This document shows positions 1 through 46,933 of a stretch of DNA of 46,933 nucleotides, in pieces (position 1 is the stretch's first letter; each line of letters begins with the position of its first letter). The DNA comes from Candidatus Yanofskybacteria bacterium RIFCSPHIGHO2_01_FULL_41_26. Its GTDB lineage: Bacteria > Patescibacteriota > Minisyncoccia > 2-02-FULL-40-12 > GWA2-44-9. The DNA is taken from positions 1-46,933 of the forward strand of contig MGJB01000002.1 in the NCBI GenBank assembly GCA_001794055.1, in the 5' to 3' direction. The translations under genes were made by a program, and so were the position numbers. The notes beneath the pieces were generated by a model. The model searched no databases. It had not been told where the DNA came from and saw only the letters and a list, made by a program, of their open reading frames with translations.

Positions 1-408
1 GTCTTTATCAGACAAAGAACTTCTAATATTTACTTTGGCTTGATTGAATATGTCAATAATACCCAAAGCGATTCTTGCCTGCCTCTGCTTTAAAAGCAGA
101 TGGGGTAGTAATCGCTCAAGCGTTATTTTTAAATCCGATCGTTTCTGAATTACTAATTCAGACAAGTTATGAGTTCTTGTTTCTCTGACATTGCCAATAT
201 TGCCTAATGCTTTCTTGAGAAGAAACATCATGTTCTTATGTCTCACGTGTTGCGTAAAATTTATTTTTAATCTTACGCGAAAAGGAAATCTTCTTCTACC
301 AGGCAACTTTTCAACATGTGCGCTAATAGAACCATCTCCATCTAAAAAGCCGGCAATATACCCATCAGATACATATTTACTATTAACTTCCCATGGCGTT
401 GTCTCCAT
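1..408 (-). CDS. LAGLIDADG homing endonuclease (single motif visible), intron-encoded, runs off the window start
   Basis: Manual translation METTPWEVNSKYVSDGYIAGFLDGDGSI...FRVRLKINFTQ...LLPHLLLKQRQA. YIAGFLDGDG is a LAGLIDADG helix. No stop before position 1. Alternative in-frame ATG at 426. Absent from the ORF track because it is truncated. Confidence 0.9.
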   Translation of the reverse strand, partial: METTPWEVNSKYVSDGYIAGFLDGDGSISAHVEKLPGRRRFPFRVRLKINFTQHVRHKNMMFLLKKALGNIGNVRETRTHNLSELVIQKRSDLKITLERLLPHLLLKQRQARIALGIIDIFNQAKVNIRSSLSDKD

Positions 409-527
409 ATATGGTAATAATATCATGCCCGTAAATTTACGGATACAATATTTATCAACAGAAGGTTTCACCATTATAAGCTAGATTTTACTAAGAAATT
501 ACTTTCTTAGGAGACTACTTTTATTTA
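1..527 (-). mobile_element. Group I intron in 16S rRNA (5' part only), inserted near E. coli position 328
   Basis: 16S similarity stops after GGAACTGAGAT. Exon end GAGAU can pair with intron GUCUC (P1, U-G at the splice site). P4 pairing AUGGUG (474-469) with CGCCAU (398-393). Contains a LAGLIDADG ORF. Confidence 0.8.
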
Positions 528-836
528 ATCTCAGTTCCATCGTTGAGGGTCGTGCTCTCACACCCCCTACCCGTCATAGCCTTGGTGGGCCATTACCCCG
601 CCAACAAGCTGATAGGATCTAGGCCGCTTCCGAAGCGAATTGCTTCTTTACCCTTACGAGACTATCGGAAATTAATTCGCCTTTCGGCGAGTTATATCCG
701 ACTTCGGAGTACGTACCAAGATGTTACTAACTCGTTCGCCGTGGTGTCAAAGTATTGCTACTCTGCGCCACTCGACTTGCATGACTTATCCGTGCCGCCA
801 GCGTTCATCCTGAGCCAGAATCAAACTCTCTTAAAA
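528..836 (-). rRNA. rrs: 16S rRNA, 5' exon
   Basis: Reverse complement reads AGAGTTTGATTCTGGCTCAGGATGAACGCTGGCGGC...CATGCAAGTCGAG...TCAGCTTGTTGGCGGGGTAATGGCCCACCAAGGC...GGAACTGAGA. The 5' end is approximate. Confidence 0.97.
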
Positions 837-1024
837 AATAGATACTAAATTATAAAATAATTTAGACCTAAGAATTCACTGGTTAAACTGTACAAAATTG
901 GGAAAGTTCAGGTTATTCTACTCCTCCACTTGAAGGAATAATATAACCACGATTAGCCCCAGTGGAACCAATCGTGGTTATACAATTCGTATTCGGTTTT
1001 AATTGTCACTACATATTAATACCC

Positions 1025-1053
1025 ATATTATTCCAAATCAATTTTAATGTCAA
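1025..1053 (-). promoter_or_regulatory. sigma70-type promoter for the 16S gene
   Basis: TTGACA-17 bp-TAATAT on the minus strand, about 190 bp upstream of the 16S start. Confidence 0.65.
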
Positions 1054-1061
1054 TCATCACC

Positions 1062-1195
1062 TTATTTCAATAGTTCACACAACCTCTATGCATGCTGCGG
1101 AGCATACTTTTCTGAAATACTACTGATTTCATAAAAGCATGCTCCCTCCGCCGGTTGCTTTAGTGTTAGGCGGTGATTGACCATAGAGATTCAAA
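1062..1195. repeat. Structured dispersed repeat, family A, full copy
   Basis: CACAACCTCTATGCATG...CCCTCCGCCGGTTG...CCATAGAGATTCAAA aligns end to end with 21551-21686. Confidence 0.85.
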
Positions 1196-1267
1196 TTATT
1201 CTGAAATAAAATCAACAGGGCTGCGCTTAATAAAAACAAAAACTCGCCCGTAGGCGAGAAAATGGAA

Positions 1268-1477
1268 CTAAAACAGAATTGCCGAAAGAAGAAGAGTCAT
1301 TAGCCATGATTCATAATAGCTAATCTGTCGAAAGTTAAATAATTGTGGCAATAGTTCTGGCAGAAATATATTCCATACCAGCATCAGTAAAAGAGCTTTA
1401 ATCGGTGACACCATGAGTGTCACAAAGACTAACTTAAGGGTCTTTTCAAGAGATTTTGCCACCCTGTCTCTGAACAT
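1268..1477 (-). CDS. Small hydrophobic membrane protein (stand-alone unit)
   Basis: 69-aa ORF with AGGAGGAGG SD, own promoter TTGACA-17-TATATT (1538-1510) and terminator hairpin CTCGCC/GGCGAG at about 1243-1258. Confidence 0.75.
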   Translation of the reverse strand: MFRDRVAKSLEKTLKLVFVTLMVSPIKALLLMLVWNIFLPELLPQLFNFRQISYYESWLMTLLLSAILF

Positions 1478-1553
1478 CTAAACCTCCTCCTGCTTTCAAT
1501 CTATTTTATAATATACACGATAACTTATGCCGTGTCAATATCAAACGTATCAA

Positions 1554-2246
1554 CTATCTAGATTTTTTGGTCCTCCACTCTTCTATGCTTTTATGGTTCC
1601 CGGAAAGCAAAACTGGGGGTACTTTCAGCTTTTTTCCGCCCAACATAAACACTTTAGGACGAGTATAATGAGGGTGCTCTCTATAAGAGTTTACAGTTTT
1701 CAGTTTACTGTTTACAGAAACAGAGAAGCTTTCATTTTTTATAGATTCTTCTTTGGCAACCACTCCCGGAATCAATCTTAAAATGGTTTCAATTATTACC
1801 ATCGTAGGAACTTCTCCGCCAAATAAAACATAATTTCCAATGGATATTTCTTCATCGGCAACATGTTTGGCAACTCTTTCATCTACTCCCTCATAGCGCC
1901 CACAGATAAAAATTATCTGGTCATATTTGGCTAATCTTCGAACATCATTTTGGGTAAATGTTTCCCCCTTAGCTGATAGTAGGATTGTCCTCGTTTTACG
2001 TTTTACGCTTTTCGCTTTTCGCTTTAAAAATTGAACCGCTTTCCAGATGGGTTCAATTTTTAAAACCATCCCCGCTCCCCCACCATATGGCCGACCGTCT
2101 ACGGTCTTATGATTATCATCAGTCCATTTTCTTAAATTATGTAAATTTATTTTTATCAGTTTTTTCTTCTGCGCCCGCGCCAAAAGCGACTCGCTGACGA
2201 ATCCTTTAAATAAGTCCGGAAAAATTGTGATGATATCGAATTTCAT
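1554..2246 (-). CDS. trmD: tRNA (guanine37-N1)-methyltransferase
   Basis: MKFDIITIFP, VDGRPYGGGAGMV, ICGRYEGVDERV, SIGNYVLFGGE, HYTRP, VPPVLLSGNH. Confidence 0.97.
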   Translation of the reverse strand: MKFDIITIFPDLFKGFVSESLLARAQKKKLIKINLHNLRKWTDDNHKTVDGRPYGGGAGMVLKIEPIWKAVQFLKRKAKSVKRKTRTILLSAKGETFTQNDVRRLAKYDQIIFICGRYEGVDERVAKHVADEEISIGNYVLFGGEVPTMVIIETILRLIPGVVAKEESIKNESFSVSVNSKLKTVNSYREHPHYTRPKVFMLGGKKLKVPPVLLSGNHKSIEEWRTKKSR

Positions 2247-2359
2247 GAATTTAATATTATACCATAAAAATAGGAATTAAAAAGCAATCTCGCTCCGCCC
2301 CATCATTTTTCTGATCATAATCCTCATCTCGTCATTCGCTTCAAGATATTAGTTTTTTG

Positions 2360-2482
2360 TTTGATCTTCTCTTGCTAAATATCACCTGTCACCAAAACGG
2401 ACTTTGGCGGAGGGCGTGTGCCAATACAATGGGGGTCTTTGTGATACAAAGACCCCCATTGTATTTCTGAAATGTTGCAACC
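2360..2482. repeat. Family A repeat, diverged copy carrying a different perfect palindrome
   Basis: TTTGATC..TTGCTAA..TCACCTG..GGCGGAGGGCGTGTGC matches the reverse complement of family A. It is followed by the perfect inverted repeat AATACAATGGGGGTCTTTGT-GAT-ACAAAGACCCCCATTGTATT. Confidence 0.6.
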
Positions 2483-2511
2483 AAAAACCGCCGAAAAGGC
2501 GGTTTTTGGTT
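2479..2511 (-). terminator. Intrinsic terminator after khpA
   Basis: AACCAAAAACCGCC-loop-GGCGGTTTTTGGTT hairpin just past the stop codon. Confidence 0.75.
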
Positions 2512-2516
2512 GGGAT

Positions 2517-2837
2517 TTATAAATTACCCAATTCCCCCATAACGTCATCAACATTCTTTGTCTTTCCGACTGGTGCAACTCTGCCACCTTCCGGTTCCTC
2601 AATCTTGAGGTTAACTCTGGCGTTGTTTCTCATCCCAACAATTCTTGCCAAAGTTCTGACGGCCTTTGCGGTTGAACCGCTTCTTCCGATAAGCAATCCC
2701 ATATCTTCGGGAGCTACTTTGACTGTAAGCAAGACACCGAGTTCATCAACAGTCCTGTCTACCTTTACAGCATCGGGATTGTTGACGATTTCTTTTATAA
2801 TAAACGTAACAAATTCCTGATCTCGATCTTTAGCCAT
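2517..2837 (-). CDS. khpA: KH-domain RNA-binding protein (KhpA/UPF0109)
   Basis: VAPEDMGLLIGRSGSTAKAVRTL (GxxG KH loop); adjacent to trmD. Confidence 0.9.
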   Translation of the reverse strand: MAKDRDQEFVTFIIKEIVNNPDAVKVDRTVDELGVLLTVKVAPEDMGLLIGRSGSTAKAVRTLARIVGMRNNARVNLKIEEPEGGRVAPVGKTKNVDDVMGELGNL

Positions 2838-2955
2838 TTTTCATAAACTGGTCTTTCAACTATAGTTCAAATATATTCAACAATAGCCGATTTTCCAGTA
2901 AATTATTATCTTTCGACCAAGCCCATCAAACAGGCTTTATTATTAATATCTTACT

Positions 2956-5370
2956 CTAAATCACGATATTTGTCAATCGATTTTTGACGTAAATAAATTT
3001 CTTTATATCTTTTCCAACAAGATATTTTTTGATATTTTCGTTGCCCAAAACGATTCTTTTTACCTCTTCCTCCGATAATCCTTTTGTAATTTTCAGTACG
3101 TCTCGTTTTGTTCCATTTACCTGGATAACTAAATCAACTGGGCCATCTATTAGTAACGCTTCATCGTATTGAGGCCAGGCTTCAAGGTGAATAGATTTTT
3201 TATTTTTCAAAACGGTCTGCCAAAGCTCTTCGGTGATGTGTGGTGCAAAAGGCGCAAGAAGTTTGAGAAATGTTCCAAACTGTTTTTTTGTTAGCCACTT
3301 GTCTTCTAAAGCATTGAGGAGTTTCATCAATCCGCTCACTCCGGTATTGAATTTCAAATCCCTGATGTCGCCCCCTATTTCTTTCGTGGCTTTATTCAAT
3401 ATTTTATCAACCTCTTTGTCAGATACCTTGGGTTCTGTCGGTTTATCTATAAAATTCCAAATCCTGTTTAAAAATCTGAAGACTCCTTGAATTCCATCGG
3501 TATTCCACGGTCCGCCTTGGTCATATGGCCCCATAAACGACAGATACATTCTTATTGTATCAGCGCCGAATTTTTTAACCTCAATGTCCGGATCTACAAC
3601 ATTACCCCGCGATTTAGACATTTTCTGGTTATCAGGACCGAGAATTACTCCGTGATTTCTACGAGTCAAATACGGCTCGTCAAAATCCAAATAGCCCAAA
3701 TCGTGCAGGGCTTTAGTAATAAACCTTGAATATAAAAGATGCATGGTATTATGCTCCGCTCCACCGATATACAGCGGTACCGGCAGCCATGCCCGCAGTT
3801 TTTTCTTATCGGCAAACTCTTTTTGATTAATAGGGTCGGCATAACGCAGGAAATACCAGGATGAATCAACAAAAGTATCCATGGTATCGGTTTCTCTTTC
3901 GGCATCCTGTCCACATTTGGAACATTTAGCCATTGTCCAACCTTCTGCTTTTGCTAAAGGAGAACGGCCGTCGTCGGTGGGTTTAAAATCCTCAAGCACA
4001 GGAAGCTCAACTGGCAAATCTTTTTCCGGAACTGGCTGATAGCCGCACTTGTCGCAGTGAATCATCGGTATCGGTACGCCCCAGTATCTCTGGCGGGACA
4101 AAACCCAGTCATGCAATTTGTAATTCTTTTTAAAATCGGCCAAGCCCTTCTCCTTTAATTTATCTACAATTTTTTTCCGGGCTTCTTTAGAAAACACGCC
4201 TTCAAATTCTCCGGAATTAATTAAATCTCCCTCGTCTTCATATGCGCCGTCTTCCGTTCCTTCTGGTTGTGCCATTGCAACAACCTTTTCAATAGACAAA
4301 TCAAATTTCTTGGCAAAGTCCCAATCCCTCTCATCATGTGCCGGAACAGCCATCACTGCTCCTGTTCCATACCAACCGATAACATAATCGGCAACCCAGA
4401 CAGGAATCTTTTCGTTATTAATCGGATTAACAACATACCCGCCCGTATTCACACCTGTTTTGGATTTATCAATATATAAACGCTCAATCTCTGTTTTATT
4501 TTTTACCTCTTCCAGATACTTATTTATGGTATCCAAGTTTTCATCTTTGGTAAGTTTTGTTACCATCGGATGCTCGGGAGCAAGAACAAGATATGTCGCA
4601 CCAAATAAAGTATCGGCGCGGGTAGTGAACACTTCTATATATTCCTGGCCCCCTTTTGAAAATTTAGAATTGAAAATTGGAAATTTCAAAAGCGCCCCCT
4701 CGGAACGGCCTATCCAGTTTCTTTGGGCAACCCTGACTGTTTCCGGATAATCAACTTTATCCAAGTCGTCAAGCAACCTATCGGCATAATCCGTGATCTT
4801 AAACATCCATTGGAAGAGTTCTTTTTGTTCAACTTCTGTTCCGCATCGGTCACAATGACCGTCTTTGACCTGTTCATTGGCCAACACTGTTTTATCTTTC
4901 GGACACCAGTTTACGAAAGTCTTTTCTCTGTATGCCAATCCTTTTTCGTACATTTTTAAAAAAATCCACTGCGTCCACTTATAGTATGCGGGATCAATAG
5001 TTGAAACTGCCCGGGACCAATCAAACATAGCCCCTGTGTTCTTTAATTGCTTGGTCATTTGCTTGATATTATCTTCCGTCCAGTCGCGAGGATTAATGTT
5101 CCTCTGAATGGCCGCGTTCTCCGCCGGCAGGCCGAAAGCATCAAATCCGGTCGGATACAAAACATTATGTCCGGTCATTTTCAAATAGCGGGCCAAAATA
5201 TCGGGCACCGAAAATGCCAGCCAGTGGCCGATATGGAGATTGCCGGAAGGATAGGCAAACTCCGTAAGCAACATATAATTGTTTTTTCCTTCTTTTGTAT
5301 GATAAAACTTCTTGGCTTCCCAATATCTCTGCCATTTTTTTTCAATTTTTTCGGGATTGTATTTAGGCAT
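2956..5370 (-). CDS. leuS: Leucine--tRNA ligase
   Basis: YPSGNLHIGH, GFDAFGLPAEN, editing domain FTTRADTLFG and GTGAVMAVPAHD, KMSKS. Confidence 0.98.
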   Translation of the reverse strand: MPKYNPEKIEKKWQRYWEAKKFYHTKEGKNNYMLLTEFAYPSGNLHIGHWLAFSVPDILARYLKMTGHNVLYPTGFDAFGLPAENAAIQRNINPRDWTEDNIKQMTKQLKNTGAMFDWSRAVSTIDPAYYKWTQWIFLKMYEKGLAYREKTFVNWCPKDKTVLANEQVKDGHCDRCGTEVEQKELFQWMFKITDYADRLLDDLDKVDYPETVRVAQRNWIGRSEGALLKFPIFNSKFSKGGQEYIEVFTTRADTLFGATYLVLAPEHPMVTKLTKDENLDTINKYLEEVKNKTEIERLYIDKSKTGVNTGGYVVNPINNEKIPVWVADYVIGWYGTGAVMAVPAHDERDWDFAKKFDLSIEKVVAMAQPEGTEDGAYEDEGDLINSGEFEGVFSKEARKKIVDKLKEKGLADFKKNYKLHDWVLSRQRYWGVPIPMIHCDKCGYQPVPEKDLPVELPVLEDFKPTDDGRSPLAKAEGWTMAKCSKCGQDAERETDTMDTFVDSSWYFLRYADPINQKEFADKKKLRAWLPVPLYIGGAEHNTMHLLYSRFITKALHDLGYLDFDEPYLTRRNHGVILGPDNQKMSKSRGNVVDPDIEVKKFGADTIRMYLSFMGPYDQGGPWNTDGIQGVFRFLNRIWNFIDKPTEPKVSDKEVDKILNKATKEIGGDIRDLKFNTGVSGLMKLLNALEDKWLTKKQFGTFLKLLAPFAPHITEELWQTVLKNKKSIHLEAWPQYDEALLIDGPVDLVIQVNGTKRDVLKITKGLSEEEVKRIVLGNENIKKYLVGKDIKKFIYVKNRLTNIVI

Positions 5371-6151
5371 TCAACTTAAACAAATTCTGACAGTTTTTTG
5401 TCGTTTGTTCAATTACTTTTTCGTAGGACTCGTTTTTCAGTTCGGCAACCTTTTTTGCCACTTCAATTACATATGCCGGTTCGTTTCTTTTGCCTCTATG
5501 TGGTTCGGGGGTTAAATATGGAGCATCAGTTTCAAGAAGCATTCTTTCTAAAGGAACATCACGAACTATCTCGTCATACTGACGAGCGAATGTCACAATT
5601 CCATTAAATCCAACATACAGTCCAAGATCAAGAAACTGTTTAGCCTCTTCCAAGGAACCGGTATATGAATGAATGACTCCTCCGTTAGCGACATAGTTGC
5701 CATTTTTCAATATCTCGATCATGTCCGGATAAGCTCGCCCACTGCTGCCGGCCTTAGAGTCGCGACAATGCAAAATCAAGGACACTTTCATTTCTTTTGA
5801 TAATTCTAATTGTTGGATAAATCTTTTTTTCTGAAATTTCTGGTCTTCGGATTTTTTGGTCCGGTAATAATCCAAACCTATTTCTCCGAATGCAACCACC
5901 TTGTTCTGCTGCAATAATTCTCGATATTTTTCTGGTTCAAACTTTTCATTTAAATTATCATTCGGATGCAATCCAACTGAAGCCCACATGCCTTCATGTT
6001 TTTGAGTCAATTCAATCGCTTGTTTTGAGGTTTCCAAATCCGTCCCTACACAAATCACAAAAACATCCTCTTCCAAGGCTCGGTTAATGACTTCCTCGCG
6101 GTCTTTGTCATATTGAGCCATCTGCGGATGGCAATGAGAATCAAAAATCAT
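5363..6151 (-). CDS. tatD: TatD family DNase/hydrolase
   Basis: DSHCH, GLHP, GEIGLDY, LHCR, IHSY, LETDAPYL, RGKRNEP. Confidence 0.95.
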   Translation of the reverse strand: MIFDSHCHPQMAQYDKDREEVINRALEEDVFVICVGTDLETSKQAIELTQKHEGMWASVGLHPNDNLNEKFEPEKYRELLQQNKVVAFGEIGLDYYRTKKSEDQKFQKKRFIQQLELSKEMKVSLILHCRDSKAGSSGRAYPDMIEILKNGNYVANGGVIHSYTGSLEEAKQFLDLGLYVGFNGIVTFARQYDEIVRDVPLERMLLETDAPYLTPEPHRGKRNEPAYVIEVAKKVAELKNESYEKVIEQTTKNCQNLFKLNA

Positions 6152-7641
6152 TTTAATCTTGGAAATAGTCCTTCTTCCTTCTTCACTTTAAACTTGTAAT
6201 TTTCGGGAATTTCTTTGTTTGACAAGTCGTCTCCGAATATTTTTGCAATTTTATCGGCAGTTTCTGGCATGAATGGCTGAAGCAACCAAGCAATGTCGTG
6301 CATACTATCAATTAAATTAGTCATGGTTTCTAAAAAATTGCTTGGATTTTCTTTTGTTTCTACCCACGGTTTTCTATCATCCACATATTGATTTGCTTTG
6401 GAAATTAACTTCCAAATTTCTCCCAACGCATCATGCAATCTGAATTCTTCTATTGAATCTTGATATTTTGCTTGAGTTATTAATTCATCGTTTGTGATTT
6501 TGTCTTTATCATAGATTAACTCACCATCAAGACTATTCTCAATCAATGTTGCCACTCTCTGAACCAAATTCCCCAATCCATTTGCCAAATCACCATTATA
6601 TCTTTCCCCCAATTTTTTATATGAAAAGTCACCATCGTCTCCTGATGGAATTTCCCGCAACAGGAAATATCTGACCACTTCAGCACCGTATTTTTCTATA
6701 ACATTAAAGGGGTCTATGGTATTACCCAAAGATTTAGATATCTTCTCGCCATCAATATTCACATATCCATGCACAAAAACCTTTCTTGGTAACACAAGAC
6801 CGGCTGACGTAAGCATTGCCGGCCAATATATTGTATGGAAGCGATTAACACCTTTGCCAAACAGATGAGTTACATATCCATTCTGCCAATAATCCTGAAA
6901 TTTTTGCGTATCATCTGCATACCCAAGAGCGTTGACATAACAGGTTAGAGCATCAAACCAAACATATTGAATCTGTTCATCGTCCCCTGGTACTGGGATC
7001 CCCCAATTTTTTGCACGAGTTTTGCTTCTTGATATACTAAAATCTTTCAATCCTTGTTTAATAAACTGTAGGGTTTCGTTTCTTTTGGCTTCGGGAATAA
7101 TGGTCAATTCACCAGATTCAATTAATCTTAAAAGATCTTTTTCGTATTTACTTAATCTGAAAAAATAATTTTCTTCCTCCACAATTTCCGGTTTAATACC
7201 ATGTTCGGGACACTTTTCGTCAACTAAATCTTTCTCGGTTTTAAATTCCTCACAACCGATACAATACAAACCTTTGTAACTTTTCTTGTAAATATCTCCT
7301 CTGCCCATACAGGCCTGCCAAAGTTTTTGAGCTCCTCTTATGTGTCGCTCTTCTGTTGTCCGAATAAAATCATCATTGGAGAGATTTATTACTTTAGTAA
7401 GATCAATAAACTTTTGTGCATGTTTATCTATAAATTCCCTAACAGGAACATTGGTCCTTTCAGCAGCTTGAACATTTTTTAAGGCATTTTCATCAGTTCC
7501 GGTCATGAAAAAAACAGCATCACCCATTAAGCGTTGATATCGAGCAATTACATCGGCTTGAATCAATTCCATAGTAAAGCCAATGTGTGGGTCAGCATTT
7601 ACATACGGGATTGCTGTTGAAATATAAAATTTATTTTTCAT
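6148..7641 (-). CDS. metG: Methionine--tRNA ligase, short form without the C-terminal tRNA-binding domain
   Basis: YISTAIPYVNADPHIG, TGTDE, DFIRTT, YVWFDAL, KISKSLGN. Confidence 0.96.
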   Translation of the reverse strand: MKNKFYISTAIPYVNADPHIGFTMELIQADVIARYQRLMGDAVFFMTGTDENALKNVQAAERTNVPVREFIDKHAQKFIDLTKVINLSNDDFIRTTEERHIRGAQKLWQACMGRGDIYKKSYKGLYCIGCEEFKTEKDLVDEKCPEHGIKPEIVEEENYFFRLSKYEKDLLRLIESGELTIIPEAKRNETLQFIKQGLKDFSISRSKTRAKNWGIPVPGDDEQIQYVWFDALTCYVNALGYADDTQKFQDYWQNGYVTHLFGKGVNRFHTIYWPAMLTSAGLVLPRKVFVHGYVNIDGEKISKSLGNTIDPFNVIEKYGAEVVRYFLLREIPSGDDGDFSYKKLGERYNGDLANGLGNLVQRVATLIENSLDGELIYDKDKITNDELITQAKYQDSIEEFRLHDALGEIWKLISKANQYVDDRKPWVETKENPSNFLETMTNLIDSMHDIAWLLQPFMPETADKIAKIFGDDLSNKEIPENYKFKVKKEEGLFPRLK

Positions 7642-8309
7642 TTTTTGTTTATTACCACCACAAATTCTCCTAAAAGATTTTTATCGGTTAGGCGGGGTTT
7701 TATTTCTGCCAATGTCCCCCGATAAATTGTCTCGAACTGTTTTGTTAACTCTCTGGCAATTACCATTTGTTTATCACCAATCTTAGAAAATTTTTCCAAA
7801 TTTTCCAATGCTTTTAAAATTCTATGCTTGGATTCATAAAACACAATAATGCTGTCAATTTCTGAAATTTTTTTGAAAAATGTTTGACGGCCTTTTTTGT
7901 GAGGTGGGAAACCGAGAAATACGAAAGAGTCCTTAGGAAATCCGCTGATACTTAATGCCGCAATCGCCGCATTCGGCCCGGGTATCGGCACAATTTTCAA
8001 ATTAGGAACTGCTCTCAATGCTTCACTGACCAAATAATTTCCAGGGTCATTTATTCCGGGAGTTCCGGCGTCGGTGACAAGAGCTAAGTTTTTGCCTCTT
8101 TTTAGTAGTTCAATAATGTGGTCTATCTTTTTAAATCCACTATATTGATGGTAACTCAAAATCTCTTTTTTTATATTATATCTGTCGAGCAAAACTTTGG
8201 TAACCCTTGTGTCTTCAGCAAGAACAAGATCGGCATTGCTTAAAACATTAATTGCTCTCAAAGTAATGTCTTCGAGATTTCCAATTGGAGTTGCAACAAT
8301 GGAAAGCAT
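7638..8309 (-). CDS. rsmI: 16S rRNA C1402 2'-O-methyltransferase
   Basis: VATPIGNLEDITLRA, AEDTR, DAGTPGINDPG, ARELTKQFE. Start moved to ATG 8309, which removes the overlap with the upstream gene. Confidence 0.95.
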   Translation of the reverse strand: MLSIVATPIGNLEDITLRAINVLSNADLVLAEDTRVTKVLLDRYNIKKEILSYHQYSGFKKIDHIIELLKRGKNLALVTDAGTPGINDPGNYLVSEALRAVPNLKIVPIPGPNAAIAALSISGFPKDSFVFLGFPPHKKGRQTFFKKISEIDSIIVFYESKHRILKALENLEKFSKIGDKQMVIARELTKQFETIYRGTLAEIKPRLTDKNLLGEFVVVINKK

Positions 8310-8310
8310 A

Positions 8311-9354
8311 TTAAGAACTTTGACGGCGGGAGTCCTTGTGTTTGGCAAAGTCGTCCATCATCTCTACTATTATAGTGGCTATTGGAACTGAGAGTATCAT
8401 TCCTGGAATCCCGGCAAGCTGTTGACCGACTAAAAGGGCAATAATAACAACCACGGGATTTAAACCAATTGTCTTGCCAAGTACTACGGGAACTAAAAGA
8501 TGATTTTCAAGCTGCTGGACTACAATATAAAAGACTATCACCCACAAACCCAGCGCTGGTGACAGAAGAAAAGCAAGAAATATGGCCGGAATAGCAGCCA
8601 AAACTGGACCGACCATCGGAACAATTTCAAGTACAGCGGCAAGAACACCAAGCACAAGAGCAAACTTAATACCCATAAACGAGAGACCGACGTAGACCAA
8701 CAAACCCATTATCAACCCCAGAAGTAACTGCCCCTGAAGCCAAAGACCAACTTTAAGTTCTGCTCTTTTCCAAAGGTTCAACGCATAACCCTCATATTTT
8801 TCCGGAACGATAGAGCCCAGAAAATTCTCAATCCCGTTTTTGGTAACCGACAGATAAAATGAGATTATCAAAATAGCGATAGCTGACATTACGCCTCCAA
8901 AAATATCAATTATCAAACCGAGTATTGATTGGGATGATTGCTGAAGATAATCAGAAAAACCTTGTAATATGTTTTCAATCTCGCTTATGAAATCAAGGTA
9001 TTGGGGCGAACCTTGTTGAACTTTTTCCAAGGAAACAGAAACTTTTGCGACAAACTGGGGCAAAATTGTAACTAATTGGCTTATCTCTTGAGAAACGTAG
9101 GGTATAATAAGCGACAAAACCCCGACAACCAACGCAAGAACTACCAAAAATAAAAGAAGGACTCCGAAAAGGCGTGGAAATTTTTTCTCATCCAGCCAAT
9201 TAGCAAAAGGCGAAATCGCTGATGCAATTATAATGGCGAAAAGAAAAATGATCAAAACATCTTTCAGAACATAGAGAAACACAAAAAACAATATGACCAA
9301 AACAGTCTTTACGATTGTACTTGTATTTATTTCTACGTGTATATGGTCAGGCAT
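8311..9354 (-). CDS. AI-2E family (UPF0118/PerM) transporter
   Basis: Multi-TM protein with WLQGQL, IVPMVGP, QQLENHLLVP, GLNP, GIPGMILSVP. Confidence 0.92.
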   Translation of the reverse strand: MPDHIHVEINTSTIVKTVLVILFFVFLYVLKDVLIIFLFAIIIASAISPFANWLDEKKFPRLFGVLLLFLVVLALVVGVLSLIIPYVSQEISQLVTILPQFVAKVSVSLEKVQQGSPQYLDFISEIENILQGFSDYLQQSSQSILGLIIDIFGGVMSAIAILIISFYLSVTKNGIENFLGSIVPEKYEGYALNLWKRAELKVGLWLQGQLLLGLIMGLLVYVGLSFMGIKFALVLGVLAAVLEIVPMVGPVLAAIPAIFLAFLLSPALGLWVIVFYIVVQQLENHLLVPVVLGKTIGLNPVVVIIALLVGQQLAGIPGMILSVPIATIIVEMMDDFAKHKDSRRQSS

Positions 9355-9357
9355 ATT

Positions 9358-10638
9358 TTAAAGTCTTAAAATTTTTTTAAAAGGTTCCTCGTCTTCAAAG
9401 GGCCCTATTACCGCAAAATTAAGTTTATTATTTTCAAAAACATCTTTGGCAACTTGATGAACTTCTTCTAAGGTTACCGTCTTTATTTTAGCGAGTTCTT
9501 CCTCCGGGGTCAAAACCTTGTTTTCAAAAAGGATAGGTCCAGCATAGGCGTTGGCGACAGAATCAGAATGCTCAAGACCGAGAGCCGTCGAACCGGAAAT
9601 ATTGTCTTTGGCACGCTGAAGCTCCTCGGCCGTGATTCCTCCATCTTTAATCTTTTTTATTTCGTCCACTATTACCCTGATTGCTTCATGCACCTTTTCA
9701 TTGTTTACCCCCGCTTTAACCATAAAATAACCCGTATCGGTAGCAGTGTCGTTGCCGGCGCCGACGTAATAAGCCAGACCCCGCTTGTCGCGAACTTCTT
9801 CAAATAATCTCGAGCTCATGCCTCCGCCCAAAACAGTTCCCAAAATTCCCAAGGCATATTTGCGATCGTCAAACATATTACAGGAACGAAACCCGAGATG
9901 AAAATGGGTTTGATCTGTTTTTTTATAATGAACAAGAAGTCCCGGTTCAGATTGTTTTTCCAAAACTGGCAGCTTGGTCACTAAGTGGCCGTCTCTTATG
10001 GTGGCAAAATATTCTCCGGCTTTATTTTTAACAATTTCCGGATCAATATTGCCGGCGACAGCGATAATTGTGTTTTTGGCAACATAATGGGTGTTAAAAT
10101 AATTTACAAACTGCTCTCTTTTCAGGGACATGACGGTTTCTTTTTCTCCACCGATATCCCAACCGGCTGGCTGGTCGCCATAGAGAAGTTTTTCAAATAG
10201 ATCACCGATATAGCGTTGAGGCATATCACGGTACATATTCAACTCCTCAACAATCACTCCCCTTTCGGTATCGATATCTTCTTGGGCCAATTTTGAGTTC
10301 AAGAAGATATCAAACACTACATCCATTACCGTATCCAATTTTTCCATACTGGCTTTAGCGTAGTATCCGGTATATTCTTTTCCTGTGAAAGCGTTATATT
10401 CAGCGCCGATGGCATCAAGCTCTCTGGCGATATCCATTTTGCCGGGCCGTTTGGCGGTACCCTTGAACATCATGTGCTCAAGAAAATGAGAGATGCCATT
10501 TATTTCTTTGGTTTCATATTTTGAACCGGTCCCGACCAAAACCAAAACCGTCACGGTTCGAGTGCCTTCCATAGGAATCGAAATCAGCCGGAGTCCGGAA
10601 TCAAACTGATGGAATTGATGTCTAAAACTTTTGGTCAT
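9358..10638 (-). CDS. M16 (pitrilysin-like) zinc peptidase
   Basis: GISHFLEHMMFKGT (HxxEH), YNAFT, GGGMSSRLFEEVRDKRGLAY. Confidence 0.95.
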   Translation of the reverse strand: MTKSFRHQFHQFDSGLRLISIPMEGTRTVTVLVLVGTGSKYETKEINGISHFLEHMMFKGTAKRPGKMDIARELDAIGAEYNAFTGKEYTGYYAKASMEKLDTVMDVVFDIFLNSKLAQEDIDTERGVIVEELNMYRDMPQRYIGDLFEKLLYGDQPAGWDIGGEKETVMSLKREQFVNYFNTHYVAKNTIIAVAGNIDPEIVKNKAGEYFATIRDGHLVTKLPVLEKQSEPGLLVHYKKTDQTHFHLGFRSCNMFDDRKYALGILGTVLGGGMSSRLFEEVRDKRGLAYYVGAGNDTATDTGYFMVKAGVNNEKVHEAIRVIVDEIKKIKDGGITAEELQRAKDNISGSTALGLEHSDSVANAYAGPILFENKVLTPEEELAKIKTVTLEEVHQVAKDVFENNKLNFAVIGPFEDEEPFKKILRL

Positions 10639-10643
10639 AATTT

Positions 10644-10717
10644 TGGTGCCGGCGGATGGAATCGGACCATCGTCTAAGGCTTATGAGTCCTTCGTTCTAC
10701 CATTGAACTACGCCGGC
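10644..10717 (-). tRNA. tRNA with CAT anticodon (elongator Met, or Ile2)
   Basis: GCCGGCG acceptor stem, loop CTCATAA, T arm GATGG-TCCGATT-CCATC, encoded CCA. Confidence 0.9.
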
Positions 10718-10789
10718 GGAGCAAAATATTTATTCTTACTATACATTAAAAACACATCTTTAACAATAAAAACGCGGCTACACGCCGCA

Positions 10790-11116
10790 CTATTTATTAT
10801 AAACACTACCGAGCAATTTAACCTTGATGATACGGAGATTTTTATGGGCCACATCATTGGACGGGCATCTTTCTGCCGAACACAGAGCACAAATATCTTT
10901 TTGACTCACTCTCTTGGCCTCTATCATTTCAGGGCTAAGCATGAAAACCATCCGCAAATCCAGAGTGTTCCACATTTTAAGAAAGCACCCATCTGGCATA
11001 ATTGAAAATATCATTACTCGAAGTGTGCGGTATTCCTTTTTTACCAAATCCATTGCTTCTTCGGGATTAAAGAGGTTAAAAATTAAACAATTTTTAAAAA
11101 TCTTTCGGGCATTCAT
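10790..11116 (-). CDS. Hypothetical protein with a Cys cluster (stand-alone unit)
   Basis: 108-aa ORF, promoter TTGACA-17-TATTAT (11176-11148), AAAGG SD, CxxCxxxxC motif, downstream GCGGC/GCCGC hairpin. Confidence 0.65.
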   Translation of the reverse strand: MNARKIFKNCLIFNLFNPEEAMDLVKKEYRTLRVMIFSIMPDGCFLKMWNTLDLRMVFMLSPEMIEAKRVSQKDICALCSAERCPSNDVAHKNLRIIKVKLLGSVYNK

Positions 11117-11168
11117 AAAAACCTTTTTAATTCAAGGGACTGGTCAGATAATACAACTAAAAAATTGA

Positions 11169-11375
11169 GGTGTCAAGGACAGATATTTCACAAAGAGCAT
11201 TTCAGTGGCAATCGGAATTATCCTCATCTGGCGGGGCGTATGGATTTTATTAGACATGATAGATAGCTGGATTTTTGGCGGCAATCATATAGTTACAGCC
11301 GTCGGAGGAATTGTTGTCGGTATTCTCATGCTTTGTTTACCAGAAAAAAACCTCGAAGCTCTCGAGAGACTATAA
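11169..11375 (+). pseudogene. 5'-truncated small membrane protein
   Basis: Open frame ..KDRYFTKSISVAIGIILIWRGVWILLD...LPEKNLEALERL*. An in-frame TGA lies immediately upstream, at the -35 box of the divergent neighbour. The GTG at 11205 could give an intact 56-aa product. Confidence 0.55.
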
Positions 11376-11516
11376 ACAAAAACATCCCTGAAATGGGGTG
11401 TTTTTGTTTATGAATGTTGCGGGGAAACGAAGATGTTAAAACTTGTAAGAAGGTCGTTGAGCAGGTATTTAGATATTATTTAGACAAATAAAAAGCCGAC
11501 TAAGTCGGCGAAAAGA

Positions 11517-11924
11517 TTACTGAAGACAAGGAGCAGGAACTCCAATATCATCTGCGGAATTAGAGCCTGCTAGACGATTGGGGTCAAACTCTTTATTGCT
11601 CTTATCTTTTACATCCCTAACCACGAAACTGATTTTTGTTCCTACGCAAATTCGTGGGACAAGAATAATTCTAGAAATTTTATAACCCTCTCTGATGTCT
11701 AGTGTGTATATATCGTTGTTCACTCTGACCATGTATACCAGAGAGGGTTCAGCTAGCCTAACTGACTCATTTCCGAATAAGGCACCCGACGATTCAACCA
11801 ATGAGGGTAGAGTACCTGAAACCTTGACGACTTCTCCTTCTATGCGTTTTGTTTTGTCCGCACATCCAGAAGCAAATATCAATGAAGTGAGAAGTGTTAC
11901 GGTGAGAACAGGGGTATTCTTCAA
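11517..11924 (-). CDS. Putative lipoprotein (stand-alone unit)
   Basis: Signal peptide ending FASG-C, AGGAGAGG SD, promoter TTGCTT-17-TACCAT, terminator GCCGAC/GTCGGC. Confidence 0.75.
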   Translation of the reverse strand: MKNTPVLTVTLLTSLIFASGCADKTKRIEGEVVKVSGTLPSLVESSGALFGNESVRLAEPSLVYMVRVNNDIYTLDIREGYKISRIILVPRICVGTKISFVVRDVKDKSNKEFDPNRLAGSNSADDIGVPAPCLQ

Positions 11925-12100
11925 TTTCCTCTCCTTTTTGAACGAACTTTAACTGTCAAATATGGTAACACATGTTTTAGTATAAAGCAAGTAGTTGTTG
12001 CAGAGCTCGGACGCAGTTGGCAACAATTACTTTTGAATATCAAAGAGATTTATGTTTTTGCTTCGGTATAAAAATGATGAAGCCCACCTTGTGAGTGGGC

Positions 12101-12386
12101 TTAGAGCTTCGCGTCCATCTCCATCAGTCCTTGGAGTTCAGTGAGACCGGATCTGATGTAGGTGGTGAGAACTTCGTGAAGCGGGATTGTCGGTGTCGGT
12201 TCAGCGATGGATGCCTTGTCGTTGATGTGCACGAGCAAGCCGGCGTCGATGGCGAAGTCCCGAGCACCGGGGAAATAGAGGGGCGACCATCGTCCGCACT
12301 TCAGCGAAGAAGGCCTTGAAGGCCTCCTCGAAGGTGAGGTGTTCCGAAATGTCTTTCGTCACGAAAACCTTGAACAGTGTTTTCAC
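12101..12386 (-). pseudogene. Frameshifted or internally deleted GC-rich hypothetical gene
   Basis: Promoter TTGCAA-17-TATAAT and AAGGAG SD precede MKTLFKVF...RTMVA. A protein-like reading continues in another frame (PLYFPGARDFAIDAGLLV...MDAKL*) to a stop at 12101, followed by a hairpin. Confidence 0.6.
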
Positions 12387-12606
12387 AGTTGACTCCTTCC
12401 CACTTGAGGCAGTAGGCGCCTTGAGAACTGTAGCGATATTATATCACGACTTTAATATTCTTGCAAGAGCAACCAAAAACAGCCACTTCTGATTGTTTTT
12501 GGTAAGATGCCAACCAAGTCCTACTTCTGGGAAATCTGTTGTGAGGGTGGGATTCGGCTACAAGTTGTAATTTTTCTAAAAAATGATAGGCTAATTGTTG
12601 GTTGAT

Positions 12607-12901
12607 CGCGGGGTAGAGCAGCGGCAGCTCGTCAGGCTCATAAGAAATTGTGACCTATCATAGAAATGTGGTATGGAAAAACTTTCGAAATTGCCGGAAA
12701 CCCGATTGTCTTGCAAAAGACGTAGGGCAATCAGCAGCGAAATCTTTTGATAAACAAAAGAGACGTTCAGAGACTATAATGGAAGCATCCCTCCCCAGTT
12801 TTCCCAAACTGGGGAGGGATGATGGGATAGTCCGACACTGTCAGTAATGGCAGCAAACAGCCAGAACCTGAAGGTCGTGGGTTCGAATCCCACCCCCGCA
12901 A
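12607..12901 (+). tRNA. Initiator tRNA-fMet(CAT), split: exons 12607-12641 and 12865-12901
   Basis: Joined exons give CGCGGGGTAGAGCAGCGGCAGCTCGTCAGGCTCAT/AACCTGAAGGTCGTGGGTTCGAATCCCACCCCCGCAA. The C1:A72 mismatch is typical of initiators. Confidence 0.95.
12642..12864 (+). ncRNA. Group I self-splicing intron (223 nt) in the tRNA-fMet anticodon loop
   Basis: Follows a U and ends in G. Guide GTGA pairs with exon TCAT. Core elements: P AAATTGCCGGAAAC, Q AATCAGCAGC, R GTTCAGAGACTA, S GATAGTCC. Confidence 0.93.
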
Positions 12902-13011
12902 CATGAAAAATAATCCACATTAAATGTGGATTATTTGTTGGAACAGTATTGCGGTCTAGAATTCTTTGTGATATTTTCTTGTCAGTAAATTAAAGTCTAA
13001 AGGAGTTGTAA

Positions 13012-13374
13012 ATGAGTGAGATATCACATCCTGTGTTTAGTTACTATGACCAGGAATTAGTTTGCGAATGTGGTCATCCAAGAAAATATCATAATGATAT
13101 GGGGCTATCGGAAAATCTGATAGTGGGGACGAATTGTAATGCTTGTAGATGTCGAGAATTCAAACAATCTATTGAAAATCCCCAGAATGAAATTATTAGA
13201 CTTCGGAAAGAAATCGAGGTTCGTAAAAAGAAAGCGGAAAGTGTGGTTATTGAAATAGATAATGAATTAAATCAATTACGGAAAAAATGTGAGCATCCGA
13301 ATCAAAAATCACAGCAGGAACATGATTTTACTGCTTACTGGTGCGATGACTGTGGTAAAAATTGGTCGCGCTAA
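13012..13374 (+). CDS. Cys/His-rich putative zinc-binding protein with a central coiled coil (stand-alone unit)
   Basis: CECGH..H, CNACRC, charged helix, CEH..CDDC. AAGGAG SD, TTGCGG-17-TATTTT promoter, terminator AACCTGT/ACAGGTTTTT. Confidence 0.75.
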   Translation: MSEISHPVFSYYDQELVCECGHPRKYHNDMGLSENLIVGTNCNACRCREFKQSIENPQNEIIRLRKEIEVRKKKAESVVIEIDNELNQLRKKCEHPNQKSQQEHDFTAYWCDDCGKNWSR

Positions 13375-13413
13375 ACCTGTCTTAATCAACAGGTTTTTAA
13401 TTAGAATTTATTA

Positions 13414-13890
13414 CTACTGTAAAATTGTAGCCTGAAGCAAAATTTTTCCGACGTTTCCCGAAGAGCCACAAGTCACGACTAATTCTTTAGGCAAGCTTGA
13501 GCTTGATAGAGTAACTATTTTATAATCGTAAGCACCCAGATCATATTTTATTCCGCCGACCACCACTGTTCTTATGCTTGCCGATCGGTTATCTAACATA
13601 ACAACAGTCCCGTTTTTATAAGTAGGGTTTTGAGGAGTTACTTGGCAACGATCATCAAATTGTATTCTTCTGCCTTCGTATTCTTTGACAGCATCGGAAT
13701 AGCTTTTGGCAGCAACGGGGGCAGTGATTTTCTTAACCGCTGGCTTAGCTACTGTTTTCGCGGTAGGGCTTGGACTTGAACTTGCCGGATTTTGAGTTTC
13801 ATAACCCGGTAAACTAGTCTTGTTTGAGTATGCCCACCATGCTCCGATTACTAGTATCACGACCAACACGAACCACCATATTTTTTTCAC
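13414..13890 (-). CDS. Membrane-anchored or secreted hypothetical protein
   Basis: N-terminal TM helix, S/P/T/K linker, small beta-rich domain with two Cys. Confidence 0.8.
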   Translation of the reverse strand: MKKIWWFVLVVILVIGAWWAYSNKTSLPGYETQNPASSSPSPTAKTVAKPAVKKITAPVAAKSYSDAVKEYEGRRIQFDDRCQVTPQNPTYKNGTVVMLDNRSASIRTVVVGGIKYDLGAYDYKIVTLSSSSLPKELVVTCGSSGNVGKILLQATILQ

Positions 13891-14063
13891 TTTATATTTT
13901 TCTAATCATTGGTCGTTTTATTGGCCAATAGATTGAACTTTAATTTATTAAAGTAAGTATACCAAATAAAAAATGCATTGGTTATGTAGGATATCCACAT
14001 GGGGATGATGCGGAATTAGTTAATTATGCTATTTTAGGACAAAAGTTTTAAAGGACTTTAACA

Positions 14064-14963
14064 ATGCGCAATTGCATCCGATTGGCGACAACTGTCTTTT
14101 TTTTCTTGTTCCAGCCCCTGGCTGGCGCTCAAGCTCAAAGTTTTAGAGCGTTAGAATCAAAAGTTGAACAAGGCGGTGTTTTGATTATCAAAATTGCTCC
14201 GCAATGGCAGAGTCCGGCGGTATTTAATCCGGCGATATCTCTTTTTGGCAACCAGTATTTGCCGAATAAATACGGCGAGGTTTTTGTCGGTGTGGATGTC
14301 AGCACCAAACCAGGTGAATACGTCGCCATTCTTATTGAGTATGGCCGTGGGCTCCAACTTAACAACGATCAGGAAATATTGAAAATTGTCGAGAGAAGTT
14401 TTTATACGAGGAAAAGATCGCCGTTTATTCCTACTGGAAAATGGGAGCAAGAGCGTAAAGTTATCCGTGCGGCTTTTGATAAAGGCGATTACTTTGAGAA
14501 GTATTTTGACAGAGAATTTATAAACCCAATGGATAAACTGGTGATTGACCGAAACAGAACAATAGGAGAAGAGTCTAGTCCGTTCGGAAAAGGACACAAT
14601 GGAGTTGATCTGATCACTCTTGATCCCGGCACGGGAAAACACAAAAGGCCGGTTAAAGCAGTAAATTCAGGCAAGGTTGCGCTGATAGCAAAAAACTATT
14701 CTATCGAAGGTAATATGGTGATTATAGACCATGGTTCGGGGATATTTTCTGGATATATGCACCTGTCCGGATTTTCCGTATCGAGAGTTGGCCAAATGGT
14801 CAATAAAAACGAAATTATTGCAATGTCTGGCGATACTGGTAATGCCAAAAAAGGAGGTCCGCATTTGCACTTTTTCGTTAAAGTAAGAACCAAAGATGGC
14901 TCAAGCGACGTCTACGTTGACCCGCTGGCCTTTTTTGATACAATGAATTCAGTACTTAGATGA
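14064..14963 (+). CDS. Secreted M23 family metallopeptidase
   Basis: Signal peptide, HNGVD (HxxxD), IDHG, YMHL, SGDTG, GPHLHF (HxH). Confidence 0.9.
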   Translation: MRNCIRLATTVFFFLFQPLAGAQAQSFRALESKVEQGGVLIIKIAPQWQSPAVFNPAISLFGNQYLPNKYGEVFVGVDVSTKPGEYVAILIEYGRGLQLNNDQEILKIVERSFYTRKRSPFIPTGKWEQERKVIRAAFDKGDYFEKYFDREFINPMDKLVIDRNRTIGEESSPFGKGHNGVDLITLDPGTGKHKRPVKAVNSGKVALIAKNYSIEGNMVIIDHGSGIFSGYMHLSGFSVSRVGQMVNKNEIIAMSGDTGNAKKGGPHLHFFVKVRTKDGSSDVYVDPLAFFDTMNSVLR

Positions 14964-14975
14964 AGGGGAAAAATA

Positions 14976-15194
14976 ATGTTTAAAAATACTGGCACATTGT
15001 GCATTGTTTGTAAGTTGGGCGAGCTTATCCAAAATGCTTACGAAGATTTTCATTGCAATACTTGCGGACTGAAATATAAGTTTTTGCCGGCCAGAACACT
15101 ATTACCCCCCGAATCTAATGATTCCATGGTTCAAATGCAGCCGGGAATATGTGTGGTAAAAAAGTCAACATCAATTTTTTCGAAAGACCGATGA
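14976..15194 (+). CDS. Small zinc-ribbon-like protein
   Basis: CIVC...CNTC motif, AGGGG SD, directly downstream of the M23 gene. Confidence 0.55.
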   Translation: MFKNTGTLCIVCKLGELIQNAYEDFHCNTCGLKYKFLPARTLLPPESNDSMVQMQPGICVVKKSTSIFSKDR

Positions 15195-15196
15195 TT

Positions 15197-16111
15197 TCAT
15201 CGGTTTTTATTGTGAAATTTTTTATGTATTTCCCTCAATTGTTTATCTGTTACATGAGTATAGATTTGAGTCGTTGTAACCGAAGAGTGGCCTAGCATTG
15301 ATTGAACGGAACGAATGTCGGCGCCGTTGCGCAAGAGATCAGTGGCGTAGCTGTGGCGAAGTGTATGGGGCGATACATTTTTTCCGACAATTCCGGCTTT
15401 GGTGGCGTGTTTTTCTACGATTCTCTGGATACTGCGGGGGGTGAGCCGTAAGTTAGAATTTTTGGAAAATATGTTGGTTTTAGGAATTCGGATAAACAAT
15501 GCCTCATCTATATCCGATCTTTTATCTAGATATTTATTTATATTCCCCTTAGCTTCATCAGATAAAAATACCACTCTAATCTTGCTTCCCTTTCCCCGAA
15601 TGCTTAGTTCTCCTCGTGTCGTGTCTATTTTATCTCTATCCAACGAGCAAAGCTCTGATACGCGCATACCGGTGCTGAACAAGGTGCCAAGAATTGCCCT
15701 GTCTCTTAAGACATCCAAGCTGTCTCCTTTTGGGGACTTAAGAAGTCGTTCCAATTCATCCGTTTCGAGAAATGTAACCTCTCTCTCTTCTTGTTTTCCC
15801 AGCTCAACTTTTTCGGCAGAGACGGATTTAATATCTCTTTTCGCTAAATACTTTAAGAAACTTCTCAAGGCGATGATGTGATAGTTTTGGGTGACTTTCT
15901 TGAGCGGATTACCCTCACTGTCTTTGAGGCGGTTTAAATAAAGCCGATACTGCCTTATCAGGTCTTCGGTGATGCCTGACGGGCCGGAAACTTTAGCAAA
16001 TTGCAAAAATCTATCCAAATATCGGCCATAATTTTCCATAGTTTTTGGCGAACGGTTCTTCTCTATTTCCAGATGCTCAAGATACTGAATTTTTAGGTCT
16101 TTCAGGTCCAT
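15197..16111 (-). CDS. Xer-type tyrosine recombinase
   Basis: N-terminal SAM-like domain; RDRAIL..TGMRVSEL, GKGSK, HTLRHSYAT, LGHSSVTTTQIYTH (R-K-H-R-H-Y catalytic set). Confidence 0.93.
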   Translation of the reverse strand: MDLKDLKIQYLEHLEIEKNRSPKTMENYGRYLDRFLQFAKVSGPSGITEDLIRQYRLYLNRLKDSEGNPLKKVTQNYHIIALRSFLKYLAKRDIKSVSAEKVELGKQEEREVTFLETDELERLLKSPKGDSLDVLRDRAILGTLFSTGMRVSELCSLDRDKIDTTRGELSIRGKGSKIRVVFLSDEAKGNINKYLDKRSDIDEALFIRIPKTNIFSKNSNLRLTPRSIQRIVEKHATKAGIVGKNVSPHTLRHSYATDLLRNGADIRSVQSMLGHSSVTTTQIYTHVTDKQLREIHKKFHNKNR

Positions 16112-16201
16112 TGTCTTGATTATAAATCTTTGTGTCGCAAAATGTAAGTTGATTTGCAGGTAAATTATATTTGTGCTAATATGTCAAAGTAATATTGGAA
16201 C

Positions 16202-16468
16202 ATGTTGACCCCAAAAGAAAAATTAAAAGTTATAGAAAAAGTTAAGATCCATGATAAGGATACGGGTTCTGCCGAGGCGCAAATTGCTTTGTTTACTGAG
16301 GAAATTGAACAACTTGCCAAGCATCTCAAAAAACATGGCAAAGATAACTCATCTCGCCTCGGGTTGTTAAAAATGGTTTCCAAGAGAAAACGACTTTTGG
16401 ATTATCTCAAAAGAGAAGCCCCCAAAAGACATGCTTCAGTTGTTAAAAAACTCGGTTTAGATAAGTAA
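16202..16468 (+). CDS. rpsO: 30S ribosomal protein S15
   Basis: DTGSAEAQIAL, HLKKHGKDNSSRLGLLKMVSKRKRLLDYL. Confidence 0.97.
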   Translation: MLTPKEKLKVIEKVKIHDKDTGSAEAQIALFTEEIEQLAKHLKKHGKDNSSRLGLLKMVSKRKRLLDYLKREAPKRHASVVKKLGLDK

Positions 16469-16499
16469 TCTACAGGTCTTGCCTGTAGGTAAAGATTTT

Positions 16500-17015
16500 A
16501 TGTCTCATAAAATTACTGTACCCCAAAGAAAGAACCACCGAATCGGTGTTTTTGTTGACGTTTCAAACATGTATCATTCGGCTAAAAATCTCTACAAATC
16601 GCGGGTCAATTTCCGTGAACTTTTAAAGTTGGCGACTGCCAATAGACAATTGGTCAGGGCCATTGCTTATGTCATCAAGTCTGACACGAAAGAAGAAAAA
16701 GCATTTTTTGATGCTTTGGAAAAAGCCGGTTATGAATTGAAAAGCAAGGACCTTCAAGTGTTTCCGGGAGGCATGAAAAAGGGCGACTGGGATGTGGCAA
16801 TTGCGATTGATGCCGTTACTCTTTCCAAGCTCGTTGACGTTGTAGTACTCGTTTCGGGAGATGGCGACTATGAGCCGTTGGTTGAATTTCTTAAGTTCAA
16901 CGGGACAATTGTTGAAGTGGCCGGATTTAAAAGAAGCACCAGTTCAAAGTTAATAGATGTCGCCAATAATTTTACAGATTTAGAAGAATTGAAAGAAAAG
17001 ATATTGCTCAAATAA
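16500..17015 (+). CDS. NYN-domain (LabA/DUF88, PIN-like) protein, putative RNase
   Basis: VFVDVSN, KGDWDVAIAID, LVSGDGDY, LIDVANNF. Start taken at ATG 16500. Confidence 0.92.
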   Translation: MSHKITVPQRKNHRIGVFVDVSNMYHSAKNLYKSRVNFRELLKLATANRQLVRAIAYVIKSDTKEEKAFFDALEKAGYELKSKDLQVFPGGMKKGDWDVAIAIDAVTLSKLVDVVVLVSGDGDYEPLVEFLKFNGTIVEVAGFKRSTSSKLIDVANNFTDLEELKEKILLK

Positions 17016-17041
17016 AAATCCAGCGGAAGGCTGGATTTTTT
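17014..17041 (+). terminator. Intrinsic terminator after rpsO-NYN
   Basis: AAAAATCCAGC-GGAAG-GCTGGATTTTT. Confidence 0.75.
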
Positions 17042-17077
17042 AAAAGAGTTGTGGTACGTTCACCATAGAGTTAATTA

Positions 17078-17225
17078 ACAACCAGCAAAGGCATCAAAAA
17101 CCAATACTAATGGGGCTTGCAATATTGGCCAAAGGAAATATCGAAATACCTGCCTGTCCGGCAGGCGGGTCGACATGTCGAAATATCTTTTGGCCAGAAT
17201 TGTTTTTTACTCTTTTGTTGGTATT
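17078..17225 (+). promoter_or_regulatory. Long stem-loop in the pnp 5' leader
   Basis: ACCAGCAAAG/CTTTTGTTGGT outer stem, TGGCCAAAGG/CTTTTGGCCA inner stem, apical palindrome CCTGCCTGTCCGGCAGGCGGG. Confidence 0.55.
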
Positions 17226-17230
17226 TAGTC

Positions 17231-19354
17231 ATGGACATAAAAACTTATAAAGAAGAGTTTGCCGGGAAGCCATTAATGGTTGAATTTGGTCGTCTTGGTG
17301 GACAAGCCAATGGTTCTTGCCGGATTCAGTATGGCGAAACGACGGTGCTTGTTAACGCCACTATGTCGGCTCACCAGAAACAGGTTGACTATATGCCCCT
17401 CTCGGTTGATTACGAAGAAAAATATTATGCCGCTGGAAAGATAAAAGGTTCGAAATGGATAAAACGCGAAACCCGTCCTTCGGACGAGGCCATTTTGACC
17501 GGTCGAGTAATTGACCGTTCAATTCGCCCTCGTTTTAATCACAACATCAGAAATGAAATTCAGGTTGTTGCAACCGTGCTTTCTTTCGACGGAGTTAACG
17601 ACCCTGACATGCCTGCACTTTTTGGCGCTTCGCTGGCACTTATGACTTCGGATATTCCTTTTGACGGACCCATTGCCGGGGTAAGGGTCGGCAGGATTGG
17701 AGGCAAGCTTGTTTTCAACCCAACTTATAAGGAAAGAACTGAAAGCGATTTTGACATTATTGTTGCGGGAACAGCCAATAAAATAAACATGATAGAAGCT
17801 GGTGCCAAAATAGTTCCTGAGAAAGATGTAACCGAAGCTATCGCTGCTGGCTTTAAAGAATTTCAGAGTTTAATTAAATTGCAGAATAAAATTGCTAAAG
17901 AGTTTGCTTCCAAGAAAAAAGAACTATCGGTGTTTACTCACGACGAGGCATTGGTATTGGCGGTTAGAAATTTTGCTGATACAAAATTAGAGAAAGCTCT
18001 TTATGCTCCCGGTAAGAATAAAACTGAATTTTACGAAGGATTGGGTCAGATCAAAGACGACTTGATGATTTATATCAAAGAACAGTATAAAGAGTATCCT
18101 GAATTAAGTAAAAAAATTGACGAGGCTGGATCTGTCTATGAAGAAGAAATAGACCGTATCGTCCACAGAAATATTATTGATCCGCCGGCTGGCGGAGAAA
18201 AAAGACCCGATGGCAGAAAGACCGATGAATTAAGACCGTTGAACGCCGAGGTCGGCATTCTTCCCCATTCCCACGGAACAGGACTATTTAATCGCGGCAC
18301 CACTCAAGCGCTTTCTATTTTGACTTTAGCAGCTCCTGGACTTGAACAGTGGATAGAGACGATGGAAATAGATCTTACCAAAAAGCGTTTTATGCACCAT
18401 TATGTTTTTCCTCCTTTCAGTGTCGGAGAAGTCGGCCGAATGGGCGGAGGCGGCCGCCGTGAAATTGGCCATGGAGCTTTGGCTGAAAGATCGCTTGAAC
18501 CAATTATTCCCGCTAAGGACAAATTCCCATACACCATTCGTGTTGTTTCAGAAATCCTCTCTTCAAACGGATCATCGTCTATGGCTTCGGTCTGTGGTTC
18601 TACTTTGGCTTTGATGGATGGCGGAGTTCCTATCAAATCCTCCGCTGCTGGCATTGCTATGGGTTTGATGTTGGACGAGAAGGGTGAGAAGTATAAAATT
18701 CTTACCGATATTCAAGGTCCAGAAGACCATCACGGCGACATGGATTTGAAAGTTGCCGGAACCAAAGATGGCGTAACTGGAATGCAAATGGATGTAAAAG
18801 TTGAGGGAATTACTGTTGAGATAGTTGAAAAAACGTTGATTCAGGCCAAAAAAGCTCGCTTGGAAATCTTAGCGGCTATGGAAAAGGCAATCAGCACTCC
18901 TCGGCCGGAATTATCTCCGCATGCTCCCCGAGTAGAAACGATTAAAATTAATCCTGCCAAGATCGGAGCTCTTATCGGTCCGGGAGGCAAGATAATAAAT
19001 GAAATTATTGAAAAAACCGGGGCTGAAATTGATATTGAAGATGACGGCTCGGTGTTTGTGACTTCTCTAACTCCTGAAGGGATGAAAAAGGCGTTGGCCC
19101 TGATTCAAGAAGTTACATATGAACCACAACCTGGAGACGAATTTGATGGTACGGTGGTAAGCATCAGAGATTTCGGGGCTTTCGTAGAAATAATACCTGG
19201 TAAAGACGGGATGGTCCACATATCAGAAATCAGTACACAAAGAGTAAATAAAGTGACTGATGTTCTGAAAATGGGCCAGAAGGTTCATGTTTGGGTCAAG
19301 GCCGTTGACGATATGGGGAAGATAAGTTTGACGATGAAGCCCCCTAGAAGATAA
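17231..19354 (+). CDS. pnp: Polyribonucleotide nucleotidyltransferase
   Basis: Two RNase PH domains (RVIDRSIRP, RPDGR, RREIGHG, SNGSSSMASVC, DHHGDMDLKVAGT) plus KH and S1 domains. Start moved to ATG 17231. Confidence 0.98.
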   Translation: MDIKTYKEEFAGKPLMVEFGRLGGQANGSCRIQYGETTVLVNATMSAHQKQVDYMPLSVDYEEKYYAAGKIKGSKWIKRETRPSDEAILTGRVIDRSIRPRFNHNIRNEIQVVATVLSFDGVNDPDMPALFGASLALMTSDIPFDGPIAGVRVGRIGGKLVFNPTYKERTESDFDIIVAGTANKINMIEAGAKIVPEKDVTEAIAAGFKEFQSLIKLQNKIAKEFASKKKELSVFTHDEALVLAVRNFADTKLEKALYAPGKNKTEFYEGLGQIKDDLMIYIKEQYKEYPELSKKIDEAGSVYEEEIDRIVHRNIIDPPAGGEKRPDGRKTDELRPLNAEVGILPHSHGTGLFNRGTTQALSILTLAAPGLEQWIETMEIDLTKKRFMHHYVFPPFSVGEVGRMGGGGRREIGHGALAERSLEPIIPAKDKFPYTIRVVSEILSSNGSSSMASVCGSTLALMDGGVPIKSSAAGIAMGLMLDEKGEKYKILTDIQGPEDHHGDMDLKVAGTKDGVTGMQMDVKVEGITVEIVEKTLIQAKKARLEILAAMEKAISTPRPELSPHAPRVETIKINPAKIGALIGPGGKIINEIIEKTGAEIDIEDDGSVFVTSLTPEGMKKALALIQEVTYEPQPGDEFDGTVVSIRDFGAFVEIIPGKDGMVHISEISTQRVNKVTDVLKMGQKVHVWVKAVDDMGKISLTMKPPRR

Positions 19355-19578
19355 CGCTCCGCCCCCTCCCCATTTTCGACCTATTGCTTGCGCCTTCGGT
19401 CTCCTACAGAGATTCGAAAGGCGGCCAAAGCACGCTTCTCCGAGATCGGACAAATGCTCAAATTAGATCTCAATTTGCTTAATAAATCTTAGCATCCGTT
19501 TCTCCTTCGACAAGCTCAGGATTTTCTGGCTAAGATTTATTATCTAAGAAAATTATCAACTAATTTGAGCATTGCGTT
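19355..19578. repeat. Structured dispersed repeat, family B, copy 1
   Basis: Long hairpin core 19449-19578 aligns with 24058-24184. Starts right after the pnp stop codon. Confidence 0.85.
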
Positions 19579-19837
19579 ATTTTGGGCAATGGTGGCCATG
19601 ATTGGATTTTTGCCCTGTGTGTTGTTTGGTGGTCAGTTGTAGCTTCGATACAGAAAGGTCTAGTGGTCGTCACCTGACGAACTGCTGGCTCCCCTGTCTC
19701 GGGGCTTTTATTTTTAAATGTTTACAACTTATTTCCTGATTGTGTTAAAATAAAATAGTTAAAAGTTTATCGAGTTCATCATGTTTATAAAGTTAACTTT
19801 AAGAACTTTATAACTTTACGAACTTTCAACTATCTCT

Positions 19838-21214
19838 ATGGCAGACGATAATAACACTACAAAAAATATGGATATAAATGATTTGGTCAGGGAATTAAGC
19901 AAGAGTCCTACAAGTCCAGTGCCCCCTTCGCCTTCTCCTGCGCCTCAAGCGCCGAGGCCGGCTTTTCCTTCTCCTCCTCCTCCGATTACTCCTTTCCAAC
20001 CAAAACCATCGGAAATGCCTCGACCCCAGTTTAATGCTCCTCCTCGACAGTTTGACAAACCCATGCCTACCGACAAACAGGCAATTCAGCCAAAACCAGC
20101 TCCAACAGCCCCAACTCCAACCATGCCTACTCCTGCTGTCCCCCTTCCGACTCCAGGGGTCAAAGAATATCAGTCATCCATAAGAACGATGAATGAAGAT
20201 ATTTCCAGACTTAAACAAGGCCAAAAACCGACGGGAATCGACGTTCCAAGAAAGGTTGAACAGGTTGTTCCTGCTCCGGTGACACCTTCTCCAACTAAAC
20301 CAGTGATACCGAGTCCACAATTAAAAGTTCCAAGCGTAAATCTTGGTGAAACACAAAAAACCGGGCCCATAGCTCAATCAAAAGATGTTTCTAAGCCGCC
20401 CGCAATTCCGAAAGTAGAGCCGAAACCTCAAATTTATATTCCTCAAGAAGGCCAAAAAGGCGGCAACAGAAATATGCTTTTTATCGGAATTGGCGCCGCG
20501 GCCATAGTGGCGGGATTTTCGTATTGGTTCTTTGTTTTAAGATTGCCGGCCTCTGATTTTATAGTTGAATTACCCACTCCTGTTCCGACAGCTATGACAA
20601 CTCCGACTCCTGTTTTGAGCGATATTTTTGCAAATTTAGAAAACCAAACGGTCTGTACCTCTGAATGCACTCCAAGTTCTTTTTTTGAAGATATTAATGA
20701 GCAACCGATTAGCGGAGGGCAATTCAAGTTTCTTTATTTTAGTGAAAACAACACATTGCGAACGATTGCTCAGTTGTTTGATGATTTCAAATTGGTTTAC
20801 CCGGGTAGCCTGAAAGGCTTATTAGGAGAAGATCGTGGAATATTTGTTTATGGTCAGAAGGAAATATTTGACCAAAAAGGCCTGATTAGAACCGATTCCA
20901 TAGTTGAAAAACGCTTGGTACTTATTAATGAAGCAACAGACTCCATCGCAGTTTCTCAACTGTTGAAAGAATGGGAAACAGATATGCCGAATAATTTAAG
21001 AGAAATATTTTTACTTGAATTAAAGAGGCAGACGAGCCAAGCTTTTTCTGATAATTTTTATCGAGGGGTCAGTATAAGATATCAAAATTTTGCATATTCA
21101 GACAAAAGCATAGATTATGCGGTTGTCGCTGCTCCTAATGGCAAATCATATTTGGTTATAGCCGGTTCAAGAGAAGCTATGTACGCAACAATAGATAAAC
21201 TCCTAGGCTTTTAA
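19838..21214 (+). CDS. Membrane protein with a Pro-rich N-terminus, one TM helix and a C-terminal domain
   Basis: 458-aa ORF, P-rich low-complexity first 200 aa, TM segment MLFIGIGAAAIVAGFSYWFFV. Confidence 0.85.
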   Translation: MADDNNTTKNMDINDLVRELSKSPTSPVPPSPSPAPQAPRPAFPSPPPPITPFQPKPSEMPRPQFNAPPRQFDKPMPTDKQAIQPKPAPTAPTPTMPTPAVPLPTPGVKEYQSSIRTMNEDISRLKQGQKPTGIDVPRKVEQVVPAPVTPSPTKPVIPSPQLKVPSVNLGETQKTGPIAQSKDVSKPPAIPKVEPKPQIYIPQEGQKGGNRNMLFIGIGAAAIVAGFSYWFFVLRLPASDFIVELPTPVPTAMTTPTPVLSDIFANLENQTVCTSECTPSSFFEDINEQPISGGQFKFLYFSENNTLRTIAQLFDDFKLVYPGSLKGLLGEDRGIFVYGQKEIFDQKGLIRTDSIVEKRLVLINEATDSIAVSQLLKEWETDMPNNLREIFLLELKRQTSQAFSDNFYRGVSIRYQNFAYSDKSIDYAVVAAPNGKSYLVIAGSREAMYATIDKLLGF

Positions 21215-21217
21215 TGG

Positions 21218-21417
21218 GGTGACACATTGTGTATAACCTGTTGTCACTATCAAGCAATGTCACCAATAACCACTTGTCCAAGCAAGTGGTTATTGAATCA
21301 TTTTACTTATTTAAAGCCAATTTTTCATGGTGACATGGTGACATTATCACCATGTCACCATGGTGTCACCTTATCCACAGTTTTGCTATTGCAATGTCAC
21401 CATCGACTTTATATAAT
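21218..21417. promoter_or_regulatory. Regulatory locus: two DnaA boxes, nine TGTCACC-type motifs, sigma70 promoter
   Basis: TGTGTATAA 21228-21236, TTATCCACA 21371-21379, repeated GGTGACA/TGTCACC, TTGCAA-17-TATAAT 21389-21417. Confidence 0.65.
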
Positions 21418-21423
21418 TAGTTT

Positions 21424-21539
21424 AGATCTTTGGCTGGTGGTCTGACACACAAGTGGATCATTGGCATTTTTCCTCGCAAGAGGACAGGAGGCGCAGAGCT
21501 CACACTACATATTTTTTAGGAGCGTTCTGCGCCTTTTTT
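21424..21539 (+). ncRNA. Candidate small RNA or attenuated leader
   Basis: Lies between a near-consensus promoter and the terminator-like AGGCGCAGAGCTC...GAGCGTTCTGCGCCTTTTTT. Internal TCCTC-GCAA-GAGGA GNRA hairpin. Confidence 0.45.
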
Positions 21540-21550
21540 GATTTTTTGTT

Positions 21551-21686
21551 TAATTCTGAATAGGTGACACAACCTCTATGCATGACTGCGGGGTGCACTT
21601 TTTTAAAATATTACTAATTTTAAAAAAGCACACACCCTCCGCCGGTTGCATAGTTGTCAGATGACAACTGGCCATAGAGGTTCAAA
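21551..21686. repeat. Family A repeat, full copy
   Basis: AACCTCTATG/CATAGAGGTT closing stem; CCCTCCGCCGGTTG at 21635-21648. Confidence 0.85.
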
Positions 21687-21893
21687 CTTTCACTGATTTT
21701 GGCTCAAAGGGCCGGTTTTATTTTGCAAAAGTTGTCTCAGGTAGAGTTTAGATTCTAGTTGAGGTCAGACACCTCAAGAGCTTACCACTTTCTCGCTCGG
21801 TCGCTCACAAGGCCGGTTTGACTTGACAAAAAGATTGAAAGTATTATAGTTATGTAACTTTCGTGCCAAGAGCAAGAGGGTGGGAGGTAGGAA

Positions 21894-22103
21894 ATGAGAG
21901 TCGAGTTCGTGCCGATTGTTGGATTCCTCGTAAGTTTTCATCGCGCGATAAAAATGCAGTCACTACAAAGAAACAGCGTCATTTCAGTATGGGATGGCAG
22001 TGATTATGTTTTTGGTCCGTTTACAATTTCTGCAATCATTTCTTACGGTTTTCTTCAGTTAATTATTGTGATTCTTGCTTTGTGTAAATCATTTTTAGCA
22101 TAA
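21894..22103 (+). CDS. Small membrane protein (stand-alone unit)
   Basis: TTGACA..TATAGT promoter, GGGAGG SD, hydrophobic C-terminus, GCCC/GGGC+T terminator. Confidence 0.65.
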   Translation: MRVEFVPIVGFLVSFHRAIKMQSLQRNSVISVWDGSDYVFGPFTISAIISYGFLQLIIVILALCKSFLA

Positions 22104-22183
22104 CAATCAAGTTTATTTGCCCCATCTCGCTTTGGGGCTTTTTGTTTTTAGATAAGCCGTTGATCTTACTTTATCAATGGAAG

Positions 22184-22300
22184 TTTGAATCTTTGTTGCC
22201 AATCGTCACCTGTTTACCCAAACAACCGGCGGAGGGAGAGGCTTTTTACAAAATTAGTAAATTTTAAAAGCGAAACCCTAATCCATTAGAGGGACTTATG
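22184..22300. repeat. Family A repeat, inverted copy
   Basis: TTTGAATCTT..CAACCGGCGGAGGG..GCTTTTTACAAAATTAGTAAATTTTAAAAG matches the reverse complement of 21590-21686. Confidence 0.8.
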
Positions 22301-22376
22301 GAGTTCGGCAGAACGAGTACGAGGCAAAATTTTAGCAAGAGTTTATGCCGTGCCCGAGAATGGGTTAGGGTTGAGC
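22269..22376. repeat. Family B termini (inverted) around an unrelated core
   Basis: Reverse complement GCTCAACCCTAACCCATT...AATGGATTAGGGTTTCGCT matches the ends of 24000-24228. Confidence 0.6.
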
Positions 22377-22449
22377 TTTGCTTTTTAAAACAGAATAGTT
22401 ATTATATTAAACATCATACTAACTATCGCAGGAGGGGCGATGCGCTTTT

Positions 22450-23994
22450 TTGTCCATACGGCTTTTTTCTTCAGCAATCAACGGTATAGATGCCCAGCTC
22501 ATAGAGGTAGAAGTTGACTCAACTCCCGGTATTCATGCTTTTAATATTGTTGGTCTTCCTGACAAGGCAGTCCAAGAATCTAAGGATAGGATTGCCTCGG
22601 CTATCAAAAACAGCTCTTTAGCCGCCCCCAACTCAAAACACAGGAAAATTATCATAAATTTGGCTCCAGCCGACCTCAAAAAAGAAGGACCTTCTTATGA
22701 TTTACCCATTGCCGTCGGTTATCTGATGGAAACTAAGCAAGTCCAGTTCGATTCTTCTCAAAAATTGTTTATCGGGGAGCTTTCTTTAGACGGTTCCCTA
22801 AAGCACACCAATGGCATCTTGGCCACGGCGATTTTGGCGAAAAAGCTGGGTTTTAAAGAGCTGGTAGTCCCCTATTCTAATCTTGCTGAAGCTCAAATAG
22901 TTCAAGGCCTAAATGTTGTCGGAGCCAAGAATGTAAAGGAAGTGTTTGATCATCTTAATAATACACGACCCCTATCTGCCAAATATCTCAAAACTTCTAA
23001 TTTGTCGGAAGAAAAAGATGAGGACTTGCTAATGTCTATAAAAGGCCAAGAAACAGCAAAAAGAGCTTTGATTGTTGCAGCGGCCGGAGCTCATAACATT
23101 CTGATGTCGGGCCCCCCAGGTTCTGGCAAGACACTTTTGGCTAAGGCATTAGCCGAACTGTTACCTAAAATGTCTTTTGAAGAAGCGATTGAAGTGGCTA
23201 AGATATATAGTTCGGTCGGACTCATTAAGAACTCTCCCCTGTCTTTCAAACGGCCATTTAGAAGTCCGCATCACACAACATCTGCTCCGGCAATGGTTGG
23301 CGGAGGTACTTGGCCAAAACCGGGAGAAATAAGTTTAGCCCATCGAGGTGTTTTATTTCTGGACGAGCTTCCTGAATTTCCAAGAAATGTTTTGGAAAGT
23401 TTGCGACAACCACTGGAAGAAGGCACTATCTCTGTTTCTAGGGCCTCAAGCTCGGTTATTTTACCGGCTAACTTCACTTTAGTAGCGGCAATGAATGCCT
23501 GTCCTTGTGGTAATTTTGGTGAAGAGAAGGGGGTCTGTTACTGCTCCCCTATTCAGGTTTTAAATTACAGAAAGAAAGTGTCCGGGCCGTTGCTGGATAG
23601 AATAGATATTCAAATAAACGTTCCGCGCGAAACAATTGGCTCTGTCGATTCGCCCCTAAGCAAGGCTTCGGGGATAAAAGTAGGCGAAATAAAGGGTCAA
23701 ATAAATAAAGCCAAGGAGGTTCAGTTGGCCAGATTCAAGAATACCGGCCTTTTGGCCAATTCCGAGATTGATTACAAAAATATAGATAAATATTGTGTTT
23801 TGGATTCAGGAGCAGAAAATCTGCTTAAACAAGCCATTAATTTTAAAAATCAGTCATTAAGGGCGTATCACAAAACCAAGAAATTGGCCCGCACCATTGC
23901 CGATTTAGACGGTTCGGAGTCAATCAAAGAGCAACATGTGGCTGAAGCGGTAAATCTTCGCATGAATGAGAAGATGTTGAACGAGTTGGCATAG
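22450..23994 (+). CDS. comM: YifB/ComM Mg-chelatase-like AAA+ ATPase
   Basis: IVGLPDKAVQES, NLAPADLKKEGPSYDLPIA, GPPGSGKT, PGEISLAHRGVLFLDELPEF, SGPLLDRID, ARTIADL. Confidence 0.95.
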   Translation: MSIRLFSSAINGIDAQLIEVEVDSTPGIHAFNIVGLPDKAVQESKDRIASAIKNSSLAAPNSKHRKIIINLAPADLKKEGPSYDLPIAVGYLMETKQVQFDSSQKLFIGELSLDGSLKHTNGILATAILAKKLGFKELVVPYSNLAEAQIVQGLNVVGAKNVKEVFDHLNNTRPLSAKYLKTSNLSEEKDEDLLMSIKGQETAKRALIVAAAGAHNILMSGPPGSGKTLLAKALAELLPKMSFEEAIEVAKIYSSVGLIKNSPLSFKRPFRSPHHTTSAPAMVGGGTWPKPGEISLAHRGVLFLDELPEFPRNVLESLRQPLEEGTISVSRASSSVILPANFTLVAAMNACPCGNFGEEKGVCYCSPIQVLNYRKKVSGPLLDRIDIQINVPRETIGSVDSPLSKASGIKVGEIKGQINKAKEVQLARFKNTGLLANSEIDYKNIDKYCVLDSGAENLLKQAINFKNQSLRAYHKTKKLARTIADLDGSESIKEQHVAEAVNLRMNEKMLNELA

Positions 23995-23999
23995 GTATC

Positions 24000-24228
24000 G
24001 CTCAACCCCACCCCCCCATTTACTGGCCTGTTGGTTACGTCCTCCGGATCTTCGTCAGACAAATACTAAAATTAACCTTCAATTTGCTTAATAAATTTCA
24101 GCAACCGTTCCTCCGCCTGCTGGCGGATTTTCCGGCTAAAATTTATTGTATAAGCAAATTATCGGTTAATTTTAGTATTGTGTTGCCTGGCGAAACCAAA
24201 CGGCCTCAAATGGGGATGGGGTTTCGCT
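24000..24228. repeat. Family B repeat, copy 2 (complete long hairpin)
   Basis: Nested inverted repeats from AACCCCA..CCATTT/AAATGG..TGGGGTT up to the apical TCCGCCTGCTGGCGGA. Confidence 0.85.
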
Positions 24229-24334
24229 CAAAGCCAATAAATCGGCTCAAAAGGCCGGTTTTTTGGCCTTGCAATTTTATTTAAGTTGTGGTATAATTAG
24301 TTTATTCTGAAGAAGTACTGAACAGGAGGACGAG

Positions 24335-24505
24335 ATGGATTTCTGGCAAGTTCACGGAATTTGGTTCCTTATCTTCATCATGATGTTCCCACGGTTGACG
24401 ATGTTGTTCGCCGTGACGGTGCCGTTCGGCTGGCTCGCTTGGCTGGGCTGGGTATTCACCCCCTCCCTCCGTACGCGTAGAGGTTGCGGGGTGCTATTGA
24501 AATAA
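24335..24505 (+). pseudogene. Small Trp/Phe-rich membrane protein, probably 3'-truncated
   Basis: TTGCAA-17-TATAAT and AGGAGG SD precede MDFWQVHGIWFLIFIMMFPRLTMLF...WLGWVFTPSL. The frame then reads into a family A end fragment. Confidence 0.6.
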
Positions 24506-24508
24506 AGT
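24471..24508. repeat. Family A terminal fragment
   Basis: GTAGAGGTTGCGGGGTGCTATTGAAATAA compared with ATAGAGGTTGTGTGAACTATTGAAATAA (reverse complement of 1062-1089) and CAGGGGTTGTGGGGTGTTATTGAAATAA (43036-43063). Confidence 0.7.
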
Positions 24509-24566
24509 GCTGGGCGGAACGAAAGTTCCGCGCGGAACTTTTAAAAACCACCGATTTCGGTGGTTT

Positions 24567-25700
24567 TTAGTATTTAAGGAGGGGATTTCTTGCTCCGTGG
24601 ACTTCAAAGTGAAGGTGGCAGCCCGTAGAGCGGCCTGTTGAGCCCATGATGCCTATTAATTGGCCCTTGGCGACGGTTTGTCCGGAGAGAATGACTATTT
24701 TGCTTAGATGGGCGTAGAGAGTTTCTGTGGCGTTAGGATGGTTTAATTTAATGAATTTACCAAATCCGCCGTTATATCCAACAGCATCAGCTGTTATTGT
24801 GTTGCCGTCGGCTGCTGCATAAATAGGGGTTCCGCAAGAATTGGCCAAGTCAGCACCGTTTCTTCCGTGGAGTCCTTGGCTTATTCTTCCTTGAGTCGGG
24901 ATCATAAAATAGTCGCCCAAGTTAGGAAGGTATGAAAACCTCTTAGCAATTGCCGACTGTGCTCCTGGTTTTGTTATAATAAGAGACTTTATCTGTCCAT
25001 CCGGAACAATCAATTCCTCATTTATTTCCAAAGGCTGGCCTTCCTTGAGGTCATTGAATGCTAATATTTTGTCTGAAGGAATCCCATACTTCTTAGCGAT
25101 TGAAGTCACTGTTTCACCATTTTTAACTTTGTGAATAACTCCGGAAACTGGAGGAATTCTCAAGACTTGGTCAGGTTTTATGCTGTTTGCATTTGCTAAA
25201 TTATTAGCCCAGATAATAGAATCAACACTTACACCATAGTCGGAAGCAACAAAAGACAACAAATCTCCGGTCTGGACCGTGTATTCGACTATCTGATTGC
25301 GTTTAAATCCAATTTCTATATAGTCGGTTATGGTTGGGTTGCTGGCTATTACAGAGTTTTCTTGGATTGTTGAGGGGTCAAGATTATTGGATTCTTCCCC
25401 TCCTTGGCCAAGATTTTGGCTACTTAAGGCGGTTAAACTATTAATGTAAGCTAATTGATTTTGGGATTGAGTGATATTAATTATTGATGCTGAAGTTTCC
25501 TCTATGTAATTTCTAATAAGATTACTAAACAGGTTTGTTTGTCCTTCGCTGGATGCTCCTTTAAATATCAAGACCAAAAAAACAAGTGTTAATGTTCCAT
25601 AAAAATTGAATAAACGGCTTGTTGTAAAGCTTTTAAATTTAGGCCAAAATGACCCTTCCCTTCCGAATTTTATCGAAAGAGTTTTTAAGTTTTGGAGCAA
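24567..25700 (-). CDS. LysM-LysM-M23 cell-wall peptidase
   Basis: TM helix; YTVQTGD..IIWANNL and HKVKNGETVTSIAKKY LysM repeats; YAHL, GSTGRSTGCHLHFEV. Confidence 0.92.
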   Translation of the reverse strand: MLQNLKTLSIKFGREGSFWPKFKSFTTSRLFNFYGTLTLVFLVLIFKGASSEGQTNLFSNLIRNYIEETSASIINITQSQNQLAYINSLTALSSQNLGQGGEESNNLDPSTIQENSVIASNPTITDYIEIGFKRNQIVEYTVQTGDLLSFVASDYGVSVDSIIWANNLANANSIKPDQVLRIPPVSGVIHKVKNGETVTSIAKKYGIPSDKILAFNDLKEGQPLEINEELIVPDGQIKSLIITKPGAQSAIAKRFSYLPNLGDYFMIPTQGRISQGLHGRNGADLANSCGTPIYAAADGNTITADAVGYNGGFGKFIKLNHPNATETLYAHLSKIVILSGQTVAKGQLIGIMGSTGRSTGCHLHFEVHGARNPLLKY

Positions 25701-25862
25701 CTTACTAATAGTTTTTTAATTAGTTAAACTCGGCTCATTTACACGTTTTTGGCCAAATAAAGCAAAAATCCTCTTGCGAGAATTTCCTATTGAGTTTATC
25801 ACTTTTTGAGTCAAAAAGTCAATTTGGTTGTCAACACAATAATTCGGTGGTATTTTTCTTGG

Positions 25863-26228
25863 ATGAGTACATTTGAACTGGGTTTTTTGGCAGAAAATTT
25901 AGCAGCTCGATATTTAGAAAAGAAAGGGTACAAGATACTCGATTTAAATTATAGAAAACCATGGGGCGAGATAGATATTGTTGCTTCAAAAGAGGGGATT
26001 TTAGTTTTTGTGGAGGTCAAGGCTAACAGGAAAATAATTGCCGGTTTTGAGCCGGAATTAAGAGCCACTACTTCTAAAATAATTAAAGTAGCTAGAACTG
26101 CGAGAACTTATCTTGCTGAAAAACATTTTAGTATTGAACAAGAATGGCAAATAGACGTGATTTCCGTAGGATTAGACGAACCTCAAGAAGTGGCCAAAAT
26201 AAGGCATTTCAAGAATATTGATGTTTAG
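25863..26228 (+). CDS. yraN: YraN (UPF0102) nuclease
   Basis: G..AENLAARYL..KGY, GEIDIVA, LVFVEVK, IDVISV. Start taken at ATG 25863. Confidence 0.92.
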   Translation: MSTFELGFLAENLAARYLEKKGYKILDLNYRKPWGEIDIVASKEGILVFVEVKANRKIIAGFEPELRATTSKIIKVARTARTYLAEKHFSIEQEWQIDVISVGLDEPQEVAKIRHFKNIDV

Positions 26229-26390
26229 AATTATCTACTTTAAATAAAGCTTTTATTGACCGAAAGAGGGAAGTTCCGTGTGGAGTATTTGTTCGAAGTC
26301 TACATAGCCCTTTACATTTGTGTGTTTTTCTGATATAATAAAGGTATTCTTTGAAATTCAGATTCTGCCCAAAAGGGCAGGGAGGACAGC

Positions 26391-27134
26391 ATGAGAAAAA
26401 TGTTAGCGATCTTCATTTTGGCAGTTCTGACGACGGCCGTTCCGGTAAACGCCCAGGCTATTCGATGGGGATACATTCCTCAGACAACGGAGGGTTGGTA
26501 TTATCTGGTCAATGGTGATCAGGTGGGTATGCTTACCGCCGATAATCTCGGCATGGTGAGAGGTCTCACTCACCAACTCCGGCGGTCGGAGATACGTTCC
26601 CTGTCCGACGATCTTGTTTGGAACGGAGCTGCATACGGTGTCAACACTGCGCGCGGTTTCTATCCGATGTATGATCACAACATGCGTCCAATGAGTCGCC
26701 GAGAGGCGAGTATCACTGGAGCAGCAATCGGAGCGGCAATTGGTTTTGGTGTCTCGGGAAATACTCGGGGCACAGCAATCGGTGCGGCTGGTGGCGCGAT
26801 TGTGGGGCTTCTAACACACCGTGGCAACAGCAATAAGAACGATATCGGTACGAGGCCGAATCGACAAGTGTCCGTTTCGAACCAACCATCAACCGCGGGG
26901 GATTGGCGAGTTTCAAACCGAACGTCCAAGCGTGCCGAACTCTGGGACGGCGAGCAATTTGTCGCTCGTATCGAGTCTGGCAGGAGTATCCAGGTCGATG
27001 CGCCCCGGAATGGCGGCTACAAGGCCATTTTGCTGATCCCGAACCGCTCCGGTGGTTTAAATCGGGAAGCGGCCCAGATCCGCGGAAATGACAATCTCAA
27101 TGGCTGGGACATCGTTTCCGCGGCTGTAAGATAG
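26391..27134 (+). CDS. Secreted glycine-zipper protein (stand-alone unit, GC-rich)
   Basis: Signal peptide, GAAIGAAIG..GTAIGAAGGAIVG, GGGAGG SD, TTTACA-17-TATAAT promoter, AACCGCATTTGC/GCAAATGCGGTT hairpin downstream. Confidence 0.85.
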   Translation: MRKMLAIFILAVLTTAVPVNAQAIRWGYIPQTTEGWYYLVNGDQVGMLTADNLGMVRGLTHQLRRSEIRSLSDDLVWNGAAYGVNTARGFYPMYDHNMRPMSRREASITGAAIGAAIGFGVSGNTRGTAIGAAGGAIVGLLTHRGNSNKNDIGTRPNRQVSVSNQPSTAGDWRVSNRTSKRAELWDGEQFVARIESGRSIQVDAPRNGGYKAILLIPNRSGGLNREAAQIRGNDNLNGWDIVSAAVR

Positions 27135-27231
27135 AAGACTCAAGTCTAACCGCATTTGCAACCACATCACGTGGCCATCGCAAATGCGGTTTTCTAATTG
27201 AAAAAAACAATAAAAAAAGCTAATATTAGTC

Positions 27232-27666
27232 ATGATTTTTAATTCTCACAGTCCAAAAGAAACCCAGAAAATTGCTGCTGATTTAGCTCACAAAATTATC
27301 AAAACCAAAAAGGGTGCGGTGGTAGCATTAGAAGGGGAGTTAGGAGCTGGCAAGACAACTTTTATACAGGGATTTGCTAAAGCTCTTGGCATAAAATCAA
27401 AAATAAAAAGTCCGACTTTTGTTTTAATGAAAAAATATAAGGTTCCGGGCGGAACATCTAATCTCTATCACTTGGATTGTTATAGAATAGGGGACCATAA
27501 AGATTTAAAAATTCTAGAATTGAAAGAAATTTTTTCAGAGTCGCACGATATTATTTTAATAGAATGGGCAGAGAGGGCGAAGGAGATTCTTCCCAAAAAA
27601 CACGTTACGATTCACATTGACCATATCGATAAAAAAACCAGAAAATTATTAATTACTAATGACTAA
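27232..27666 (+). CDS. tsaE: tRNA t6A biosynthesis ATPase
   Basis: LEGELGAGKTTF, SPTF, YHLDCYR, IEWAE. Confidence 0.96.
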   Translation: MIFNSHSPKETQKIAADLAHKIIKTKKGAVVALEGELGAGKTTFIQGFAKALGIKSKIKSPTFVLMKKYKVPGGTSNLYHLDCYRIGDHKDLKILELKEIFSESHDIILIEWAERAKEILPKKHVTIHIDHIDKKTRKLLITND

Positions 27667-30304
27667 AAAATTAATTTTGATAGACGGCCACGCATTAGTT
27701 CACAGAGCATTTCACGCATTGCCTCAAACATTGGCTTCACCGACAGGCCTTTTAACCAATGCTGTTTATGGTTTTACGGCGGTATTGATTAAAGCTATCA
27801 AAGACATAAAACCTGATTACATCGTGGCCACTTTTGATTTGGCTGGTCCGACATTCCGCCATGAGGAATTTGCCGATTACAAAGCGCATCGCGAAAAAGC
27901 CCCTGAGGGATTGCATGAACAGGTGCCTTTAGTAAAAGAAGTTCTTGCGGCTTTTGGAATACCAGTTTTTGAAAAACCAGGATTTGAAGCCGATGATGTT
28001 ATCGGTTCAATTTGTGAGAAAACCAAAAAAGTTAAAGGCCTGCAAACCATTATTGCTACTGGAGACATGGACACGCTTCAACTTGTTGAAGGCGACAAAG
28101 TGGTGGTTTTAACGCTTAGAAAAGGGGTAACAGACACAGTTTTATACAATGAAGACGAGGTCAGAAAACGCTACGGCATTGAGCCGGAACAGCTGGTTGA
28201 TTATAAAGGGTTGAAAGGAGATCCATCCGATAATATTCCCGGGGTTCCTGGAGTGGGGGAGAAGACCGCATCTGTTTTGATAAAAAAATTTGGCAATCTT
28301 AATAATTTGTATAAAGAAATAGAAAAACCAGCAAACAACAAAAACAAAGATGTTTCAGAAAAGTTGGTTCAGAAATTGATTGAAAACAAAGACATGGCCT
28401 TTTTTTCCAAGAAACTCGCAACTATCATTAAAAATGTGAACATTGATTTTAAGTTAGAAAATGCCGAATGGCGAAAAACAATGAAGAAAGACGAAATTTC
28501 TCATCTTTTTCAGAGCATGGGCTTTTATAGTTTACTTAAGCGTGTTTCGGAAGTTGATGGTTCTGTTGTCCAGGAGCAGACGTCTTTTTTGCCTCCGCCA
28601 AAAACCGGGTCAGGGACAAATGAATTAAAAACTGACAAAGAAATAGCGGACCTGCTGTTTAAATTAAAAAATCAAAAAGAATTTGCCCTGGATGTATCCG
28701 GCAACAGTATTTATTTTGCCGTTGACCCAAAAGAGTGTGTTTCAGTTTCATTTGAATGTTTATCAAAGAACACATCCTTGAGGTTAAACCTCAAGGATGT
28801 GTTGGAGAATCCAAAAATAAGTAAAGTGGGCCACGATTTTAAAATGATTTCTAAATATTTTCTTGGCAAAGGGATTCATGTTGAGGGAATAAGTTTTGAT
28901 TCCAAAATTGCCGCTTATCTTCTTAATTCAGATCTTAGAGACTACTCCCTGCACAATGTTTATTTCATTGAATTTAAGCAAAACATGGATATTAACCCAA
29001 AAAGAAGTCCTTGTGTTGTTCTCGAATTGAAAAATAAACTTGTTGCTAAGCTAAAACACATCGATTCTTTGTGGGTTTTGGAAAAGATAGAACTGCCACT
29101 TTCGATAGTATTGGCTGAGATGGAATTAAGCGGAATTAAAATTGATTCTTCGGCTATTGCTCGACTTGAAAAGACAACAACCAAAGAGCTGACCAAGCTT
29201 GAAAAAAATATATATGAATTAGCCGGTAAGGAATTTAATGTCAACTCGCCCCAGCAAATGTCGGCTATATTGTTTGAGCATTTGAAGATAACAGGAAAGC
29301 TTAAGAAAACCAGCAAAGGAGCTATTTCTACGGCAGCGCCGGAATTAGAAAAATTATCAGGAGTACATCCTATAATAGACTTGATACTGAAATATAGAGA
29401 ACTTCAAAAACTGAAAACAACGTATATTGACCCATTTCCGAACCTGGTCAATAAACATGGACGTATTTGTACGACTTTTAATCAAACAGGCACTACTACA
29501 GGCCGTCTTTCAAGCGAGGAGCCAAATCTTCAAAATATTCCGATTCGTACCGATATTGGCCAGGAATTTAGGAAGGTTTTTATTGCGTCGCCTGGATATA
29601 AATTAGTTTCTTTTGACTATTCACAACTTGAACTTCGCATCGCAGCTCATATTTCCAAAGATAAAAAAATGAGCGAGGCTTTCAAAAGAGGAGAGGATAT
29701 TCATACCCGGACCGCTGCTGAAATATTTGGCGTTCAGGCCTCGGAGGTTACTACTGGCATGCGAAGGCAGGCAAAAGTTTTAAATTTCGGAATTTTGTAT
29801 GGCATGGGAATTATTGGTTTTCAGAGAGCTTCAGGAGTTGATAGAGCTAAGGCCAAAGAATTTATCGATAGATATCTTCATGAATTTTCCGGAATAGCTC
29901 GCTATATGCAAGAAATGAGAGATAAAGTCCGCCGAGATGGTTATGTAACAACAATTTTCGGGAGGCGTAGACAATTGCCGGAAGTCTTTTCTGGCATACC
30001 TCAACTTGTAAACCAAGCCGAAAGAATGGCGATTAATATGCCCATTCAAGGGACAGAGGCCGATCTTTTGAAACTATCCATGATCGAGATTCATGAATTA
30101 ATTCATAAGGAAAAAACAGAAAAAAACGTAAAACTGTTATTACAAGTTCATGATGAACTCTTGTTTGAGGTGAAAGAAGATCTAATTAGGGATTGGGCTT
30201 CAAGAATAAGAAACATAATGGAAAATATCCACAAATTTGATGTGCCCTTGATCGTTGATGCGAAGTATGGTATAAATTGGGCAGAGATGGAAGAGATAAC
30301 ATAG
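27659..30304 (+). CDS. polA: DNA polymerase I
   Basis: 5'-3' exonuclease (LIDGHAL, EADDVIG, LKGDPSDNIPGV), TGRLSS, DYSQLELR, LQVHDELLFE. Confidence 0.98.
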   Translation: MTKKLILIDGHALVHRAFHALPQTLASPTGLLTNAVYGFTAVLIKAIKDIKPDYIVATFDLAGPTFRHEEFADYKAHREKAPEGLHEQVPLVKEVLAAFGIPVFEKPGFEADDVIGSICEKTKKVKGLQTIIATGDMDTLQLVEGDKVVVLTLRKGVTDTVLYNEDEVRKRYGIEPEQLVDYKGLKGDPSDNIPGVPGVGEKTASVLIKKFGNLNNLYKEIEKPANNKNKDVSEKLVQKLIENKDMAFFSKKLATIIKNVNIDFKLENAEWRKTMKKDEISHLFQSMGFYSLLKRVSEVDGSVVQEQTSFLPPPKTGSGTNELKTDKEIADLLFKLKNQKEFALDVSGNSIYFAVDPKECVSVSFECLSKNTSLRLNLKDVLENPKISKVGHDFKMISKYFLGKGIHVEGISFDSKIAAYLLNSDLRDYSLHNVYFIEFKQNMDINPKRSPCVVLELKNKLVAKLKHIDSLWVLEKIELPLSIVLAEMELSGIKIDSSAIARLEKTTTKELTKLEKNIYELAGKEFNVNSPQQMSAILFEHLKITGKLKKTSKGAISTAAPELEKLSGVHPIIDLILKYRELQKLKTTYIDPFPNLVNKHGRICTTFNQTGTTTGRLSSEEPNLQNIPIRTDIGQEFRKVFIASPGYKLVSFDYSQLELRIAAHISKDKKMSEAFKRGEDIHTRTAAEIFGVQASEVTTGMRRQAKVLNFGILYGMGIIGFQRASGVDRAKAKEFIDRYLHEFSGIARYMQEMRDKVRRDGYVTTIFGRRRQLPEVFSGIPQLVNQAERMAINMPIQGTEADLLKLSMIEIHELIHKEKTEKNVKLLLQVHDELLFEVKEDLIRDWASRIRNIMENIHKFDVPLIVDAKYGINWAEMEEIT

Positions 30305-30313
30305 GAGTCCAAA

Positions 30314-30577
30314 ATGGCACTTTCAGAACTTGAACCGGATGTAAACAGAGTGGAAATCGCTGCTTTAAGAATGAAGGAAATAATTGAAACTACTTGGTTA
30401 AGAGACCCCGTCTTAAACGAGGTAGAAATAGTCGAGTTTAATCGTTTAAAGGCAGAGATCGAGAATGTGGGTTTATATGTAAATTGGGAAGTAAGATTTA
30501 AAATAGATGATTCGGGTGATCCTAAAATTGAGGCAGATGTAAACGTATTAATACCAAAAAACACTACAATCCATTAG
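30314..30577 (+). CDS. Hypothetical protein
   Basis: 87-aa ORF with AGGAG SD and its own terminator ACTGG/CCAGTTTTT, between polA and mutM. Confidence 0.7.
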   Translation: MALSELEPDVNRVEIAALRMKEIIETTWLRDPVLNEVEIVEFNRLKAEIENVGLYVNWEVRFKIDDSGDPKIEADVNVLIPKNTTIH

Positions 30578-30619
30578 AACTGGTAAAAGGCCAGTTTTTT
30601 TGTTAATAATTAGACTAAT

Positions 30620-31516
30620 ATGCCAGAATTGCCGGAAGTACAAACTATAGTCAATTATCTTTCCAAAAAAGTAGTTGGACTTAAGATAACCGATGCCTGG
30701 ACTGACCGGCCTAAAACCCTGAAACAGGCAGGTGGGCTTATTAGTTTTAAAAAGCAGATTAAAAATAAAAAAATATTAAGCGTAAGACGTCGAGCAAAAT
30801 ATATTGTGGTGGACATAGAGGGAAAAAAGACGATTTTCATACACCAAAAAATATCCGGCCATCTGCTCTATGGCAAGTGGAAAGTGGCAAGTGGAAAGTG
30901 GGAAAGTATCGTTTCCGGTCCTTTGAAAGACGACAAGCAGAATGGTTACATCCGTTTCATGCTGATGCTGAATAACGGGTATCAGTTGGCATTGTCCGAT
31001 TTAAGGCGTTTTGGAAAAGTGATTTTGGTGGATGACGACAAGGTCAAAGATCTGAAAGAAATAAGAGATTTAGGCCCGGAACCTCTGGAGATAAACTTTG
31101 AACAGTTTAAAGAATTGTTTAGAAGTTCAACTTCTAAACACAGAAAAAGGGGAAGAATAAAACAGATTCTAATGGATCCGACCTTCATTGCTGGAATAGG
31201 CAATATATATGCTGATGAGATATTGTGGGACTCCGGATTTCATCCTCTTTCAAGGGTAGAAAATTTAAATACATCAGATTTGAGGAAAATTTTTAATGGG
31301 ATTGCAAAAATACTTAAAAAGGCAATTAAATATCAGGGGTCAAGCATAGATGATTACAGAATTCCATCCGGAGAAAAAGGTAAGTTTCAAGACATCCAAA
31401 ATGCTTATCAATTAATCGGAAAAAAGTGCAAAAAAAGAGATAGCGGTATTATGGAACGGTTGAAACTTGGCGGCCGTTCCGCCCATTTTTGTTCCAAACA
31501 CCAGATATTAAAATAA
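30620..31516 (+). CDS. mutM: Formamidopyrimidine-DNA glycosylase
   Basis: MPELPEV, RRAKY, DLRRFG, LGPEPL, AGIGNIYADE, GRSAHFC. Confidence 0.96.
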   Translation: MPELPEVQTIVNYLSKKVVGLKITDAWTDRPKTLKQAGGLISFKKQIKNKKILSVRRRAKYIVVDIEGKKTIFIHQKISGHLLYGKWKVASGKWESIVSGPLKDDKQNGYIRFMLMLNNGYQLALSDLRRFGKVILVDDDKVKDLKEIRDLGPEPLEINFEQFKELFRSSTSKHRKRGRIKQILMDPTFIAGIGNIYADEILWDSGFHPLSRVENLNTSDLRKIFNGIAKILKKAIKYQGSSIDDYRIPSGEKGKFQDIQNAYQLIGKKCKKRDSGIMERLKLGGRSAHFCSKHQILK

Positions 31517-31529
31517 TTTCTAGTTTTTA

Positions 31530-32549
31530 ATGAATTTTAAATTTTTAAATCTTAACTTAAACAAAATATTGATAATCACCGGAGCGGTCATGTTCGTTTT
31601 TGTCGTTATATTTGTTATCTGGTGGAACAAGGAGATAGTTATTAGCAACAGCATAGGCATTATAAACAAAGACGAGATGTCAAAAAGCTCAATTACGGGA
31701 CTTGATTGTTCTGGCGCCGATGTGCGGTCTATTGCCATAATGTTGGCATCTGATCCTGAAGCTAGGCCTCTTTCCGGAATAAGCCAGGCCGACTTGGTTT
31801 TTGAGATGCCTGTTGATCCGACGGGGATTACCAGATTTCTGGCTATCTTTCAGTGCGAAAAACCGAAAGAAATTGGATCGGTAAGATCAGCCAGAAGCGA
31901 CTTTATTCCACTGGCAGCGGGTTTTAAGGCGATATACGCTCATTGGGGCGGAGAACACGATGCTCTTGAAAAACTGGACGGTCGAATTGTTGATAATATA
32001 GATGCTTTAAAATATGAAGGGGAAACGTTTTATAGAAAATCGGGAATTCGTCCTCCCCACAACGGATTTACTAATTTTGATCTTCTTACAAAAAAAGCTC
32101 AAGATCTTAGGTATGATTTTCAGAGTAATTTTTCCGGATATCCTCATCAAAAAGAAGAGTCAAAGAAAAACCTGTCTAACTTAACTGGTCAGGTCAGTAT
32201 AAATTATCCGGGAACTCATGCTGTTGTTTGGACTTATGATCTCGAAACTAATTTATACAGCCGGTTCAGGAATGGCAGCGGCGAGATAGATAAAAATAAC
32301 GGCCAGATGGTTAAGGCCAGTGTCGTTGCGGTGATGAACACAACCTCCAAATTCTTGAAGGAACAGTATATAAGCGTTAATGTTTCTGGCAGTGGAACGG
32401 CTCAAATTTATCAAAACGGCAGCATTATAAACAGTAAGTGGGAAAAGAATGTTTCTCAACTGGACAGTAAATTATATTTTTACGATGGTTCGGGAAAGGA
32501 AATTCAGTTTGTCCCCGGAAAAATATGGGTGGAAATTTTGACGCGATGA
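31530..32549 (+). CDS. DUF3048 (YerB-like) membrane-anchored protein
   Basis: ARPLSGISQADLVFE, GITRFLA, IGSVRSAR, HWGG, PHN, GKIWVEI. Confidence 0.85.
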   Translation: MNFKFLNLNLNKILIITGAVMFVFVVIFVIWWNKEIVISNSIGIINKDEMSKSSITGLDCSGADVRSIAIMLASDPEARPLSGISQADLVFEMPVDPTGITRFLAIFQCEKPKEIGSVRSARSDFIPLAAGFKAIYAHWGGEHDALEKLDGRIVDNIDALKYEGETFYRKSGIRPPHNGFTNFDLLTKKAQDLRYDFQSNFSGYPHQKEESKKNLSNLTGQVSINYPGTHAVVWTYDLETNLYSRFRNGSGEIDKNNGQMVKASVVAVMNTTSKFLKEQYISVNVSGSGTAQIYQNGSIINSKWEKNVSQLDSKLYFYDGSGKEIQFVPGKIWVEILTR

Positions 32550-33499
32550 TTATTTTTTTATATGGGCCGGACAGCTACCGGCTGAAACAAAATAGCCGCA
32601 TTGTTTTGGATAATTACCGAAAAAAGCATTCGGATGGTATTTTTTTTAAATTTGATTTATCAAACATAGACGAAATTGCAAAAGCCGAAGATGCTGTTAA
32701 GAGCGGTTCTTTGTTTGGCGAGATAAAATTGATAGTTATCAAAAATTCCTTTTTCAATAAAGCCGGCTCGGATCGGATGGGGAATCTGATCAAGGCCCAA
32801 AACCTCTTGAAAGAAAAAGACACAGTCCTTTTGTTTGTTGAGAATCAAGACGAAAAAGAACTGGCTAAAAACAAAACACTTTTTAATTTATTGGCCGGAA
32901 AAGACAGCATGGTAAAAAATATCGAGTATCTTGAAGGAGAAAAGCTGGTCAAATGGATAAGGGGGGAGTTTGTTTCAAGAAATTGCTTGATAGAGCCCGA
33001 TGCAATAAAAGAATTGGTTATTACCAGGGGAAATGACAGCTGGGCTTTGATTAATGAGATAGAAAAATTAAGTAATTATAGTGGCCAGACCACTATAACA
33101 AAAAAGGATGTGGCGCTTCTTGGTTTCAAAAAAATCGACCTGAATATTTTTGATTTTGTCGATGCCATTGCTGGGAAGAACAAACTGAAAGCTTACGAGA
33201 TTTTGTTTAAAGAGATACAAAACGGCCGGGATCCATATTATCTTTTGACCATGATTGTTTACGGATTTAGAAATCTATTAGCCGTTAAGGATTTGTCGGC
33301 TAGAGGCATGTCTTTAAGCGATATAACCAAAAGAGTTCGCCTTCACCCGTTTGTTGCTAAAAAATCATACCAAAGCGCGGATAGATTCAGCCTAGAAGAA
33401 TTGAGGAAGGTTTATGGGCGTTTGCTTGATTTGGATACCCGTTCCAAAGAGGGGGTTCTTAATTTGACCGATTCTCTATTCTCGTTTGTATTGATCTAA
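32546..33499 (+). CDS. holA: DNA polymerase III delta subunit
   Basis: IFLYGPDSY, SLFG, NEIEKL, IFDFVDAI, LHPFVAKK. Start at ATG 32546 (ATGA overlap with the upstream stop). Confidence 0.9.
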   Translation: MIIFLYGPDSYRLKQNSRIVLDNYRKKHSDGIFFKFDLSNIDEIAKAEDAVKSGSLFGEIKLIVIKNSFFNKAGSDRMGNLIKAQNLLKEKDTVLLFVENQDEKELAKNKTLFNLLAGKDSMVKNIEYLEGEKLVKWIRGEFVSRNCLIEPDAIKELVITRGNDSWALINEIEKLSNYSGQTTITKKDVALLGFKKIDLNIFDFVDAIAGKNKLKAYEILFKEIQNGRDPYYLLTMIVYGFRNLLAVKDLSARGMSLSDITKRVRLHPFVAKKSYQSADRFSLEELRKVYGRLLDLDTRSKEGVLNLTDSLFSFVLI

Positions 33500-33503
33500 T
33501 TAA

Positions 33504-33523
33504 AAGCGCCCTTAAAGGCGCTT
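33504..33523. terminator. Likely bidirectional terminator between holA and spoVR
   Basis: AAGCGCC-CTTAAA-GGCGCTT between convergent stop codons. Confidence 0.65.
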
Positions 33524-35021
33524 ATTTTTTCTTTCTTTCACTATCGAACATTGCTAGTAGATCTTTGTCATCAACCCTGGTTTCTAAAAATACCTTCTTT
33601 CCCCACAGGTGGTTAATTTTTTCTAAAGTGGCGTTCATATATTTGGGGTCAAGCTCATATCCATTCCAGACATGTCTAAGCAAAAGATGATTCTGGCTGT
33701 TATAGTTTCCGTTTTCAACTCTGATAAGCGGCACTCCGTAATAAGTGAACTGATTTTTTAGGATTTCTCTTATTACATCCGGATTATCTTCGACAATCAC
33801 ATAAACAATATCCCCATTTGCTGTCGGTAATCCTGCCCAGATATATAATTGCTGTTCCCTGATGAATTCGTCAGTGAAAAATTCTTCTACAGCCATTCGA
33901 TCGCTATAAAAAGAACGAACTTGGAATATTTTTTGATTTCCCAGTCCAGCGGCCGTGTCCCACCTAGAGTGCTTAAAAGCATTTTTTTCTTCCTCATACT
34001 CTCTACCGAATTGGCCCTTGTCCCATCTTTCTTTGATGTTCTCAAACAAGGAAAGATAAATTCGATACCAGTTAAAGCCGGCTTTGTTTTCTCGGGTTAC
34101 CCCTGAATGAAAATCATTGAATACCCCATGTTCTTCAGGGGTGATAACGCCTTCTTCAAAAAGTCGTCTCATTATCCTGACGTGCCAATAAGTAGCCCAA
34201 CCCTCATCGAGTCCTTTTGTTTTTCTGTTTGGCGCCAAACTTCTGGCTTGATTTCTTATTACCGTCAAGACATCAATCATCCAGGGCTTAAGAGGTTTAG
34301 GCGACTTTTTGATTAAATAATTAAGGATATCATAGGTTGGTTCGGGCGGAGTTTTTGTTGATAATCTTTCCAGCCTTTTTTCTATTTGCTCAATTTCTTG
34401 TTGGGTTTCTGATTTTTTGAATTTTGATTTTACGTCTTCAAATCTTTCAAGTTTTGCTCTTTCAAAAGCTATTAACCTTTCTCTGACAGTTTCTTCATCC
34501 TGTTCTTCAAAGAATGGATCAGGATCCTGGTGCCATTGAATCGACATTCCTGCATCAATTACTTTCTCTACTTCCTGTTGTCCATGACGTGCTTCGTATT
34601 CTTTAAAGCGCTTGGAGGCGTTTCTAGCTTCTTCAGCAACGTTGGAGAAGGAACGCCCATGTTTTAAATATCTGTTTGCCAAAAAGAAATCAACATGGCC
34701 ATAAACGTGGGCGATGACAAGAACATTTAAAGCAAATGGGTTTGTTTCCACTAAAAAGGCTTTTGGTTTGTCAAAATTCCAAACTTGCTCATAAGGTATG
34801 CCTGCTCCCGTGTGTTCATAAATAGTACGGTGTTTTTCGTAATCCCTGCCGAATGTCCAATGAGAAAAGTTAACTGGAAATCCGTAAGACATTCCCTCAA
34901 GCACTCTCTGGGCTGTAGTTATTTCGAATGTAATTTCGGTGGTTAAGAGGCCTGATTCTTCTGCTATTTCTTTTATTCTCTTTTCGATTTGAATTAAACG
35001 TTCAACTCCTTGCTTCTTCAT
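33522..35021 (-). CDS. spoVR: SpoVR/YcgB family protein
   Basis: FSHWTFG, YE, IAHVYGHVDFF, TKGLDEGWATYWH, LLLRH..G.ELD. Start at ATG 35021 overlapping the yeaH stop. Confidence 0.92.
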   Translation of the reverse strand: MKKQGVERLIQIEKRIKEIAEESGLLTTEITFEITTAQRVLEGMSYGFPVNFSHWTFGRDYEKHRTIYEHTGAGIPYEQVWNFDKPKAFLVETNPFALNVLVIAHVYGHVDFFLANRYLKHGRSFSNVAEEARNASKRFKEYEARHGQQEVEKVIDAGMSIQWHQDPDPFFEEQDEETVRERLIAFERAKLERFEDVKSKFKKSETQQEIEQIEKRLERLSTKTPPEPTYDILNYLIKKSPKPLKPWMIDVLTVIRNQARSLAPNRKTKGLDEGWATYWHVRIMRRLFEEGVITPEEHGVFNDFHSGVTRENKAGFNWYRIYLSLFENIKERWDKGQFGREYEEEKNAFKHSRWDTAAGLGNQKIFQVRSFYSDRMAVEEFFTDEFIREQQLYIWAGLPTANGDIVYVIVEDNPDVIREILKNQFTYYGVPLIRVENGNYNSQNHLLLRHVWNGYELDPKYMNATLEKINHLWGKKVFLETRVDDKDLLAMFDSERKKK

Positions 35022-36337
35022 TGGGTCCACCTGTCTTTTCTCAAGAATGCTTTCAGGGCTGGTAAAATATGTTCTCGCTCCATGAGGCGTACACACAGAA
35101 GGGGCAAGTCTTTATCGCCTTCGGCTATTCCCAAACCATTATCTTGTGTTTCTTTCAAGGTAAAGTAGTTTTTAAATTTCTGCCAGAGTCCGGATCTTTT
35201 GTTCTTAAACCAATCCGGATCAGCATCCGGTTGAACTTCCCCGTAGCCAATCATGTTCACTCCTTTATCAATAAGTTTTCCCAACTCTTCAATGGTTCTT
35301 TCGGGGTCAAAGTCTTCACCGTCGGAAAAGTGCCATACATAAACGTTCCAACGATTGGTTGGGTATTCCGTATCAATCAAGCTGCTTGCCAGTTCATATG
35401 CTGTATGGCAATTAGTTCCTCCACTTTCCCCGGTTCTAAAAAAATCCTCTTCGCCCACTAATTTAGCTGTGGAATGGTGGATTATGAACCTAACTTCAAC
35501 GTTTCTGTATAATTTTCTCAAAAATGCCACCAACCAAAAAAGCATTGCTCGGGCTAAATATTTTTTCATATAGCCCATTGAACCGGAAACATCCATCATG
35601 GCAATAATAACTGCGTTGGACTGGTTCTCCGTGTCTTGCTGAATTTCCCGGTATCTCAAATCGTCAGCCTCAAAAACAGGGAATGGAATTATGGTAGATT
35701 CTTTTGAGGTCAACTGGTTTTGTTTAATAATTTCAATGGCTTTTTCCAGTAATCCACCGGCTTGTTTAAGGGCGCTAAAGCATATAAATTCGTCAGATCC
35801 GGTCTCCGCTTTGAGCGTTTCTAAAAAGATCCAAAACCTTCTCATCCCTTCTTGGGCAGTAGCCCTTCTGTCAAGTAGAGGCCAAGGGCCGGATTTTACG
35901 ATTCCGCCTATCTTGTACCCCAACTCTACAATTAATTCTTTTACTTCCTTTTCTTCCAATTGCGGAAGACCAAGATCTTCAAGCATCAGTTCAATAATTT
36001 CTTCAATTTCCACTTCTGTTTCTATATAATCTTCTCCGGGTTCTTCTCCGGGTTCTCCCGGCTGACCTTGAGCTGGTTTATGGCCAATGACATCTCCGGG
36101 CTGACCATCTCCTTGGCCGATTCCTTCGGATTCATTTCCTGTTTTTGGACGAAAATGAGGCAAGTCAATGTTTCTAATCGGGATCTTTATCACTCTGCCT
36201 TTTTTTTGGGTGATTATCGACTCGTCGGCAATAATTTCAGGAAGCTTTTTGATTATAGCTTCTCTTTGTTTTTCACGGTGCCGGCGGGCATCTTTACGAC
36301 CGCGCTCTGTAACGGGTTCCGATACTATGATAGGCAC
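35018..36337 (-). CDS. yeaH: YeaH/YhbH (DUF444) vWA-domain protein
   Basis: DARRHREK, GIGQGDGQPGDVI, DDLRYR, MMDVSGSM (MIDAS), ESGGT, FSDGED. GTG start at 36337 with GAGGTG SD. Confidence 0.92.
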   Translation of the reverse strand: MPIIVSEPVTERGRKDARRHREKQREAIIKKLPEIIADESIITQKKGRVIKIPIRNIDLPHFRPKTGNESEGIGQGDGQPGDVIGHKPAQGQPGEPGEEPGEDYIETEVEIEEIIELMLEDLGLPQLEEKEVKELIVELGYKIGGIVKSGPWPLLDRRATAQEGMRRFWIFLETLKAETGSDEFICFSALKQAGGLLEKAIEIIKQNQLTSKESTIIPFPVFEADDLRYREIQQDTENQSNAVIIAMMDVSGSMGYMKKYLARAMLFWLVAFLRKLYRNVEVRFIIHHSTAKLVGEEDFFRTGESGGTNCHTAYELASSLIDTEYPTNRWNVYVWHFSDGEDFDPERTIEELGKLIDKGVNMIGYGEVQPDADPDWFKNKRSGLWQKFKNYFTLKETQDNGLGIAEGDKDLPLLCVRLMEREHILPALKAFLRKDRWTQ

Positions 36338-36456
36338 AAAATCACCTCTGTAAATTTTTAAATTTCTGGAGAAAGAATAACAACAAACTCCGCTCTTGAA
36401 AAGGGGCAAATAAAAAACTCCCGATTAAGGGAGTACTGTCCTTTTCAAGGGCGGGG

Positions 36457-38541
36457 TTACTCATTTAAGAATTCATCGGCTTTTTCGATGATCTCTTTGG
36501 CGCAAGTTTTACAGAACCCTCCGGGACCGGTGAGTTCCGAGAAAAGATCACTAGCCCGTTTCTTTGATTCTTCGTCTTTGGGCTTATGAATAGCCAATAC
36601 TGTTTTTAACATGTCTTTCGAGTCAGAAAGAAGTTTTTTGTCGACAGCCCGAGATAATGGAGGATATGAATCATAGGCCAAACTTCCTGCTTCCAGTATT
36701 TCTCCTCTAAAATTATCAGCTTCAGATTCGGAAATTGGTATAAACTCCTCAATCTCTCGTAGAAATTTTACATTTGGTGTCTTGGGTCTTCCCGTCAACG
36801 TATCACGGACAACATCAGTTCGGCCTCTGACAAATTTTCTTTTCTGTTCTCTGTAAAATCTTGCCTCTCTTACATAATCGTCGAACATTTGGCGAGCCAA
36901 ATCATCGTGAGATTTGAGAAACGCCTTCTCAACAGCGCTAACTGTAAATTCTTTATATTCAGCAACAACAGTGCCACCCTCGCTTGAGGAAAGTAGTTCC
37001 TTGTAGCGGCTTACTTCTTCCGGAGTGACACCCATTCGATGTTCAAAAATTTCTCTTAGAGCCGTCAAGGTCTTAAGGGGGGTTAAACATCCGTTGTCAG
37101 TATCTGATTCTTTGGCAAGAGCGCTGTTTAAAGCGGCCAGAACGGTTCTCGAACTGACCCCGAACATACCTTCTATTTTGGCAATGTCCGGTGATGTGCG
37201 GCCCTCTTCAATAAGCTCCCTTATATCGATTGGTTTTTTATCTTTATCCCTAAGTTCTGTTAAGGCTCGGTCGCCATTATAGACCTTAGCTTTTGTTAAT
37301 GAATCAATTCCCATCTGCGAAGGCGTAAGTCGTGTCAAAATGGCAAATAACGCCGCAAGTTCTAACGCTCCCGGAGCGATGTGATGTCCTTTTAATCGGA
37401 CAAAATCACTTTCTCTTTCGATAAGCTTTTTATAGAGTCTTACCTCGTCTCTTATTCGCAGAGGATAGTGAAAAGGTACTACGATAAATCGGTCATGGAG
37501 CCCTTCATATTTTTTATTTGTAGCAAACTCCTTAAAAGCAGTTAGGTTGGTGTGGCCGATTATTACGGTATCGACAGAAAGATGAGGGAAATAAGAGCCT
37601 TCAATTTTTAATTGTTTTTCTTCGGCTACACTGAAAAAAACTCTCAAAACCTTAGGATCGCTTGAAGTAACCTCTCGTCCTTCAACGAAACCTCTTTCTC
37701 CAGCCGGAATTTCCCCGCCTATCTCAAAAGCTCTGGGATGATTGTGACCGTATGCAGGATTTGAAGTTATGCCGATGTTTTCCCGGCCGCTTAACGCTGT
37801 AGTATCGGAAGTTATTTCGTTTGATGGTTCAAATGAACCAATGCCGCGTCTACCCTGAATCGAGAAAGTAAAAGTCTCTACCGGAACTTCATGCCAACGA
37901 ACAGTTCCGTCCGGATCACTGTACTTTGTTTCTAAAAGATCTCGGCAAACAGGGCAAAGGTCGCCTTCTATTTGGACTCCTATATGTAGATGTTTGGGAT
38001 CTGGATCCGCTTTGCATTCTGTACAATGTTCTTTTTTTGTTGCTGCTTGGTCCCTCATATAACGGGGAAGAAGATGAAGCGGTTCCTCGTGTTTTGGACA
38101 TCCTTTGATAAAAAATACCGGACGCTTGTTATAGTTTTCCAACGCTTTGCCCAGAATTCTTACCCAAGTTGATTTTCCTGCTCCAGGAGGACCGACAAGG
38201 ATCAGAAGGTACTTTCCTGTGGAGCCTCGAGTTGCTCCGACTTTAATATGTTCAACCGCTTCAGATATGGGTTTATCTACCCCGTAAAGTTCTTTACGGA
38301 AAAGATTATATCCAGTAGAAACCCCCATCCACTGTTCTTCTTCGGGAAGTTGAACTACTTCGGCGTTTTGAATTATTTCCCACAATCTCGAAGCAGATAG
38401 TTGAGCAATGGCCGGATCTTCCGCCACTAAGGCTAAATATTCACGAAATGTTATTTCTCTATGGAGTTTCTTTTTCGCTCTTTTTCGCTCGGCATCTTCT
38501 TTAATAATGCTGTTAAAGCCGTTCTTTTTTTCTTCTGACAT
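36457..38541 (-). CDS. prkA: PrkA/YeaG family AAA+ protein
   Basis: TFREYL, LVGPPGAGKST, CPKHEEPLHL, GDLCPVC, IIGHTN, DRFIVVPFHY.L, EGMFGVSSR. Start at ATG 38541 with AAGGAG SD. Confidence 0.92.
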   Translation of the reverse strand: MSEEKKNGFNSIIKEDAERKRAKKKLHREITFREYLALVAEDPAIAQLSASRLWEIIQNAEVVQLPEEEQWMGVSTGYNLFRKELYGVDKPISEAVEHIKVGATRGSTGKYLLILVGPPGAGKSTWVRILGKALENYNKRPVFFIKGCPKHEEPLHLLPRYMRDQAATKKEHCTECKADPDPKHLHIGVQIEGDLCPVCRDLLETKYSDPDGTVRWHEVPVETFTFSIQGRRGIGSFEPSNEITSDTTALSGRENIGITSNPAYGHNHPRAFEIGGEIPAGERGFVEGREVTSSDPKVLRVFFSVAEEKQLKIEGSYFPHLSVDTVIIGHTNLTAFKEFATNKKYEGLHDRFIVVPFHYPLRIRDEVRLYKKLIERESDFVRLKGHHIAPGALELAALFAILTRLTPSQMGIDSLTKAKVYNGDRALTELRDKDKKPIDIRELIEEGRTSPDIAKIEGMFGVSSRTVLAALNSALAKESDTDNGCLTPLKTLTALREIFEHRMGVTPEEVSRYKELLSSSEGGTVVAEYKEFTVSAVEKAFLKSHDDLARQMFDDYVREARFYREQKRKFVRGRTDVVRDTLTGRPKTPNVKFLREIEEFIPISESEADNFRGEILEAGSLAYDSYPPLSRAVDKKLLSDSKDMLKTVLAIHKPKDEESKKRASDLFSELTGPGGFCKTCAKEIIEKADEFLNE

Positions 38542-38585
38542 CGATGTCTCCTTGGCGAGTAGTTTTAAAAGTTCTAGATTTACCC

Positions 38586-38651
38586 ATATTAGTATAAGGG
38601 GGCTTAAAGTCAATCCCACCATGTTGATTTTTCTTAAATAATATGTATACT
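38586..38651. promoter_or_regulatory. Back-to-back promoters for prkA and lon
   Basis: Minus strand TTGACT-16-TAATAT; plus strand TTGATT-16-TATACT. Confidence 0.55.
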
Positions 38652-38689
38652 ATTGACAAGTTCTTTACCAATTAGGGAAACAAAGAAAA

Positions 38690-41122
38690 GTGCATCCAAA
38701 ACATCAAATCGTGCTTCCTGTACAGCACGTCTTGATAAATCTTGGTCCGAGCATAATGGTAATGCCAGGGACTTGGTCTTATATTCGTTTAGACGATCAT
38801 GAATCTTCCAGTAAGATTTTGACAGCAGTTAAGGCCGGGCAAGCCCCTTATGTTTTTGCTGTAATGTCTGATCCTCAGATAAAAGATCCGCCGGACAGAT
38901 TTTATAAAGTTGGCGTAGTTGCTGAAACACGACCATACAATGATGATCGGGCCATTGTTTTGGGGGGTCTTTTAAGGGCCGAGATTACTAAATTCATAAG
39001 GGTTGGAGAAAAGGGCGGAGGTCTTTGGATGGTTAGCCTCAAGAAGATAGAAGACGAGAATCACGATGATTATTTTGTAAAATCTAATCAACATGTTTTG
39101 GCTGATATGATAAAAATTAGAGATCTTCTGAGGTCTTTTGTGATCAGAGCGGAAGGATCTTATCTTTTTGACAAGAGGCTTCTGGATCTTCTGTTGGATA
39201 ATTTTGAAAATACTGACTGGGGAAATAAAGATGCGGTTGATAATTTTATCTGGTCAACACTGCATGCGGTTCCGGATTTACTCCAAGAAGATAAACAGCC
39301 TATTCTTGAAAGCATGAGTTTGCCGGAAAGAATTGAGCTTTGCATTAAAACTATTAAGAAAAGATTAAAGCTTCTAGAAATTCAAAAAGAGAATATGTCA
39401 AAAGATGGCAAGCTTATTAGAAGAGCAAGAAAAACCGAAGTAGATCCCCGAGGTGATGCAAATAAAAACGACGAAGATGATTTTGTCAAAGGCATTCATG
39501 TCGACATAAAAAAGAGATGGGAACAATTCAAATTAATTAGGGATCACATGAACGAAGATGCTGGCGATGTGATAATGGAGGATCTTGAGAAGCTGAAGTC
39601 CTTAGGAAGTCCGCAAGGGAATAATTACGAATGGCCCAAGTATATGCGGCGCGTAGACTTTATTCTTGGTCTTCCCTGGAAAGAAGAAACGGTTCAAGAA
39701 GGCAATATCTCTAAAGTGGCACAGATTCTCGACGAAGATCACTTTGGCCTTGTTTGTGAAAAGGATTCAATTTGCGACCAAGTCGCTCCCAAATTGCTTA
39801 ACCCCGGTAGTAGGGGATCCATTATTTGCCTTGTCGGTCCTCCCGGAACAGGGAAGACTTCTCTTGCCAAATCAATAGCTAGGGCATTGAACAGAAAATA
39901 TATCAGGATGTCTTTAGGTGGTGTTAGAGATGAAGCCCAGATCAGGGGCCACGGCATTACTTATGTTGGTGCTGAACCCGGAGAGATACTGAAGCTGATG
40001 AAGCGATGCGGAGTTAAAAATCCATTGTTTGTTATTGACGAGATTGATAAATTGGGACAAATGTCCACCAGCGGAGACCCATCCGCAGCGATGCTTGAAG
40101 TTTTGGATCCCGAACAGAACGGTACATTCAAGGACCATTTTGTAGCTTGTGGATTCGACCTTTCAAGGGTTATGTTTATCGCTACGGCAAATCAGGAACA
40201 TACGATCCATCCCGCTCTTAGAGACAGGATGGATGTTACTCGTTTGCCAGGATATTTAGAAGTTGAGAAGGTGGAAATTGCCAAGAGGCACCTAATCCCT
40301 CGTTTGATGAAAGACTTAGGTCTTATTCAAAATAACGTCGAAGTTGCATGGGAAGAGGGCCTGATCTCCAAAATCATCAGGAGCTATACAAATGAAGCCG
40401 GAGTCAGAAACATTGAAAGAGCTCTTGCAAAAATTTTAAAAAAGATTTGTCGAGCATATCTCAAATCAAAAAACGAGGAAGAGCCGGTTACTAAATTTAA
40501 TGTGACTGAACAAAAAGTCCATGAGTATCTCGGACCACCCAAGTTTACCAAGGACAGAGTCAGGCCTACGAAAGTGGGAGAGGCAATAGGCCTTGCCTGG
40601 ACTCCTGTCGGCGGAGACATTCTTTACGTTCAAGTAGAAACCTACCCCAGACTACAGGGCAAGAAAGTTTTTGCTCGAACCGGAATGCAGGGCAAAGTTA
40701 TGGAAGAATCTGATGAAGTTGCCTTAACTCTAGTAAGAAATAGGCACCCAGAGTTGTCTGAAAAGTTATCGGAGCTTGCTATCCATTTGCACATACCAAA
40801 CGGTGCTGTTCCTAAAGATGGACCTTCTGCTGGGATAACCATAGTAAGTGCTTTAGAATCTGAAATAACGAATAAGCCTATAAAATTTAATTTAGCAATG
40901 ACGGGGGAGATAGATTTAAAAGGCAGAGTTTTAGCGGTTGGCGGGATTAGAGAAAAGATAGTGGCCGCTGAAGGAGCGGGCATAGAATCAATTATTATGC
41001 CAAAGGATAATGAGAGAAATCTTCACGACGTGCCTGAGGCCGTAAAGGACAAACTAATATTTCATTTTGTGGAGTCAATAGATGAAGTTTTGGAAAATGC
41101 ATTTCCACGGGACCCGGCTTAA
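38690..41122 (+). CDS. lon: Lon (La) ATP-dependent protease with a divergent N-domain
   Basis: LDEDHFGL, GPPGTGKTS, LGGVRDEAQIRGH, IDEIDK, EAGVR, PKDGPSAG (Ser), GGIREK (Lys). Confidence 0.96.
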   Translation: MHPKHQIVLPVQHVLINLGPSIMVMPGTWSYIRLDDHESSSKILTAVKAGQAPYVFAVMSDPQIKDPPDRFYKVGVVAETRPYNDDRAIVLGGLLRAEITKFIRVGEKGGGLWMVSLKKIEDENHDDYFVKSNQHVLADMIKIRDLLRSFVIRAEGSYLFDKRLLDLLLDNFENTDWGNKDAVDNFIWSTLHAVPDLLQEDKQPILESMSLPERIELCIKTIKKRLKLLEIQKENMSKDGKLIRRARKTEVDPRGDANKNDEDDFVKGIHVDIKKRWEQFKLIRDHMNEDAGDVIMEDLEKLKSLGSPQGNNYEWPKYMRRVDFILGLPWKEETVQEGNISKVAQILDEDHFGLVCEKDSICDQVAPKLLNPGSRGSIICLVGPPGTGKTSLAKSIARALNRKYIRMSLGGVRDEAQIRGHGITYVGAEPGEILKLMKRCGVKNPLFVIDEIDKLGQMSTSGDPSAAMLEVLDPEQNGTFKDHFVACGFDLSRVMFIATANQEHTIHPALRDRMDVTRLPGYLEVEKVEIAKRHLIPRLMKDLGLIQNNVEVAWEEGLISKIIRSYTNEAGVRNIERALAKILKKICRAYLKSKNEEEPVTKFNVTEQKVHEYLGPPKFTKDRVRPTKVGEAIGLAWTPVGGDILYVQVETYPRLQGKKVFARTGMQGKVMEESDEVALTLVRNRHPELSEKLSELAIHLHIPNGAVPKDGPSAGITIVSALESEITNKPIKFNLAMTGEIDLKGRVLAVGGIREKIVAAEGAGIESIIMPKDNERNLHDVPEAVKDKLIFHFVESIDEVLENAFPRDPA

Positions 41123-41174
41123 AAAGCCGGTTTTTTGTAAAAAAGTGATTTTTGGCGTATACTTTTTAAAGATT

Positions 41175-42734
41175 ATGTTCAACTACCTCCATGTCGGCCG
41201 GGCTACTGATTTAATCGACGACAAAGACCGGCACTTATTCCGCCTTCTGGAAGTAATGCCTGGTTTTTTGGCTTGGCTTACGTTGTTTTTGGTGGCCTTG
41301 TTGTCTTTTTTGGTCCCGTTTTGGATGGCGATATTTATAATTGCCTTCGATGTTTATTGGCTCATTAAAACTGTGTATTTGTCTTTGCACCTGCGAGTTT
41401 CGTACAACAAACTGAAAAAGAATCTGACCTTAAACTGGATTGAAAAATTAAACAGACTATCGACTATCGACTATCGACTATCGACTATCAAATCGTGGCA
41501 GGATATTTACCACTTTGTTTTTCTGCCTTTGTATAAAGAAGATTATTCTGTCGTTGCTTCCACGATAGAAGGTCTTTTAAAAACAAATTATCCAAAATCA
41601 AAGATGGTGGTAGTTATTTGTTGGGAAGAAAGGGGGGGCAAAGAGACTGAGTCGGTTGTCCGTGAAGTTGAAAAAAATTATAAAAATGTTTTTTTAGATT
41701 TTGTATCAGTAATGCATCCGGCCAACCTTCCTGATGAGATTCCTGGCAAGGGTTCAAATACTGCTTATGCCGCAAAGATGGTCAGGGATTCTATTGTTGA
41801 TGTCCGTCGGATTCCATATGATCATATTCTTGTTTCTAATCTTGATATTGATACTGTCGTTTTTCCCGAATATTTTGGAATTTTGATGCACACTTTTCTT
41901 ACTACGCCTAACCCGCTACGTTCTTCTTATCAGCCGATTCCTTTGTATGTTAATAACATTTGGGAAGCTCCGTCATTTGCAAGAGTAGTTGCTTTTGCGG
42001 CGACATTCTGGCATACCGTGAAACAGGAGAAAGCCGAAACGGCCACGACATTTTCATCCCACTCAATGCCATGGCAGGCATTGGTAGATGTCGGATTTTG
42101 GCAAAAAAATATGGTTTCAGAGGATTCTCGGATATTTTGGCAGTGTTTTTTAAGGTATGACGGCGATTACAAGGTTGTGCCGTTATTTTATCCGGTATCA
42201 ATGGATGCCAATGTTGCTTCAACAAATTTTCAAACACTGAAGAATGTTTACAAACAACAAAGGCGCTGGGCATATGGGGCCGAGAACATACCTTATTTCA
42301 TGTTTGGTTTTATGAGAAATAAAGCCATTTCTTTCTCTAAAAAATTGTATTATGGGTTCATGGTCATTGAAGGAAATCACTCCTGGGCAACGAATGCCCT
42401 GCTTATTTTTGTTTTAGGCTGGCTGCCGGTCTTGCTGGGCGGTCAGGAATTTAACAGAACAGTTCTTTCTTTTAATTTGCCTTATTTGACTAGAATAATC
42501 ATGACTCTTTCGATGCTCGGCTTGGTTTCTTCGGCTATTTTATCTATTATTCTTCTTCCGCCTCGGCCTCTTAAATACGGCAAATTTAAATATTTCTGGA
42601 TGCTGGTTCAGTGGGTATTATTTCCCGCAACGACAATATTTCTCGGTTCCATACCGGCATTGGAAGCTCAAACTCGCCTGATGCTCGGCAAGTATATGGG
42701 GTTTTGGGTAACCCCGAAGATTAGGGCAAGGTAA
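41175..42734 (+). CDS. Multi-TM family 2 glycosyltransferase
   Basis: PLYKE, GKGSN, LDID (DxD), SED, QQRRW; TM helices at both ends. Start taken at ATG 41175. Confidence 0.88.
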   Translation: MFNYLHVGRATDLIDDKDRHLFRLLEVMPGFLAWLTLFLVALLSFLVPFWMAIFIIAFDVYWLIKTVYLSLHLRVSYNKLKKNLTLNWIEKLNRLSTIDYRLSTIKSWQDIYHFVFLPLYKEDYSVVASTIEGLLKTNYPKSKMVVVICWEERGGKETESVVREVEKNYKNVFLDFVSVMHPANLPDEIPGKGSNTAYAAKMVRDSIVDVRRIPYDHILVSNLDIDTVVFPEYFGILMHTFLTTPNPLRSSYQPIPLYVNNIWEAPSFARVVAFAATFWHTVKQEKAETATTFSSHSMPWQALVDVGFWQKNMVSEDSRIFWQCFLRYDGDYKVVPLFYPVSMDANVASTNFQTLKNVYKQQRRWAYGAENIPYFMFGFMRNKAISFSKKLYYGFMVIEGNHSWATNALLIFVLGWLPVLLGGQEFNRTVLSFNLPYLTRIIMTLSMLGLVSSAILSIILLPPRPLKYGKFKYFWMLVQWVLFPATTIFLGSIPALEAQTRLMLGKYMGFWVTPKIRAR

Positions 42735-42800
42735 CTTGACGTCAGTCTTGCTATTGTTTATGATACGGCTTGGTTATTCTGATTATTTAAAGGTGGCAAG

Positions 42801-42950
42801 ATGACTAACAAAAAGTGGGAATACAAGATGGTAACGATTGCCCTGTTAGATCAGACCAGAACAGAAACAATCCTGAATGAATTAGGCAAAGCTGGATGGG
42901 AGCTGGTTGTTGTAAATTATGCCGCAGCCTATTTGAAGATGGAAAAATAA
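42801..42950 (+). CDS. DUF4177-like small protein (stand-alone unit)
   Basis: MTNKKWEYK...LNELGKAGWELV, 49 aa (below the ORF-track cutoff). TTGACG-17-TATGAT promoter at 42736-42764. Confidence 0.8.
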   Translation: MTNKKWEYKMVTIALLDQTRTETILNELGKAGWELVVVNYAAAYLKMEK

Positions 42951-42994
42951 ATCAGGAATTAATTCGGCTAAGTGCCGGATTTTTGTTAAGCCGG

Positions 42995-43063
42995 TTTGAA
43001 TCTCTATTGCCAACTGCCATCCCCATCCATATTCACAGGGGTTGTGGGGTGTTATTGAAATAA
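42995..43063. repeat. Family A repeat, internally deleted copy
   Basis: Both ends retained: TTTGAATCTCTATTGCCAACTGCC and GGTTGTGGGGTGTTATTGAAATAA. Confidence 0.7.
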
Positions 43064-43068
43064 GTTAG

Positions 43069-45261
43069 TTATTCAAAATGAGTAAGACGCTGGAATTTTT
43101 CTAATTTGTCTTTGAGAAGAGGGTAGTTTGTTAATGACGAATCATCTTTCAGTAAAAACCTTGCCTCAAGCCGGGCTTTTTTGATTAGTTCTACGTTGGC
43201 CAACGAGGCCATGGCGAGGTCGGGAAGGCCGGATTGCTTAACGCCGAAAAATTCTCCGGGACCGCGGATGGCCATATCTTTTTCGGCAAGCAAAAATCCG
43301 TCATCGCATTCAACCAGAGCTTTTAACCTTTGATTGATTTTTTTGTCGGATGTTAAACTGAACAACAAACAATAAGATTGGTGTTCTCCTCGTCCAACCC
43401 GGCCTCGGAATTGGTGTAACTGGGCCAGACCGAATCTTTCGGAATTCTCTACCATCATAATTGTGGCATTCTGAATATCTACTCCGACTTCAACAACTGA
43501 AGTCGAGACTAGAATTCCATACTTCTTGTTTTTAAATTTGTCCATTATTTCATTTTTTTCTTTTGGTTTCATTTTGCCGTGGAGCATTGCTACCTTAAGG
43601 TCCGGAAACACCTCTTCCGATAATTTTTTATATTCAACTTCAACGGCCTTTGCTTCGGACCAGAGGATATTCATTTTGGATTGCTTGTTTTTGCCTTTTA
43701 TTTCTTTGATCGGATCGGCCAGTTCTATCCGTGGACAGATGACAAAAACCTGCCGGCCTGAATTTACTTCTTCTCGAATAAAGTTGTAGGCAGATTTTCT
43801 TTGCAGAGGCGAGATTACTTTAGTAATTATTTTCTGGCGGTTTTTTGGTTTTTCTTTAATTAGGGAAATATCCAGATCGCCATATATAGTCAAGGCAAGA
43901 GTACGGGGAATGGGAGTGGCAGTCATGGACAATAAATGCGGCACAATCTCTTTGTTCTTAACCAATGCTGCTCGTTGGGCCACTCCGAATCTGTGTTGTT
44001 CATCTAAGACCACCAAGGCAAGATTTTTAAATTCTACATCTTTTTGTATCAAAGCATGGGTGCCTATGATAATCTTGGCTTGACCTGAGGCAATGCGTTT
44101 TTTGATATTTGATTTTTTGCCGGCTCGGAGTGGGCTCTCGGGGCGGTGCTTTAGCCCGCCCTGGGAACTCTGTAAACTGCAGGTGCTCCAGGCGATAGAA
44201 CCGGTTAGAAGTGCGACCTCAATGTCGGTGTGAGATATGAGTTTTCTGATTGTTTCCATGTGCTGGTTGGCGAGAACTTCAGTTGGGGCCATAAATACGG
44301 TCTGGTAGCCGGCTTTGGCTGTTTGGATAGCGGCTATTAATGCAACCACAGTTTTGCCAGAACCGACATCTCCTTCCATGAGACGATTCATCGGATATGA
44401 TTTACCGATGTCTTTTAATATTTCCCAGGCTGCGACTTTTTGATCGCGAGTCAATTCAAAAGGCAACTCGGAGATAAAATTTTGGATTAAGTTTTGATCA
44501 AATCCTACCCTTACCGATTTCAGTTGATTTAATTTTCTTCTTTCCAAAAGAGCTTTGAGTTGAAAAAGTAGCAGATCGTCAAAAGCCAATCGTTCTTTAG
44601 CAATATTGGCCTCTGTGTCATTTGTTGGATAATGAATCTTGGCAATCGCCTCCTCCAAAGAGGGGAGCTTATATTTTTTAATAATTTGTTCGGGGAGTGG
44701 GTCTAGAATTTTTAAGTTTTTTAAAATTGGCTTGATTAGAAATCGGAGATACTTTGAGGTAACTCCCTCTGTTTCGGGATAGACCGGAATCAATCTTCCG
44801 GTGTGGGTTAGTCCGCCAGCTGGAGGAATAAAAGGATACTCATCGGCGTTTATCTTTTCGTAAGTCGGACTGGAAAGGTATAGGCCATGTTTATCAAGAT
44901 TGGCTTTTCCGGCCAAACTCACTAAGGCTCCTTCCCTTAAACTGTTGGCAATAAAGGGTTGATTGAACCAAACCACTTTTACAGCTCCGGTTTCGTCGCT
45001 AACCAAAGCATTTGTTATAGACATTCGTTTTGGGAATATCATCCGGCTACTCATCTTTAAAACTTCTCCTTGGATGTTCACTTTTTGGCCGGGCTCGATT
45101 TCGGAAATTGTTACGACCTTGCTGTAATCTTCATAGCGTGCAGGAAAATGCCACAAGAGGTCTCTTACGGTCTTTATGCCGAGTTTGGCCAAGCGAGGGA
45201 GATTTCTTGAACCCACATTCCTAAGTTGTTCGACGGAAAGGTTTAAGTCCATTTCGCCCAT
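43069..45261 (-). CDS. recG: ATP-dependent DNA helicase RecG
   Basis: Wedge/OB domain, MNRLMEGDVGSGKT, DEQHRFG, TATPIPR, FGLAQLHQFRGRVGRG, RGPGE. Confidence 0.97.
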   Translation of the reverse strand: MGEMDLNLSVEQLRNVGSRNLPRLAKLGIKTVRDLLWHFPARYEDYSKVVTISEIEPGQKVNIQGEVLKMSSRMIFPKRMSITNALVSDETGAVKVVWFNQPFIANSLREGALVSLAGKANLDKHGLYLSSPTYEKINADEYPFIPPAGGLTHTGRLIPVYPETEGVTSKYLRFLIKPILKNLKILDPLPEQIIKKYKLPSLEEAIAKIHYPTNDTEANIAKERLAFDDLLLFQLKALLERRKLNQLKSVRVGFDQNLIQNFISELPFELTRDQKVAAWEILKDIGKSYPMNRLMEGDVGSGKTVVALIAAIQTAKAGYQTVFMAPTEVLANQHMETIRKLISHTDIEVALLTGSIAWSTCSLQSSQGGLKHRPESPLRAGKKSNIKKRIASGQAKIIIGTHALIQKDVEFKNLALVVLDEQHRFGVAQRAALVKNKEIVPHLLSMTATPIPRTLALTIYGDLDISLIKEKPKNRQKIITKVISPLQRKSAYNFIREEVNSGRQVFVICPRIELADPIKEIKGKNKQSKMNILWSEAKAVEVEYKKLSEEVFPDLKVAMLHGKMKPKEKNEIMDKFKNKKYGILVSTSVVEVGVDIQNATIMMVENSERFGLAQLHQFRGRVGRGEHQSYCLLFSLTSDKKINQRLKALVECDDGFLLAEKDMAIRGPGEFFGVKQSGLPDLAMASLANVELIKKARLEARFLLKDDSSLTNYPLLKDKLEKFQRLTHFE

Positions 45262-45320
45262 ATTTTAACATTTGCGGATTAAATTTAAAAGCGGATAAAA
45301 ATCCGCCTTAATCAACGATG

Positions 45321-45394
45321 TGTCCCCGGGGTGATTTGAACACCCGGCCTTAGGGTCCGCAACCCTACGCTCTATCCAGCTGAGCTACGGGGAC
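45321..45394 (-). tRNA. tRNA-Arg(GCG)
   Basis: GTCCCCGTAGCTCAGCTGGATAGAGCG-TAGGG-TTGCGGA-CCCTA...GTTCAAATC..CGGGGACA. Confidence 0.95.
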
Positions 45395-45405
45395 AATATG
45401 TTTTT

Positions 45406-46005
45406 TTATAATCCCATTTTTCTGCTGATTAAATCTACCAAAGATTTCTCATGTTCTTTTTCTGCGATGAATTTTACCATCAAAGATCGGAGTTTCACCG
45501 GATTTTGGTTTTCAATGGAAATCTTAACATACGGCATATACCATTTTCTGGCTTCCAGGCTTAACTCTTTCGGGCCGTTTGGATTATAATCCAGCCAAAA
45601 AGATTTTAGTTCCTTATAAAAATAAGCATGGTTATCTATCATTACGCCCGCTTGATTGACTACGACCTTAGATGCCATCGGTTTTTTATTGACATAAAGA
45701 GCCATTACCACAGAAGAAAGAATTAAAAAAATAGCGGTCAAAGCATCCATGCGATAAAAAATTATGGCACCTGCTCCGGCTAATAACGCAATTATAATCC
45801 AGGCAAGATATTTTTTCTGGGGGTTGTAATAAAACGATGGTGCTTCCCATTCAAACCGATCAGTTTTTTCGGGGAGTAGACTAATTTCGGCTGTTGCCGG
45901 TTGTATCTTTTCTCTCATCTCTTGTTTAACCAAAGGCACTTTCTCAGCAGTGGAGAGTGTTTCTTTTTGCCGGATTTTTTTTCTTAAATCAACAGTTCTA
46001 GACAT
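45406..46005 (-). CDS. Membrane protein with two TM helices and a C-terminal beta domain (DUF5673-like)
   Basis: FEWEAP, TM hairpin, GVMID..Y.YKELKSFW. The family name comes from recalled similarity only. Confidence 0.75.
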   Translation of the reverse strand: MSRTVDLRKKIRQKETLSTAEKVPLVKQEMREKIQPATAEISLLPEKTDRFEWEAPSFYYNPQKKYLAWIIIALLAGAGAIIFYRMDALTAIFLILSSVVMALYVNKKPMASKVVVNQAGVMIDNHAYFYKELKSFWLDYNPNGPKELSLEARKWYMPYVKISIENQNPVKLRSLMVKFIAEKEHEKSLVDLISRKMGL

Positions 46006-46292
46006 TGGCGGTGTATTCTTGAAATAGCTCGAACGGAATTCTGCCCTCGTCCCGCTTCGCGGGACTCGGAATGGGCGGGCAAAATGAATTCTGAAGCCGA
46101 GAGCATTAACAATTTCAAGTTTTTAATTGAGTTAAGTATAACTCAATTCAGTGAATTTTTCAATTTAAAATTATTGAAAAATTCACTGGCTTTGGCGGCA
46201 AATTCTCGCTCTTTGAATTATGAAAAAGAAAGGGCCACCGCTCCCTTTCGAAAGTCGGTGGCCGTTGGTGGAACATGAGGTCGCCAGCTCAA

Positions 46293-46745
46293 CTAGCCCT
46301 CACTGGAACCGAATCGACGCGCGAGGACGTAGATGTCTTTCCGTATCGAGAAGTCGGTTGGGTTGTCGTCGGAGCTTGCCAACCGCTTTGCATCCTCGAC
46401 ATTACGGAAGGTGTACACGATGAGAACATCCTCGTTGAAGATACGATATTTGTAGCCAGGAGGACGGTCAAAGACACTCCTCTGGACCACGAAGCATCGG
46501 AAGGCGAGATCACCTTCGTCGACGATGTTGTCACACGTCTTGTGAGCAGCGGCCCAACCCTCGGGCTTCACGTGGGGAGAGATGCTGTCTTTGAAGATGA
46601 CGGCGCGTGCGTCAGCCGCCATCAACTGCCCGCGCGAGATCGCCCGAATGTCCGATTCGTTCGGAACTCCGGGGACAACGCCGAACCTCGCCGCGATGAG
46701 AACCAACACTGCACCAGCCAGGAAACCAAGAAGCGTGTTCTTCAT
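46293..46745 (-). CDS. Secreted or membrane-anchored hypothetical protein (stand-alone unit, GC-rich)
   Basis: GAGGAGGA SD before ATG 46745, TTGATA-17-TATAGT promoter, N-terminal hydrophobic helix, GGCCACCG/CGGTGGCC hairpin downstream. Confidence 0.75.
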   Translation of the reverse strand: MKNTLLGFLAGAVLVLIAARFGVVPGVPNESDIRAISRGQLMAADARAVIFKDSISPHVKPEGWAAAHKTCDNIVDEGDLAFRCFVVQRSVFDRPPGYKYRIFNEDVLIVYTFRNVEDAKRLASSDDNPTDFSIRKDIYVLARRFGSSEG

Positions 46746-46851
46746 ACTCGTCTGTCCTCCTCTCAAGGAACGTCCGTACTGGCCTGCACTATACTAATTA
46801 TTAGCTTAAATATCAAGAAGCGGCGTTTAGCCGCTTCTTGGAAAAAATTGA

Positions 46852-46933
46852 TTAAAAAATTTCTTTTGCCCTTCCAAAATATGATTCGAGCCGATTTGTT
46901 TTCAGGTTCTTTGGCAGTTTGGAATGCTCTCGG
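46852..46933 (-). CDS. 3' end of a gene entering from the right edge
   Basis: ..REHSKLPKNLKTNRLESYFGRAKEIF* followed by the CAAGAAGCGGC/GCCGCTTCTTG hairpin. Confidence 0.45.
   Translation of the reverse strand, partial: REHSKLPKNLKTNRLESYFGRAKEIF

Follow-up and report, generated by a model that had tools for sequence, protein, structure and literature searches.

Family A, a dispersed repeat of about 143-175 bp, is probably a non-autonomous, MITE-like DNA repeat, and has the look of an undescribed family within an established class, the miniature transposable elements. Its confinement to one genus at 2-37 copies per genome, its inverted ends, lack of coding capacity, nested and truncated copies, and loci that are empty in some species and filled in others all fit mobile DNA. 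Spread would depend on a trans-acting enzyme able to recognise the ends, the central hairpin or both. Convergent pairs of copies, with their 5' ends outward and TTCAAAC inward, appear to mark sites where small promoter-bearing accessory genes come and go. Such pairs probably promote this gain and replacement, possibly by mobilising the enclosed segment, as TIME pairs do, or by offering ~150 bp of portable homology at which incoming DNA could recombine. Of the three readings offered in a preliminary description (a non-autonomous mobile element, a structured single-stranded recombination site, and a multi-copy non-coding RNA), the mobile element tied to accessory genes agrees with the evidence, and the non-coding RNA is the weakest.

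Copies in the analysed window

The window is the whole stretch of DNA analysed, 46,933 nt of contig MGJB01000002.1, from a source genome (G000) of 0.8 Mb in 18 contigs; the genus comparison covers six genomes (G000-G005), all of them metagenome assemblies. The six loci of the preliminary description were all recovered at roughly the same coordinates. The full copy c1 (1062-1209, + strand) comprises a 5' inverted end TTATTTCAATAGTTCACACAACCTCTATGCA (1062-1092, +), a central hairpin (1099-1145, +), the linker CCCTCCGCCGGTTG (1144-1157, +) and a 3' inverted end (…CATAGAGATTCAAATTATTCTGAAATAA; 1181-1209, +), with a 69-aa orphan ORF without Pfam family (1268-1477, -) opposite its TTCAAAC end. A second full copy, c2 (21554-21696, +), 74-92% identical to c1 across their parts, stands after the terminator of the upstream gene and is the left partner of a convergent pair. 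The right partner, c3 (22173-22271, -), retains the 3' module, the linker and the greater part of the hairpin; the 5' part of the copy has given way to the unrelated mini-repeat 'Family E' (22274-22372, no strand assigned), which is separate from Family A, has inverted ends AACCCTAATCCATT / AATGGGTTAGGGTT, and has many matches elsewhere. The cargo enclosed by c2 and c3 (21823-22103, +) consists of a promoter-like TTGACA-17-TATAGT site at 21823-21851 and a 69-aa membrane-like orphan ORF at 21894-22103, with no Pfam family.

The remaining copies are altered to varying degrees. Between trmD and a KH-protein gene, c4 (2342-2482, -) keeps the 3' module and linker, its hairpin having been supplanted by a perfect palindrome (2423-2465) that is a REP-like element in its own right. 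Both ends survive around an internal deletion in c5 (42992-43064, -), which begins 5 nt past the stop codon of recG (43069-45261, -) and points its TTCAAAC end at a 49-aa ORF (42801-42950); the orthologous locus L225 holds two full copies. Only the 5' end and initial hairpin bases remain in c6 (24464-24505, -), the reverse complement of which encodes the final codons and stop (…RGCGVLLK*) of a 56-aa ORF (24335-24505). Repeat matches in the window far exceed chance: CCCTCCGCC occurs exactly nine times in the source genome, four of these within window copies, and an nhmmer search with the 3' module returned 13 matches in that genome at E <= 7e-6, with Family A copies spread over 7 of the 18 contigs.

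Architecture of the element

Family A is without coding capacity, and c1 and c2 contain no ORF of 60 aa or more. A consensus drawn from 31 + 42 aligned copies defines the two ends as imperfect inverted repeats of ~28 nt, in which T(C/T)T(G/C)AATAGYTCACACAACCTCTATGC corresponds to …GCAATAGAGGTTCAAACTnTTCTGA read as its reverse complement, and the linker CCTCCGCCGGTTG is invariant in the family, in agreement with the conserved blocks first described. With regard to the attC structural model (R''/L''…L'/R' with extrahelical bases), inspection by eye showed GTTRRRY-like words in some of the copies but not in others.

The central hairpin spans ~50 nt of the 150-nt unit, between non-palindromic flanks, and was originally described as varying in sequence while keeping its pairing; it folds in each of the 40 copies tested, with a mean of 18.2 pairs. 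Cognate arms pair at -18.5 ± 4.5 kcal/mol (n = 37), as against -11.5 ± 5.1 kcal/mol for non-cognate combinations (n = 1332), and the arms co-vary between subfamilies, with a mere 0.3 G-U pairs per central hairpin and changes on both sides at 5 of the 11 pairs of the apical stem.

The three-way junction proposed in the preliminary description found no support in the outer stem, the second helix or the 3' module. The outer 'stem' AACCTCTATG/CATAGAGGTT is 65% paired (400 cells, inner 10 positions) with a single compensatory cell, and was rejected as a maintained helix, being the terminal inverted repeat. The CCGGTTG/CAAYTGG helix is 93% 'paired' when G-U is allowed, with its central two pairs being G-U in 38 and 35 of 40 cells, a pattern that neutral transitions opposite a G/T-rich strand would be expected to produce. 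RNAalifold predicted no structure for the 3' module, and for the whole element returned invariant 5-bp pairing only.

These observations bear on a structured-RNA interpretation, under which Family A would be a multi-copy small RNA or a cis element of 3' untranslated regions, its hairpin, and perhaps the CCGGTTG/CAAYTGG helix, being active at the RNA level, for instance by directing processing or stabilising the transcript at accessory-gene borders. The conserved hairpin agrees with such a role, the pairing of the second helix would suit the + sense of c1 and c2, and the element often lies directly 3' of a stop codon within very short intergenic spacers: 9 of the 15 source-genome copies are sense-oriented just 3' of a gene, and 43 of the 77 5' ends lie within 60 nt of the stop of a frame that reads towards the element over at least 100 codons. 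However, the other six source-genome copies are antisense to both neighbours, the two members of a pair differ in strand, truncation or a hairpin insert of 40-120 nt is seen in many copies, and the range of 2 to 37 copies within a single genus is likewise unfavourable, as are the explicable G-U pattern and the RNAalifold results. Searches of Rfam 15 gave no match over any copy at the gathering score, none at E <= 10 around four window copies, and none at E <= 0.01 in six further loci, in keeping with the initial view that the family was unrecognised. Altogether, a function as structured RNA is very unlikely.

Nesting, decay and subfamilies

Shortened copies include c5, c6 and C14, and others are interrupted; such decay and nesting are typical for mobile DNA. 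The hairpin tip serves as a landing place for other mini-repeats, including, in three source-genome copies, the palindrome that flanks a RAYT-like HUH gene. The inserts belong to separate repeat families: the 'type B' core has at least 15 copies that are no shorter than 70 nt, and eight loci hold the 'type C' palindrome. Distinct hairpin subfamilies were resolved, each with several near-identical members in one genome, which points to bursts of copying.

Copy number and taxonomic range

A model of the 3' half matched 15 times in the source genome and 2, 17, 34, 37 and 12 times in its five congeners, an up to 18-fold difference among species in counts that are lower bounds because the repeats break contigs in metagenome assemblies. 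Outside the genus, 6 of 35 genomes gave a match, the best being G021, with five matches at 7e-6 or weaker; this member of another genus holds a diverged relative in which the order of parts is kept and the stem sequence is different (L018, L029, L037). Across 185,579 species genomes, 45 of the 46 stretches fitting the exact pattern fall in six Patescibacteria assemblies, and the 46th was set aside as a chance match. Beyond the six genus genomes, the carriers are nearly all Patescibacteria records labelled Ca. Yanofskybacteria or similar. Metagenome contigs contributed at least 142 stretches. Family A is specific to one genus of Patescibacteria, whose members are ultra-small bacteria of groundwater.

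Convergent pairs and enclosed genes

The preliminary observation that the TTCAAA end faces a small gene proved general across copies. Neighbouring copies separated by at most 4 kb form 34 distinct pairs. Of these, 26 converge, with TTCAAAC inward, three are divergent and five are tandem, a convergent excess over the expected 25% with a binomial p of 4e-10. The 26 distinct convergent pairs enclose 35-3128 nt of cargo without a transposase family, most of the doublets lying 285-3128 nt apart and one pair only 35 nt apart, and the genes enclosed are orphan, restriction-modification and toxin-antitoxin genes. The first ORF on the TTCAAAC side has no Pfam family in 71 of 104 cases, the others including MjaI endonuclease, N4/N6 methylase, TaqI-like, MazF, Phd, SIR2 and gp30.3/NADAR, and no transposase stands beside any of the 104 copies.

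The two copies of a pair usually come from different hairpin subfamilies, and this speaks against one transposon having the same end on both sides. No cargo is common to distinct loci among 38 pairs, all 17 of the 17 matches being one locus re-sampled, and movement of whole cassettes therefore stays a proposal.

Filled and empty loci

Comparison of orthologous loci yielded islands with a copy that are empty in some relatives, although not a clean single-copy insertion beside an identical empty site. The htrA-smpB spacer measures 8-10 nt in G001 and G002, and in G000, G003 and G005 the same position is occupied by islands of 0.6-0.9 kb, in which a Family A copy is accompanied by genes that differ among the three. 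The locus corresponding to c2/c3 differs in all six genus genomes, and G001 and G004 have an empty C6:13k locus. The longest word common to both flanks averaged 5.38 nt for cognate and 5.28 nt for non-cognate flanks, and no target duplication was detected in 73 copies, a comparison that would overlook eroded duplications and those of only 2-3 bp.

Several sites (trmD-KH, the recG 3' end and C14/G003) are common to at least two species, and for spacers filled in several species, inheritance with local turnover fits as well as repeated insertion. Such shared sites, together with the lack of target duplications, of cargo common to loci and of a partner enzyme, would be expected if Family A were a passive relic of a few old insertions, handed down at syntenic spacers which by chance are recombination hot spots, and now without mobility or any part in cargo turnover. 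That is quite improbable, given the 18-fold range of copy number among congeners, the near-identical subfamily members that point to copying bursts within a genome, and the strong orientation bias of neighbouring copies, which requires a cause.

Candidate mobilising enzymes

No autonomous element with Family A ends was found. For a miniature transposable element, the DDE transposase of a resident IS481-like element is a possible though doubtful source of mobility. This element (rve), present in G000 and G002, has ends that contain TTCAATAGCT, which matches the Family A 5' end at 10 of 10 positions, followed by C(G/A)CAAC, so that ~15 of 18 end bases are common to both; the similarity is short, the alignment score being reached by 2 to 230 of 5000 shuffles depending on the copy used. 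The rve domain was found in only two of the five searched genus genomes and not in the two with most copies, DDE_3 was found in none of the six genus genomes, DDE_Tnp_1 in one of the six, and a TnpB domain in none of the five searched.

RAYT-like Y1 genes (PF01797) occur in all five searched genomes (2, 8, 2, 3 and 1; 16 in total), and every one of the 16 has a 12-30-nt word common to both flanks, palindromic by eye and not Family A, which indicates that the genus has active-looking REP machinery. It is unlikely that such a RAYT-type HUH enzyme moves Family A by using the single-stranded form of the hairpin as its substrate. There is an even chance that the responsible enzyme lies outside these assemblies or has since been lost.

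The RAYT-like genes also bring into consideration a hairpin-dependent single-stranded DNA element of the REP/REPIN or attC kind, in which a HUH/RAYT-type or other recombinase would recognise the folded hairpin and not the ends, copies would spread or recombine and leave no target duplications, and paired sites would bound exchangeable cassettes. Several features accord with this: the hairpin is the best-kept structure of the element, co-varying, nearly wobble-free and changed on both sides in its apical stem; no target duplications were detected; RAYT-like genes with palindromic flanks are present in each searched genome; a RAYT-type palindrome is nested in the tip of three source-genome copies; and the pair 35 nt apart resembles a REPIN doublet. 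Yet none of the 16 RAYT-like genes is flanked by a Family A hairpin, the one locus that has a copy having it ~0.6 kb off, and copy number does not track RAYT gene number. Family A moreover has inverted ends, which HUH elements lack, and its copies are dispersed and in inverted pairs, with no direct arrays beside an integrase, making this interpretation rather improbable.

Scant probability is likewise attached to the idea that the copies are recombination sites of an undescribed gene-cassette system in ultra-small bacteria. Here, accessory and defence genes with their own promoters would be inserted, exchanged and removed at head-out paired hairpin sites in the 10-nt spacers of a streamlined genome, by a host enzyme that could be a RAYT-type HUH protein, the lone Xer-like recombinase or a large serine recombinase. 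If real, the system would correspond in function to integrons or pdif modules and differ from them in the architecture of its sites. A single gene for an Xer-like tyrosine recombinase is present per genome; in the source genome it does not adjoin a copy, and no integron integrase was found besides it.

Relationship to known repeats

Small repeats comparable to the putative miniature transposable element include Correia/NEMIS of Neisseria, ERIC and RUP. With MITEs, as exemplified by MITEAba12, Family A shares small size, lack of coding sequence, multiple copies of varying number, inverted ends that may resemble those of a co-resident IS, intergenic location, and the capacity to supply stop codons and possibly outward promoters. 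In MITEAba12, 40% of copies are reported to be flanked by clear 9-bp target duplications, and the parent IS is nearly identical (PMC6382973), whereas Family A lacks detected duplications and its candidate parent matches at ~15/18 end bases. The separate co-varying internal hairpin and the convergent-pair arrangement further distinguish Family A.

Pairs of miniature elements have been reported to mobilise intervening DNA (PMC4133298). As in TIMEs, two Family A copies bracket functional genes in a layout resembling a composite transposon, with no transposase inside; for TIMEs, however, composite transposition and 5-6-bp duplications have been shown experimentally, whereas Family A cargo was never at two places (38 pairs), and its partners are usually of different subfamilies and always head-out. 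Integron mobilisation units and mobile insertion cassettes are further comparable systems.

REP/REPIN units are short imperfect palindromes of 20-40 nt, often in inverted doublets, associated with RAYT (Y1 HUH) transposases. Family A resembles them as a structured, palindromic intergenic repeat without target duplications, in inverted doublets and in a genus with RAYT-like genes, but is 4-6 times longer, has non-palindromic conserved flanks and inverted ends, and flanks no RAYT-like gene. The attC sites of integrons form direct-orientation arrays behind intI/attI, with mostly promoterless cassettes; although they similarly have conserved ends around a variable, structure-keeping middle beside small accessory genes, Family A is dispersed, 26 of its 34 neighbouring pairs are inverted, and its cargo has promoter-like sites of its own. 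Pneumococcal BOX elements, the modules of which vary by repetition of boxB, are likewise modular, with conserved end modules, a variable middle and the potential to fold, but have no sequence relation to Family A, in which the middle varies through co-varying stems and nested foreign repeats.

Implications for streamlined genomes

Bacteria of the Candidate Phyla Radiation, with genomes of ~0.8 Mb and nearly no spacer DNA, are usually described as poor in mobile elements, and no description of MITE or REP families in Patescibacteria was found in the portion of the literature consulted. In this genus, several miniature-repeat families, Family A among them, have multiplied and are nested in one another, and the repeats mark the few places of gene-content difference between species, where orphan genes, restriction-modification systems, toxin-antitoxin parts and phage-type genes are found. 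Should the pairs mobilise or recruit genes, they would constitute a main route of accessory- and defence-gene flux in these unculturable organisms. The repeats also account for the contig breaks and depth spikes met with when these bacteria are assembled from metagenomes.

Anatomy of Family A and its copies in the window

Family A is a real and apparently undescribed repeat family of a known kind, its features fitting a MITE-like element, and it is unusual in two respects: the co-varying hairpin in its interior draws in other repeats, and its copies are arranged in head-out pairs around accessory genes. All six loci attributed to it in the window by the preliminary description (c1 to c6) were found, comprising two full copies with clear likeness to one another (c1, 1062-1209; c2, 21554-21696; repeat families D1 and D13); two in inverted orientation with the 3′ half in common (c3 and c4; inverted repeats I1 and I2); one keeping both ends around an internal deletion (c5); and one represented by its 5′ end only (c6; repeat family D9). 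Within the parent genome assembly (G000; 800 kb in 18 contigs, 40% G+C, with the window forming one entire 46.9-kb contig), a profile of the 3′ half of Family A gave 13 strong matches on seven contigs, every one of them intergenic.

The anatomy of the unit was read from 31 full copies of one relative and 42 distinct full copies overall. The 5′ part, T(C/T)T(G/C)AATAGYT-CACACAACCTCYATGCAT, leads into the hairpin, which is followed by CCTCCGCCGGTTG, ~22 weakly conserved bases and TTGGCAATAGARGTTCAAAC, with an additional tail, TnTTCTGA(AATAA), in some copies. Conservation begins ~10 nt before CACACAAC and ceases directly after TCAAAC, and the two termini are imperfect inverted copies of one another. 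The likeness of the linker CCCTCCGCC to the 3′ end of a tRNA-Ser gene was taken as chance, and the idea that TTCTGAA(A)TA is a target duplication was rejected, its presence at one end showing no association with that at the other (both present in 2 of 40 copies vs ~2.25 expected). A palindrome, TCAACGGCTCACATGTGAGCCGTTGA, recurs just inside the TTCAAAC ends of Family A copies and elsewhere (for example G000 C14:6640-6665 and C17:91205-91236; locus L224:1750-1790), and may be a terminator or another REP-like unit.

A conserved hairpin with nested repeats

The central hairpin was originally described as varying in sequence while its pairing is largely kept, and the wider sample bears this out: it forms in 40 of 40 copies (on average 18.2 pairs and −17.4 kcal/mol), and the stem sequence varies by subfamily (GGAGGGAGACRCC, CTGCGGGGTGCMC, GGAGCATAC, GTAGAACCA and others). 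Cognate arms average −18.5 kcal/mol vs −11.5 kcal/mol for non-cognate arms, the cognate mean being reached by 126 of 1332 non-cognate combinations; wobble pairs are rare (0.3 per hairpin), and the apical stem carries changes on both sides in 5 of 11 pairs. RNAalifold, applied to the 40 full copies, recovered only the invariant CAACC/GGTTG pairing because the MAFFT alignment fails to register the stems of different subfamilies.

The variable hairpins of several copies are no variants, but other repeats inserted at the hairpin tip. One of these, type B (CCCACGAAGACCGCATAAAA...GAACGTTCTTCTTTGGG; ~80-100 nt with a structured core of ~80 nt), is present in at least 15 copies of at least 70 nt in G000 and either stands alone or, in three Family A copies, sits within the tip of the hairpin (examples at G000 C6:13065-13160 and C1:64515-64610); no Rfam match to it was found. 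Type C, the perfect palindrome of c4, occurs at eight loci in G000. Family E (window 22274-22372, ~100 nt; also G000 C6 at ~13.7 kb), with inverted ends AACCCTAATCCATT/AATGGGTTAGGGTT and many copies at 85-93% identity in genomes of the genus, replaces the 5′ part of c3, the copy that it interrupts. A further family of ~130 nt with an internal 29-nt inverted repeat (D2, I4, I6) lies at window 19446-19573 and 24055-24179.

The proposed three-way junction finds no support. Only 65% of the cells of its outer stem are paired and a single one is compensatory; the ends of Family A being imperfect inverted copies, this stem is therefore the terminal inverted repeat. The second helix is nominally 'paired' in 93% of cells, yet its two central pairs are G-U in 38 of 40 and 35 of 40 cells, a pattern that neutral transitions opposite a G/T-rich strand would give, and RNAalifold returned no structure for the 3′ half. 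That Family A is an RNA gene is argued against by the mixed orientation of its copies, by their interruption by other repeats, and by the lack of any Rfam match at the gathering threshold for the window, at E ≤ 10 for two sub-regions and at E ≤ 0.01 for six further loci. The public sequencing runs listed as containing the region include no RNA run.

Distribution of the family and variation between genomes

Across the genus (six genomes, G000 and its five relatives, G001 to G005), a sequence model of the 3′ half matched 15, 2, 17, 34, 37 and 12 times, and in a further 35 genomes from the family and order its matches were weak or none; in one other genus (G021), five diverged copies keep the arrangement of parts but have a different stem. 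A search of genomes sampled one per species for an exact two-block pattern gave 46 stretches. Six Patescibacteria assemblies account for 45 of them, under the record labels Ca. Yanofskybacteria, Patescibacteria group, Ca. Paceibacterota and (probably used loosely) Ca. Saccharibacteria; the remaining stretch, from an alphaproteobacterial record, has no likeness outside the two blocks, looks like ordinary DNA and was set aside as chance. Viral contigs gave no match to this pattern, and metagenome contigs at least 142 stretches. In four groundwater and soil DNA runs, contigs at the repeats reach a depth ~60-90x that of their flanks, a pile-up that mirrors how abundant the repeats are in these communities and accounts for contig breaks. 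In G032, from another family of the order, a Family A copy whose tip holds the type C palindrome is found at the extreme edge of a contig (locus L019, bases 1-230), and could represent inter-family transfer or a binning error.

Some orthologous positions differ in content. The htrA-smpB spacer measures 8-10 nt in G001 and G002; in G000, G003 and G005 it extends to 0.6-0.9 kb, with a different small gene in each and one Family A copy at an edge of the island, 5′ end outward. The G005 island also holds a copy of the ~130-nt family, at which metagenome contig depth spikes. The content of the c2/c3 locus differs across all six genomes, with inverted pairs around unrelated genes in G000, G003 and G004, and the island at G000 C6:13k is missing in G001 and G004; other Family A sites are occupied in two or more species. 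One contig in one DNA run joins window position 21538 to 22420, its shorter side of 30 letters being too weak to be read as an empty site.

Genomic context, pairing and cargo

In G000, nine of 15 copies lie downstream of a gene in the sense direction, and for seven of these nine the distance between stop codon and 5′ end is −9 to 18 nt; the remaining six are antisense to both neighbours. Across all sources, a frame of at least 100 codons ends within 60 nt of the element at 43 of 77 5′ ends, and in seven the stop codon is the TAG or TAA of the ATAG motif itself; a choice of target need not follow, the spacers being so short. Two short window ORFs (24335-24505 and 42896-43063) share the terminal residues RGCGVLLK*. 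The Family A 5′ end, read as its reverse complement, encodes these residues, so that the element is able to provide ORFs with C-termini and stop codons.

Neighbouring copies within 4 kb of each other form 34 distinct pairs: 26 convergent (TTCAAAC ends inward), three divergent and five tandem, a bias with p = 4e-10 against the 25% expected, albeit from related genomes that are non-independent samples. The DNA enclosed is accessory, and includes small ORFs that carry promoter-like sites and terminators of their own, an MjaI-type endonuclease with an N4/N6 methylase, a TaqI-like enzyme and a gp30.3/NADAR protein; in one pair it amounts to no more than 35 nt. No transposase occurs among the 104 first ORFs on the TTCAAAC side; 71 match no Pfam family, and the others are a mix of defence-type and housekeeping genes. 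No cargo, where compared, is common to two loci, which gives no sign that whole cassettes move. Paired copies mostly belong to different subfamilies. The pairs may therefore serve as portable homology and hot-spot markers, not as the ends of one transposon.

Candidate mobilising enzymes and related elements

No enzyme that moves Family A was found, and no flanking duplication is detectable in 73 of its copies. Family scans within the genus found no TnpB domain in five genomes and no DDE_3 in six, DDE_Tnp_1 in one of six and rve in two of five, together with one Xer-like gene and 1-4 large serine recombinases per genome, none of the latter adjoining a Family A copy in G000. No autonomous partner emerged from the 4.6-10 kb intervals between G003 copies, which hold apparent housekeeping genes (by ORF lengths and N-termini), or from G000 5′-end fragments without the 3′ module, which adjoin ordinary genes, one lying upstream of an ORF resembling, by eye, a tryptophanyl-tRNA synthetase.

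An IS481-like insertion sequence (rve domain, ~1.1 kb, ends CGTAATGGTTCAATAGCTTGG... and ...CGAAGCTATTGACCGCTATTCG) breaks G000 contigs (C14:23.8-24.4 kb and C11:36.2-36.66 kb, both at contig ends; also C18:39285) and recurs in G002 (C29, C35). Its ends and the Family A 5′ end both contain TTCAATAGCT and then C(G/A)CAAC, a short match whose score is reached by 2 to 230 of 5000 shuffles, and on this resemblance it is a candidate parent only.

Movement by an HUH enzyme is possible, given the hairpin, the lack of duplications and the numerous RAYT-like genes (Y1 transposase PF01797; five genomes of the genus have 2, 8, 2, 3 and 1), although no cognate gene was found among them. None of the 16 is flanked by the Family A hairpin. 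Each of them has, on both sides, the same word of 12-30 nt, by eye a gene-specific palindrome. Both G000 genes encode the motif NHYHLL and have their own palindrome on both sides, ATACAATGGGGGTCTTTGTAT... for the 207-aa protein (C11:1054-1790) and CCTGTGGATAACCGACTT...AAGTCGGTTATCCACAGG for the 244-aa protein (C6:127900-128760), the type C palindrome of c4 being that which flanks both sides of the former; for the fourteen further genes, in four relatives, the flanking palindrome differs from gene to gene. The only RAYT-like gene near a Family A copy (locus L090, G002 C27, bases 200-384 and 970-1638) lies ~0.6 kb away on the TTCAAAC side, its far side masked by a run of N.

For a MITE-like Family A, the closest known things are bacterial MITEs (MITEAba12, PMC6382973) and, for the pairs, TIMEs, miniature-element pairs with cargo (PMC4133298). 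REP/RAYT and attC serve as functional analogies, Family A not showing the features that define them, and literature searches found no paper on such repeats in Patescibacteria.

Other features of the window

Insertions in rRNA genes are often reported for this radiation. A 16S rRNA match at window 301-828 (−) covers model positions 9-546 only, and past it an open frame of at least 158 aa (1-474, −) runs off the window start; this could reflect an insertion within the rRNA gene. At 12630-12854 (+) the window matches the group I intron family (Rfam RF00028, 81 bits).

Follow-up and report, generated by a model that had tools for sequence, protein, structure and literature searches.

The window (the whole 46,933-nt stretch analyzed here) contains long hairpins just downstream of pnp and comM, and the question raised by this locus is whether they are 3'-UTR RNA elements or mobile palindromic DNA of the MITE/REPIN kind.

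Architecture of family B

Both hairpins belong to copies, B1 and B2, of one uncatalogued rod-shaped repeat with a whole unit of 207-343 nt, here termed family B. A sequence-only reading had recognized homologous hairpins at 19449-19578 and 24058-24184; the homology is real (76.9% over 130 nt, E = 1.7e-22), but these extents cover the cores only, and the whole elements are longer. The features of the locus are as follows.

2406..2473, no strand: REP2 palindrome, nested in the tip of an element resembling family A
17117..19354, +: pnp (polynucleotide phosphorylase; Pfam RNase_PH, KH and S1 domains)
19355..19623, +: B1, whole family B element (nhmmer, 181.5 bits at 19350-19605)
19355-19405, +: B1 left shell
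19406..19446, +: B1 side hairpin, an optional module with a GGCCAAAGCAC loop, present as a 41-nt insert in the left arm (alignment)
19447..19580, +: B1 core hairpin, the 19449-19578 of the earlier reading (covariance model, 139.5 bits)
19581-19623, +: B1 right arm, decayed
19687..19706, +: terminator-like hairpin and T run, 3' of B1 (consensus scan)
21559..21697, +: family A copy, left member of an inverted pair (self-BLAST; inverted repeats I1 and I2)
22173..22269, -: family A copy, right member of the pair, abutting B3 (inverted repeats I1 and I2; self-BLAST)
22269..22377, -: B3, of a separate 110-nt hairpin family with family B feet and a different core (BLAST)
22450..23994, +: comM-type Mg-chelatase-like ATPase gene (Pfam Mg_chelatase, ChlI and Mg_chelatase_C)
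24000..24229, +: B2, whole family B element (nhmmer, 209.6 bits; covariance model, 142.7 bits)
24000-24055, +: B2 left shell
24056-24186, +: B2 core (tip 24105-24134)
24187-24229, +: B2 right shell, terminating in TTTCGCTC
24238..24297, +: small terminator-like hairpin (AAATCGGCTCAAAAGGCCGGTTTTT), then the promoter (TTGCAA-17-TATAAT) of the small gene that follows (scan)

Each family B copy is an imperfect palindrome of 207-343 bp, able to extrude as a single long rod hairpin in which a shell encloses a 127-nt core, and the core in turn a conserved internal loop and a tip that varies. Outermost are the feet, 5'-(TC)GCTC ... TCGC(TC)-3', followed inward by an outer stem rich in G+C, a small side hairpin and the A+T-rich core with its conserved 7x7 internal loop (AUCCGUU / UUUUCCG). 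The loop of the B1 core reads CCGTT../..TTTTCTGG, and its tip lies at 19496-19528. Loop letters singled out earlier (CCGTT / TTTTCCGG) fall in columns that are invariant or at least 90% conserved among 42 aligned cores, and the apical units do differ, with tips varying from copy to copy. B1 starts at 19355/6 and ends at about 19623. The reported closeness to stop codons holds for both elements: the GCTC foot of B1 begins 1 nt beyond the pnp TAA (19352-19354), and 5 nt separate that of B2 from the comM TAG (23992-23994). Whole elements fold at -76.7 kcal/mol (B1) and -96.2 kcal/mol (B2), within a minimum free energy span of -62.7 to -125.3 kcal/mol for the family; the stretches 19449-19578 and 24058-24184 fold at -37.7 kcal/mol (z -5.8) and -47.7 kcal/mol (z -9.4), with 0/200 shuffles as good in either case. 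The 0.8-Mb source genome (G000) holds 11 full and 4 partial copies. Searches of family B against Rfam and against phage and plasmid collections returned no match.

Pairing, nesting and module exchange

A compensatory change quoted earlier between the two hairpins is real and one among many, 19 of the 46 core pairs having double changes. Across the 42 aligned cores 95.1% of cells are paired, a level reached by 0/500 shuffles, and slid controls gave 2-5 pairs. Double changes that preserve pairing occur in the outer arms as well: the own-arm duplex is at -29.1 kcal/mol versus -22.8 kcal/mol with the arms of other copies (0/5000 permutations as low). Among single core changes G-U pairs are not enriched (~25 G-U versus ~95 unpaired cells).

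Alignment, covariation, shared tips and nested copies bear out the proposal of nested, mix-and-match hairpin modules in which pairing is kept. The same tips recur in separate family B clades, and the side-hairpin module occurs in 5 of 45 aligned copies, with free-standing relatives at window position 44146 (minus strand), C6:138085 and C11:35563. One copy (G002_L043) carries this module on both arms, and another (L028) is a complete B enclosed by a second B-like shell. REP2, the repeat flanking a RAYT-like gene on contig C11, is located at the tips of family A elements, as is family E. GCTC../..TCGCT feet are common to four families. Module transfer from one arm to the other is a DNA-level process, and some of the covariation may come from arm-to-arm DNA copying rather than from RNA-level selection.

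Upstream of comM, a promoter/terminator scan places a small promoter-ORF-terminator cassette inside the inverted family A pair. The B3 family has 7 copies in the genome at 81-94% identity (BLAST), and the copy here folds at -45.8 kcal/mol on the plus strand and -31.9 kcal/mol on the minus strand. As first described, this copy (22269-22377) has ends in common with family B (GCTCAACCC / GGGTTTCGC), lies inverted and adjoins a family A copy; the GCTC end points toward the comM start, 72 nt off. Here comM is literally bracketed by inverted B ends, but at the 3' end of comM sister genomes have other elements or none. Downstream of comM, G000 and G016 have B, G002 a remnant of B, G005 family D and G003 family A, and G001 has no element; downstream of pnp, B is present in G000, G005 and G002, while G003, G001 and G016 have hairpin elements of other kinds. 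The AAATCGGCTCAAAAGGCCGGTTTTT hairpin motif has 5 copies in the genome and also lies downstream of comM or pnp in G001 and G005.

Distribution and mobility

Of 62 genomes in the taxonomic family, 23 contain family B according to the covariance model, with 5/5 in genus g1, 7/7 in g7, 4/4 in g5, 3/4 in g12 and 0/12 in g2. Pattern matching across 185,579 species genomes yielded 60 stretches, and CPR-titled MAGs accounted for 40; applied to 24 of the 60, the covariance model recovered 4/4 CPR controls, 1 Buchananbacteria-titled locus and 0/19 non-CPR loci. On these searches, family B is restricted to a few Yanofskybacteria-type CPR genera. Subfamilies are shared across genomes and genera, at identities far above those of neutral DNA. 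These ultra-small groundwater Yanofskybacteria-type bacteria can carry a dozen or more copies per genome.

Across genomes, 53 copies resolve into 45 distinct locus groups, mostly at non-orthologous sites in sister species. At 20 gene ends that bear B in relatives, the orthologues in the source genome have B in 3 cases, another repeat family in 3 and nothing recognizable in 14. Two copies (C14:5360 and C15:87444) are near-identical at two loci (branch lengths 0.016 and 0.009), and the family tree does not group copies by genome, the 11 rows from the source genome giving 9 changes versus a shuffled mean of 10.0. Decay is evident in the B1 right arm, in an internally deleted copy (C11:34565) and in half copies (C18:11341 and C15:63261). 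No variable target-site duplication is visible at family B copies. No empty-versus-filled allele could be aligned between the species compared because their intergenic DNA is unalignable, so insertion is not seen directly. The comM copies of G000 and G016, which belong to different genera, are 88.8% identical over 232 nt, whereas identity of the gene itself is 62.9%, falling to 38.9% at third codon positions, and the flank is unalignable. This slower change than at synonymous sites would be explained by host function as well as by recent spread.

Of the two functions first suggested, the evidence leans to MITE/REPIN-like DNA, given the 45 locus groups, the 14 of 20 repeat-free sites, the decay and the near-identical pair; the 3' position speaks for an RNA element, but nothing directly indicates RNA as the selected form. 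G-U pairs are unenriched in the core, and modules are copied between arms. With modest confidence, we regard family B as probably mobile palindromic DNA, non-autonomous and broadly of the REP/REPIN/MITE kind, that is transcribed together with the upstream gene as its 3' tail. Such elements would spread through a single-stranded hairpin intermediate and insert at or into pre-existing hairpins just beyond gene ends, which would explain both the nesting and the 1-5 nt stop-codon spacing. Two processes would maintain the pairing: mobilization, which would need the hairpin, and template switching, which would carry changes from arm to arm. Transcription of the element would be a passive consequence of its place behind a gene, giving a highly stable tail that the cell may tolerate or use for transcript protection or ending. 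A simple selfish model does not predict the 32:9 orientation bias or the 2-nt spacing, and these could indicate an RNA-level role.

Position relative to genes and RNA-level alternatives

The placement in 3'-UTRs and the sense orientation are real: element and upstream gene share a strand in 32 of 41 locus groups (p = 4e-4), and among the 45 copies with a complete left end, 22 have it 1-5 nt past the stop codon (mode 2 nt, 10 copies). Both observations suit an RNA module that acts in cis and is dedicated to mRNA 3' ends, selected to block 3'-to-5' exonucleases, to end transcription or to couple translation termination to mRNA fate, with mobility as a mere delivery route to new genes. In the 220 nt downstream, a separate terminator-like site of canonical form occurs at only 6 of 46 copies, and the element may itself be the transcript-end structure. 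The other structured families in the comM and pnp slots of sister species, the loop letters kept in 42 cores and the conservation exceeding that of synonymous sites also fit such a module. According to PMC3733652, REPs lie no more than 20 bp from the 3' ends of ORFs, can supply the stop codon and, when downstream of ORFs, are considered to act as RNA. We nevertheless consider this account unlikely: genes manage without the element at the 14 of 20 repeat-free orthologous ends, decayed copies persist, and in 9 of 41 locus groups the element runs antisense to its neighboring gene. The lack of G-U enrichment and the doubling of the side hairpin onto the other arm, a DNA event, also weigh against it, as does the absence of orientation bias in B3 (3 copies in the same orientation, 4 in the opposite one) and E (9 and 8, respectively).

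The sense strand is, moreover, the less stable fold. Under RNA parameters the strand opposite the upstream gene is the better folder in all 45 copies, by a mean of 12.2 kcal/mol and with 271 versus 132 G-U pairs over 45 copies; under DNA parameters it is so in 41 of 45. This asymmetry is probably largely due to conserved purine-rich loops and mismatches inherited from a common ancestor, and because these are shared by descent the copies are not independent observations of it.

Candidate mobilizing enzymes

A search for a linked RAYT/TnpA gene had been proposed as a check. The source genome encodes two RAYT-like Y1 transposases whose flanks hold classical REPs unlike family B; family B is absent from all 18 RAYT-like loci in 8 genomes, where every locus has flanking perfect palindromes of its own. 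Y1_Tnp genes are present in 8/8 B-holding genomes, but also in 15/33 relatives without B. IS110 had no match in the source genome, and its sole reverse transcriptase is located in a DGR-like region. Its sole tyrosine recombinase is Xer-type (XerC/XerD, 248 bits) and scores only 132.7 bits against an integron-integrase model with a cut-off of 265.

This last result bears on whether the elements are hairpin-specific recombination sites analogous to attC, with the feet as crossovers and cassettes B, B3, D, E and A swapped next to stop codons. The left foot GCTCAAC fits RYYYAAC, the attC R'' consensus, the element follows a stop codon in the gene's orientation, and it combines conserved structure with a variable apex and a conserved mismatch that tells the two strands apart. 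Families substitute for one another at one site, and the feet recur in four of them. The right foot GTTTCGC, however, misfits GTTRRRY, the only tyrosine recombinase falls below the integron-integrase cut-off, and there are no cassette arrays, the flanks being conserved housekeeping genes in conserved order. At 207-343 nt the elements are also longer than known attC sites, and we judge this explanation very improbable.

Least credible are independent small-RNA genes on the better-folding strand, acting in cis against the neighboring mRNA 3' end: the stability and G-U excess of that strand and a terminator-like site on it in the downstream 220 nt of 14 of 46 copies would suit them, but the asymmetry probably stems mostly from features shared by descent, and a scan of 19300-24600 found no minus-strand promoter-like site adjoining B1 or B2.

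Comparison with known repeats

As mobile DNA, family B resembles REPs and REPINs (Bertels & Rainey, PMC3337134; Di Nocera et al., PMC3733652), which are many-copy extragenic palindromes folding as hairpins with an unpaired foot "tag", lie near ORF 3' ends where they sometimes supply or overlap the stop, and form several families per genome and larger composite hairpins. Its host also has two RAYT-like Y1 transposases with classical REP flanks. In contrast, family B is ten times the length of a REP and 2-3 times that of a REPIN, is one continuous rod with conserved internal loops rather than two REPs and a spacer, has GCTC/TCGC feet instead of GTAG or CGTC, and is absent beside all 18 RAYT-like genes examined.

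ERIC/IRU sequences, other enterobacterial repeat units and the Correia elements of Neisseria are 100-170-bp imperfect palindromes in transcribed intergenic DNA, with extra internal segments at fixed sites in some copies, TA target duplications and conserved terminal inverted repeats; they are co-transcribed with their neighbors and thought to alter mRNA stability. Family B shares with them the imperfect intergenic palindrome, optional inserts and, probably, co-transcription with neighbors, but is longer, more deeply nested and without variable duplication or conserved inverted termini beyond the feet. BIMEs are tandem mosaics of short REPs; they too combine palindromic units and linker motifs at gene ends, whereas the modules of family B are nested concentrically in one hairpin. 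Sites of the attC type are similarly structure-defined imperfect palindromes straight after a gene and in its orientation, with strand-distinguishing mismatches and a variable apex, but family B lacks an integron integrase and cassette arrays, misfits the right-foot consensus, is much longer and is sequence-conserved within families. Among its sister families, E (~120 nt, 20 copies in the genome) is shorter and a separate sequence family, and family B is orientation-biased whereas E and B3 are not.

Two hairpin units behind pnp and comM

The sequence-only reading had described the stretches 19449-19578 and 24058-24184 as homologous hairpins, and direct comparison bears this out, with 76.9% of positions identical across 130 nt (E 1.7e-22). 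The first folds at -37.7 kcal/mol (z -5.8) and the second at -47.7 kcal/mol (z -9.4); for neither of them was any of 200 shuffles as stable. These hairpins are the cores of larger units, referred to here as family B, whose copies B1 and B2 follow pnp and comM, respectively. In B1, the left shell is intact and is followed by an inserted 41-nt side hairpin (19406-19446) and the core, and the right arm has decayed. A third site, at which the ends of the same element had been recognized around another core, does share the B end sequences but belongs to a separate 110-nt family with a core of its own (B3). Overall, the original observation is confirmed, and its interpretation as a 3'-UTR RNA element or MITE/REPIN-like DNA is partly supported.

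Family B and associated repeats in the window
2406-2473: copy of REP2, the palindrome flanking one of the RAYT-like genes, here set in the tip of a family-A-like element
19355/6 to near 19623: B1, whole unit, starting 1 nt past the pnp stop codon
22269-22377, inverted: B3, adjoining a family-A copy; 7 copies in the genome
24000-24229: B2, whole unit, from GCTC, 5 nt past the comM stop codon, to the end TTTCGCTC

Every full B copy folds as a single rod of 207-343 nt, with minimum free energies (MFE) between -62.7 and -125.3 kcal/mol. The feet, GCTC and TCGC, form two closing G-C pairs around a UC/UC mismatch; among 45 copies, the left foot reads GCTC 28 times and GCGA 7 times, and the right foot TCGC 25 times and GAGC once. 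Above the feet stands a G+C-rich outer stem (CCCCnCCCCAUUU / AAAUGGGGnGGGG), followed inward by 4-bp and 6-bp helices flanking a conserved 2x2 loop, then by a small left-arm side hairpin, an A+U-rich core and a conserved internal loop (AUCCGUU / UUUUCCG). The apex is a tip hairpin, 13 nt at its shortest and about 40 nt at its longest, and because tip lengths differ by non-multiples of three, a shared ORF is ruled out. In genera g7 and g34, more distant members retain shell and stems around a different apical module, and the module CCGUUCC..GGAUUUUCCGGCUAA sits in other scaffolds in two relatives (G001, G052).

Distribution of family B

The window, one entire contig, belongs to a genome of 0.8 Mb in 18 contigs with completeness rated at 100% (G000). 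Self-comparison identified 23,504 repeated bases among 799,807, such that about 3% of the genome consists of interspersed structured repeats. The largest linked repeat group comprises 31 intervals and contains families B, B3 and A together with the 170-nt family D. This genome holds 15 copies of family B, and a profile built from 11 of them brought the collection to 53 non-redundant copies, counting loci of six relatives. Full copies score about 150-227 bits on the forward strand and 22-63 bits at the same places on the reverse strand, so the orientation of each is unambiguous.

A covariance model of the B core has matches in 23 of the 62 genomes of the taxonomic family, including all genomes of three genera (g1, 5/5; g7, 7/7; g5, 4/4) and 0/12 in genus g2. 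Scanning 185,579 species genomes for an exact pattern returned 60 stretches, of which 40 lie in MAGs with CPR titles; when applied to 24 of the 60, the covariance model recovered 4/4 CPR controls, one Buchananbacteria-titled contig end and 0/19 non-CPR stretches. A loose pattern for the apical module gave mostly chance matches and, among the matches listed, the real ones were known B copies. The Rfam search proposed in the sequence-only reading was run over 19000-24600 (cmscan, E up to 1) and gave five weak matches, far below gathering scores, none of which fell on B1, B2 or B3. Phage and plasmid collections contained no B match at E up to 1e-3, and a full-text literature search found no published description of such repeats in CPR bacteria.

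Position at gene ends

Family B is found predominantly behind genes. The upstream gene lies on the same strand as B in 32 of 41 locus groups and on the opposite strand in 9 (binomial p 4e-4), and an upstream ORF is lacking in four further groups. For 34 of the 45 complete left ends, an ORF of 60 or more codons on the same strand ends within 60 nt upstream. The distance from left end to stop codon is 1-5 nt in 22 of these (mode 2 nt, 10 copies), 6-20 nt in 3 and 21-60 nt in 8, with one copy overlapping. Tagged REPs are described in PMC3733652 as sitting less than 20 bp away from the 3' ends of ORFs, in some cases providing the stop codon, and the placement of family B right behind ORF 3' ends resembles theirs. 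Families B3 (3 same, 4 opposite) and E (9 versus 8) have no such orientation bias.

An intrinsic terminator would have a stem followed by a U tract; 3' of its G+C-rich outer stem, family B has UUUCGCU(C/U), and its flanks are just moderately T-rich. A canonical terminator-like site lies within 220 nt downstream of 6 of 46 copies, including B1 and B2 by scan, and the order of stop codon, B and canonical terminator was therefore rejected as a general rule. A hairpin after every stop codon was likewise considered and rejected: the 60 nt past each of 707 crudely called genes show only a slight gain in folding over coding controls (57 downstream stretches versus 15 controls reach an MFE of -20 or lower), and the position of the first paired base is non-discriminating (141/218 versus 97/145).

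Maintained pairing and DNA-level change

Pairing in family B is maintained. Across 42 cores, scored on a hand-written structure derived from the same 42 sequences, 95.1% of cells are paired and double changes occur in 19 of 46 pairs (121 cells). No shuffle among 500 equaled the core pairing score, and when the partners are shifted by 1-3 columns, only 2-5 pairs with double changes remain. The outer 30 nt pair at -29.1 kcal/mol with their own arms versus -22.8 kcal/mol with the arms of other copies (0 of 5000 permutations as low), and whole stems are exchanged in concert, CCCCAUUU/AAAUGGGG being replaced by AGUCAUUU/AAAUGACU or GCCGCCAUC/UAGGCGGC.

An RNA role selected at gene ends is the main rival to a mobile-DNA reading of these data. 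Changes on one side of a core pair give G-U in about 25 cells and leave about 95 unpaired, and the G-U class is no more frequent than expected of random transitions. In quasipalindromes, template switching from arm to arm yields changes of the kind seen here, including 'compensatory' pairs produced in a single event (PMC7202029). The side-hairpin module occurs in 5 of 45 B copies at one fixed site, and a copy in a relative (G002_L043) has a second, inverted module at the mirror position in the other arm. Two near-identical copies in this genome (C14:5360 and C15:87444, on other contigs) differ chiefly in the left 25 nt, which in C14:5360 are the exact complement of the right arm, GCGA foot included. 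The mirrored side hairpin and this left arm read as products of template switching; together with the G-U count and the strand preference in folding, they point to DNA-level processes.

In 45/45 copies, folding with RNA parameters favors the strand opposite the upstream gene (mean -100.0 versus -87.9 kcal/mol), with 271 G-U pairs versus 132 on the gene-sense strand; with DNA parameters it is favored in 41/45. The gene-sense strand of B is pyrimidine-rich (C 24.6%, G 17.9%), so that its loops and mismatches turn into G-A and G-U on the opposite strand. This asymmetry is conserved and is inherited among copies, and the 45 copies are therefore not independent observations.

Mobility and turnover

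Grouped by their upstream proteins, the 53 B copies represent 45 locus groups. Of the relatives' copies, 24 abut a same-strand gene, 20 of which have a confident orthologue in G000. At those 20 gene 3' ends, G000 carries family B in 3, another repeat family in 3 and nothing recognizable in 14, two of which contain foot-like remnants. The comM and pnp 3' ends are occupied by different elements from genome to genome.

Elements at the comM and pnp 3' ends in G000 and its relatives
comM, G000 and G016: family B
comM, G002: remnant of a B left arm
comM, G005: family D
comM, G003: family A
comM, G001: 14-nt hairpin only
pnp, G000, G005 and G002: family B
pnp, G003: D-like element
pnp, G001 and G016: other hairpins

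At the pnp gene of G016 (L052), the last codons and stop codon lie inside a hairpin element that starts CGCTCAACC and has its foot within those codons, and the C-terminus is rewritten.

In a tree of B copies, the 11 rows from G000 require 9 changes versus a shuffled mean of 10.0, such that copies do not cluster by genome, and identical tips are found in separate clades. The comM-linked B of G000 and G016 share 88.8% identity over 232 nt, versus 62.9% for the comM gene itself (38.9% at third codon positions) and an unalignable downstream flank. Either nearly every base of the element is under strong constraint or the subfamily arrived at this site recently in both lineages; the second is favored, since sister species have lost or replaced B at the same comM site. 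Intergenic DNA is unalignable even among congeners, and at eight filled relative sites compared with G000, everything past the stop codon was unalignable, with no insertion junction or duplication readable. The flanks of 45 copies contained no variable target-site duplication, their lone recurrent direct repeat being the constant (TC)GCT(C) foot.

In metagenome contigs from four DNA runs, the 3' ends of pnp and comM are joined either to family A or to a short hairpin with the terminator motif behind it. With sides <35 nt and a likeness threshold of 85, these joints belong to other organisms or loci and are a weak echo of the sister-genome comparison. Several relatives' contigs end within these repeats.

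Comparison with known mobile elements

G000 encodes two Y1_Tnp genes above the Pfam cut-off (C6:127961-128761 and C11:1055-1804), whose best model is the NCBIfam REP-associated tyrosine transposase, at 42.7 and 45.3 bits, below the cut-off of 80. Each of these RAYT-like genes is flanked by its own perfect palindrome of ~38 nt (REP1 and REP2, with 7 genomic copies each), so that a CPR genome of 0.8 Mb contains a REP-RAYT arrangement of the classical type. A search for a linked RAYT or TnpA gene had been proposed for family B, and among RAYT-like loci it found no link: 0 of 18 Y1_Tnp loci from 8 genomes had a B profile match, and 13 of the 18 had other perfect palindromes near the gene, with clear flanking pairs at about half. 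Y1_Tnp genes are present in 8/8 B-holding genomes versus 15/33 non-holders, a difference that is confounded by kinship and was rejected as support for a RAYT association.

A REPIN is a pair of short inverted REPs carrying a conserved foot tag, GTAG or CGTC (tags as defined in PMC3733652). Like REPs, family B is extragenic, multi-copy and near ORF 3' ends; unlike REPINs, it is one continuous rod of 207-343 nt with the feet GCTC and TCGC. As in MITEs, it is an inverted repeat over its full length, small, non-coding and present in many copies. No pair of B termini in G000 encloses an ORF and no long-range pair exists, as might have marked an autonomous parent.

The search for transposases and recombinases in G000 covered the Y1, IS110, tyrosine-recombinase and reverse-transcriptase families. 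IS110 had no match in this genome. The genome's one Phage_integrase gene scores 248 bits as XerC/XerD and 132.7 bits against TIGR02249 (cut-off 265); no integron integrase was found in G000, and the neighbors of B1 and B2, pnp and comM, are conserved in sister genomes. Integron attC sites have the consensus R'' RYYYAAC paired with R' GTTRRRY; the left foot of B, GCTCAAC, fits R'', and, unlike in attC, its right foot, GTTTCGC, misfits R'. The single reverse-transcriptase gene of G000 (C12:33328-33936) lies by paired ~130-nt repeats (34559-35166 and 41869-42003) and looks like part of a diversity-generating retroelement.

Nesting, shared feet and a possible mechanism

Elements of these families are nested within one another. 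One locus (L028) is a complete B within a second B-like shell, and the tips of family-A shells hold family E or REP2. The side-hairpin module (~45 nt, with a conserved GGCTAAAGCAC loop) also stands free at window position 44146 (reverse strand), C6:138085 and C11:35563. Families B, B3, D and E have in common the feet (TC)GCTC ... TCGCT, which are direct rather than inverted repeats, and these shared feet are the strongest lead to a common mechanism.

We interpret family B as a REP/REPIN/MITE-type element of CPR bacteria, in a new form that stands out by its length and concentric nesting. It probably moves by way of a hairpin intermediate and travels as a passenger in 3' untranslated regions. 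Less probable, and offered here as speculation, is that the feet shared by at least four sequence-unrelated families mark a common hairpin-handling machinery that would insert, nest and swap hairpin cassettes at one slot 1-5 nt past stop codons. Such machinery would in effect be a system for exchanging 3'-UTR modules, and might choose the strand via asymmetric mismatches, pyrimidine-pyrimidine on the gene's strand and G-A or G-U on the other.

CPR genomes are among the smallest and most tightly packed, yet ~3% of G000 consists of structured repeats. Family B offers a tractable case for asking what moves REP-like palindromes without a linked transposase, why they settle behind stop codons, and to what extent DNA template switching accounts for RNA-like covariation in palindromic repeats. 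Such repeats break assemblies, and a covariation screen can misread them as genes for structured non-coding RNA.

Other features in the window

Between 21559 and 22269, two inverted family-A copies enclose a promoter, an ORF and a terminator-like hairpin.

Features between B1 and B3
19838-21214: 458-codon ORF, between B1 and the family-A region; no Pfam match
21823-21850: near-consensus promoter, TTGACA-16-TATAGT, between the family-A copies
21894-22103: 69-codon ORF; no Pfam match
22119-22138: terminator-like hairpin, between the family-A copies

A small hairpin motif, CGGCTCAAAAGGCCGGTTTT, at 24238-24263, 21695-21720 and 41115-41134, lies just ahead of promoters. It has 5 copies in G000, and in G001 and G005 it is also found 3' of comM or pnp; the first half of the motif is similar to the B2 foot and flank (TCGCTCAAAGCC). 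Repeated AACTTT words at 19796-19831, ahead of the 458-codon ORF, have a summed contig depth 7-60x that of their neighbors in four metagenome runs, and many contigs break there, which marks the stretch as a very common repeat in the community. The interval 21215-21410 is dense in GTGACA and TGTCACC words, and a perfect inverted repeat of 16 nt lies among them at 21326-21362; this cluster could be an operator array.
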